Positions 1-64,000 of a stretch of DNA of 64,000 bases are shown piece after piece. The notes under the pieces are model-generated. The model was given only the letters and a program-made list of their open reading frames with translations, made no database searches and had not been told where the DNA came from. The stretch's first letter is position 1, and every line of letters begins with the position of its first letter. The position numbers and the translations under genes were made by a program. The stretch spans positions 14,136,001 to 14,200,000 of the forward strand of contig NC_135253.1 in assembly GCF_964204865.1 (NCBI RefSeq). The letters run 5' to 3'. The stretch is from Styela clava (Eukaryota).

Positions 1-1521
1 AGACCTTTATTTTCTCATTTAATCCATTTTCATTCCTAAATATGAATAACATATTCTCCTTCCACGAAATAGTACCGGTACGGTTTAGTTATGAGCTTTC
101 GTTAGATCGTACCATAGTCTAACTTCTTCAGATAAAACAAGATATGGCTTAATCAAACAGCAATAATGATTTATTCTTAATTAGTCTTATTTTTTAACTT
201 TTACAAATACCAGAATACCGGTACCGGTACCCAATATAATAACCGTACAATGACTAATGGCAGAATGGGCAAGAAGGGGAATTTTCACGCAGAATTGCGA
301 ATGTACCGGTACCGTACGGTAGATATTTAAAACTGATATTAACCGTATTCTAGTATTCGGCATTCAGACAGTGGAATCATACCGGTGAAACCTACAGTAT
401 TGGCCGCACAGTTACAAAAAAAATATTTATTTAAATTAAATCCGCGCATGTACGGCTTACGGCATTGTCTGATTGTAAGCTGTCCATACCAAATACTGAA
501 ATATCTGAGTCCAAAAGTTGAATTCTAGAATACATAACTATTAAGATCACTTTTAAACACAATGTAATGGAAAAATACTACACACATCTCCTTAACGAGA
601 AACAAAGAACCTGCCAAACTCAACGCTTCAAGTACCGAAGCGTGGCAAGGGTGAAGGAACAAGAACGAGGTTGGAAAGACATCGCAAACATTTCGCAATG
701 AGCTGTCAAAGTCCCGGATGTACAGTAACCACGGCGCTCAGCATGCGTTGGTACGATATTTTCGGTGACCGTATTTTCCGTTCTTTTGAATGTGGGAGTA
801 TGAATACAAAATAGGTATGGATGCACACAAACGAAAAGTAAGTGTCTATATGCATCAATGCAATATATTTCAATGGTTTTCATTTCATTTTCAATAGTTT
901 TTCATTATAATAGTCATTCGTGATTGAGAACAGTCCTAGTTATAAACAGTGGAATATGTTTCTATCCCGAATATCAAATTAGGCCAACGGCTTCGGACAT
1001 ATAAGACTGTACGTGCTGATTAGTGGTCCCGCTTGCATGGAATTTAATTTAAAAAAAGATTTTTGCACTTGAGCAAAACTCAAACCAGCGGATATCAAGC
1101 TTTGTAGTCTGCTATATCATCGGCTCAAAGTTCGTGAGCCTACAGCCTTGTTTTGTGGGGATCCCCATGGCAAGGAAATTGCTGCCAAAGTGCATTTTTG
1201 CGGTTTTCAGCAAATATTGGTACCCACAAATTTGAGTTCAAAATGCTTGTTCTACTGATGCTGTGATGGCTTTCATAGAAGTACAACTTTATTTCTTCAT
1301 TCAACTTTCGGATAGTGTTAGTTGCAATTTTCTCACTTTTGGTGACGATAAAACTCTTTATTACTGGTATGATATTAAGTCCGATGATTAACTTCGTCCG
1401 GTGAATTCTAGATGGCGAACATACTCAACTTCATCTAGAATTATCCGTCGCCTGCATATATCATGGTATTTGTCAATAACATTTCGCATAATGTCAGATG
1501 CTGTTACTTGCCCTGACAATA

Positions 1522-1937
1522 TAGGCCGCGAGCCGAGGCCCTGAAAAACGCTTAGAAAGTGAGTTCGTAGCGCACTTCAGGTAACTAACTGAAAATGATT
1601 TTAAAATGTTCCTTAAAAATTCAGTAACAAATATTGCCTTGTTTCCACTTCCATAAGTTGCACGTTTTACGGAAAAGACGCTTTTACTACAAGAAATATG
1701 TGCTACGATCTGTCCTATATTCTCTACATTTCCGGTAATGAACAATGACTTCTGCATGACGTAACAATTGAATCGAATCACCTGTTAGCGAGCGGATGAA
1801 TCCTAGTTATTACTGCTCGATCTTGCGTTGAGTTGGGCAGCCTTTCCATAGCCCTGTTTAGTTATTATTAGTTAAGTTATGCTAAGACGTTGTTAAAAAG
1901 TATAAGTAAGTTATTAAACACTTGTAGGTCCTTACCA
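1522..1937. repeat. ~420-bp interspersed/satellite-like repeat, copy A; a partial second tandem unit starts at 1946
   Basis: Reverse complement aligns by eye with 6658-7080. The head 'ggccgcgagccgaggcc...gttcgtagcgcac' recurs at 1946-2010 (period ~422). ORFs 1494..1781(-) and 6830..7081(+) are similar translations of this repeat. Confidence 0.85.
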
Positions 1938-2271
1938 CGGATATGGGCCGTGAGACGAAGCCTTGAAAACCCCAGAAAATGAGTTTCGTAGCGCACATCT
2001 GGTAACTAAATAAATTCTTCAGTTTTGTGTGAAAATGAACATATTGAACGCATTACAGCTTGTTCCACAATCTTGATGCGAAATTGAATATAAGAGGTTC
2101 CCGGAAATTCAATATCCATAAGTTTACAACACATACATAAGAACTATGCAATTCGAGAGACCTACAGCACACTAACACAAATGTATTCCTGTAATGTTTT
2201 GCCTGACCAAAATCAGACTTCCTCAGTCAATCATAATTTATTAGGTAGATTACGAAAAATATGGCATAATG

Positions 2272-3463
2272 CAGGGGCGGATCAAGCCCCTTCGGTGCCC
2301 TAAGCACTGAAGACTTTGGTGCCCCCTCATGTGTAATTTAATCATGAAAACAATAAACCACATAAGTGTAATATCCATTAAAAATAATCACAACCAACAG
2401 TAAATAAAACAACTTTTACAAACATTTTTAGGTGTTTTAACTGTTATATATAGACGATATATATATCGGCCGTTTACTGCCGATATCATATATCGGCAAA
2501 CACGCAATATCGGGCCAATATATCGGTTGAGCTCTAATCCTGAGGGAGTGTGACAATGAAGATTCATGCCTCCAGTCTCAACGTGAATCGAAATACCAAA
2601 GGATACAAGTCACAACTGTAGTTTGAAATTTTACCGGTACTTTGTTGTCTATCTCAGTGTGGTTCAAAGTTGCTAGGTTGAAGGACCGCAAAAACTTTTG
2701 AGGTGGTGAAAACCCAAAAGTGATCGAAATATCGCGAGTTTACTTACTTTAAATTTAATGAAAAACGAGAGTTTACGGTTCTAATCAGACTATTATTATG
2801 TTGCATGGGTGGCGTTCTTTTGAAGAAGATATATGAAGCCTTTCGTTATTTTAAAGTTAATTCCCGAGAATTACCGTTGTATTTTGCGCATCTCGCTTCA
2901 AATTATATTCTTTCGTGACAGATATTACTTGAAATCAAACTAGACACTGTATGACGGGCAAGGAAATACGTTTCCGCCCCAACTTCCCTTATGTCACCTT
3001 TCTCGCGACACTCAGGATTTGGACCACCCTGGTCTACCTTATCAAAAAACTCCCGACTTCGCTGACCACTAGATCGTTGAAATGCGATCGTGGAACCGCC
3101 ACATAGTGTAAATAGTTCATTGGTCCAATTGGTGGAGAGAATTTTTTTTTTTAAAACAAAAATGCAGCAACAAGGAGAATAATAGAAAGAAAAAACAACA
3201 ACAATTTAAGAAAACGACTCATAGGCCCATTTCGCGTCCAAAAAAAAAGTTTCAGTGTATATTTTCAATAAAGAAGGTTAATATGATACTTGAAGACGAA
3301 AAATAAGCGAACATTTTGAGGTTTGAGTCGTCTGGTGAACTCGTAATATTTTAATAAACACCAATAAACTATATAAAATTCTGCTCTAAAATTTCTGTGG
3401 TGCCCCTCTTTGCTTGGTGCCCTAAGCACGTGCTTATATTGTTTAATGGTTAATCCGGCGCTG
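2272..3463. mobile_element. Non-autonomous hAT-type element (~1.19 kb)
   Basis: Imperfect TIRs caggggcggatcaa (2272) / ttaatccggcgctg (ends 3463); subterminal ggtgccc(taagcac) motifs at both ends; flanks cata-atg / catacatg resemble a degenerate 8-bp TSD. Confidence 0.7.
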
Positions 3464-4289
3464 CATACATGTAACCAACAACAAAAAATACTTTAATTGT
3501 GTGACAGGAGTCGCGAGTGACCTCGAAAGGTCTTCAAGCAGCGACACCAACAACGCTGATTCACATTAGCGAATAAATTTTATGTAATAGCCACAAGCAG
3601 TTTACAACAAGAACAGCATAAAAAGCTACATCCATTTTTAGAAGCTATCAAACGTATTTATTTTTAAGCAATGAAGTCACAAATTAATATCGTGAGCACG
3701 AAAACACAAAAAAAAAAAGTTATTTCTCACTTAGAAATTTACCGGAAAAGTCAAGAAAATCAAATGAACGTACAATATGTACATAATAAAGTGAACAGAA
3801 ATATTACAATTAGTCTTTTTTTAGTTTATGTGGTTATGTATTTGAACAAAGACAATATTATTTCTAGAAATAGGACTACGACACTAACAAATGTCCAAAA
3901 AAACAAACAAATAAATGATACTTATTAAATCAACTGCAATATCTAATTCACTTTCCTCTGAATTGTTTTCGAAATCCACTATCTCGAAAATCAACTTTTC
4001 CTCTATAAGTGTATTGTGATTTTTGCAGTCAATACAAAACAAAAATCTGTGCAATTTAAGTTGATTTTGGCACACTCGCATAAACTATTTAGACTATTTT
4101 TCTTACACTTGCAGTTTGCCAACTCAAGAACTGATTTGAGGGCCACATGCTTCTTCAGTGAATTATTGTTGGGTGGAAGACAGTGGCGTAGCAAGACTCT
4201 CGTGCAAATGACCCTAAAAACTCTCGGACATAAGCTAAAACAACGCTTTTTTTTTATTTCGTCAAAAAGCATAACATGTCGCTATTAAA

Positions 4290-6155
4290 AGGCAATGATA
4301 ACCGGGTGTTGGACACGTGGTGTAACACCCGAGTTATCTTCATGCCGCTCTTGATCAGGAGATTGTTAGTGGTGATCGCGAAGTTCTCCTCCGAGGAGAC
4401 AGCCCAGCAAAGACCGATACGGCGACCCATAGGGCGCAGTTGGCCCCACAGATCACCACACGGGCCAATGCGCCGCTTATCTGGCTCACAAGAGTTATCA
4501 CGATTGAGAAAGTCGATTACTAGGGCCTGCGTCGCTTCCTGGACTCGATAAAACCTCGCCCAGCCGAGCACGAGCAACCGAACGGACCATAAGAGTCGGG
4601 AAAATTCAAAGTTTTGAACGCATGGGTGACCCGAAATATGTCCGCTTCGAGGGCAACATTCAGGACGCCCAGACCCCCCACCGCAGCCGAGGAATGAAAA
4701 AACGGCTGACAGGTACGGACTGGTAATCGAAAAACGGTCCGCATTAGACAGCGAATGCTCGCGTCCAGCCGCTCGAGGTCGCGCCGACGAGAATACCGTA
4801 TCCGTAATTGGAAGAAGAGCTTAGGTAGAACTAACCTCTTCAGCGCCAACAGTTTTTGAAACGGAGTGAGCTCAGAAGCAAAGAGCTTCCGAATGTAAAT
4901 TAAAATTTGGTTTAAAAAGTCACTCCGTCCGACGATCCGGTATCCCATATTCTTGCCAAGGTACCTCCAGAAGTCATCTCGACCGAGAACAGCAACATCA
5001 CCACCATTGAGATGAAAATGCTCACTGTCCGCGACCATCGTGCCCCCGACCCCCAATGCAAGAACACGACATTTGGATGGTTTGAATTGCATACCGGACC
5101 ATCGCGTAAACTTTTCACATATTGAGAGTTGCGCCTCTAACGGATGCCGCGGCGACGCACACAGAGCAGAATCGTCTGCGTAGCCCTGGCCGTTGACGGT
5201 CACATCCGGCGCACATCGTTACTGGTAACCGACGCCCGACAAACCCCCGACGCCCCGGAGAAGAACTTCCATGACCATATTGAAAATGATTGCCGAGAGA
5301 GGGAATCATTGACGGACTCCTCTACCAGATAGAATAGGGGACGTGTTACCATCCATAGTTTGAATGGTGAACACGTTATCCCTGTAAACGTCAGCAATCG
5401 TTTCCAACATGTACCCCGGTGCACCAAAATGTCGCAGGACTTCGAGAATGGGACCATGCCTTACCGACCCGAAAGCATTACGGATGTCAAGCCACGCTAC
5501 ATGAAGATTACGCTTATGTTTCTTGGCATCCGCAATGACCGAATCAAGCAAGAAAACATGCTCGAAGACGCCTTCGGAAGGAACGAAGCCCTTCTGTTCC
5601 GGGGAAATCACTTTCCCCCTAGCTGCCCAAGACTGAAGACGACGTGCAATCACGGTTGCATAGATTTTATACAGCGTGCGGCAGATTGCGATGGGTCTCC
5701 AGTTCCCGACGTCATTCATATTGCCCTTCAGGTCCTTAGGAATAAGGATTATTCTAGAGGAGCGCCATGAACTTAAAATACGCCGGGAACTCCTGCAGAT
5801 TTCGAAGAGCTTGGAGAGAATTTCACCCCGTTGGTCAAGGCTCTTCCAAAATCCATAGGAGAGCCCATCTGGTCCCGGGGAAGTGCCAGTTTTTAAATCC
5901 CGCAAGAACTTCCGCCCCACTGACAGCCACGTCCTCCTCTACCACCACGTTATCGTGGCATCGTCCAGTCACCATCCACGTGCGGAGCCGAATCAGTGCG
6001 ATATTTTTCCTCCAGTATTGAGGATGAAATAGAGCACCGCAGACCACCAAGGGAATGATCGACCTAACCGTGTTTTTCTGATTTCTCCAGAAAGCCGCCC
6101 TCAGCTGAGGATCGAACCCCGGCCGATAACCACGTCTACAGTCCAGCAGTGTTTG
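4290..6155 (-). mobile_element. Decayed, truncated non-LTR retrotransposon RT region (RLE-type, R2/NeSL-like)
   Basis: GC-rich island. Consecutive frameshifted ORFs 5835..6158, 5306..5920, 4520..5203 and 4254..4577 give SPGPDGL, ILIPK, NWRPIA, QKGF, AWLDIRNAFGSVRH, GVRQ, YADD, RYLG and GGLG. There is a stop before YADD. No endonuclease domain is visible. Confidence 0.92.
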
Positions 6156-6657
6156 CATACCAGTACTAGACTATATCTACACTCAATTTTGATATATCAC
6201 AGTCTGAAATGCCCTATGACAGTATGAGTATGGACTATAGACTATATTTTAAAACATCAACTGTATGTCTACAACTTGATTTCTCACCTCTCAATCGTTT
6301 ACAATGCTACTTTCTTTCCACTCCGGCATAACTTACCATTGCTTCCCACGTTCTTGTCGACTCTATGAATTTAGATTTAGACCAACCGACATTAGTAAAA
6401 TTGATTATTTTCTTCTCTTTCACACAACCGTGCATTACAGAAACAGCCATTAATTTCTATTTCCAAATATGCTGTGGCCTATATAGTAGTATAAGTCTGC
6501 TGAAGAGTCATTATATTAAATTATAAACATTTCATGCAAGCCAGAAAATATCGTTGTTTGTGACATATTATTCTAGGTCTAGCCTTCCTTGTAGTTACCG
6601 CACCGTACCTATATAACAACGTCTTATGAGCTAGTGCTCAACTAAAATTGCTATTTA

Positions 6658-7080
6658 TGGTTAGGATATACAAGTGTTTAATATCTTTCTTATACTTTTC
6701 AACACCTGCTTAGAATACCTGAACTAAAAATAACTGAAAAAACTATGGAAAGGCTACTCAACGCAAAAGCGAGCAGTAGTACAACTGATATTCATCCGAC
6801 CACGGGGGATCCACCTACAGCTGACTAATTTGATTGTTACGTCAGGCAGAAGTTTGCGTTCATTGGCCCATGATACCGGAAAAGCAGAGAAAATAGGACA
6901 GATGGTAACACATATTTATTGTAGTAAAAGCGTCTTTTCTGTAAAACGTGCAACTTTTAAAAGTGGGAACAAGGCAATATTTGTTACTAAATTTCTAAGG
7001 AACATTTCAAAATCATTTTCAGGTAGTTACCTTATGTGCGCTACGAAACTGAAAGATAAATGGCCTCGGCTCACGGCCTA
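6658..7080. repeat. ~420-bp repeat, copy B (inverted relative to copy A)
   Basis: For example, gtaaaagcgtcttttctgtaaaacgtgcaac is the near reverse complement of gttgcacgttttacggaaaagacgcttttac in copy A. Confidence 0.85.
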
Positions 7081-7979
7081 ATAAAACTATTTGTTTCAAT
7101 CGAGATGAATACCTTTTTTGGAGCCTGCTGAATATTTTGAAAAGGATTTAGTTCTTTCAATTCGAGGGGAATTAATACTAGTCTCTCTGTGTCTGCTAGA
7201 TCAGTTGTCACCAAACTTTTTTGACGCGGGCCGGGGCCAATATATATTCTACGTTTCTGAGGACTCGAATAATAAATGCTATCTATATCACAGAATATAG
7301 ATCGAGAACATTCTAGGAAAACAAATATACAAGATTTCTATATCTAGACAACTATCCTGGAGAAAAAAAAAAACGAATAGTCTCCCGAATGATATCACAG
7401 GTGCTTCTGATGATTGCAAGTTTACTTGGTCATTTATACCTTTGTCACAAGACCATGCATTAACTAAGAAAATTTAATTGAAAAGGCTGTAGCCCACCGA
7501 GACACAAATTACTATGCAGAATCAAGTAAAACTGCGAAAATTTTTGTCAAAAGCATGGAAATTCAAGTGCAGTTTCAAGCATTTTGTGGCGTGTGAAGCT
7601 GCGGCAAAACCATGGCCGGATTTCCAAACCCTGGCCGCTATGGCCAAACCCATGGCGACTAAATTTTTAGCTGCCACAAACAAATGGCGAGATGCCGTTA
7701 TCACGGCAGAAAATTGAAAACCGGAGGCGGGTAAAATTTTGCTGCGGTAACCACGGCATGGCAGGGCTGCCCCTGATGGTGATACATATTGGGTAAGTTG
7801 GAACATTTTTCTTATGGATACAGTTTTGGGGTTAGGGTTCGTATTTGGGGTTCTTTCGTGGCAGGAGCTGCCATTAAGTGGTAAGAACCGCGCCTTTGGA
7901 AAATTGGTCAAAATGTGCGGCTGGCCCAATATGTTACGCAAACGAAAGAATAACGACTTTCATTGTCAAGACTGTTATG

Positions 7980-9442
7980 TTCCGTGCGTCGAGTAACATA
8001 GGCTACCTTTGCGCGGACATTTCGGAGATAATGGAAATTTTGCGAAGCTTCTTCAATTTCGTATCGACTCCGGGGATGAAGATTTGAAAAGTCATTTTGC
8101 TCGAATGGCCGGATGATACAGAATGAGATTCTTGGGGTAGCAGGCAATATGACAGTGCAAGATATCGTTATGAGAGATAATAAATCGTGTGTCCGTAATA
8201 ACCAAGGATTTGTTTGATATTTCAGGGAAAGAACGACTGAGCAATTTTTCGAGATATGTGAAAGGTAGCGAAGTGTGCGAGCGCTTCATAGGATTTGTGG
8301 AAATGGATTCCTTTTCTGCCGAAACAATTTCATCAAACATTTTGACCCACTTCTCTGGGAAGCAATATGATAGTGCAAGATATCGTTATGGGGGTTAATA
8401 AATCGTTTCCGTTCGTAATAGCCGACGAATCGTGTGATATTTCAGGAAATGAACAACTAAGCATTGTTTTGAGGTATGTGAAAGGTGTGAGCCCTCCACA
8501 TGATTTGTGGAAATGGATTCCGTTTCTACCGAATCAATTTTATCAATTATTTTGGTCCACCTCCCTGGGATAGGAATGGATTTGCAAAAACCTGGGGTAC
8601 TTGGTCATGATGGTGCAACAACAATGGCAGATTACGTGGACGGTATGCAAAAACGCATTCGTGATGAGTACCCACGCCCAATATTTGTGCCATTGCGCAG
8701 GTCTTCTGTTATCTACGCTGGCCGTTTGATTTGTCGATATAGGGAACCACTTGCGCGCACACTTCGGGCGATCGGAATCCTTGTGCGTCAGCGAAGAGCT
8801 TCATCTTCCCTTCAGAGCGTTTTCACCCTAAGAACGCAATGACTCGGACATTTCATCGAATATTTACAAAAAAGCTTGTGAAATAGTTGGCTTGAAAGAT
8901 CGGACAATTCCCAGAGTAGTCTAGATACAAGTTTATAGAGACAACGTCTGTGCTAATTCAGCCTCACCGTATTTCACCGGGAACGCTTCATTGACAATCC
9001 CTCTTTTTTGCCCTGCTATCAATTTTTTTCGAACAAAGCAGTCCTGGTGGATGAGATTGAGCCACTGTATTTGTTGAATAACCTCCTCCGGAATGAAGTG
9101 AGACAGACTGTGAGCTCCGATGTCAACGACGAATGTTTGGAGGAGTTTTTTCTGAGCGCTCGAGATTATTCAAGCGTGCACACAACAATACAGATCTTTA
9201 TGACGCTACCAGTAACAACCGTTGATGCTGTCCGGTATTTTCCCTGTATGAAATGGGTGAAGATATGGCTGCGCTCGTCAATGACGTCCAATCGTCTTTC
9301 TGATTTGTGTGTGCTTCACTTTCACCGTGAAATAGTCACTAAAGAGAAGATCAATCGGGTTGTGGCGAGCATAGTTGGCGGAAAGCGAAGGATGGACTTT
9401 TATTCGCGACGAAGTCTTTTACTGATTCAGATTGCGTTGTAA
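7980..9442 (+). mobile_element. Decayed hAT transposase (ZMYM1/THAP12-P52rIPK-like family) with C-terminal hAT dimerisation domain
   Basis: Frameshifted fragments GNFAKLLQFRIDSGDEDLKSHF, IQNEIL, VIADESCDISGNEQLSIVLRYV, ERFIGFVE, GHDGATTM and TLPVTTVDAVRYFPCMKWVKIWLRSSMTSNRLSDLCVLHFHRE. The middle is deleted and 8144-8570 is an internal duplication. Confidence 0.88.
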
Positions 9443-10210
9443 ATATTTGTTGTTTCAAATAAAAAATTGTTTGGAAAATCGGATTTTGTATTCACGAAAA
9501 TCGAGCTGAGTTGTTGAATTAGTTTGCTTTTGATCGAATGTGGTCTTTTTCTGCTTAAAGAAGTGGTGTCTCAAACCCAATATCATTGCTTAAAATTACA
9601 ATATTTGGCCACCACCAAAATTTGGGGCCGGCTACACTTTTGTCAGGGTGAAGCTCCCTCGACTAATCTGAATCTAATTCACTACAATATAGTTTACAGA
9701 TATTCGCTTTTTTGCATGCGAATCATATGCAGTTGGCATCTTTTGACAATGAAAGTTTGACTTTGTTTGAAATTCAACTCTGAACCGGATGAGTACAAAA
9801 TTTTGGCTTCACCTTTCAACTACGTAAAGTTCGACTCTAGCTATGACAAAATCCCATATTCGGTTTTTAAACTTCTATTCACATGTTGGTTCTATTCACA
9901 TGTTGGTTTATGAAAGTAGATTCAAAGCAATGACAACTCATTAGTCAACTTGTGTAATAGGCAGTAGGCTACAGCTAAACAAAATGGTTTGCAACAAAAT
10001 AAGCACGTGAGAATCTTTTTAAGTCCTCCTGGAAAAAGTTTAAATCTAGCCTATAACTTTGACATGTAATGCTGTTTTCACGTATGCGAGCTTCATTGAC
10101 GGAAGAAATAATTCCACACCAAATGATGCACACTTTCTTACGTCACATTGGTACTGAAATTATACAGTGACATATCCTTGTTACTTATAGTCTGCATGGG
10201 TTAATATGGC

Positions 10211-10625
10211 CAATGAGCTTATATACAATGAGTGGAAACTTGCAAAGATTTGCTCATTGTGGCATTGTTCCCTGCATTTTTACGTCGTCCAGCTAAATGG
10301 TTCGTTGCATATTAAGAAAACGCATTGCTCGCTGCCAAAATCCCTTGCTTCAGCCGAGTCGGGTGCGAAATTGGCCGTATTAATTTGACTTGAGGTCTTT
10401 AATTCTTCAATACATATTTGATTTTGGGTTTCGAAGTATGGTGCGCTGAAAGCATACAACTATGAGCATATGCTTATTGGGAATGCATATCTATTAGACA
10501 GAAAACGTATCTACAGAACAGAAGAAGCAGCGAACCATTTAGCTGGACGACGTAAAAAATGCAGGGAACAATGCCACAATGAGTAAATCTTTGCAAGTTT
10601 CCACTCATTGTATATATGCTCATTG
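10211..10625. mobile_element. MITE with ~98-bp TIRs and a 7-bp TSD (P-superfamily-like termini)
   Basis: Left TIR caatgagcttatatacaatgagtggaaacttgcaaagattt...ggttcgttgc (10211-10308) is the near-perfect reverse complement of 10527-10625; atatggc flanks both sides (10204-10210, 10626-10632). Confidence 0.9.
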
Positions 10626-10880
10626 ATATGGCCTATAAGAAGACCTCACCTTAAAAATTTAATGAACTCATGCAACCTGTTTATGCAATATTTAAAATAT
10701 AATTATACTTGCGGTGTGCAATCTTAAATGACATGTTTTTCCTAACCTGATATTTCTTTATAGCGTGCAATGTTGTTCTATTCAACCATCAACTATTAAC
10801 CCGTATAATTCGTTAATCATACTGTACTTGTCTTAGTTGTCCATCATTTTCATAATTATCCCAATGATATATCATAATTA

Positions 10881-10904
10881 TCTCTCTCTCTCTCTCTCTC
10901 TCTC
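10881..10904. repeat. (TC)n microsatellite
   Basis: (TC)12 run. Confidence 0.95.
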
Positions 10905-12340
10905 AAACTTTACGAACATCCCGGAAGTTCGATACATTCGAGTATCTTTTGTTTGATCATTTCTGGCCCAAGCCTCGTTTTTACTAGGTTTGTGTTTTTG
11001 TAATTTATTTTTGTGTGTATGCTGGTGGGTTGGTACATGATATCTCTCATGTTTACTCTCATGATATCTCTCATGTCTCACTTTTTTTAGGGTTTTGCTC
11101 GCCCTCCAGAATTCTCCATTTTAAATTTGTGTATATTATGGAGTGTTCAAATAAACTATCTATCTATATATCCATGAACGCAGGGAAACGGTATTGAAAT
11201 AAATGTTTTATCGACCGTTGAAAATTCTCAACAACAATTGTAATTGTTTTCACTGCTTGTATATCACGTTATGTTGTGAAAACGCGTTGCTCGTGGCATC
11301 GAAAGTCTTAATTTTAAGCGGTTTCCGGTTTGTTTATTTTTGTGTGGGAAGAAAATATTTTTATGTGTGAAAATGAAATCTCAGGACGTGTTACAGACTT
11401 TCACCGTTGATAATTATGCCTCGGGCATGCTACGCATGTATTCGTATTGCATTTATACCGGGTGATAAACCAGGTATTTTTCTTATATAATTACTGAAAT
11501 TGCACAGTTCTATGTTTATAATTTCACAAGACCACGTTTGTTATTAATTACCCCGTCAAAACCGAATTTTACAGAAAATTATTCTAAATTTTCATGAATT
11601 ATACTCGGGCTGCGCAAAGATAAGTTTTGGTTGATAAAATAACATAAATACACTCTAAACGTGAATTCGGGCATTTCTTTGCGTCAGATTTGATTTCGAC
11701 AAATGAAATGCAATCAGAATACAGAGTTAACCATATTATGCGCTTTTGACTAGGTCACTACGGAACTATCTTACTCTTGGGCCGGGGGACCCGTATGCAT
11801 ATAATACCAGGATGCTATAGCGAGATTGGAGTTAGAAATTCAAAAGATTCGCGGCACACCAACACAAATATATGTCTATAACGTTTCGTCGTTGAAAAAG
11901 AGTTCGTGTCAGCCTGGCGATCATCCCACACTCATCACCTCACTTATTGGTCGTATAAAATTGAATACAAATGTGGTTGCTTGTGTCATTTAACAAATTG
12001 CGCATAGTATGAGTAATATGACTAAATACTCACAAAAATTTAAGAATAGTGAAATTGATTTGTGTATGTTAATAATGAGCACTAGAAACAAATCGACGTT
12101 ATCAACATAAAAATAGTCCTCCACAATACAACAACAATAATTAATCACATAAAAAGTGTTTAGATTTCAATCTATACAAAATACCCATCTCCGATTCATT
12201 ACCATGAGTCGTTTTATCTTGCTGAAAGTGGTAAAAAAGTTTTTTGTCAGTTAGTCGCAGACGCCGTTGTCTCGGGTGGTAGCTGGTTAGAAAACGGGAT
12301 GAGTATAATGCCTCAACCGCCATCTGAATAGCCTCAATTA

Positions 12341-12870
12341 CAATGGTTCGCAACCTCTTTTTAGTTTGCGGACCAGTAAAATTTCAAAACTGATGCTGTG
12401 GACCGTTGAACCTTTAAAATTAAACCAGAATTTCAAACACACAAAACTCACAAAACAATTCAATTTGATGAGAAATTTGCTTCTGTCTTTCAGATATCAG
12501 GGGTGTCAAACGCGATTCCAATAAAGTTTCTGCAAGGCGAGGTAGAGCGTTGACTTTCACACGATTTGGTCTCGATAAAATGCTCTTCTCAAATAAGCAA
12601 GTTGTACGAAACATCAGCAGTAATTTAATGGATTTGTCACCTATCTCAGGATATACTTTCTAATATAATGCGACAACCAAATCTGTGACAATGGTATCCA
12701 GCCGTTCAGAACTTAAAATGGGCGTAGGACCCTCTGACCATGTTTGGTTTACGCATCAATATGAGGTAAAACTCACTAAATAAATGGGCAGGCCATCAAT
12801 AATATATGTATGGAATATATTTGGCGGACCCGCAAGAAGGTTGACGCGGACTGGCGTTTGAGAACCACTG
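12341..12870. mobile_element. hAT-Charlie-type MITE remnant
   Basis: TIRs caatggttcgcaac / gtttgagaaccactg with subterminal gcggacc motifs; no intact TSD. Confidence 0.6.
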
Positions 12871-13982
12871 TCGTGGGGCGGTTATCATGCTGCCGTATTG
12901 ATATTACACACCACCAAATATATTATTAGTCATTCAAACCGCAATTTTTTCATATCTGTAAATTTCTAAAATAGGTGATAGCATGGATACAGTTTTCGAG
13001 TAACTCTCCAAGCACTCATCTATCTATTCATTGCCGTCGATATATAGCGTCATTTCTTTAATCATAGTAAGTCACCGTCTTTGTGAGATACGCCGAATAA
13101 TCGAAATTTTGAGCCGATTTTATAAATTCAACAGGTAATATGAATTTGGGCCGACTAATGTGCCGTAACTTTTGATTAACGTTTAGAATCGATACATTAA
13201 AAACCACAATGAGAGCACGACAACTGTTTATTATGTGTCAAAATTTGAATATTTTATTCTAGATTATATTGCAGAAATTATTATATTTGGCGTTAATAGA
13301 AAAACGAGATTTTTTCGACACATAATAGAAGGTCGAACACTTTGCATTCGATCGTGCGATAGAAATTTACATAGCCTCGGGGTCGGTGTTTGTATCAGGC
13401 AGAATATTTCTCGTTTCATACGATTTCAAGTACAAGGGTGATTGTATAAGGCATAGAAATTGAGGCTTGAGGCTACATAGACATGGCAAAAGTAGTTCTG
13501 TGTTTCGTTTTTCCGTCAGTAAATGACGCCTATAGTTGAAATTTTATTTTTTTGGGGAAATTTTAGTTGTCGAACATACGAATTTTGTAGCGAAATTTGT
13601 TGAAAATATTAGTCTACTATATATAATATATATTTGACTTTTTTAGGATTTAGTCAGGGTCGGAAGAATATAGTTTTCTGCCCCAGTTTGACTGTCAACA
13701 GCATATATATAATTATATATATATAAATAAATATGTATTCTGGGATTCTTTAGCACAGGGTTGAGTAAGTTCGGGTTATAAGCAAGTCTATCTTCTTTTA
13801 TACGTACAAAAAGAACTTAAAATTTTCCGCACTAGATTGAAATATACAATAGTCTTCAGTTGACTCAGAATTGCTATTTCACTGGCTATATATTTTTTTC
13901 TTATCGTATAATTGTACTTGACAAATTGCGCCATGTCTACACATTCCTTATAGTTTACGTAAGATCGTGAAATGAGAAAACT

Positions 13983-14095
13983 ATGTCTTCTGAAGTTGAA
14001 GAGACGCATAAAATCAAAGCATTGACGTCAGCGTTACAAGAAACAAAAGATGACTTAATTCACTGGACATTAATTCCCAACGAAGACGGAGATAC
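13983..14095 (+). CDS. IkB-like gene coding exon 1 (MSSEVEETHK...PNEDGDT)
   Basis: ATG at 13983 with in-frame TGA at 13968; ends in the ANK1 start EDGDT; donor gtgagt, phase 2. Confidence 0.85.
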
Positions 14096-17000
14096 GTGAG
14101 TTGTATTACTGTTTGATTCGTGAATATTGAAGTTTATAATGAAAGCGAAGGTTGTTGCTTGTGGCGGCATAATAGGGGTAATAACGCTTATCACGTACTT
14201 GCCAATGTTTACTAATTTATCCCATTTTTGAAAGTACAGAGTAGAATCTGTACTTTCGGTTGTTAAGATGACTGAACTTGTATTTCTAATGTCACGCCAA
14301 CTGACCACCAAAACTAAACTTTCCGACAAAATGAAATTAATAATTAACAACGAGAGCGAAATAGTACCGATCGAGAGCCGTCTTATCAATCTTGCTCACC
14401 ACTAAAATTTGAGAAAAAAAAATAGTACAAGTTTTCCAACTGTGAGGAAATTTTGCGTTGTATTTCCCATAGTAATATTAGTATTTTTTAGTCAATTATT
14501 ATTCTTATAATTCCTCTTTATGCACACATTATTACCACCTGAGAGCGACTTGTGCATAACACTATAGCTGAGGATTCATGAAAGATTAAATTAATGAGGT
14601 TACTTTTGTGCATAATGAGGGAGAAATAAATAGTTCCAGAATAGGCGAAGGGAGGAGTTTAACGACAACGGTTGGGAACCACGGACGTAATATATTTATA
14701 TATACTTGCCATTTCACATCAACGTAATTCTGAGAGAAAGTGCTTTACATGACTCTAATCAACGATGGAAAGCGAAGTCATTCACACAGAGTAGTAAAGA
14801 GACAAACGTGAATGTGAAAAATTTACTAGATGTTTTATAGGCTGAACTTGGTCGAATGTATAAAGTGAAAGAACGTAAAAGTCCAGACTTTTTACACGTA
14901 CCATACGTTTCGCGGTGTCACAAAACAACATTTTTCTGACATTCTTATATAGTTTCGAGTAGACTTTCGTGATTTCTAAAAAGTTCTGTCTTTACTTTTC
15001 ATTTCGTACATACTAGTTAATGGGAAATACTAGTTAATGTGTTTATACCAGCGATTCCCAAATTTTTCTTCGTGCAGCGCCAAATTATAGGGAAAAAACT
15101 CACGGTGTACTTTCACGAAACAAAATGCTGCTTTTAAATATATCTCAATTTTGTGATCGTATACTATATAGTATACTATATGCCTTTTGCATAGTTTGTA
15201 GACATGTAGCTCTAAGGAATAAATGCGAAAGATCAACTATTCTTCTTCATCCCTGCCTGATTTACCTTTGAAATTCTAAACAAACCACTCATATTCGCTA
15301 AACTCGGTTCAGTAGATGAATAAACAGCAGCTCGTGAAATTGTAGCAATTAGTGTATGTCTCTATATGTACGTAAAAAAAGGTAAAATAAATTTATTAAT
15401 TTATATAAACCGCATTTAAAAAAAGATACAATAAAACATTTTATAATAAATACAACATGTAAAATATTCAATCATATTTTATTTATGTTAATTATGTTTA
15501 TACAATTCTGTTAATTTTCGCGGCGCACTTGGCGCCAGTTTGGAACCGCTGGTTTATACCATTAATCAAATCTACCACCTGCCAACTGTTTGCGATGAGC
15601 TGTAGACAAATCATAGTGACCCATAGAGTGAATCTAGTTTCCCCGTTGGATATATATATATACTAATCAAATCGTAAAGCATTTGGGTTCGCATCCACTA
15701 GCAGAATCAATTTTATCAACCTTCACCCGTCGAAGATAGTTAGCTACGAGATGTATATAAAATAACTGGTTTTTCTAGTGTATTTACAATTAATAAATAT
15801 AGGAAATAAAGGTGGAATTGCACGTATATATATCTGTGTAAAGCGCCTATACACTAGCCCAAAGTGACTATAACATATAGTTATAGTCACTTTGCACTAG
15901 CCTACCTGTCTCTCGCTTTTGCGCGCAATATTTGTCGTAATTATTGGAGTGGATCTAATACAGCCATATCAGATGTCGATGTACATCACTTAGCAATGAG
16001 TTGCCAAATATCTATCTATTGAAAGTTTCATAACCGAATTGAAGTGTTCTGAGTAACAGATTTGAAGTTACAGACTGTGTCATCTCTTGCGGTTTTAAGG
16101 GAATACTGTCGAAAATCTTTTTATTTATTTTTTGTATCCCAGATCCTCGTAATAAATTGAACAAAATTGTCAAAGTGTATCATTATTGCAATGAAAATGA
16201 AGGGAAGAAAGATTTTATGATTTGAAAATTCTTACCGAAAATATTGTATTCTGCGAGAAATACGCGTCGGTCTGAAGTCTGAACTTATTTATTTGCATAC
16301 TGTTAAAAAATATCATAATGGAACTCTGAGTCAAATTGAGTGTGATTGCGTATAAGCTAAAAAGACTACGTTGAGTTCTTTCTCTTTAAATTGTTTTCAT
16401 GGCTTCCTTCGGTCTGGTCTGGTTTTATATCGCTTTGAACAAACTAATGATTTCTTAATATATGTATGAAGTATGAAGTTTTACAATTGCTTTCAATCCT
16501 TGATTGATGCGGTACTATATACGCCATCCAAATGTTGGCGCTATAACCTAATCAACGCGCCTTCTTCATTCTGTGCTTAAAGCCACCATGCGGATTGTTC
16601 GATGTTAACCGGTGAAATATATTAGCGATTCGGACTAAAGTCAAGTGAAACAAGTTACGGCATTTTAGAACGACATTTAAAAAGAATGGACGTAATTGAT
16701 AATAAAAACATCGCCGACGTAAAAAATGCATTTTACCTGTTTATTTTCTTTGCTACCCATTATTGCTTTTCTCCCAATTCCTTCCTGATATTGATGATCC
16801 ATCTCTATTTCTAGCTTGGTTCAAATTTTCATAAAAAACGTTCTACATGCCATACTCTCGTAGTAGTCAATATGCTAACTAATTTACGTTTCTATATTTT
16901 TCTAGGGCTATACATCTGGCCATTATCCGTGACGATATCAATCTTTGTATTTACCTTTGTCGTCTTCTAGCAGCCCAAGGAATTGAACTTGATATTAGAA

Positions 17001-20000
17001 ACAATTTGATGCAAGTAAGCGGTGTTTAGCATATTTGCTACTGATCTTTTATATTTCTGTTGTAGCCTTAAACAAAGTATGAATATTTTGGCGTCAACAG
17101 TTTACGTAATGGAATCCAACAAGTATCATTTCTACGGCAATAATCGGGCTGAATTCTCGATTCATTCAAATTTGTCTTCAAAGAAATAAGTTGTTGATAT
17201 TTATTGCGATAAAATATAGCCGATAAGACCCATGTAAGTACCCATAAGTGTACGCATATAGGAAACAGGGTTATTCACCAGGATTCTATTCCTGGTCAGG
17301 CATGGGGATAGCTTGTCATTGAATCATTCCAAATGCAATATGCTTGGTTTTGAGTATAAATGTTTAAATACTATTTCGGTATTCAATAATCATCTTAGCC
17401 CACCCTAACTTAACGTACGACGTTGAGATTTCACCCGTGGTAGGATTCAAGTGGTCGACCCCTTATTGGAATGTCGTGGTCGTCAGGGAACCCGTTCTAA
17501 ACCCATGAGTCACATTCATTTTCTGAAACGAGGAAAGAGAACCCGTTCGTGAAATTTTTGAATCTCACCACTGGATTTTACACGGAATATACTATACGTT
17601 ACGGAGAACATGCTGTAGTTATTACCGGCATGTATTTATTGACTTATGCCTAACCTTTGGGCCTAACTTTGACAGTATTGATGTTTATAAGGTACATTCT
17701 CGACCACTTATTACATGTTATGGATGTGGCCTCTCATTTCTCTGGCCCTACGATATCGACTAACGAGACGTCACTATATTTGTATGGAAAATTTTAAAAT
17801 TATGTGACATAATTAAAAAAAATAATCCCAACGTTGAGATCTAATATAATAATGAACAGAAAAATGATGAAATCAGTGCGGTTAGTATTTTATAATTTTT
17901 TGCTGAACACAGTTTTCACCGAAACGCTACGCTAACATTTCCTGATATTTTCTCCATATTTGAATAGGAGTCGAAACTTTCGTATCGATATCTCAAATGA
18001 CGATACCCATAACCACAGTATTTTGTTAATATAATGGAAATACAATGCCATACGGGTTCATGACACGTAAACGAAAATTGTACTAGCATTGCTCAATTTT
18101 TGTTACCGCCAATGGAGATGGAATAGCATATTCATGGACGACAATTCGGGCCCAGTAAAAAGTACACGATTAGGCTCACGTAACATAATGAATGCTTTCA
18201 AAATATGAGCGGAAAAATATTACAATGCATTACAACGCATGCATTTTGAATGGTATGGAACTCGGATATTTTTTTATAGTTATGTTCTTGAGACTGTTAT
18301 GACCTTGCTTGCTTGTGATTTACGTTTTAATCTTCAGTATTGTCCAGCAGCTCGCTATATCGACCAACAAGAACTAAACTCGCATAGTAATAGAGATCGT
18401 AACACGCCGTTTTAATCCTTATAGTCAAAAAAGATTTATGTATGGTACTTGTTCGTAACGAACGATGTTACTACAGGATGTAATTTTAATTTCTTCAACG
18501 AAGGAATTTCTTTATCAGCGCTTTCTGCTTTATGTCGTAATACGAGGAAAGTAAAATAGATACTATCGCACGTAATTATCACGCAGGTATAGCTTTTTGC
18601 TGACAAGGCTTATACGCCGCCCTTAAGAAACAAGTGAGTTTTTTGATGTACATATGGTCGGGAATTATTTTGGTATTAATTCATGTAGTGATAAAGCATT
18701 TCTTGTTAATATTATTAAATTTAGGATAATCGTTAATTTTCGCTTTCTCGGTTTAATAATGCTTGTTTATAATTCAATGAAAAATTTAGGAAATAAATTG
18801 TTATGAAATATACTAAAAAAAATGCTAAATTTAGTTCCATTTTCCATATACGTTTCGCAATAGAGATAATAGAACACAGCCATTAAAAATAACTCGTGTT
18901 GAGGTTATAGCACGCTACATCAGCTTCGTAATACGACTAAAATTAATTAGAAATGTTCGAATACCAAACAGTTTAACAGTTTCTATCCTGACCAACGTGG
19001 CGAAAATGTTACTTTTATTTATTTTTATGTATCCAATCATAAGTTGCAGAGTTTTGTTCTGCTTAGAAAGTGGTATATATATATATATATATCTTACAAA
19101 AACACAAACTCTACTTATGTTATATATATATATATATTTAATAAAAATGGTAGGACCCAACTTGGTTAGGTTTAGAGCAATCTTGTTTATAAAACATCCA
19201 GTAGGTCCACCTTTCGGACCACGCTTCACATTATGCCACTGTAGCAATGGGAAAGACCCTACGCTGCATCGCAGAAAAACAGCGACTAGACGTTACGTTA
19301 ACATGAGGTTATTTTAATATCGTTTTTCTTGGCACATGTGACGAATCATAGTTCTGTAGAGCAGGGGTCCGCAAACGACGACCCGCGGGCCAGATCCTGC
19401 CCGCGGAACAATATAATTCGGCCCGTGAAGCTCCAATGAATTATATTAACAAAACAACTGTATTGACGATTATATTCTTCACGTAACAGAATTTGTTTTG
19501 AGATACTAAATTATATTATAACCTAACGAGTGTATAATTCACAATCACTCGTTTAATGAGCCTATAAATTGATTATAATTAAACAAATGGCAACAGATCG
19601 TATAAAAGTTGATGCTGAGTGCAAATGGTTTAGTGGCGCAGAAAATATTCGAATGATCAGTCTTCGCGCGCTGCTTGAAATGTAACTAAAATCTGTGTGA
19701 AAAAATGTGATTCATTGGCCATTCCCTCGGTTTTCAACTTTCTAAAAATATGTGCGGCCCGCCAATGACTTGCAACCTTTAATTTTGGCCCGCGAATGAC
19801 AAAAGTTTGCCGACTCCCGACGTAGAGAATAGTAAAATCATATTTTTGACACTGTTTGGTAAATAAATACATGTTTATCATCTTCCATTATGAAAGTAGT
19901 TTTAAATAAAAATTAAAAAAAGAACATAACCTATTGTCGGTGTATAATGCACAATTTTTTCCCAAACCCAAGTATGGTCATTTAGCAATAAGGCTTGTTA

Positions 20001-23000
20001 CTAGGCTAAAACTGCTTGATAATATAACTCTAGCCTAGAGCATGAATATTTTAAAAAAAATACAAATAATGATTCACATCCGAAAATTTCGAAAGTGATT
20101 ACGCCCCCTCGTCCAATGTCACTGTCAGTAAAGCCTACTTTTTCTTTATTATTCATTTCCATCTAGACAGAGTTTGTGTAAATTCACGTCAATATTTTTC
20201 AAAATTTAATGCTCTGAATCTGAAACGAGGAACAATAATTTTTTCCTTCTTAATAATTCCGTGCTCAATGATAAGAAACAGAGCCGTACCTATCGGCTTA
20301 CTGATATTCAACAATTCTTGACCTGGCACTGACATTTCTCACTCAGATTCTTTAAAAATACCATAATGATTATAATCCCTACAAGTATCGCAATCGAGAA
20401 ATGCGATTCCATATTGTGATTACAAACTGGCTCTGTTTTTTATTCTATCCGCTCTCTAAGGTACGGTATATACTTACAGGCAATGCAAGGATTGGTACGA
20501 AATCAAAACCATGTGACTGCAAATGGAAACGGTTTACAAACGCTGTTAGTAAATCGTTAAATCGTGTTCATGATAATCTCGCTTGTATTTTGAATTATTG
20601 GTGATCGTCCACCACTCTTGAGACGTTCAGTCAATTGTACGGTGCTGAATTGCATAAATATTAAGTGATATGGAATGACATGAAGGAAAAATTATGCCAC
20701 AATGCCCAATTATTTCAAGCCATGGCGCCAGAGATATTTTCAATTCATTTAAACATTTAATATTCTAAATATAAGTTCAAATTTATTTTCAATAGTCTAG
20801 TCCATGACACTTTCACCCGATCTATTTTTGTACTTGGGTTTTCCAATACATACTAGACATCATCAATCAAATTGTATTTGTATGTCACTATATCAATGAC
20901 CAAAACGTAAATGTATTGTCTTTCCCAATGAAACCAAAACTACTAAAATTCAAGTCTTTGAGTCATGCATTTCCCAGAAAAAAAAGTACAAAAACAAATT
21001 GTAGTCTATGACATTTTGAATTATTGTACATTGAGCAATATTAAAGTTTGCACGTAAAATTGTAATGTAAAACAAGGCAGTCGCCCTCTACTGAAGTCAT
21101 TCAATTGGTGATTGGTACCATATAAATAACCATTCCTACACCTGGCAATTGTAGAAAATGTTGTTCACAGAGATACGACGAAGAAAACTTGACGTATAAT
21201 ACGCAATAAACGTGACGTATTATATGACTTGGATTTTCTTTTTATACGGCCGCATATAAGTACATTCTAATAATTGCCAAAGAATTACAAACATGGTTTA
21301 ACATATCATTAACATACAGACATGGCAAACAGACGCACACAACTCGTTTCGAAATAATAAGCGATCCTTTGTAACCAATAGATTTATGCTGACAATAACC
21401 AATGCAAAACAACAACAAATAACATAATTTTGTTGATTTTATATGGTGTAATAAATTTTGTTATGTTCATATTCTTTTTTGTTGGCCGAAGCAGACATAA
21501 ACAATTGAGAAGTGTCACGAATTAAATATTTTACCGTGTCCCGTTCATAGCAAATGGTTTAGTTAAAAAAAAGGAACGAAACTCGACGACGTTATCGGCG
21601 AGACTCGTCAGGATTCGAAACTTTGTAACATCCTTAATTTGTTTGGGGAAAAGATTCTCCCAAGCGATAGCTCAATTGCTATTGAACTCGAACTTGTACG
21701 TATCTCAAAATAAGGAAACGTAATGAAGAACATAATTGTAAGCACTTTTTACACAAAATATACTGAGACACTATAAAAAGTTAACGAGAGGAATAACGCA
21801 ATATATTTGTAAAACTGTTTTTGTTCAGCTATTTATTGCTGGCAAATGCTAATTGATATACTGTTATCAGTGGTTTTAAAACATCATTATACATGAAATA
21901 AACGATTTCAGTAATACACGTTTGTGATTTACAACACAACTTTACTCCGGTCTTTCAATCAAAACATAGCTCAAATACATCAACAACACAAACAGCCGAC
22001 AAAAATAACTGAAAATATTTACAAAATGGTTCAAAACAAGTGTTGTAACCAGAACTCGACTTTGGTCGTAAATACATAAATTTACAACTAACGCGTAAGC
22101 GTAAAATCATGTTATAGCACTGTAAATAATATTTACAAAGGGGTAGAACATATGGAGCAAATAATTAGGAACGACCTATTATTGCGCAAATCATTTATAA
22201 AAAAGTAAAATACATTATTGTTTAACAGACACCGCTTCACCTGGCTTGCATAACTGGCCATTCTAAATTAGTCGAAAATTTATTGGAATCGAAAGCGGTA
22301 AAAGTTGAATGGGGAGATCGTTATGGAAACACCAGTATACACCTTGCCGTAAAGCATGATGATCCGTCCTGCGACATCATGCGGTTAATTTTGAGTCATC
22401 TATTCAATGATGATGACGACGTTATAAATGCAAAGAATATAAAAGGTGAGTAACCATTATTAACTATTATTTTGGAAGTGACTATATTATCCTTATGTTA
22501 ATTTCGAGGGAAACTTGTAATATTAGCTTTGTGTCAATTGCATTCAGTATGACGCGTGATTCGGCGCGATAATTCTTCATAGTCTCAGTAGCTCTTGGCG
22601 CTTCAGTGGTTGTCCATATCTTCGTTCAGTGCTTCAGCGACTGCTCATATACCTGCACAAAGCATACAGTCAAATTTTAGAAATTCCGTAAATATTAGGC
22701 GGCCGTTTTTACATTTTCATTTGCAGTCGTTATCTTTGATTTTTTGAAATATGAAGCGGAATAGTAAGCTACCGCTGGGAACTTTTGAAAATTGCAAGTT
22801 TCGTTCTAATGCGACATAATGTTGTAACTCTAGTTGCGATGGGGCTTCAATAAGTTCAGCGTTGGCCCAATTATGAATTAGCAATTCTTGAAAGGGAAAT
22901 TCCTCCTGTAACTTTTGAATATTACTCAATATTTGCCTCCAAAAATAAATCCTATAGTGTCATTTGCATATATTGTTGATTGAATATTTTATGTTGGGTG

Positions 23001-26000
23001 TTCGTAATAGCTATCGATCAGTGGAAGCATACACGCCGATTCTAGTGCTTAAAAGACATTCCAATGACTATCAAGACTTTCAGTGAGATTGGTATACTTG
23101 TTCGGCCTTTTGTTTAAAAAAATAGTGAGAAACCAGGGAAAGAGCTCAGGCCGACTTCTCAGATATGTGCAGATTGGATCTCAATTGTTGGTTTCCAGAC
23201 ATCCAATACTTGCTATTTCTGACTTGAACTTGTTTGTTGGAAATATTGCTCCTTCAACAGAAAATATTAAAAACCTCTGTTTTATGTGATTGTGGTTTTT
23301 AAATGATTTAATATATATATATTTCCTTAATATTGTATGACACCCCGACAATACTTTATTTATTCAAGATACGAATGAAAGAGTGTGGAGAAGAGAGTAC
23401 TATAATTATTTGTTATTATTGCGTATGTATGGTATTTTGGGGTTATCAGTTCCTGACAAAAATGTAAAAGATTCCAGATTGTAGTGAACAACAGCTTTCT
23501 CCTTTAATTTCTAAAAATATACAAACGCATTCAGGTTTGTTTCCAATTACGCTGCAGCGCCCGCAGGTTATCCGTCCTGGGTTTGTCGCATGAAACTATA
23601 AAAAGGAAGTTATTTTAAACCGTACATTGTTGAATGACAATGACGTTGTTCTATGAAATTCCCTCATTTGATTATAGAAATAGATTATCTGCGACAAATA
23701 CTGCGGACGTTCACAACCACTCTTTAGAACATTTTTTAAAATTCCGGGAGATTTCAATAAATCCATATGGATGTTTAATGGATTGCATTCATTGTAATAT
23801 TAACGTCGGTGAATAAGGGACGAATAGCAGCATGTAGCTGTAGTGACAGATTCGTATTAGGATTTTTTATCGCGACACGTAGAGAGGAAGTTTTGACATA
23901 AGAGGGAAATCTAAGCTGATAAGCATTCATTGAAGCTCTTAGTTTAATGTAAGTGTTAAAAATCTAATTCTCAAACAATTGTTTTTCAAAATTATAGTAG
24001 TTTGCTGCAAAGGCCCCTTTTCAAGAGTTATGATTTTTAAGATATGTTAGTTAAACATTTGATTATATTATTGCAAAGGACAACAAAGGAAGCAAGTGTG
24101 CGAGCAAATAGAAGATTGGTATTTGAAATCCAGCAGCAGCTGCTGGTATTAGTAATAATTGGAGAGAATTTGAAATTGATAGAATTACCAATGCCATTTA
24201 AATGAAGTAACGTCATGTAGATATCGTCAATTTCAATTGATTTGAGAGAAAGGAGTTGAATTTGTACTATCTGGTCGCGAAAAACGTATTACTCTACTTT
24301 ATGCGCTAAGTAAGTTCTAATAAATTTTCGCTGTAATTAATTAATCCAGCCTTACGTCGTTGTCGCACCACTTCAATATGTTACGCATGATACAGAAAGT
24401 TCTGCTTATCTGACACATTTTTTTTACTTTAAAAAGTAATAAAATATCGAAACTATCTCGAATGACGAAAACGATGCCTCAATTCCTTTGATAATTGCGA
24501 CCTTTAAAGATCCTTTGATTTTTCGGACCATGGTATTAACGGGAACGGAAGATAATTATTATAATACCAGCACAACATGTTGAAGAATAAGCGCTCTAGG
24601 CTACTTAAAATACTTTAAAGAATTTTGAAAACAAAATTATGAGAATAAAATTGAACAAAAAATCACTTAAAGTTGTTGGGCCAGCTTAGATGGAAAAGAA
24701 AACAACTAAACGAAACTTGCAAAGGGCAAAAAATGCTTGGAATGAATGTATTGAGAATTTGCTTTGATATCTTTTGATAAAATCAAAAATAAACAGCAAG
24801 TTTAATAATGACCTATTATATGAAAAAAAAATTATTTGAAAAAGAGAATTTTTCATCCATCAATTGTAAATCCATTTGGTTAACTTCAATTTGTAAAAAT
24901 ACGGCCGTTATTTTTAGTATCCTAGTTTGAATATGTTCGCCACTGCGAGATGACGCATTTTTACTTTTCATACAAGATCATTCATAATATAAGTGTGTCT
25001 GTGTTGATTGTGATTTTTCGAACATGACCTGTGCATGGCTTTTGTTTTTTTGGAAGATTAGCTGTAATATTATCAAACTGTTCAGTCGAGACGACTCAAA
25101 AATATAATTAATATTTACTAAAAATTTCGTTAGCGTACCATTTGGTTTTGGAAAAGTATTCGAAAGTGACAACTGCGGGTAGCCTAAGGCATTGGCTTAA
25201 GTGCAGCACACCAGCGAAAGTTTATTTTGAAGATTGGCTGTTTGAATCAATTTTAGGTCTTTTTTTTATAACTTTATCTAAACTTAAGGCTAAAGTTAAA
25301 GTAGGCCTTCAGGCCCTTTATCTTGAGAACTGATTTCGATAACATTTCCGTAAATTTGTTGGACATGAGGTGTGTTGCGTGTTTAAGGACATCATGATTC
25401 GTATGGACTCGTATGCAAATCTAAGTGAGAATTGGATTACTTTTGGCGTTGTATCTACTCCTGAAATAGTCTTCAGTTCCCTTGAGTACCATATTGTGCT
25501 AATCTACATGTTGTAGCAAAGTAATGACTTGGGATCACATTAGACGAACGTGGAGGGCGAGATAGTGGGCTCTGCCTTAATTAAATGATAGAAGGAAAGG
25601 TTTTATTCATCGGCCTTTGCAACTTTTCTGATTGCATGTTGTGGCACCCAAACAATTACGGCGCATCCCCTTGCAGTAGACAGTCAGCCATACGCTGACT
25701 TGTCGTCGGTTATGAACAGACCAGAAATCTTATTATAATTTCGTGGATTCGGTTTTAATCAAAACCTGGTGTACTTTGCTTCCAAGCTGATTTAATATTT
25801 TCTACTGAAGCATGGGGCCTGAGTGAACTACTCTCCTTAAATCATTTGCAGTGGTTCAGCAGAGATTTTTGGTCAGCTAGACTAGACCGAAATCAGAAGT
25901 GAGATATCCAGTTTCTCGATCAATTTGACAGTATTACGTAACATTGCAATGACTAGCGAATAATGCAACACTATCTACCTTACAGATCATTATCCCCTCC

Positions 26001-29000
26001 CCCCTGTTATTCATATTTTAAACAGAAATTTTTGACAATTATTATAAAATGTTGCTTGACTAAGCAATTTTTGTATCGAAACACAGGATATTCTGCTTTG
26101 CACATAGCGTCGTCAATCAACAAGCCGGAAGCAATCAAACTTCTTGTTACACACGGAGCCGAGATCGATCAACCGGTGAGTTACATAACGTAGTTTTTAT
26201 TTTGCTTCCGTCAAAATAATTGAATAGTTTCCTCATTGCGCCTTGGTCAGTATCATAGTTTTCGTGAGCATGCAGTCACCAGCGTAGCATGATATGTATC
26301 AACATGTAGCCTACCGAGGAACGGCGTAGAATGATCTTTTATTCTATTGGCACTTGGATAATGGACAGTAGAATATGATTTAATTAATTTTTTCATGTAA
26401 TAACAAACGTGGAATAATGTAAAGAAAGTTCATTACAAGCAACATATCTTGGTTGGTGCTCAATGAAATACCTGATTGCTGACACACCCGTTATTTACAT
26501 TCATTATGGGAAATATTTCCCTTATGCGAAATATGGAGCGCTCATGTCAAGTCGGCAATCTATGTTTACTTTTTTGACTAGCAAACACCGATCAGTCGCA
26601 ATATGTTATCAGCACCATAATTACTCGAATATGGTACACTAAATTTCTGTCTTGGGAGTACAGTTCTGGCGGCAGTTGAAATGCTGCTACAGCTTCCAAT
26701 GACGTCATGCACCATCCTCTCCATTGCAGCAATAGTCATAACGTAAAGGAATATCTATTAAAAATTCTTATTGTTGATATGAACTCATATACATATTTTG
26801 CAAATCACTTCGAGTGTTAAAATTTTTGCCATCAGATTTGTATATCCATTGGGTTTCTACGAGACTAACTATTTTACCTTCTTCCATTCTTTTGTTCTGG
26901 TGGATCCGTATGCAAATAATGCAAGGATGCTTTAGCAAGAGTGAAGATAACTAAACGAGGTCAGACTCCCTCAGAAAACATTTATCAAACTAAACGTTAC
27001 GGAATATATATATGGTAAAGTTCAGCAGGACTATTGAATCGTTTTAGATTTGTATATGCTGGTCGGTATCTTTTATCGAGTGCCCCTGCTCAGAGTGTGA
27101 GATTTCGCTACACAATTGGACTTTGAAGAAATCAACTATGATGCCAAAAGTGTGCTACTCATAAATATTGACATTTAGGATTGAATAGCCACAACCACAG
27201 GGCCATACAACTTATTGTACACAAGAGTGATTGACATACAAAATTCTGATAGCCCGTGAAAGTGAAAATTTAGTTTCGTTTACTTCCGCGATTTTGATCA
27301 TACAACACTACGCAATTAGATAGGGAAACAATACACTCATCATGGCATGTCTGTTTGTGTCACACCTGAACGACCCTCGCGTACTCAGTAATTAGCATGA
27401 ATCATTTTCCATACTCGCGATCTGGCAAGACCAAATAATGAAAAGAGTTGGCCGGCTTTTGTTTGACGCGGAAAAAATTCAACTTGTCAACATAGACCAT
27501 GAAAGCCGCTCATACTTACTAGTATAAGCAACCATTGCTTCGGAATTTCGCAACGGAAAATCCCTTGGTCGATGAGGTTTTCGTGGAGCTGTTTCGCAGA
27601 TAATAAATTACTCTGATAATTCGAAATTACCTTCGCAAGTTACCTGAAGGGGACTACGTAATAAAGTTTCAGGCGCACTCCCTGGATAAACAACAAATAT
27701 TTGAGTCATATGTTTTTTATTTTGTAGTTTTCTATCGACCATGTTAAAACAGTATATTAGAATTATATTTAAAGCATGAGCCACACTTGACATCCATATG
27801 ATTTAGTTTATTTCGATTTATTTGTTTCAAAATTTATTTATACCGAGGTCATGGAAACTCACCTAATGTCGAAACTAATTTCTAACCCAAAGTGCGACGA
27901 GATAACAACGAAATGAAAAGAATTTTGTTTTAATTAGATATATTATATTAACGTGAATCACTATGAATTGAATACGCATAACTTAATATTTATTCTCCAA
28001 AATCATCACTTTGATGATAAAACAGCTGAAAGCCCCTATGTATGGTATGAATGATTGAAATGTGACGATGATATTGCTGATTATGTTAATACAGCAAAGA
28101 GACTTCGTTAATCGACCGTAAACTATAATACAAAATCGGGATTAGAATATGGGCATGCATGTATTCTATCGATTGACCACAAAAAAGGCCTTTCAAAATA
28201 TACCTTTAGCTCCAGAGTTTTAGTATTGCGTGGCGGGGAATGAGTAAACAGCCAAATCAGAGATTCTAAATGATTAACTTATCATATAAAAAATGACCTT
28301 GAATTTCGTATTTTCATGTAGATTTACAAAATTTTCGGAGAGCGTTTGTTTTTTGTTTGGCATAAAAACAAGGTCATTGTCGCCTTGCCCTATGTGAGTT
28401 TCGACAAATGTTGACAATATTAGACCTCGGTATCAGTCATTTATGATTAATTATATTAAAATTTCGATATCAGGATATTGAAAAAAACATGTCAACAACT
28501 CGCAAGTATTTGGACACGACGTACTGCACTCTCTACCATGCTTCAATGCACGTCCTTTGTTGAGGAAATTATTTACTGAAAAATCCATGTGGTTGTCGCA
28601 TATTTTTAAATCGATAAACTTTGGAGTTCATACGTCCGGGAAACTTTTATACACGTAAAATAGATGGTAGATGTGAGGAGAGCTTTGTTGTTCCAACAAC
28701 AATTAAGAATTAGCAGAACAAGCAATACGTCAATTTTGAATTCAAAATGTACATCTTCTCCAGGTTTTCAAAAATGTCGTTGAGGCTCTTGTCCTAAACT
28801 TATTCCATACTTGTCGTACGTGGCAAACGAAATTTTTGAGACCTTCTACTCGACATTTCGATCCGTCCCAGCTCACTCCCAGGTATAACTATCCATTTTT
28901 CTAACTTTTCATATAGCCGAATCGGCCGCCCGCACACTACAAATTTTAACTTATTTCAACTGTGCCGACACTTGCCATTTTTCTAATAATAGAAAATCGT

Positions 29001-32000
29001 TTGTTTGGGGAGATGTTGCTCTTTGTTTCACTTAATGACACGGTAGTTTCCAAACTATAAATGTGATTATTTATACAATTCAAACAAAACTGACACTAAT
29101 TGGCAAAATTACCCTCTTTATTGGACGTATCCGCGTATATTATTCATAAAATCATTGAAACTGCTTCTACTATGCACGAATGTGTCTCTTAATTCTCTGA
29201 AAAATTTGTACCTACTGAGTTTTTTACCACGTTTTCTGGGACACAGGTTAATTATCTTCGACGCCAAAACAATATCGGTCAAAACCGCCGAGTGATGATG
29301 ATTTCCGACGTTTTACTAGGAAATCAAACATCACACACATTGTGACGCTTATGATTGATACGTTTGTATTTAAATAAGTTATTAGAAAGGTGCACGTTTT
29401 TATGTAAAATTGACGCGTTTGCTACTGATATAACAGCCGCAAACAATTACAAGCCATTGCAAGGTTTTGTTTCGATACTATCACCTCATAAATGGTATTT
29501 TCACGTATATTATATTAGCAATGTATTAAGAAGAATACTCATATAATATTTGTATTTTTACCATTAGTTATTTTGTTCAATTTATCATCTGTAAAGAAAT
29601 ATATAAATTATGTCTGGCTAGACACTGGATGCTAGGTTGGCTTCAAAATAATAGAATGTATGTATCTTGATGATTTATAAGATGACATGTTCGGTAATTA
29701 ATTATACCAGAATGTTCATTAAAGTCCCAATTTATTTTACTTGATACACCTTATCATCATATACGTGATGTCACACACGTTTTGGGTGGTGGAATGCCGC
29801 ATTTTTATAACACGCTTATACGAAAATGTAGATATTCAAAGGCAAACGTAAACAACTGGCCATTATTTGTCAGCAACACCAATAAAAATATTCCGCAAAC
29901 GAATTATATTGAATGAAGCACAAAATGTACAAAAACTAGTTTAGCATATTTTCACTGCTAGGTTCTCTAGATAGGATAAGAAGATTGCCTTTTAGATTAT
30001 TGGATGCAGTTTTACCATCAAAATATTTCTGCTACATATGCAAAGCTACCGTTTGTATGATCCTAATTTTTGGACCAGTAGACATCGGCTCAATCCGACA
30101 GATTATCTGTTAAACCGTTCAAATTGGTTCAAAATCTTCCATTTGGTTCCAATAAAAAGATAAAACGTTTCCAAATGCAATATGGCACTATATTGGATGA
30201 AATATGTTTCCGTTTGCCAATATTATTCTGCGTGAGGTTTGAGATTTTTTTAAATAACCATTCCAATTCAAATACCATCCTCGACTCGCGTATAACGTTT
30301 TCGCGTATAACGATGTCGCTCGCTTACATAGATGGCACATCTGGTCAAACCAAACTAAGTTATATCATTTTGTAGTAGGTAAAGATTACATAGCACAATT
30401 TTCCTATATATAAATTGTGGTACATATATAATTTTGACGTAGAATACCCGAAAACTATTTGTACTGATGAAGCACACCATGTATTTCGTCTATCATATAA
30501 CTATTAGTGTTAAAAAGTAACATCTGTTTCCCATATTTTCATGCACAATCAAGTATATGTCAACTGTGACTCTCGCTTAATTAAACGTTAATCAAGTTTA
30601 TTGCATCTTAACAGTCATGAAAGAATTAATAAGATACACAAATAGACGACATACACAGAACTGAGCGTGCTTGTCTTTTGCCTTGTTCAGAGCCAAGATA
30701 TGGCATATGTCACAAACGTTCGTTGCTTCTTTGATAAAAATACATTGAAAACCTTTTTCGGGGCCGATGAGCTGGTAGTTAATAAATGCATGACACGAGG
30801 AAAGGTTTAGTAGAGAGACTTTGACTAAACCATCCTGAAGTCCACATCTTCCAACGGTAATCGCTAGCGCGTCAAATTTATGAAATTCCTGGACGTTATG
30901 AGTAACAGAATGCGATTCGACAAGTTACACTTAGTGTAAATTTTCCATTACAACCGTCGGACAGGATTTTGCTCGATATTCGATATCATAATATTATATC
31001 ACGTGACACTAGAAAATACTTGCAAAACTGCTGTAAGGTTGACAATATGATTTTTATGATTAATAAAGCACCCAATCAAAATCGAAATTTCATAAAACCT
31101 GATTTACGCATCGCCCACTAGTTGCAATGGCTTACAGACTTGACCATCAGTCATAAGTACAGTCAGCACTAGAAAGAATTATTTAATCTGTACTGTTTGA
31201 TGTGTCGCAGTCATTTCCTATTAATGACTGTCACATCATCGGTACATAAACTTGCACACAATGCTTTTAGGCAACCGGTTTGGCGGAAGTAAATTTTAGG
31301 TTTTGTGTACCGAGCACTCGTATTTAAATATTGCGTAAGGTGACTGGGACGATAATACAGTCACAGCATCATATTTATTCAATGATTAAAACAATTATGG
31401 CTCAATTACTTGAAATTCGTTGTACTAGAATCTTTCCATTTTTGTCATCATGTCATTTTGAATATTTACGACCCCGTATATTTCCTTTATAACACGTAAG
31501 TTTCGTGCAAGGACAACTATTCTTTGTTCACTTGAAGAATTGCATGAAATTGTTATTTCATGATTAGTTTTTAGTTAAATTAACTGTGCATTTTATAACG
31601 TTCGGAACACCAAACACCACGTTTCATTTTGTTTCTCTTTTGTTATTAGGATACAAAAAGCGGGAAAAGCCCTCTGTACATCGCAGTGCAAGAAAAGAAC
31701 GTTGAAGCGACTCAGGTGTTGTTAGAGGTAATTCGATACGCATTTAGTTTTGATTTCATATATTTTATGCTTAGGGGTGTAAATAGTATGAGTTAAAGAT
31801 AGCGCTGTCAGACTGTGTTTTGATTGATTCCGATTTGTGGAATATTCCATCGATAGAGTATGTTGCTTTAATGTTGGTGTATGTATTGCTGGGTTTAGAG
31901 AAACGATTTTACAGTATTGCGCTTTAGTGCACGAGAAAGAAATTTGCAATTTTCAATTATACATCTTTCCTGCTTATTTTATCATTCATAATTACCGTTA

Positions 32001-35000
32001 CGTTTTTCCAGCTTGGGGCAGATTCAAATAAGTTAACTTATTTTCGTGATTCTCCGTCACAACTTGCATCAAGCTCAGACAGGAGACATTTATTGAGACT
32101 TATTTCAAGATACGACTCATCTCATCCTGCCTCACCTCCCGCTTTGGGAAGGCGTAACTCTCGTAGAGTAGGTGACGTTATGATCAAAAACACTCATGAA
32201 CAAAATAACTTCATCATCAACGAATCTGAGAGAAAAAGTTCAAATAGTCAGGTATTATTGCAATTTATTTACTCTCTAGTTGTTGGAAAAAAGTAAAATT
32301 TTAGTTTTTGTAAAATTAGTTACAACCTTAATATTTAAACCGAAAAAAATAGCCAAAAAATCTGTTTAATTCTACAGTGAACCACGGCCTCGTCAGGTTC
32401 GTCCTTTCCATCTTATGCTTAAAATGCACGGACGCGGATGACAGCGAATCTATCACATCTTATGTTTAAAATACATGGGCGCGGATGACAGCAAATGAAG
32501 TAATTAGCAAAAATTTACGTGAACTACCATCAGGCTTGGGGAATGACAATTCGCTCTCAAAAGTAGTCATACCTTCGAGGTTCGAATGCAGAGTTCGCCC
32601 TCTGACTTTCGGTGTTGCAGTGGCTATCGCTTACCCTAATAAATCCCGCAATTGAACCGGGAATCGCTTCATTACGCTTGTTCAAATTTAAATAAATGAA
32701 TGTTCCTTGTCCGGGCTTGAAGCTGATCCGTAAGAAATTGATATATACGCAAACTTCTAACTTGAAATGCGGAGATATAATTGAGCGTGTCCCATGTTAA
32801 TGACGTCGTTGGCGTTTAAAGCTGCATTTTGCACACGGGACTGGGTGCAAAATAGTCATGGTTTGAGATAATTTGCCTTATTTCCGTTGTGCCTGCAGAA
32901 AAATGAAATACTCTGAAAGATAGTGATGGGCCTGCTATATCAGCACATTCACAGACGCTATGTTGTGGTGTTTGAATCCGATAAAAATAACAGTCGACAC
33001 CTACGTTCTTATTGTTAATGCAAACACAAGAAAATGACAGTTTATACAGCAAAGTGTTGCAATGCGAAACCGCCTCCTAAACAATACAAACAGAAACGAA
33101 ACCAATGACAAACAACAATTCAGGGGCGGTTTTGGGTATATTTTCAGAATGGCATTTTTGAGTCAGTGTTTTCGTTTGTTGATTTTGCTAATTTTGAGTT
33201 AGATCGTAGATTACTTTAACTGTATAAGATGCAATTGGTATGCTACAAAATAAATGAAGCTCTATGCAAAAATCTAATAAAGCAATGCTTTTCAAATACA
33301 GTGAAGAACAAGATACATTCGACGAAAATATTAATGCGAGTGAAATATTAGAAAATAATTGGGTGAATTTATAGAGTATACAATTTTCTTACATGTGAAA
33401 AACATAAGACCCTAACACCTAATATAAGCCATTATGTTCATCAAGATATGAATATCACGATTGTCACACGAAATTATTTAAATTACGCATATTCAAGTAC
33501 TTACTATACTTGTTATTTGTCTTGTTAGAATTCACTACTTTGGTTAGGCGCAAAAATAATCCGTAGATAATCTGTAACAAAAGTTTGATGCGGCGATTGA
33601 GCTATGTGTGGTTTTGTAAAGGCCTGAATTTAAGACATGAAAGTGCATTATCATGGTAATGGTCGGGATATTCCGTTCGCGTGCGACGCAGAACAAACGT
33701 GAGGGAAACGAAGAAACGTTAAAGTACGTCGATATGACGCACTGCCAAGTTGGTACGCAAGTACTAAATGTCACGCAAGCCTCTCTTAAAACATTAATAT
33801 ATATTTATATAACTAGGTATAAGATCGTCTATAAATAATATAGCCGATAATAATTTGTTTATGCAAATATTTTTGCTATAATTTCATTACAATTTGGCTC
33901 GTTTGAAAAACTCAATTAGAAACACATTAAGCTGAAGGTAATCAAATTACAATATCTTATTGAATATTGAATGACACTAATATTCTATTCACTTTGACCA
34001 CTGTTTATGAATGAAATGGAAAATTATAAATCCACTTTGATAGTTTTTAAACAGATTACATTAGAAAATGTTACCGCCATGACCAAATTCTGATTTCATT
34101 TGAAATTATATTTGACAAAAATTAATATTCGTATTTTTATTTGTCAGGAAGCCATAAAAAATAAAATTGATATTATTTCGCACTGTGCCCCAATTTGACT
34201 ATTACGAAAAATTGGACAAATAAGTTTATTTTTACAGTATTATTCCCACATCAAGAAAAAATTGAGTAAAAGGCGTCAATGAACCGTCTCAAATCAGATT
34301 TAATGTGCTTTTGATTAGGAAATTGATTTGTGTTGTGCGTGCCATGTGAAACCGAAAATAACTATGAAACTGCGACTCTGTTGGTATGTCGGGAGTCGAT
34401 CGGGTCAAGGCGATATAATTTCCTATTACTATATCTTTTTAATTTATTCTTACTTATTCAAATTTCAATTATTGCGACATAAATGGATTTAGTATAGGGC
34501 GTTTATTATTTAAACAATCCAATCATGAATGTTTTCCCGTTTTTACAAGATCAAGCGTGGGCCATTGATGGAGCTCGCTATTCTATGGATCATACTCAAT
34601 GAACAGTCATCTAAAACCTTTTTTACGATATGTATCAAACAAATGTTATTGTACCGTATAGTTACATTTTATTGGACGAGACATCTGTTAGGATTGCAAG
34701 AACTTTTACAGTCTTTAGTTTGTTGTAACACAGCAGTAGAATTAGTTAGTTCGATGTGAAACGTATTTTCCTGGCGTTTGAAACTGGATTAGAGTCATAA
34801 GGTTGGCTAGATACACTACTCACGATATTTTGTTATCATCAACAGTGGCACTGAAATAAAAAGATGTAGAGACACAAAAATATGTTATGTTCTTATTATT
34901 TCTCATTCAAAAAGTGTCGCACAACCAGTCATAGATAATGCGAATCGTTATTGAATGATTCTATTTAGAACTCCGTTTGGTAAATGACAGCAGCTTAGAT

Positions 35001-38000
35001 TCAAATCCTATTGTTTTATTGGAAGATATTTTGAAATATGAATATGAAACAATTGACCTATTGAATGCGTAAGGTGAAAAGTCCTAATTGCTTCCATTTG
35101 AATACAAATTCAAAAAAATGTAAATTTATTAGATTGTTTTGCTATAGAACGTGAATGAATATTTGATTATTGCAGGGGATTTTCTGATGTCCAAATGGTT
35201 TAACGGCTTTAGTTAATATAAAAACAACGGAATAATACATTTGAATGAGTGAGTTATTCACTATGGCATCAAAATTTCAATCAGTGAGCAAGGGGAAAGA
35301 ATACTCAGTACCAAATCGCCGTTTACTTCGTCTAATGCGTGGAGAATTAGTGTGCTGCCATTATGGTTTTCTTTTTCTATACATGTGTCCGCAATATTTA
35401 TCATTGTGCGCGACTCACTCGAGTTTGTTCATTGCGATAGTTTAATACGGTAATACATTACGCAACTTGATGAGATCACGATAAGGTCACAAAATTTCAC
35501 ACGGATTTTGGTGATTGTGTAAATATGACGAGTTTCCGCCCTTTTTACCGCTGTTTCGTTTGCACGAAAAACCTCGCGAACGAACAGTGTAACTGAGGTC
35601 GAGTAATAATAGAATCTATGTTTCAGGAACACTCGTAAACCTTCAACCCCCGGTAAATGTCCATACGGTGTATTATTCAATTTCTGGCAACTCATAAGTC
35701 GAAGTTGAAAATTCTACTACGCTTTCATTTAAAAAACAAAAGCTTTGTCGATCGCAAATGATTACATCACCGATGAATGAATTTCACTTATGTTTCCCAC
35801 CTCATCTATAGTTAACGTTTAACATTTATAGGTCAATTTCATATCACGCCACAATTCTTCGCACTTGAATAGCATGATTTCTCAGCATATAAATGGAACT
35901 TTCGCGTTGATGACGGAAGACTACATAATTGCGGTAACATGCTATCATTATATTGATAAGGTTTTGAACACCGAGAAGTTAGTTTCGGTTTACTAAGCAT
36001 TTACAGGTTTTTCGTGCGCAAAGCATTACTGGGTGTATAGAAAGATAAATGTTTTGAGAACTGAACGATTTCGTCATTTCTGAGTTAATCACGATTCTTA
36101 TAATAAATTAGTTAAATAGAGTTTTGCTTCGAAAATGAACTAAAAACGTAACGCCAATCTTAATTGGATACCTGTGCGACGGTTGCTTACCGAGAAAATG
36201 GAGGATATCATGTATGGCCCACATTTAAAAAATAAACGAATTATGGAAATCGAAACCAATAAAAGGTAATTACAAGGAAACAGGAGTAAATTTACTCCTT
36301 TTATGAGAAACTTGTGTGACATAAAATCTGTAATTGATTCTTCAAATATATAATTCAAATGAATTGAAACTCCCATAACATTCTTCACCGTGTTTCATTA
36401 CAGACATTCACAGAACCGAAACTGCGTTCTCAGTGCGATTGTAACATAATTTTGGTACATAATGGACACGCTATATATACATTCTCCACAGTGAAATGTC
36501 AGCCAAAGTTCTGAAATACCCTGTCTGTGGTTATATAGCTATTTGGCAATACTATGAATTCTATTTATTCTCTAGTGAAAGGTCAAATTTTTGTCTCTGA
36601 TATTAGTTTTGGTCCATGCGGATAAATCAGTATATCAGGCATCCACTTCTTTCTCTGCTTTTACCAATTTTACGATATTTTACTGACGTTTCAACGATTT
36701 CGTCAGTGAATTATAGTCAGAACATTTTTTATATGCTATATTCATTGACGGGAAACGATTTTTAATTTGTGTTATGGATAGGGTGGTTTTTGAAGGAAAT
36801 AAACGTGAAAGCAATGTAAATGTAAGATTCCAAACCGGATCAAATACATTTGCTACCATGTATTGTTGTCATTTTAAGAAAGTCAATTTATTACCCAACA
36901 TATTATTACCTACCACCTATTGTCTCTTGTCTTTTGTCATATATATTTTATGGAACATTTGGCGGACGTATTTAATTGTGTCATAAAATATCGCCCCTGA
37001 AATAAACATCCATTTGATCATTTTCCAAAGTTTCTGCCTCTATGAATAATATAAATTTGTCATTTTGTTCAAGTACGTGACAGAAGTACGTCACACAGAC
37101 TCAGATAGTAACTGAAAAATTCTGATATATTTGCATTCATTAATTTGGCCTTTTGTTTAGTAATTCAAACTGTTTATGTTTTGATAAATACGAAAGCATT
37201 GTATGAAAATATTTCTCTGTATAAATGACTGACACGCGGTTTGTGGGAATTTTTATACCGTTGGTGTTCCGGATTGAATCTTGATTTTCAAAAGATACGA
37301 GTCAAAATTGCTCTCGCGATATAAGTTCGGAATCCTCGCCGGTGGATTTTTTCTCTGGAAGTAGTATTAGAACATGATATTGATGTTGTGTTTATCATAT
37401 TATATGACTATTTCATGCCGTGTAACCAAATTTCTCACTTTTAAAAAGTCCGATCACTTACGTATATCACTCGGTAATATTCTTATCTGACGTTCACCGT
37501 TTACATATAGATTAACCCCGCTTTTTTGTTTCGTCGCTGTCTAGCAGCCGAAAATTTTCTTGTCAAACAAGTAAGAATGAGTCACAGAGCTGCATTTATG
37601 TAATGCAGACGTGATTATTGGGAAATTTCTAGTTAATTATACTTTCATTCGGACTCGGATAAAGATTTCATCCTGTCGCCTAATTGTAGAAATTTATATT
37701 TCAGCTGTTTCAAGACCAATCTCAAATGTCATCGGTCACAAACGAGTCAAAATCTGAATCTCCACGCCGCAATGTCATAGTCAAAAATTCCCTAAACAGC
37801 GAGTGCGCAACAGCATCTCTTTCACAAAATATCAGAAGCATAAACACGGAAAATCCAAAAACAATAAAACGAGAACCGGGCTGTACTTCCCCTTCGTCAT
37901 ACCCTATTTCTATCGAACCGGTCTTGTCGACAGAAACAGAGACTAGCAAGTTCAATAGCAAGGCGTTAAGGTCCATAGAGCAAATGCAGTCGCAACTGGA

Positions 38001-41000
38001 TAGGCTCCACCGAGCTCGAGAACAACATGCCCGACTTGTTGCCGGTGACCCGTTGACTCGTATACCTGCCTCAATTGCTGCGTCGTTACTCAGACAGCGA
38101 CCACAAGAGCCATTCGTATCCCTATATCCACCTGGGGCTTTGGTAAGATCAAATGAAGGTGACAAGTTTAAATGTGCGGAAACGACTGAAAGGGACAATG
38201 AAGGCGAGATCAGTCAAAAGACAAAAGAAAAGACTCCGAAAAAGAAAAGCGTGACGTCGTCCAGAGGCATGCGGTCACTAAAGACGTCTTTTCTAACTTC
38301 AATAACGCCAGCCACAAACTCAGTTTCGAAACGTAAGACAGGCGCGTCAAAATCAGTCAGTGAACCTCTGGATCTCAGCCATCCCGATCGTGAAGTCACA
38401 ACAACAACAGTATTGCATTTGGTGAGTCAGCACCCGCATTCCTAGCGTTTTTTCTTGTTCGCTCTCGTTTAAAGAAAAAATATCACAAATCACCGTAGGG
38501 TAATATTACAAGCAACAAATTAATAAGCGCGTTATTGTGATATTGAAGGCGAGAGCGAAACGAGCGTTATTGTGGAAGAGAAATCGGTTTCATTCACGGT
38601 ACCAGACGTTTATTTATAGTGGCCTATGTACTACACACGCACGCAATCGCTGGTGGTTTGAATATCATAGCAAAGAGAGAAAATGATCGATACCTCGATA
38701 TCTTTTTTCATCGTTGCTTCATACGTTCATTACGCGAGATAGGCCTTGGTAGCACACACAGTACGGGAATAGTATGCGAAGAGATAGTCGCAGATTATAT
38801 GGTACAAAATCGCATTCATTCGACTAGAAATTACTTTGGTGTAGGGTTACTGAAGGTTTCAAAATGTTGATGCAAACTATTTGTTGTAATATGGTGAGGA
38901 TAGGCTGCTTCCATCATAACAATTCAGGTAACGGCGATGTCAGCAAACTTATCCGTGAAATCAAGTTCGATTGTTTACCAAGTTGTGCGGCAGCATACTT
39001 CACGAGACAAGTGCTTTTACTGCTAAAATTTTGTTCCAAGATGGCGTAATTTTGAAATATGTGAATGCTGATATTTCGTTATATTGAAGTGCAAAATACC
39101 ACTGTCATGCTGTGTAACTTTGCCTTTTTATACTAATACTGACTAATAATCTGTCAGTTTCGTCACTCATATGTGTGTAGTATACTGGTTCGCAACACGG
39201 TATATATATTGTTGGTGATTCTGTTTAATTATCAATCTCCGTCGTTGATCTTGGAAGAAAAGGTTTCAATTTCATTTTATTTTGCTTATTTTTGAGTTTA
39301 ATTTTATATTTCTCAGGACGATAATAATACAAACATGCTTTTGGAGGATAAAATGAACACTGAAGTGGACAATGACAAAGCTAAGACCAAGGAGTATGTA
39401 GCTGAACAAGCGGATTTACACAGCAAAATTAAAAAAGAAGTTGTATCGGACGATCCTGACAGCGTAACACAGGGAAACACCAGCCCGCCAACCATGCATT
39501 ATCCGACACTGATTACGCAAGCTGAATACCCCACTTTTCCAAAGTATACTAGTCAGAACTTGAGAGAATCATTTGTACCTTTTGTGAATCCGTGGCTTAA
39601 TTTCCAGGGAGCAATTATTAACCCAAACGCGTTTCTGACTCAAGCAGCATACGGTTATATACCAACAGCGTTAGGAAACAGTGCAGCAGCACAGTTACAG
39701 CCAACGCTTCCGCCATTTGACCCTAACGGAATTTCTCAAAGAAACCACTTTGCAGCTGGGATATCACAGTGGGTAAATTTATCACTCGATGTTGCTCGTG
39801 CAGCAGAAAGGTTACGGCAACCTCGAATTGACGAAGAATCTGCCGATAGCATGAATTCCCGAAAGCGAAAAGCAACAGACGACATAGAAAATCATAGATC
39901 ACCAGCGAAAGAAAGTGAATCGGATAATTTATCGTTTTCACGCCAGTCGGCGGAGAATGGCAAGAGATTTCGTTCACATAATTCCACTGCAGTACACTCG
40001 GAAGGACTACACAGGTCTGCCAGTGATGACCCAGGAAATTCAAGAGAGAAAGACGAACAATTATCTTCAAACAGAACGCTGAAACGACGAAACAGTGCAC
40101 CGTCGACTGGAGTAGCCCCGCAAGTTTTGGAGGTGAGTGCGTCTCTTAAATTTTGACAGCCAAATTGGAATTATTCTCTTTTAAAACGTGGATTATGCCT
40201 AAGTCTTAGCAAAATTTATATAAATGAATTTTTAAACTTCTTTCTATTCGCGAAAATCCATTCCATACTCAATTCCATTCCATTCCAAATATTTCTCCAT
40301 TAAAATATCCTGAAAGAAATGTAGTGGTTAGGTGTTCTAATAGCGTTTGGTTTTTGAAACGAATGACGTACGTAGTGCAAGTCAATCAGCGTTAATACCC
40401 GATACAAACATTAAAAAGTGTTTCATTGACATTTCGAGAAATTGCGTGACTAGGCATGCATAATGTTGTCGACGCATCATAAACGTGATTTCGAGTCGTG
40501 TTGGAATATGAATCCTGGCTGGACTGTCCTTAACTATTTTTGTCGTCAATTTATATTTCATAGATCTGAGACTATTATTGATTTTAAAGGGTTAATACGG
40601 CTAAAGTTCATTGAAGGACTGAAAGAAGTTTGTGCCACCAATTATCATGCTGTATCTATTACAAGAAATGTAATAAGTTGTATATGACCTGATGCTAGCT
40701 GTGCCCAAAATATATACTTACCGTGTCCGTTCGGATCACGATATATTAGGAAGAGTTTCTATGGTGTGAAAGAATTAGAATAATTCTACTATTAGATGCG
40801 TGGAAGCTTGATTATTGCAGTAGGTATTAAAAAGTCTGGTTCGCGACCTGACTATCTGTGCCATACCAACTATATATACTAGATTCTCATATCTGTCTGT
40901 AGTGTGTAGCTACTATTTATAAACAAAATTTACATTTTAGAAAGAAGATGACAGAAGAGTTGCTCCCGTCGATTTGCATTCCTACGCTGGATGCCTGCCT

Positions 41001-44000
41001 CCGCACTGCTTACACCTATTACAATCATCCGGAAATTTGGCATTGTCTTACAGGGAGCATGCTTTGAAAGAAGTGGAGGAAGTTTATCAAACAAGAAATC
41101 ACGGTGTACCAATCACGGCTAATGGAAATACGTCTCCTCAAAGTGAGTTGAGAATTCAACATCACACCAACAATGCAAGCAATGGCGATACTAAAACCAT
41201 CGAATTGACACGTATTCGCGAATCTGATTTTCACATGGCCGGGAGAAGGCCCAGTTCCACGCTTTACAGGGAACTGTGGAGACCGAGCGGCAGAGACGAA
41301 GGCTCCGATTCCGCAAAAAACAAAACAATCCCGTTGCATCCAAAAGCAACTTACTTGCATGGCAGTCACAAACCAGAATCTTGGAGTTCTTACAGAAGAA
41401 AATTGCAAAATTCTTCTGTGCTATCCTATAATGAGAGAAGGCGAAGTGGCGATAAAGCAAGAAGGGCGTCTGAGACAGAAAGCGACGATGAGGATTATAT
41501 TCAAACGCTACAAATTAGCGATGCATCTTCTGACGATGAAGAATATAGCGAGACGATAGCTAATCCCTGTAGTGACGCAAGGTCGCAAGGATCAATCAAT
41601 TTCGGGAGAGGTGCTTGGAGTGACCTCGATCTAGGGAACCTTCCCGCTTTTGGGGGAAACGTCGCAGTTCCAATATTAAACACTGTACCTCGACAACATT
41701 CCACATCAATGTATGCAACTATTCCAACTAAAATGGCATGTAGCGTTATCAAAAACGTCCCCAAAACACTAAATGGTTTACCTCGAACTTATACCTCTAC
41801 AAAACTAGGAAATCCTACAAAGAAGTCTGTTGATCATAAGGCATACGCCTATGAATTTTCACCCCATGACGTCATTAGAGAACCGAGAAAGGAACTTCAA
41901 TTAAACGACTTACCTCTCACTCAACGATCAACTACACGAGAAACGAAAAGTCACAAATGCCGAGGGTGCTCCCACAAGAGAGCGTCACAAGACGAAAGCA
42001 GGCTAAAATTAATAGGCAATATCTTGCAACAGTCTTACAGCAAAACGACATACGGAGGGTAAGCATTATATTTTGTACTTATTTAGTGGTTTACATTAAG
42101 TATGTACGCGATTCACTCCTTGCTGTGACGGTAGACATAAAGAGAGAGATATCCCCATTCATCAGGAATAATATTAATAATAATTTGAACTTGTTTTTGG
42201 CCGATGCCAAAGAATGCGCTGTGGATATATCTACTCGCCATCACAGGTTTTTAGTTGAAGAATATTGCTTGCGTTGGCGGGTTACTACGCGGATACGCCA
42301 GCGCGATCCTCTGCTATTCACTGGTTTCTGTATTTGTTTATTTTCTATCATTCTGTTATTAGTTGATATCGTACGATGTTTATTATTTTTGGTTTTTATG
42401 GTTTCATTATCCGAGATTATGCAAGATTTTACTTTACTAAAAAAAATTAGGAAAATATTTGGGAATCGTTTTCCATTTTTGATATTAGTTTGCCATAAAG
42501 TTACCTCTCTTTTGACATCTCAATGTACAACATATTGATATGATATGCTTTATAAATGCTCCATAAATAAGTACTGTATAGGTTTGTTCCAACAGTTACA
42601 GATTGAGATATATTGATATATACCCTCGCTGACTCATATTGTTGCGAAACCTATGACTAACTCTATCAAAACTTAACGCTTACCAAGCTAAATGGGCTTA
42701 GTCAACGGCTAGTTTTACTTGTTCTCATATTGAATATGGAAATTTCTCTGTCAGTGATTTGAAAACTACGAAGCATATTTTTTTAAGTTTCCGATGTTTA
42801 GATCTAAATATATCGTTTTTCCTTTGTTCGCCCGAGTAATACACATCCAACTTTTCGATTTTCAATATAATTTTGAATGTAGCCAATTACTTTACCATGA
42901 AATAGATCAAAGATTTCTTTATTCCTTTGGTTATATAGCGTTCTATATCTGATATTTGTGTCGTAAAAAACCCTTGGAGTCATCTTCCGTTTTCTTATTG
43001 TGAATCAGGTCCTTCCGGGAAATTTCCTTATTGAAATATTTTCGCTTACGTTTTTTGTTTAATTTTAACTTCTATTTAATATGAGATTATTAAAGTGAAC
43101 AAAAACGAGCGATGACAACAAGCACAAATGCGTGCAAGCGTGACGTTAAGATCTTTTTGTTGTTATTTTTGTTTTGACCGCTCGGTTCCGCTTTCGTCAT
43201 ATTGTGCTTGTGTGGTCACGAGCATTTTCATTCACAATTTTCGATCAGTATGGTCATTCACGATTATGGTTATGCTTTTACCAAAAGAGGTCTTTGCTAT
43301 AAAATGAAAAAAATATTCAAATTAACAAAATATCACGAAGTAAATGAAAAGCGAACTTTCATTATCGCGGCGTTTATAGCGTAAGATGTAAAATAATGCC
43401 ATTTCCTCGTAATATTCCTTTTTTTACATTAGTATAGGCCTTCTAAACGTGAATAACACTGTCACAGATGACGTGATCAAATTTTTTGCGTCATTTTTCA
43501 CATCACCTAAAAACAGGAATTGGAATTCACGCACATCTGAAGACCCAGACTCATTTAATAATAAATATTCTTGTCTGTGAACTTTTCACTTTCGTAAGGT
43601 TATTGCATACGTTTAAATATATTTTTATCTGTTTGATTGATGCCGCAAATTCTAGAATGTAGTCGGAATTTGAATACAAATGGTACTTGATAAATCAATC
43701 GATCCGTTTTACGTCCATTGTCAAAAATATTTGTACATATTACATGAATTTTTGTGTATTTAATATTACTTCGAACTCTCATACATATATTTCACATTGT
43801 ACATCACATTGTATGTAATTAGGAATTTAATAATAAACATTTAGTAAGTAATAGTGATACATGGTCCCAATTGCCATTCGATTGCCTTATCCCTGCAAGG
43901 AAAACCGAGTTTCATTTTAGTGGCAGCTACGCAGGAATTCAATAATTACTAATTAAATTATATTCTATTAACAAACCTTCAACTTACACCACACCTCAAG

Positions 44001-46231
44001 TGTTCGCCCTAGGAAGTTTATATATGAATACTAGTAGTATTCTGACCATCTTTTAAAATTAATTTCGTTTTCGAATATATTCTGAAAAAATCTATTGTAC
44101 AGAATAATCTGTGAATGAGTCAAATCACGATTTCATTATGACAAGTGAAATATTTTACAACAACAACACCAATTTCGATTACTGAATATGTTTCATTTTT
44201 AGTTTCGAATTTAGCTAAAATCAATTTTTTTGGCTATCAAAACCTATTCATCATACAATTTTGCTCAAATTCCAGTTCATTCAACATTATATAGTAGCAA
44301 GAACCATCTGCCCTTAGAACGAAATTTTCATACTGCAGTTGCGTTACTTCGAAATTTTCGCAATGACAACACTTTCATGCGCACGCGGATATTTCGGTTC
44401 CGCGAACGAGTTTCATCGAAACCCTTTTTCTTCACGACATTGTTACTGAATATACAATACAACTATACAGCACATTGATCTATTCTATTTCTCATAGGTT
44501 TCAGAGTACAACTCCACATTGTGCGCCGAGGTTGGTGTTTACTTCAGAGATAAAGCTTCCAAGCGAGGTGCAGCATCGAAAGGTATTCTCAAACTCAGAA
44601 GAGAAACCAGCTAAATCGTCAGGACTGACTGCTAGTGCCGCCATTGAAGAGAGGTCACTCCAAAGAACGACAACGACCAGTAGAAATTCAGATTCGGAAT
44701 ACTCGCACAAGTTATTCAAATTTGCTAGAGCGGTGAAAGAAAATAAGAATCGAGAGCCAAAAAGTGTCGGAGAGAAGGATAGCATAAAATCAAGTTCAGC
44801 GACTGAAAACAGAGCATCGATTTTATCTGGTTCTAGTGTATTAGCGGCTAGAACAGGACGTAGCACCTCATCGTCTTCCACGAGACTTAATTCTTTGGAC
44901 GCCAAATTGGAAGAGCTTCGACAAAAAGCTACTGAAAGAGAAGAGATGAATAAACTAGACAGACAAGAAAGAGAGGCCGCGCATTCTGAAGCAAAACCAG
45001 TAAACATTAAAACTGAAACTACGTACTCGCATTCTAGCACAGACGTAACATCGCCTTCATGTTCACAAACGAACGTGATATTCGACGCAAAACGTAAATT
45101 GAGTCAAAGTCCGTTTCAAGAATCGGAAAGTGGGCGTTTTAGTGGCAAAAAGAATGTGGCTGTGATCAAGCCAAATCAATCGATTGTCTCACAAACTAGT
45201 CGTGATAATATCCCTTTCAACGTCGGTCCACCGAAAAAGAGGCATATGAAGAGATATTCACCGGAGTTTTATAAACAAAGACGAGAAGTTATTTTGCAAG
45301 ATAGAGAAGTGCGAAGTGCATCCCCCCTGCCACAAGAACCATTTGTTTCAACCAATGTTCTTATCGACAATGAAGATCGTTCTTTGAACGTTAGATGGTG
45401 CTCTCCCGATCGAAGTCCAACTCGAAGAAAGCATGCACAAAATGCAAGGACTATCCTAACATATACTGTACCGTTGGGACCTCTCAAGCAATCCCGTGGA
45501 TCAAACAGTCACACTGTGCGACTGGAGGTTGGTAACTACGATTATTATTAATATGTAAACTCATTTTTTCGAAATCTAGTTCGCTTTATTTTTCCATATG
45601 AAGTTATACAGGTTGTTCCATAATATCAACATACATATTGAAAAATTTCACTATGTCATAAATGTGTATATTAGGAAGATACTTCATGGACATCCTATAG
45701 ATTTCCTCTATTATGTCCATGTCCTTAGGTAAAAATCTCTGTATTTTTTGTTTGATACAGAAATAGATAAAACAATATGACTATAGATATACATTGATTT
45801 GTTCAGTTTCCTTTGGACGTAGAGCAACAGTTTTATAAAACTTAAAATGATTAGAAATAGCGTTTTCCTTTCTGGTAGAAATTGGTATTTACACACGGGA
45901 TGTGGTTATGTGTAACCACCTAATAATTTCGTAATTCATTAAAAAGGTTTCATATGAAAATTTCTATGTCATTACAAAACAGAAATAGATAAATTTGTAT
46001 TTTCGGTTACAGCAGTGTTGTTGTCAATGGATACATTATTGTTAAAACCAACTAATTTAAAATAAATTGAAATTTTGACAGCAAAATTATCGAAAACATC
46101 CACGTTATGCTTCGTCACCTCGCTCGGATACGGTTATTGTGGTCGAATCCAGAGTGCAAGAAACCCTCAGAGATGAAATAGACGAAAGACTGGAGATTGG
46201 AGACCTGGAAATCAGCGATGATGAAAGTTAA
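13983..46231 (+). CDS. IkB/BCL3-like ankyrin-repeat protein with very long low-complexity C-terminal extension (~1558 aa, 11 coding exons)
   Basis: Exons 13983-14095, 16906-17014, 22229-22445, 26087-26175, 31650-31727, 32012-32251, 37705-38421, 39317-40132, 40941-42058, 44498-45527, 46082-46231. All introns are GT-AG with matching phases (2,0,1,0,0,0,0,0,2,0); total 4677 nt. Exons 1-6 are secure; the join to exons 7-11 is inferred from phase compatibility. Confidence 0.75.
15860..15894. mobile_element. 35-bp TIR-only hairpin with perfect 8-bp TSD (probable P-element excision footprint or minimal element)
   Basis: caaagtgactataac-atata-gttatagtcactttg, flanked by cactagcc at 15852-15859 and 15895-15902. 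Confidence 0.85.
16906..17014 (+). CDS. IkB-like gene exon 2 (ANK1: AIHLAIIRDD...ELDIRNNLMQ)
   Basis: Acceptor tttttctag, donor gtaagc; resembles BCL3 'ELDIYNNLRQ'. Confidence 0.92.
19362..19819. mobile_element. hAT-Charlie-type MITE in intron 2
   Basis: TIRs caggggtccgcaaac / gtttgccgactcccg; ggcccg subterminal repeats; TSD ctgtagag / acgtagag (6 of 8 match). Confidence 0.8.
22229..22445 (+). CDS. IkB-like gene exon 3 (ANK2-3: TPLHLACITG...DRYGNTSIHLAV...INAKNIK)
   Basis: Acceptor tttaacag, donor gtgagt; two ankyrin TPLH-type motifs. Confidence 0.95.
22894..22903 (+). promoter_or_regulatory. Candidate NF-kB site GGGAAATTCC (intron 3)
   Basis: Exact match to GGGRNWYYCC; function untested. 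Confidence 0.4.
26087..26175 (+). CDS. IkB-like gene exon 4 (ANK4: GYSALHIA...HGAEIDQP)
   Basis: Within ORF 25963..26193; acceptor acacag, donor gtgagt. Confidence 0.93.
27555..27564 (-). promoter_or_regulatory. Candidate NF-kB site GGGATTTTCC (intron 4)
   Basis: Exact consensus match on the - strand; near-site cggaatttcg at 27541. Confidence 0.4.
31650..31727 (+). CDS. IkB-like gene exon 5 (ANK5: DTKSGKSPLYIAVQEKNVEATQVLLE)
   Basis: Long polypyrimidine acceptor, donor gtaatt; resembles BCL3 'DIKSGRSPL'. Confidence 0.92.
32012..32251 (+). CDS. IkB-like gene exon 6 (degenerate ANK6 LGADSNKLTYFRDSPSQLA plus linker)
   Basis: Acceptor tttttccag; resembles IkBalpha 'GADVNRVTYQGYSPYQL'; donor cag|gtatta, phase 0 (read-through stops at 32296). 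Confidence 0.85.
32409..32497. repeat. Diverged 47-bp tandem duplication
   Basis: catcttatgcttaaaatgcacggacgcggatgacagcgaat / catcttatgtttaaaatacatgggcgcggatgacagcaaat. Confidence 0.85.
33665..33674 (+). promoter_or_regulatory. Candidate NF-kB site GGGATATTCC (intron 6)
   Basis: Exact consensus match. Confidence 0.35.
37705..38421 (+). CDS. Tail exon 7 (Ser/Thr-rich; IKREP, PQEPFVS, PLDLS)
   Basis: Acceptor atatttcag in frame with ORF 37726..38445; donor gtgagt, phase 0. Confidence 0.85.
39317..40132 (+). CDS. Tail exon 8 (IKKEV, RKRK)
   Basis: Acceptor tttctcag in frame with ORF 39335..40156; donor gtgagt, phase 0. Confidence 0.87.
40941..42058 (+). CDS. Tail exon 9 (RRxS sites, acidic Ser clusters)
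   Basis: Acceptor cattttag in frame with ORF 40974..42062; donor gtaagc, phase 2. Confidence 0.87.
43017..43027 (+). promoter_or_regulatory. Candidate NF-kB site GGGAAATTTCC (intron 9)
   Basis: Contains the palindromic RelA-type GGAAATTTCC. Confidence 0.35.
44498..45527 (+). CDS. Tail exon 10 (coiled-coil-like stretch, IKTET, PPKKRH, second PQEPFVS)
   Basis: Acceptor ttctcatag, phase 2, matches exon 9; ORF 44475..45551; donor gttggt, phase 0 (an alternative gtaact donor lies 4 nt downstream). Confidence 0.85.
46082..46231 (+). CDS. Terminal exon 11 (QNYRKHPRY...LEISDDES*)
   Basis: Acceptor ttttgacag; 49 open codons then TAA; AATAAA follows near 46286 and 47063. Confidence 0.75.
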   Translation, partial: QNYRKHPRYASSPRSDTVIVVESRVQETLRDEIDERLEIGDLEISDDES

Positions 46232-47902
46232 AAATAGACTTGTCATCAATATAAAACTGTTCTTAGGTTTTTGGCAATTATCAATAATAAAAATTCAATT
46301 GACTGTCTCATGAGTTATGAGTGACTTTGTAGAATAGGTTCTTTTGAACATAGATCGATGTGAAGCAAGTTTAGTACAACCTATCTATAGACGATACATG
46401 GCGATAATCTTTCTGAAAGTACTAAGTAGTCAATTAGAAAAATCGTCATAAAGTGAATATGGCTTGTTTTTTATCGACTGATCTGAGTGGATGAGAGCCT
46501 GACTTAATATGCTCTTGGCGTTTGCAAATATTGCTCCACATTAACCTTTGACTTTTTGTTTTGTTCAATCATTTAGGTTGAGCCATGCTTTCTGGCCAGA
46601 TTGTTGTTTGTTCATGAATCGTAATTTATCTTGTTTTTGCAATGAATGTAGTTATTTTCTTTAGTTTTAAATAATTGTGAATTAAGTATAATTTTGAGTC
46701 TAGTATTAATAATCCCGGGCAAGTTTTATTGCCTTGAAGGTGCTTTTAACGAAAAATCCGAAATTTGATGATATGAAATATTTTAATTTGTTTGAAGCGA
46801 TTATTGGTTATAAAACCAAAATTGTATGACCATTGCTAGGCTGTAAATTGTGTTATTCGAAATTTTGCGATTGTTCATTAGGTGATTAACGTACTGTTCC
46901 CTTATATCTGGTGATTAGTTTCTGACAATAGATCGTAAAATTTATATTGATATCATATTCTATTATAATAATTATAATATTTTCCCTCTATTCATTTTTT
47001 CTCATTTTAATTTATTGTTTATTTACATTTTTATATTTTAACCCACATATGCATACATACTAAATAAAAATGACCGGAATTAAAAGTAGGTGTTTTTGTT
47101 CACGTCTGTGTCTGCTGGTATTTTGAGGTAGGAAAAAAATTAACCTAATTATCGTATTGGAAGATTATGTTCCGGGAAATTGTTCTCGATGGCAGTAACT
47201 TGACAAGTTCCATGTCAACCAATGGCTATTCTAATTTGTGCCTCCCAAGTTTTTATGAATTCTTTTTTGACCCGTGGAAAGCCATGACGTTCAACTTCAA
47301 ACCATCTGACGTCAATGTCGGTTCCCGGCTTCAACTTTAAGAATTCTTTGCCTCCGAGTGGAGCTTTCATGCCGACTTCAGCATACCGTCCTTATTCTAG
47401 TAACTAATGTCGTCAATTATATTTACAATACAAAATTCGCGAAGTGACATATATCATGATATCAGCTACTATATTTCGAAGGTTATGTGATGTTTACTTA
47501 TTCTGGGCAATCGACTACCAAAGTCCCCTAACAGTTCGCTTGAAAGTAATATTAAAATTTATGAACATGTTGCAAAGCGAATAATAGCATAAAAGCCTGT
47601 TAAGTAAAAATGATACTGCCTCATCTAACGGAAACTCGTGACCCAATTAAGATAGATATATAATTTATTTATTTATGTTTATGTCCGAATATCATTAAAA
47701 TACACATGGAAGTAGGAAAAAAATTGCTCATAAAATATAATCGGAAGGGGAGAGCAAGACTGCAGGGTCAAAAGGTCGACCAGCAGCTAAAATGAAATTG
47801 AAAGCACAAACTAAATGTATGTAGTCAATTATAAACAAATAGTTCATCATCATAAACAAAGTAAAATATATTCTCAATACAACTGTGAAATTATTCATTA
47901 CA

Positions 47903-49381
47903 TTATTGCATAGTAGAACAATTGCGTGAGACAAATATCATTTTGAAAGGTCGAGTCGAGTACGTGGTGCCGAGATTCCCGTCATCAAGTTTTGGCAATT
48001 CGGACGCAGGATCCGCTTTTATGACAAACGACCTAATAATCGATACGACGAAGAGGAACAATTCCATTCTAGCTACTTGTTCTCCAAGGCAGTTCCTCGG
48101 GCCTATAGAGAATGGCATAACATGCTTTGAAGCGATGAACTTCCCTTCTGGACTTATGAATCTTTCTGGTTTAAATTCATGTGGCTGAACAAATACGTCC
48201 GGATTATTGTGAACGCACCAATAATTGGTGATAACTTGAGAATCTTTTGGGATAACGTAGCCATTGATTTCAACATCACATGTCGTCCTGCGGGGCACAG
48301 ATAGTGGCGCAACACTGCAACATCGCAAAATTTCGTGCAAGTAGGCCATTGTAAAGGGCATAGAGCCTCGATCGGACATCGATGGAAATCCATCTTCACC
48401 GACGACCTCGCATATTTCAGAGTATATTTTATCCTGATAATTCGGATAGTGTAAGAAAGCAAGTAAACACCACATAAGAGTATTTGATGTGATGTCTGTA
48501 CCGGCTCCAAATAAATCTCGAATGTAAAAACGGAGCTGTTTTTCGGTAAAATATGGAGAACCGTGTTTCCGGATTTTTTGTACTAGAAAAGCATCGATGA
48601 AATCCCTGGGTTCTTCTATATTCAAATCTCTCTGATGCATCTTGAATTCCACGCGATAGCAATCGAAGACAGATTCGAGCGTTTCATAGGCATCTTTCAT
48701 CACACTCCGAAATGGAGGAAGGTATTTTAGAAAGGGAATCACCAATGCTATATTTAATAGTATTGCCTTCTTGGGATTTGACACCCCGTCATACTTAAAA
48801 AAGTCCTTGAATGTCTTACTATCCCAATCAAATCGACGACCAAATATTAAGTTACATACAATGTTGCCTGACGCATCTCTGATGTAATTGGAACAGTCAA
48901 AGGCTTGACCTTCATGTTTTTGAAGGGCATGTATGAGAAAATTGCATTCTTCTTCGATGATGTCTTCAAAATTTTTCTTCCCGACACCCACCTCTCTGAA
49001 AGTGACAAAACCAAATTTTCTTTGAGTTTTCCACAATTCTCCGTTTGAAAATATTAGACCATGACCTTCTCCAGCTAGTTCAGACTTACTCATACTCCAA
49101 GGTCTTCCAATAAATTTTTGACCTTGCTTGACCAGGGCGTCAGTAATGACATCAAAATTACTCAAGACCACCCAGTCACTGCGGCCAACTCTAACTGACA
49201 TAACAGGTCCATACATTTTGCTCCATTCACAGAACTTTTTATCAGGCCTCATTGTCATTAGAGGGATTGCTCCAAATATGGGAATCCCTCTTGGACCAGG
49301 TGGGGCTCTTTTTGGTCTTCGATACCACCAAAACAATACCAAGAACACCGTACAGTATATTATAACAAAACTCAAATCCAT
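47903..49381 (-). CDS. Cytochrome P450, CYP2 clan, single coding exon (492 aa)
   Basis: N-terminal membrane anchor, PPGPRGIPIFG, WKTQR, I-helix AGTDIT, EILR, PERF, heme motif FSIGPRNCLG; AATAAA on the - strand near 47665. Confidence 0.97.
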   Translation of the reverse strand: MDLSFVIIYCTVFLVLFWWYRRPKRAPPGPRGIPIFGAIPLMTMRPDKKFCEWSKMYGPVMSVRVGRSDWVVLSNFDVITDALVKQGQKFIGRPWSMSKSELAGEGHGLIFSNGELWKTQRKFGFVTFREVGVGKKNFEDIIEEECNFLIHALQKHEGQAFDCSNYIRDASGNIVCNLIFGRRFDWDSKTFKDFFKYDGVSNPKKAILLNIALVIPFLKYLPPFRSVMKDAYETLESVFDCYRVEFKMHQRDLNIEEPRDFIDAFLVQKIRKHGSPYFTEKQLRFYIRDLFGAGTDITSNTLMWCLLAFLHYPNYQDKIYSEICEVVGEDGFPSMSDRGSMPFTMAYLHEILRCCSVAPLSVPRRTTCDVEINGYVIPKDSQVITNYWCVHNNPDVFVQPHEFKPERFISPEGKFIASKHVMPFSIGPRNCLGEQVARMELFLFVVSIIRSFVIKADPASELPKLDDGNLGTTYSTRPFKMIFVSRNCSTMQ

Positions 49382-49668
49382 GTTAATTATAAAAACTGCA
49401 ACCTGTGCGTGACCATGCTACAGATTTCTAGACTATAACTTCTGTTCTGTCTAGTGTGCGTTTGAAGACTTGCTTGGCTAAATAGCAAAATAGCGATAAC
49501 TCACATTCATACCAATATGAGCAGAGTAAACATGTAAAACAAATAGGTCCGTGAAGTTCGGCAGGTGAAAGTAAATAGCAAAAGGCACGGAGTTATAGGC
49601 ACCAGTAGTGTTGTACGAATGTTCAATTTGCAGTAAAATTCCACACTGAAAATAAATGTACTTCCATT

Positions 49669-49908
49669 GTGTGCGAGAGGATTGCTGGACTCCTCGCCGA
49701 CGCAGCGTGGTTCACGACCACGTAACCCTTGGTCGGTTACGCATCACCGTTCATCAGGTCCATGCTTCTGAAACAAATAACTGGCTAACTGACCCTGTTC
49801 CCGAGATGGGATGCTGGTAACCGGACGAGGACGAAGTTCGCCATATGATTAGGCGTATTGTCGGCTTAACTTTCACACGGGATAAATATGATATTCTTAT
49901 CCTATCCC
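49669..49908 (+). mobile_element. Probable SINE 3' portion upstream of the CYP gene
   Basis: GC-richer island ending in an atcct-type short-repeat tail (ttcttatcctatccc). No clear A/B box seen, so the class is inferred. Confidence 0.4.
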
Positions 49909-52094
49909 ATTGACACGTAGGAAAACGTATTTTATGTATATATATACTTGGAACTGTCTCAAGGTAACAATGCATTTGTTTCTTCACCTTTTGATGAAAT
50001 ACCATAGAGTCTAATATATGTGCTGAGAATTATTCAATCGTATTTGATATCAACCCCGGTAGTTAATTACAGAGCCCAGCTTCACAGAGCCCCAATAAAC
50101 ATATTATGTGTTATACTTATACCTTATAAATTTGGTTTACAACTAAAACCTGAAATATAGAAACAATATGAGTCTGAAAATTTTAATTCATGTTCTGGGA
50201 CAAATAGTTGAGATAAGCCCATGTAGTGGAAAAGCCCATGATTAAGGATAGATATTACTTTGACCAGAAAATTACATTCAGCGTATAAAGTGAGATTCAT
50301 GCAATTGGGGTTAGTGGGCAGGCATGGGGCAAGTGTGAAACACGACATTTTTTGAGACACCCAAATGTAAACTAAATTGTAGAATAGGGAATGGCATGGG
50401 TCTAACGTTACGTTTCTAGACCGACGAATCTGTTTACCCAGGTTTCTATCGATTCTGTTGAAGTTGTGCCTTGATATCGGTCGTACCCGTTTTTAAATGA
50501 CTGGTTAGGTTTCTTCTCAACCCTGGAATGCAATAGGCATAGTCTAACTAAAATACACTATATTTGACCAAACAAGCTTACCATACCTCATACTTATATC
50601 CAGAAACATTTAGGAACAGTAACGCAATCAGAGACTACCATGGTCCACGTCTGCAAGCAACTAGTAGCGCGCGAAATACCATATTTCTGCTTCTGAGACT
50701 ACAATTTATGGGAATATTGTTTGAATGAGCAGAGACAATATTGGGTCTCTAATTCAAACCCACATAATTCTAATTTGGAAACTTTTGCGGTGGTAGCGCC
50801 ATTTTCAAATTTAGCAAAATCTGGCGTAAAGCATTGAGACCTAATGGGCCAAAAAAATATAAAAATAATACTCAATGGTGCACTTCAATGTTTAAGTAGT
50901 GGTACTTGAAAGCGATTGGCACAGTAATTCGAATAAAAAGCGATTTTTATCTCAAGAACACGAATAATAGCAGCAACATGACCAACAGCAATTAAGCAAA
51001 AAGAGCCACAGGTCCACATTGGGTTCAGTAACATAGAACACTATAGATATTCCTTAAACTATTTACAGTCTAACTGAAAATCCAGTTGCATTATAGGGTA
51101 TTACTTGGAAGAGAGATAACTCATCTGGCAAATAAAGACCACACAACCTTTTCTTGACTGTTCTATCAAACTCTATTAATCAAACTAAAATTATTTAGGA
51201 AGCTCATTGCGATAAAAAAAGGCTGCACAATGGAAATGTAGATTTTGAACTCATATATATATATATATAATGAATCTGAGTCAGAACAAAAAACATAGGC
51301 TCAAGTTAAGTCGTTACCATCATGTGAGGGAACTCATCCCACATTGTGTCGTGGTGATACAATCCCCTCATATATATCTCGGACACTTATATGCAAAGTA
51401 TGAATACCAAATGATTTATTTACAGAACTTATTGGCAAATTATGAATTAAAAAATAAATTGGATCTAAGTAAGTAATAAGATCCCTTATATAAATAAATA
51501 AATGTATCCATAAACTAAATTTGCATAAAATATTTTAAAGGAGCGCCAAGTTATCACCAATAATTAATAAATGCAAATTATGTCATAATCTCAAACGTAG
51601 AGTAAAAGCATATGAATGCCGACTGTTGAACATTGATTACAATACTATCAAATAGTGAGGCAATGCAGCAACGGTTGACTTTGCACGTAAAAAAGTTAAC
51701 TTATCTAAAAGGCACAGTAAAATATAAAATATTCATTTTATATAAATATTTAATCAAACCAACTTATTTGTTATAGCAACAATATTTATATAAAATTGCA
51801 CCCAGAAAATATTAATATCTTAGGCTTAGAAATTCTCACCAATAAATGAATCAATGAAAGATAGTACTTATTCAGACCTCTTCATTTGTTCCTTTTTCCC
51901 GTGCTATATACAAATATATATATTTCGATTGGGTTATACCTTTATAAAATTTGGTACACACTATTTCCAAGCGACAGGTCACAATTCTATCCATTTAAAA
52001 ATTCTTCTCGCGGGAAATAATTTATAAAAATTCATATTTGTGACTTGAATTATAACTTTACAAGTGTAAGTTTCAACTGGTTTTATTTCACACT

Positions 52095-52395
52095 TTACAC
52101 ATTTTTATTTAAATTTTCACACACGCATGTTGCATTCATATTGTTGTCTCCATATGTTCTACTACCACAATAATTACATTTGGAAACTGAACCATCATAA
52201 CTTTCATTGTCAAATATATCTTCTTCTTTTTCTTCTTGTAAAACATCAAAATTTCCGTTTATTAGACGAGCTTGTTTTCTCTTGAGTCTAGCGGAGTTTG
52301 CCACCTCCGGGGGCTCGGGTATGGTATCATGGAACTTTGAGAAATCGACAACGTAGCGATCTCTTTTGGGTGAAAGAGACACAATAGGAGCAAAT
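52095..52395 (-). CDS. Kir terminal exon 9 (RFAPIV...VDFSKFHDT...NKNV*)
   Basis: ORF 52095..52472; acceptor atttacag, phase 2. Confidence 0.92.
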
Positions 52396-55300
52396 CTGTA
52401 AATGATAAATATCGATACAGTCACAGTTGTAAACCCTAAATATATTTCCGTCATCTTGAATTCAAAGATCAAGAGAAAGTTTCATTTCCCAAAATGAAAT
52501 AAAAATATTTAGTTTATTGGAGAGTAAAAAGCTGAAATGAGGTAATACCAGTATGTTTCAAGTTATAAATTGATATGAACATAAATTTGCTAAAAGTCAT
52601 CTTAAAATTTATTGCATACATAAATCTATTTTCAAATATTACTACTATAATAATCGAAAAAACATATAGAAAAATTCCTAACACTTTAGATAGTATATGA
52701 AAAGCGTTTATAAAATAGCGGGATACAAGAACTACACAAACCCATTACACGGATGATAATGATATGCAAAATGTATTAAGAATCAACATAATAACATGTA
52801 AATAGAAAATAACTATTTCTAGTTCGAAATTACTTTCATTTAATTTGTACTTATTTATATATATATAGTCAATATGGTCAATATATATATATATTTAGTG
52901 ACAACTTGTTAAGTACCTCGAAGGGTTCATATTTACAAATGAGACAAAGCAGCGACTCAGCACAATATATAAATCGAGTTTCTTACTAGGGCTATGTGTA
53001 CCTGTGTTTGTAATTGATCTCTGTACTTAAATATGATGTTTGAGCATTTGCTGTCATGCCCGTTGCCTCAACCATTCCTGTTAAAATCACAACAACTTCA
53101 AACCAATTTTGTTTTTCGGATGCCAAATATCTTGGTGGGATAGCTAAAAAAGGTTTAAAAGCATAAGATTACAAAATTAAAAAAGATAAAGGGACGGGGA
53201 TGATTCTTAAAATTTGAATCCTCTTTATTTAGTCCGACTTCTGAAACCTAAAGGTTCTTTTTATGTATTACCAATTTGAAATTTTATTTATCATAGTTTT
53301 ATGGAACCAGCTTTTAAATAGAAAACGGAAAACTTTGGCGCCGAATATTTAAAGTTATTTGATTTCACATTCTATGATACATTCAAAATCCCATTTAGTA
53401 TAACCTATGGCATTGCAAATATATTGTCAGTTGAGCAATTAATCGCATGTTTGCTCCAAAACCGAGCAATAGTTAATTATTTAACAGAGGTTAGGTTTCC
53501 TCCCATTATATTCTACTGCGAAATACATGATACGCTGTCTATATTAACCGATGATCTCAGTAAATAACTAAATATTATTCGATTTCAGATCGATTAGACT
53601 ATTTTATAGCAATAGTTAGTAGTTAAGTATATATATAATGGGACATAAGTTAATCTTAAAAATTTTAACGGAAGAAATTCCATCTAATATATACTGCTCG
53701 TTGTGCAAACTTGTGTAAGGATATATATTAGATAAATGACTATCCTTTTAATACCGAAATGAGATAATTCTGATCCAATGAAAAACTAATTAGTAGTATC
53801 CAAATTGGGAAATCTATAATACATCCACATAATACAAACGGTGATGAATTCACAAATATTCAAGGTTCATAATAAAAACATCTGACTCAGCTACGGAATG
53901 TATTGTCATAAATTTTAAAATTAACGTCTTGCTTTAATAGCGATTAAACTTACGGAATGCATCACTATACAAATTTAACAATCAGATGTTTACTCTGATT
54001 GAGAGCGTGTCTTTAAAACTGATGTACGTTGAAGAAAATATTTTTAAACAACTGCAGTCGAATCATGATATGTTGAATTAATTTTTTTGATTGCTTCAAA
54101 TCATCTAAGGAGAAATTGAGAAGTGATGACGAAATTTTTTGATTGAGCGAACTATTGGCTCGCGACGACAGAGACATCAAGGATATTTCAGGAAAAACAG
54201 TATCCATGTATCAATGGACCATGCCAGAGAAATATCCTAAGAGCGCTATTGATCTATTTATAGGTTTATAATTAAATGTGGTGTTGACCGGACTTCAGAC
54301 GAGAGACTTTTCACCTCGTGTTCGAAGCGAAGATTACTCACAATATAAAGGACTGTCTTTATCGATGACGTGACAATACTCCAGGGGAGTGGTCAACATG
54401 GCCAAGTTTGCATTACAAAATTTCAATTCCTTCTGCTCCAGCATGAACTCGTGGTCTTCCTCTTCTTCCTTACACTGGGGGGCTAAAATTGAAAAAGAGC
54501 AAAAGAATGACATGTTGGAAAACATTGTTGTCATGAACTAGAACTGCATAGCTATATGTTTATACACGATATATTACTGTCTAAGTCAGTCACGATATAT
54601 ATAGTCTCTTATACTCACTCACCTCTCATAATAATTACTCGAGCTCGACACGAAACGCTCAACAAGAGACTTTTCCTTAAGTTTGCGACTCGAACCAAAA
54701 GGCACCTATGAATAGACAGAGAGTGTTAAAAATTCTCTAGACTTTAGCAATGCCCCGACCGCAGTTGGACACATGATGGTATTAACGAAAATGTGGAAAT
54801 TCACAAATAAACTGTCGAAGTATTGGTTGTATAAAAAGTAGCATTTCAATTTCTATTTGTAACCTATTCTTTGAAATATCGAAAATACACATGATACAAA
54901 ATGTGTTTATTGTTATTCTTTATATATTCCATTATTATCATTCGAGGCATATATAATTACTATGAAAATAGTTAATTTTCCACTAACTTTTTCCCATCCC
55001 TTGTACAAATTACGGCGTTTTTGCTGTATAGGATAGTTTTACATCTTGCATCAGGTCTTGCCATTCTTGAAAAACACATTCCAATAACCCAAGTATCAAA
55101 TATGGCTGACAACACACACTGGATAACAAGACAAGCAACTGCTCCTCTACAAGAGGTACCGATTGTACGGAATCCATAACCTAGAAATATCCAAAATTAA
55201 TCAGAAAACGTTATTAGATGGGCATATAGACGAACAACGATATACAGGTCTTGGTCGAGTTGGAATGGACCAACAACAATGACGTAAAAAGTGTAAACAG

Positions 55301-58300
55301 GTCTCTATAACAGAAATGCTTAATCGGCAGTTTCGGGAAGGGGTGTCACGTTAGGCCTGGCCTAGTCGCTGTTTTTCAGATTAAATATTTATGTTAAAAT
55401 ATGGTTATCGAGATTGGTCTATTTATATAATTCTCTGTATGTAGTTGATAATTAGACAGTTGGCCAGTTGTCCTATTTTATCAAGCTATAGCATGATATA
55501 CGCCATTCACGCAGTTAGGTTATTCGGACAAAGGCATAAAGGGGCAAAACAATTCAGTATGCCAGTGTATATTAGTTACAAGTTACAACCATTTGATCTG
55601 TGAGATTTGATGCTTCGCGCTCTCGTTATTGTATTTAGAAACACCAGTGATTTGTTCCGATCCTGAGACGTTGACTTTGAAAGTGTGGCCAAAATGTTTT
55701 ACCGTAGGATTATTCGTCTGCGGTCGAAGAAATTAGATTTAATTTTAGAAGCAGAAGTACAAATTTGACAGAAGCCTAATGGCCGTTATTTGTAGTACCT
55801 TAAGCTCCAAAGTCTGATGTGGCTTGCCAGGGGCGGATTAAGAGGTTGTGGTTGAGTGGCAGAATTAGCTCAGAATGAGTGGAGTTTGCGCAAGTACATG
55901 TCCAGGCTTAATTTTAAAGAAAAATTGCGTTTGTCATTGAAACATTTTGTGCACTATCGTACTTGATTTGTGAGCGGGCGAAAAATTTTCTTTTTGTTAC
56001 AATATTCAAGGGATTACGGGACAGAAAGATAGATGATTTTTGATTTTTTTTTAAGAGTGCCCATAAAATTTTTAACATGACGAAACTACCGTCAGAAAAT
56101 ACGTAACATTATAGGATGCCTACCTATAGTAGTCTCAGATTCCATAGAAAATAGAAAAGCAGTGGCGAAGTCATAGACTCCTGATACACAAGGCTTGTCA
56201 TTGAATCCAACAATTGTTTCTTGCGTTGAAGAATTGGGACTTATAATATCAGAAGTATTTGCATCCATCCCAAAGATTTTTGTGTAATCATCATAAGCGA
56301 ATGCAAATAACCAATAAATGATTCCAAAAATAATCCAATGTCCAACATAAACCAGCGCTGTGAGGAGAATAACCCAAGGCAAACTTAGGTCGATTAATGT
56401 TGTGTAAATGTCTTTTGAGTACCGTGACATCCAGTCCAGTCTTCCAAATCTCTGGCAATGAAGAATATATGGGTCGCATAATTACATATAGCAATAAAAG
56501 TAGTTACAATTTTTAATATTATTAGTAACCTACAAAAGTGATTGCCTATTAACTTATAAACCTGAAAAGAATTCTATTGGCTCTACAAGCTATTTTGACC
56601 GCATACTTCAAAATATAATTTAACTAGAACTCAGTTGTCTCACGCATTCCCCAACAACATCACGCACCAGCAAGTCGTTTCTCATATATGTTCTTAGCCC
56701 ACCATTCATTCTATACAGGACATAGAACAACTATTATGGTAGAAAACATGACTAAGAAAATGCAACGTTGAACTTAGTGTATAAATCATACCGACTTAAA
56801 AAAGTTGTGAATGATAAACAACCATAATATATTTCAAACACGTAATAGACAAAAATCATCGATGTTGTTAAAATATTGGTATTTGATCTAGCGCTATAAT
56901 AGGTAAAATATCAGTTATTGCTAACATGTTAGTATTTACATGCAAAAGCAGATTCCAAAATACATAAAGAACAAAAACAAAATTAATTGGTTTCCGGATT
57001 ACTGGTATTTTAAACCCTATGTGGTTAAGTTTATGTTTTGTATGCAAACCTGACTTATAGCTATATTACCGATTGGCATTATAAAATTTATTTATTCTGT
57101 TTTATAACGGGACCATCCCGTCATAAATATGTTATTAATTTTTTAATGAAATATTTTAAAGTCTCTTGAAATTTTGTAAAAGTATTCAATTTTTTTGTGA
57201 GTTTCGTTTATCACATTATAATAATCAAAATTCTTGGTAATATTGTGTTTGGTGTTTTATTTTAAAGTTTATTACAGAAAAATACATTGATAGAGCCGCA
57301 GAAATTCTTCGTCAGATAGCTTCTGCGTCCCGCAGTAAATTTTCAACAAGATTCAAAAACAAATTACCTTATATCTAACATTAGACGACCCATCTTTTAA
57401 TACCATTCTTCCTTGGTAGGGTTTGAAATCTTTTCCCATGTATTTTCCTTTTCCAGCCCTTATTGATGAAAGCTGCACCGAGCGAAATTTATTTCGAAAC
57501 TGGTGGTTGTTGGTGTTTGTCACAGGGTCATATAATCCTGAATGACCTGAGCTCATATTTCTAAACCTTTTTCGATTACTATTATTGTTTTGGTTGGCAT
57601 TTGCGTATCTTGTGTTCAAGTCTGAATTTCTGAATGAAAGGAAATGCATTAGAAATTGATATTGTTCTTATGAACACATTGTACCAACGAATGTTCATAG
57701 AGTTGTGATCTTTCACATTTGTTTCAGGAAGTTATTGAAGAATAAGTTTATGAATAGAGTTGAGTCTGAAAACATTGCGTATTACATTCTGACAGTATTT
57801 AACGGAATCAACAGAAGCTTGAATATTTGAAAACTAACTTACTGTAAAACAATGGGTTTATACGTGTTTCTCCGTACATTCGCTTATTTTGTGAAAAGTG
57901 AATCAAAACGCTATAAAAACTAATTTACTTTTTATGACATCCCCCGTCCATCCCATCCCCCTTTTTATACCATTCAACAAATCCAAATGCTCACTCAATC
58001 ATGCTACAAAGTCTGAAATCAATAAATCTGTTGCAACCTGGGCGTATAAGTGGGTTAGGACCTTGTGCCCTATTTAAAACTTCGCCGCATCTATGGTTAT
58101 ATTAATTCTTCTTTTTTAAATTCTTATCAATAGTTTCCGATACATATTTATTTATTATTATAATTAATTTCTCACTTTAAAAATGTCAAATTTTCCTCAT
58201 CCGAGTCGAATACATCATATAGTTCATCATCAGAATCTGAAGCGCCATCCCATTTTGTGTTAGAAGCTCCTCTCTTGAAGTCTAATTATTTATCAAAATA

Positions 58301-59093
58301 AAGCTTTTGAGTTATATGAGTGGTGAATAATTTAATGATTGATTTCATGATTAAGAAACTTTAAACGAAACATTCAAGTTTGCTTGCGTGTTTAGCTGAA
58401 TTATGAAATATATATATGTGGTGTTTTATATGACAGACGGATTTAGCAAAATCATGTGTTTGATATGATGATTCATTACAATTAAAAATATGGTTTTCTC
58501 TATTTACCACCGAAAGATATTCATATTTGAAATCCGTATTTAAAAAAAAACACGGAACACGAAACACGAAAAAAATGAATCTTGTAATTTTTACTATGTT
58601 TAACTATAGGTATCATGTTTTCAGCATAATGACATACTCATTGTCTGCGTATGACATTCCATTTGGATGCGTTTTGTTAAACAAATGCTAAATTTATTTT
58701 CACGTGTCCCAAACAATAACGAAAAACATGTTTTTGAAAGAAAATAAGTTGTATTATATGAAGCCTATATACGAGTGCACTAAATCTATCACCTTGATGT
58801 AATCTTTGAGCCTCCATATCATGCTCCCAAACGTTATCCGACCTGGTATAAGCGCAAAATCGTTCGGTAAAATTCCAGCTGTTTCGCAATCCAGTGTTAG
58901 GTGAAGGACTTCTGTTATTATTTTTATCAAATTGTTCTGATTCCCGTTCCGAGTCCGATTCAGAAATCGTGGACGATATTGCGTCGCTCAATTCTGTTTC
59001 TTCACTTTCGACATCGTCGCTGTCCGACGGAGTACTGGTTCGATGCGGGGACGTGACGTCCTTTTTTACCTCGTCCGCTGCCTCGAATGTCAT
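52095..59093 (-). CDS. Inward-rectifier K+ channel (Kir/KCNJ family, GIRK/Kir3-like signatures), ~618 aa, 9 coding exons
   Basis: Exons 59093-58793, 58281-58176, 57629-57368, 56451-56124, 55180-54988, 54705-54623, 54482-54342, 53143-53002, 52395-52095; GT-AG and phase-consistent (1,2,0,1,2,1,1,2); 1857 nt. Motifs: [79 protein letters not shown]. Confidence 0.93.
53002..53143 (-). CDS. Kir exon 8 ([18 protein letters not shown]-loop)
   Basis: Acceptor ttttttag, donor gtacac. Confidence 0.93.
54342..54482 (-). CDS. Kir exon 7 (to [10 protein letters not shown])
   Basis: ORF 54334..54534; acceptor aattttag, donor gtgagt. Confidence 0.93.
54623..54705 (-). CDS. Kir exon 6 ([27 protein letters not shown])
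   Basis: Acceptor ttcatag, donor gtgagt. Confidence 0.93.
54988..55180 (-). CDS. Kir exon 5 (GYG filter, M2, C-linker)
   Basis: Translates [63 protein letters not shown]. Confidence 0.95.
56124..56451 (-). CDS. Kir exon 4 (slide helix, M1, pore helix)
   Basis: ORF 56092..56430; ends TTIG at donor gtaggc. Confidence 0.95.
57368..57629 (-). CDS. Kir exon 3 (to [14 protein letters not shown])
   Basis: ORF 57353..57649; acceptor ctttcattcag, donor gtaatt. Confidence 0.88.
58176..58281 (-). CDS. Kir exon 2 (DFKRG...[10 protein letters not shown])
   Basis: Open frame bridging phase 1 to phase 2; donor gtgaga. Confidence 0.7.
58793..59093 (-). CDS. Kir coding exon 1 (acidic/Ser-rich N-terminus)
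   Basis: ORF 58677..59105; ATG at 59093; donor caag|gtgata, phase 1. Confidence 0.7.
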
Positions 59094-61456
59094 GATGTTT
59101 GACAAAGAATATTCTATTTATTATACTGTTAGCTAGGCAACCTATTGGAACAAAGTTGTCATGATAGTTTGCAAATATTTAACATCACGCCATGCATGAG
59201 GGGTAATCGAATTAGCTACTTTATTCGAGGCCATATGTGATGCAGATAAATTGGAAAAGTCCAACCTTTGTTTAATATTTACCTAACATATTACGGTCAT
59301 ACAAACTGATTAATCATTGAGTCGTTTCTCTTGAATTGCCAATGATGGAGGCGCTGCACAAAGGCATGGGTCAAATTATGCTATACTAGGTTTTAATTTC
59401 GCGTAATTTCATCTAAATTTCAAAACTTGTAAATAATAATCGACTTAGCACTTCTGCTGTTGTAAACCAGACGTATCTAATTTTAATTTTCAAAAAGAAG
59501 ACAAGAATAAAACGACGTTGAGGCTACGCCTACGTTAGGTTTAATACAAAAAACTAAAACTCGTATATGCGACAAGCTTCGAACGTTGTATCGGTTCGAA
59601 ATCTAGTGCACAAGATTCATAGCAAGTTCCCAGAACCATATTAAGTGTGACGACGTTTGAAGGAGGCTTTCGAACCATACGAGCACGCACTATTGTATAA
59701 AACGGAAGACTTTTATTAAAAATATATTGCTTCAACATGAATTCATATCCATAAATAATGACCTCATACACTTTTATATAAATTACTAGAAGTTGCTGGG
59801 TGGTTCAATATTATGAATAGCATTGACATTGTAAAGGTATGCTAAACTTGAGGCTGTGCGGGTGGACCTCAATTGTCAACTTGTTTGCTAACTTTGACAC
59901 ATCAGCGGATTAACTAGGTTAATAAGAAAATGATATTTGTCCAATTATGGTTAATTAGCTGAATTTAAAAAGCTTACACGATGTGATTTCAAACATAGAT
60001 TTCTGCTAACAAGAAAACTTAATATCATATCTTTCATTGCTATTATCCATTAAAGGCGTCATCTATACGTTTCCTATATCGGAAGCTGACGACATACACA
60101 GTCAAGATATGCAAAATATCTCGTTCATAAAATATCCTTATAAAAAACTCACATAAATCGTCACTAATCCGAGTAAAATCAAAGCATTTATTGCGAAATC
60201 ATAAGAAGAGTTTTAATTTATCCAAATCATTATCCTTTTCGAATCAAAATATTAAACCTCCAATACAGTAGGACTTTCGGAGTTGAATATTTAAACTGCA
60301 CGACTTGAGTCATTACACTCGAACGGGCACTTCTGACGTACATGAAAGCAGTCACATTTTATTAATGTGTTAACATTGCTTAATTAGGAAATAGGAGAAA
60401 GGGTTCAAAGTTTAGCATCTGTTCATCGTGTAACCAGAGAATTAATATAAACTTATCTACTATCAAGCATGTACAAGATTTAGGTGAAATCCTTTATTAT
60501 ACATCTCGGGGATAGAAACGCTTAATAGGCAGAACAGGAGTCACGTTAGACCTGACCTAACAGATGATTACCAGATTAAATAAATATAGAAGGTTGTGGT
60601 TTTTGATTTTGGTCTATTTATAAAATTCTATATATGTTATTGGTTAATTAGATAGTTAACCAGTTGTCCTTGTGCCCCAGAGGGTGGTTGTTGGCTTATG
60701 GTACAGCGTGTTTTATCAGAAGGAGAAATGCATATCAATGGAAGAAAATACGTGTGTGTGTGGATGGAATAAGGAAGAGAGTGAGGGTATGAGCGGATGT
60801 GGTAAATATTCATGCCTGCATATATTGCAACGTTTGACTGAACTGAATGCATTGGCATTCCAAAAATACTCGGCTTTTGCTAATTTTAAAAATATGCGTT
60901 TCTCTTGTTTGTAAGAGTATTAAAGAATTAACAGGATATTGTGCTGATGAAAATTGATGAGAGAAGTGACGCATGTTCGCAAAAAAATTATAACTATACA
61001 GGGACGTTTTTAAGAGATGGAAGGAACACAAATCTTACTTGCATTGTAACATTGCAAACAATGAAACTTGCCGAATTAGTTTATTGCAGTCTATGACTGA
61101 CAATTTGCAATACCACGTTTTGAATACCAATTAGTGCGGTTCTACTCTGTAAATAAAAGAGCTCTAGAATATTGCATAGAAACAATATTTAAAAATCGAG
61201 ACAAAAAAAAGGAAAGTTTTGACATACAATTTCACGTTAACGTTACAACCGTCGCAGCACGTTACGTTAATGCATTTCCCTTACGCGTACCTAAGCTCTT
61301 GTCCATTCTAGTACATGGATCGGAAGAGACAGCCTGATTCACAAACCTTATGCCCATTTCATACAATCGTATTGCTGAAGTTTGTGGCAAATTTTTATGA
61401 AGGGACAAAAATAGTCACTCCTCAAGTATACGTACCAAGATCGCGGATACCCGACC

Positions 61457-61606
61457 GTAGTATGTGTACCAGGTTAGGGTCAGGCAATTATTTTAGGTAC
61501 AAATACTCCGTTAGTCACTTGGCTAGTCCCCGAACTCATAACAGAACTAAAATAAGGGAAATTGGAATAAAATTATGGCCTAACCCTAACCTGGTATACA
61601 TACTAC
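61457..61606. mobile_element. Small foldback/MITE-like element with TTAGGG-containing inverted repeats
   Basis: gtagtatgtgtaccaggttagggtcaggc...att pairs with aattatggcctaaccctaacctggtatacatactac (~35-38 bp arms). Confidence 0.7.
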
Positions 61607-64000
61607 ATTCCTACAAGTACTACAAGTACAATAATTCCACACTCCAAATTAAATGAGTCGCTTTTTCACTCAAAAGTCACGTCAAACGTTATCATAAATA
61701 AGCAGAGACATCTAGTTTTTGCTCCTGAAATTACTATTAGATACATGATAGCTTCAATCGACAGGTTCACAATAACAAATCGGTCGCCATTTTACTGAAT
61801 ATGCTTGATTACGGCGACTTTTGAAATGTACCAATGGCCTAGTCATAAATATATGTATAAGCTCAGAAAATTCTATTACTCGTGTCTAACAACAGAAAAG
61901 GTTAAGCCCAACTTGAAAGCATTTTTACAGATCTGAAGCAAAGCATTATTTGTTTGATCGAACATGACGAGAACACGTGATTGCCAAATCATATCATTAA
62001 TATTAGCATAACTTTTAGATCTTTCTTGCAACATACATCCAAGTTAATATAAAAAAGAAAATCCTAAATCTTATATCTATATCGTTAAAATATCCTCAAT
62101 TGAACAGCGTACTGAATACTTTTTGCTTCCAGTCTTTACTGTGACCCTATAAACGTAAAGAACCAGAAAACTAAATTCTCAATTTCACAATCTCGTGATT
62201 TAGATTATTTTTAGGCGTAACAAGGCGTAACAAACCCCGAAGCTATTGTGTGATATTTTCACTTAGCATACACGCGAGAACCGAATAATAATCTGAGTGT
62301 GTGACTAATGCTGGCTAAAACATGGCAATCCGTAATAGTTTTATAATATCATGATTTCCAAAAGAAATTGCTCCGCTGAAATTGTTCTACACGAAAAGAC
62401 CACAATCTAATAAATTATATTAGATTCATTAGATTTTATTGGAATTTTCCAATAAAATACATTAGGCATATAATTCAGCATATTATGTTAATATTGTCGC
62501 AGTATTAAAATAAGATGTCTTTTTTCAATGCCACAGTTAATTAAAAAAATCACTTTAATGTTGTTTGAATGTGGATTCCAACTGTTAAAATTATTTCAAG
62601 CTTATTTGAACTCATCAATTCCAAAGTTTGAATAACGCTTTAGTTCTGTCAAGTCAAATTGTATTTTAGCTACATATATAACTAATCCTTAATTTTGACT
62701 GAAGGAATTAACCAAATCTTATTTGCAAGTTCACCCAGCCCAAAATATAAATTTGATAAAAACGTTTATTTGTTTAATATTTCTTCCGAAATTCGCAAAT
62801 GAAATAACCAACATGATTTAGTAATGAGGTAGTATTTGTGTAGCTGACAACTTCAAACTTGCCCTTAGTTTGTTATTTAATTTTGTATCCGGCTGAATAA
62901 CATGTTAGCGAGCTTGGCGATTACTTATTGTAGCTTTTTGAAATTCTTTTTCCACGTTGGAATTTTATCTCCTTAAAATATCACCTCTCTTGTTCTCTTA
63001 GTTTCTTGACGTTTTCTTAGGATTTCATTTTACTTACTAAAAGTCCATCAATGTCAAAGAGTGAGAGCATTGAACGGTAGCACAGCACAAATATTGACTG
63101 CAATAAAATTGTTACTCGATACAAAAGCCGATTTCGTTTTACTGGCCGTAACTGTGCACTTTATACAATTCTCAACATAACAAATATCCCGTCAAGAGCT
63201 ATTAACGTATTGTACTTTTAAAAAATACACAAATTCAACTAAGATAAACAGAAATAAATAGAATATTCTTATTACAGCTTTCTCTGGAAAAATTATCATG
63301 GAACATTTTATCAAAGAATATAATTTTACGAGAGGCTTTTGCTGCGAGCAAGACCTTGGCCAGCAGAGAAGGAGCTAGCTACTATATTTTAAGAGTACGG
63401 GTATCTTTAGGATTCGTTATCAAATATGTTGCATCAGACGTCAGGGATTTGTATTTTATATATTTTTACTTTCGATGTTTTAACTGATCGCAAAGTCTGC
63501 TACAATCAACAGATTCATATGTTGTTTATATTTCATAACTTCAAAAACTATATTACGTTAAAAATCACAGACATAGTTTTGGTTTTTTAAGCAGTAATAT
63601 TCTAAAACAAATAGTGACATGCTTGAAATGCATTGAGTGCACGCACAGTGTGTGACACTACAACACGGACAACTGGATAAAAATTGTTTACCGGGCTGAA
63701 ACTGTACATAAACAAGGCTTCCCTTGTTTTCGAGCATGAATCACATGTAGATAACATACGTAAAAGCAAAAACTGATGATTCAAAAATATGAGTTGCATG
63801 GCTAAGACATTATTGGAGTTAAAAGTCACCAAAAACGATATAAGTACTTTGCATAATAAAATTAAATTCAGGTTTAAGGCCAAACTGCGGCCTATATCTG
63901 GCACAGAATGGTTTCCGATCGGATTACGCAACAATAAATAATAAAAAAAATTGAGTTACCAAAATAAAATCAACTGAAAATTTCAAGTTATACTCAAATA

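Follow-up and report, generated by a model that had tools for sequence, protein, structure and literature searches.

A locus on the plus strand of the Styela clava genome carries a putative IkB-family gene in which six ankyrin-encoding exons would be spliced in frame to five downstream exons encoding a very long disordered tail. Reasoning from reading phases and codon statistics in the DNA, we put the probability that exons 1-6 and 7-11 form one gene, with exon 6 spliced to exon 7, at about 0.5. The locus spans positions 13983-46231 of the window, by which we mean the whole 64,000-nucleotide stretch that was analyzed, and corresponds to C4:14149983-14182231 of the S. clava chromosome piece. 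Re-deriving the gene model by hand yielded 11 exons with all 10 introns GT-AG, every phase matching, and a total of 4,677 nt, or 1,558 codons and a stop, in agreement with the exon model and the length of about 1558 residues proposed in a first-pass annotation of this DNA. The joined 1,558-residue model was used for length, composition, and motif counts, while homology searches and folding were performed on individual exons or exon profiles. The exons are as follows:

Exon 1, 13983-14095, plus strand: ATG start, an N-terminal segment of 34 residues, and the opening residues of ANK1, 'EDGDT'; ends in phase 2.
Exon 2, 16906-17014, plus strand: remainder of ANK1, through 'NNLMQ'.
Exon 3, 22229-22445, plus strand: two repeats, ANK2 and ANK3, and a long loop; phase 1 at its end.
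Exon 4, 26087-26175, plus strand: ANK4; splice sites checked.
Exon 5, 31650-31727, plus strand: first half of ANK5.
Exon 6, 32012-32251, plus strand: end of ANK5, degenerate ANK6 with an 18-residue insert, and a Ser/Arg-rich end; phase-0 donor CAG/gtatta.
Exon 7, 37705-38421, plus strand: 239 codons, phase 0-0; acceptor tttcag; open frame of 251 codons.
Exon 8, 39317-40132, plus strand: 272 codons, phase 0-0; RKRK cluster at ~39860.
Exon 9, 40941-42058, plus strand: 372 codons and 2 nt; acidic Ser/Asp/Glu clusters.
Exon 10, 44498-45527, plus strand: 1 nt and 343 codons; a predicted helical 'LDAKLEELRQK...' stretch.
Exon 11, 46082-46231, plus strand: last 49 codons, with a 'VIVVE' hydrophobic run and an acidic end; TAA stop included.

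An in-frame TGA at 13968-70 lies 15 nt before the exon 1 ATG. At exon 9, the acceptor coincides with the start of the open frame, and the stop of that frame falls within the donor. The downstream neighbor of the locus is an intronless P450 gene on the minus strand, ending at 47903. No Rfam family matched the 10-50 kb part of the window.

The structure of the ankyrin exons is shared with a compact BCL3-like paralogue on the minus strand at S. clava C1:6541214-6544128, which encodes seven repeats in approximately 3 kb. Four intron positions and their phases are identical in the two genes (after 'EDGDT', 'NNLxQ', the 'G' of ANK3, and 'LLE'), the first of these being the exon 1 donor (TAC/gtgagt), which has a counterpart in the paralogue at the identical codon and in the identical phase. 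Exon 2 is 42% identical to its counterpart across all 36 residues, and exon 3 is 35% identical to its own, with the same boundaries. The equivalents of exons 4 and 5 are contiguous in the paralogue, with no intron between them, and both exon 5 and this contiguous equivalent end in 'LLE' in phase 0. Exon 6 gave no significant BLASTP alignment with the corresponding paralogue exon; their MAFFT alignment, which is weak, has a common start, a 'KNTH' block, which is only a remnant of the ANK6/7 junction, and a terminal donor in phase 0, located in the paralogue a few residues past the block. This paralogue exon is not the last of its gene, because the seventh repeat would otherwise be cut. Like the locus under study, the paralogue has a short N-terminus (~58 residues) with no DSG and the same exon-for-exon ankyrin layout; unlike it, the paralogue has seven repeats, a better fit to BCL3, and no tail-like exons nearby, and the region downstream of it shows no similarity to the 32297-37704 interval or to the tail. 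Styela has at least two BCL3-like loci, along with a third IkB-like locus; a single IkB is given for Ciona (PMC7347617).

The exon 6 donor appears to be real, as coding-like usage stops at 32251 and the corresponding paralogue exon also terminates in a phase-0 donor. Up to this donor the codon score is +0.29 per codon. The read-through from 32252 to 32296 comprises 14 codons and then TAA (32294-32296), and these few codons score -0.24 per codon, with a coding to non-coding likelihood ratio of 0.15, a value as low as that of only 4.5% of true coding windows. On the far side of the intron, just seven codons separate the exon 7 acceptor from an ATG at 37726, and they score +0.36 per codon, with a likelihood ratio of 3.2 for coding. 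The donor sequence, gtatta, is among the weakest in the model. A short form of 296 residues, ending at 32296 through the read-through stop, may be produced in addition to the long form. Within 32297-37704, which is single-copy, the top-scoring open segment reached 6.5, the maximum under the null being 5.6; no convincing additional exon was found between exons 6 and 7, the best candidate (37285-37374) being both marginal and out of phase.

The public annotation bears on the same question. A search with exon 7 returned no match among 1.84e9 representative proteins and none among proteins of 131-418 aa. The parent protein collection includes S. clava RefSeq proteins, among them the P450 encoded in the window. 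RefSeq therefore probably lacks the 11-exon model, or exon 7 at the least, a hint that transcript support is scant. The overall interpretation offered by the first-pass annotation therefore stands in part: an IkB/BCL3-type module, no degron, and a long tail predicted to be disordered were all recovered, but an annotated protein containing exon 7 was not found.

It is possible, though on balance unlikely, that the locus consists of two neighboring plus-strand genes, one a small IkB/BCL3-like gene without a degron and the other a separate orphan gene, and the absence of exon 7 from a collection containing S. clava RefSeq proteins, which places the fused model outside the public annotation, would be consistent with such an arrangement. 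The first gene would comprise exons 1-6 and end at the stop at 32294-32296 or in a short undetected last exon, its ~296 residues being the usual size of an IkB (PMC3553144); against this, the read-through codons look non-coding and an intron is present at the matching place in the paralogue. AATAAA/ATTAAA signals do occur at 32638 (the first) and 32691, but an AATAAA 340 nt downstream is at chance level for DNA of 35% GC. The second gene would run through exons 7-11 from the ATG at 37726 and encode a disordered nuclear protein of 1,269 residues with no domain, with a spliced leader or an untranslated first exon joined to the acceptor at 37705. Tunicates commonly use trans-splicing, and the placement of this ATG, in frame and 21 nt (7 codons) past the exon 7 acceptor with no ATG between, is compatible with a tunicate mRNA that is trans-spliced or has its own start. 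With only 12 methionines among the 1,276 tail residues, the chance of an ATG so near the acceptor is 7%. However, the codons preceding the ATG look coding, and a stand-alone protein of this length with neither domain nor homologue would be odd. A CpG-rich patch ~385 nt before exon 7 contains a GATATAAG motif, which could also speak for a separate start; the CpG profile was considered as a promoter mark and set aside as uninformative, as the observed/expected ratio is ~1.1 everywhere.

Under the single-gene model, which we prefer, exons 7-11 contribute a tail of 1,276 residues that is predicted to be disordered, as the first-pass annotation had anticipated, and in which none of the five exons matches a Pfam family. 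A single-sequence AlphaFold2 model of exon 8 has a mean pLDDT of 51 and a pTM of 0.21, with isolated helices only. An Atlas search with exon 8, for which recognition was low, returned nothing usable (best score 0.80, unrelated disordered fragments), and exon 9 found no homologue among proteins of 205-651 aa. Exons 6, 8, 9, and 10 are each single copy in the genome, and no tail paralogues were found there with exons 8, 9, and 10. The following motifs were located in the tail:

38365-38379, plus strand, exon 7: PLDLS, a CtBP-type motif in a predicted disordered region.
38101-38121, plus strand, exon 7: PQEPFVS, copy 1.
45330-45350, plus strand, exon 10: PQEPFVS, copy 2.
~38236 (exon 7), ~39860 (exon 8), and ~45231 (exon 10), plus strand: NLS-like basic clusters PKKK, RKRK, and PPKKRHMKR.

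By their frames and codon usage, these exons are real coding sequence and not random open frames: by chance, the window should contain an open frame of 373 codons 2e-5 times, and exon 7 has a coding-like codon score of +0.29 per codon. The two copies of PQEPFVS differ at four synonymous sites only; shuffling produces an exact 7-mer repeat in 0.5% of cases. That the tail exons are nonetheless a relic with little or no expression, left open by descent and absent from routine transcripts, or belong to a very narrowly expressed gene, leaving only the ankyrin exons functional, strikes us as quite improbable. It would accord with the lack of any annotated protein containing exon 7, or of any protein of 205-651 aa containing exon 9, and with the failure of the exon 7 and exon 9 protein searches to find a tail homologue, but it sits poorly with five frames totaling 1,276 codons that are all intact and bounded by tight splice signals, with codon usage that is coding-like, with a heptapeptide repeat kept through four synonymous changes, and with a good AATAAA at 46286, 55 nt past the exon 11 stop.

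At the level of sequence, PLDLS has the form of a CtBP recruiter, a PxDLS motif in a disordered region. By shuffling, PLDLS itself is expected by chance in 0.3% of cases and the looser pattern P.DL[ST] in 5.9%. Together with the basic clusters, this motif would fit a nuclear co-repressor.

The IkB family is defined in part by a tandem block of five to eight ankyrin repeats (PMC3553144). As laid out by alignment with the seven-repeat paralogue, exons 1-6 encode six repeats, the number claimed previously, with ANK1 ('DGDT...') beginning at residue 35 and the sixth repeat degenerate. The Pfam Ank model matches exon 3 at 6.2e-10 (Ank_2 at 8e-9), exon 4 at 4.3e-5, and exon 5 weakly at 5.6e-3. Against the PDB, exon 2 alone matched only BCL3 (1K1A), at an E value of 0.6, and an ANK1-exon profile built from exon 2 and the paralogue's exon matched BCL3 residues 13-47 in register at 7.8e-5, making BCL3 repeat 1 the sole significant solved-structure match of the profile. 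Exon 3 and the exon 3 profile matched only generic ankyrin proteins and DARPins, the matches of exons 3-5 being generic, and exon 6 had no PDB match. The layout typical of the BCL3 subfamily, in which short transactivating flanks rich in Pro and Ser border seven repeats, was not found, as the locus has six repeats and an N-terminal flank of 34 residues. Because the ANK1 profile matches BCL3 in register and the paralogue has the same intron positions and phases, the module is, on sequence evidence, a probable member of the IkB family, with BCL3 as its likely closest relative there. It is scarcely credible that the locus instead encodes an ordinary ankyrin protein similar to ANKRD11/12 or MYPT, in which a long tail follows N-terminal repeats and the likeness to IkB is superficial: exons 3-5 match ankyrin repeats generally, DARPins and ankyrins head the PDB lists, and exon 6 lacks any such match, but the ANK1 profile matches BCL3 alone and in register, the repeat number, loop lengths, and 'EDGDT', 'NNLxQ/TPLH', and 'TY..D' landmarks follow the IkB pattern, these landmarks and the intron positions are common to the module and the BCL3-like paralogue, and an RVxF motif is absent before ANK1.

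The locus appears to encode no IKK/beta-TrCP degron. A motif of the DSGxxS type is absent from the 1,558-residue model, as the first-pass annotation had claimed; it had also named an overlooked upstream coding exon bearing a degron as the way in which that claim could fail, and no such exon or motif was found in any plus-strand frame of 1-16900. Nor was an acidic C-terminal PEST region found after the last repeat: the sequence past ANK6 is basic and Ser-rich, exon 6 having 13 K+R against 8 D+E across its length, with a Ser/Arg-rich stretch of ~30-55 residues after the repeats.

These features suggest a mechanism in which the phase-0 donor at 32251 would have been inherited from the ancestral IkB-family gene structure, and splicing of exon 6 to exon 7 would add the 1,276-residue tail as a lineage-specific, disordered extension. 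The ankyrin domain may dock on Rel-homology dimers, for which the at least four RHD loci in the S. clava genome are potential partners, while the tail may serve as a nuclear co-regulator platform through its NLS-like clusters, the PLDLS CtBP-binding motif, and its acidic Ser clusters; the two PQEPFVS copies would have been kept by selection. The product would then be a constitutive BCL3-like modulator, as opposed to a signal-degraded cytoplasmic inhibitor. Taking together the Rel binding, CtBP binding, nuclear location, and signal insensitivity that we infer, we give somewhat less than even odds to an IkB/BCL3 protein with captured downstream exons that would act in the nucleus as a constitutive scaffold, tethering co-repressors to Rel dimers, with the repeated PQEPFVS as a docking peptide; such an IkB architecture is undescribed in animals.

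A comparison with known systems shows both likenesses and disparities. BCL3 likewise lacks an IKK degron and is a nuclear co-regulator of NF-kB dimers that recruits CtBP and has Ser/Pro-rich flanks; it is a protein of ~47 kDa with seven central repeats and flanks of ~100 residues (PMC8959985, which cites Keutgens 2010 for CtBP-dependent repression by BCL3). The locus has six repeats starting at residue 35, the sixth degenerate, and a 1,276-residue tail if the join is real, and its CtBP-type motif is in the tail, in contrast to the N-terminus in BCL3. Classical IkBs (IkB-alpha, Cactus, and Ciona robusta IkB, NP_001071739.1) share with the locus a set of six ankyrin repeats, and the sixth repeat of IkB-alpha is of a degenerate 'TY..SP.QL' type. 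They possess a signal-response region before the repeats and an acidic C-terminal PEST, whereas the locus has neither degron nor acidic PEST; in Ciona IkB, ANK1 starts at residue 128 and a phospho-serine motif lies at 83-89 (PMC7347617). No known IkB has a tail of the kind predicted here (PMC3553144).

In architecture alone, as a module followed by a disordered tail, the locus resembles ANKRD11 and ANKRD12, with which no sequence similarity was seen in this analysis. These ANCO co-factors combine a short N-terminal ankyrin module with a disordered region of great length, through which chromatin co-regulators are recruited; their repeats are not IkB-type, and binding to Rel dimers is not known for them.

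In conclusion, should exons 6 and 7 not be joined, the locus would consist of a degron-less IkB/BCL3-like gene beside an orphan gene for a disordered protein and would matter mainly, and modestly, for tunicate NF-kB biology. If they are joined, the locus would provide the first IkB-family protein with the ankyrin domain as a small head at the N-terminus of a very long disordered tail. One of the core regulators of immunity and development would then have been rebuilt, through the capture of exons, in the animals most closely related to vertebrates, and the locus would offer a natural test of IkB domains as tethers for CtBP-type co-repressors.

The exon model proposed in the first-pass annotation, with matching phases and a product of about 1558 residues, was borne out when the exons were re-derived from the sequence. 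All ten introns of this 11-exon model are GT-AG, every phase matches, and the exons sum to 1,558 codons plus a stop.

Exons re-derived from sequence (window positions)
13983-14095, plus strand, E1, ankyrin module
16906-17014, plus strand, E2, ankyrin module
22229-22445, plus strand, E3, ankyrin module
26087-26175, plus strand, E4, ankyrin module
31650-31727, plus strand, E5, ankyrin module
32012-32251, plus strand, E6, ankyrin module
37705-38421, plus strand, E7, tail
39317-40132, plus strand, E8, tail
40941-42058, plus strand, E9, tail
44498-45527, plus strand, E10, tail
46082-46231, plus strand, E11, tail

The window DNA (Styela clava C4:14136001-14200000) is 35% GC with 5.9% stop trinucleotides, and a 373-codon open frame is expected by chance 2e-5 times per window, so the large tail frames are not due to chance. 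The open frames of E7-E10 close no more than a few codons away from the splice signals in the model, and as E7 and E8 are both phase 0-0, the frame would be kept if either were skipped. Database searches were run per exon, while length, composition, and motif counts were taken from the joined 1,558-codon model. A good acceptor-like site (ttccttatag at the cut; window 13950-13983) lies 32 nt 5' of the start codon and a 17-codon upstream ORF, from an out-of-frame ATG at 13973, overlaps the start codon at 13983, so that the mRNA 5' end is placed only tentatively. Two genes lie downstream, the first of them 1.7 kb from the tail stop and arranged tail to tail with it, and an intronless ARV1 ORF just outside the window exactly matches "protein ARV1-like [Styela clava]".

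Neighboring genes (window positions)
47903-49381, minus strand, intronless cytochrome P450, 492 residues (Pfam p450, 1.8e-111; RefSeq "cytochrome P450 2J6-like")
52095-57650, minus strand, inward-rectifier potassium channel exons (IRK, 2.1e-18, at 56095-56430; weak IRK_C at 52098-52472)

The "giant" architecture is a possibility rather than an established structure, and we place the probability of one gene, with the E6 donor (32251) joined to the E7 acceptor (37705), at about 0.5. The 55 codons of E6 past the repeats score +0.29 per codon, compared to -0.24 for the 14 read-through codons between the donor and a TAA stop ending at 32296; the coding:non-coding likelihood ratio of the latter is 0.15, a value as low in only 4.5% of held-out coding windows. 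In a compact BCL3-like paralogue in the same genome (C1:6541214-6544128, minus strand), the counterpart of E6 has the same start, a "KNTH" block in common, and a phase-0 donor a few residues on. The seventh repeat of the paralogue is still incomplete at that donor, and thus the intron at the end of E6 looks ancestral from this comparison; BLASTP of E6 against the matching exon returned nothing significant, and the alignment of the two is weak. The interval 32297-37704 is unique in the genome and holds no convincing alternative exon, and the seven codons from the E7 acceptor to the first ATG have a coding-like likelihood ratio of 3.2. However, that ATG lies only 21 nt past the acceptor, which has a 7% chance, and a tunicate mRNA that is trans-spliced or independently started has this arrangement. 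The E6 donor (gtatta) is also weak, such a tail is found in no IkB known so far (PMC3553144), and E7 had no match among 1.84e9 representative proteins. As the parent collection includes Styela clava RefSeq proteins, such as the window's own P450 (XP_039248907.1), the simplest explanation is that no annotated protein contains E7. Two separate genes seem less likely than one. A CpG-rich patch at 37230-37375, in which a GATATAAG motif lies near 37316, and a Ser-rich open segment of 30 codons (37285-37374) that shares the frame of E7 could be the promoter or leader of an independent tail transcript. A shorter product of 296 residues, with its end at 32296, could also exist alongside the long form.

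No Pfam families were found in E7-E11, which are single-copy in the genome. The disorder ascribed to the tail agrees with predictions: E7-E11 all fall below the folded-protein boundary of a charge-hydropathy plot, with E2-E5 above it, and the predicted fold of E8 (pLDDT 51, pTM 0.21) has isolated helices only and nothing compact. A silent or relic tail appears improbable; E7 has a coding-like score of +0.29 per codon under a codon-usage model trained on E8-E11, and the peptide PQEPFVS seems to be under selection, as its two copies, 1,029 residues apart, differ at four synonymous sites only and 0.5% of shuffles contain an exact 7-mer repeat. Ser makes up 13% of the tail and Lys+Arg 14.5%, and there are acidic Ser clusters as well as basic ones (PKKK, RKRK, PPKKRHMKR). 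The tail also carries a PLDLS motif (0.3% of shuffles), which fits a BCL3-like role, since repression by BCL3 is reported to go through CtBP (Keutgens 2010, as cited in PMC8959985).

Pfam Ank matches were obtained for E3, E4, and E5. E2 (ANK1) by itself had one solved-structure match, BCL3 (E 0.6), and has one paralogous exon in the genome (C1:6543688-6543795; 42% end-to-end identity). A profile of these two exons matches BCL3 residues 13-47 (E 7.8e-5) in register with its first repeat, and no other of the 177,635 distinct chain sequences matched significantly. The paralogue, about 3 kb with seven repeats, has intron positions and phases in common with the gene after "EDGDT", "NNLxQ", the ANK3-ending "G", and "LLE", and lacks only the E4/E5 intron. 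The profile match and common intron sites support the IkB/BCL3-like reading of the first-pass annotation and a BCL3-kind IkB-family domain with six predicted repeats, the sixth degenerate; a module from outside the IkB family is very improbable. An open frame of 455 codons lies just upstream of the paralogue in the same orientation and by eye resembles an ELM2-SANT (MIER-type) protein. A third, weaker IkB-like locus (C1:101703-104067, plus strand) has a two-repeat exon ending "NATTYDG" (E 3.6e-6 to the E3 profile) and a further repeat exon 2 kb downstream, with no DSG-type motif within 10 kb on the plus strand. A cluster on C16 (11.73-11.99 Mb), made up of eight or more tandem loci that all lie on one strand and have near-identical ankyrin exons, gave generic matches to the E3 profile.

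The gene is supported as a degron-less IkB/BCL3-like gene. The reported lack of a DSGxxS degron held, with no DSGxxS-type motif in the 1,558-codon model, and a search for an overlooked upstream degron exon found none in any plus-strand frame of 1-16900. An in-frame stop lies 15 nt, and TATATAT 96 nt, 5' of the ATG. The 14 kb upstream contains a reverse-transcriptase fragment (4520-5920, minus strand; RVT_1, 2.4e-16), split across two adjoining frames, and other ORFs without a Pfam match; two plus-strand ORFs at 8507-9442 resemble a transposase C-terminus by eye, with no Pfam match for 9008-9439. The N-terminus of the paralogue is likewise short and lacks a degron. The single Ciona IkB that has been described differs in this respect, as its ANK1 begins at residue 128 and is preceded by a phospho-serine motif at 83-89 (PMC7347617).

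The genome encodes at least four Rel-homology loci, and candidate partners for the ankyrin module thus exist.

Rel-homology-domain loci
C6:8.98 Mb
C8:16.806 and 16.832 Mb, tandem pair
C9:18.303 Mb, inside a 1,609-codon open frame

The ankyrin module may bind Rel proteins, and the product may also bind CtBP, be nuclear, and be insensitive to signal. If the join is false, the locus would be an ordinary extra IkB/BCL3-like gene adjoining an orphan gene.
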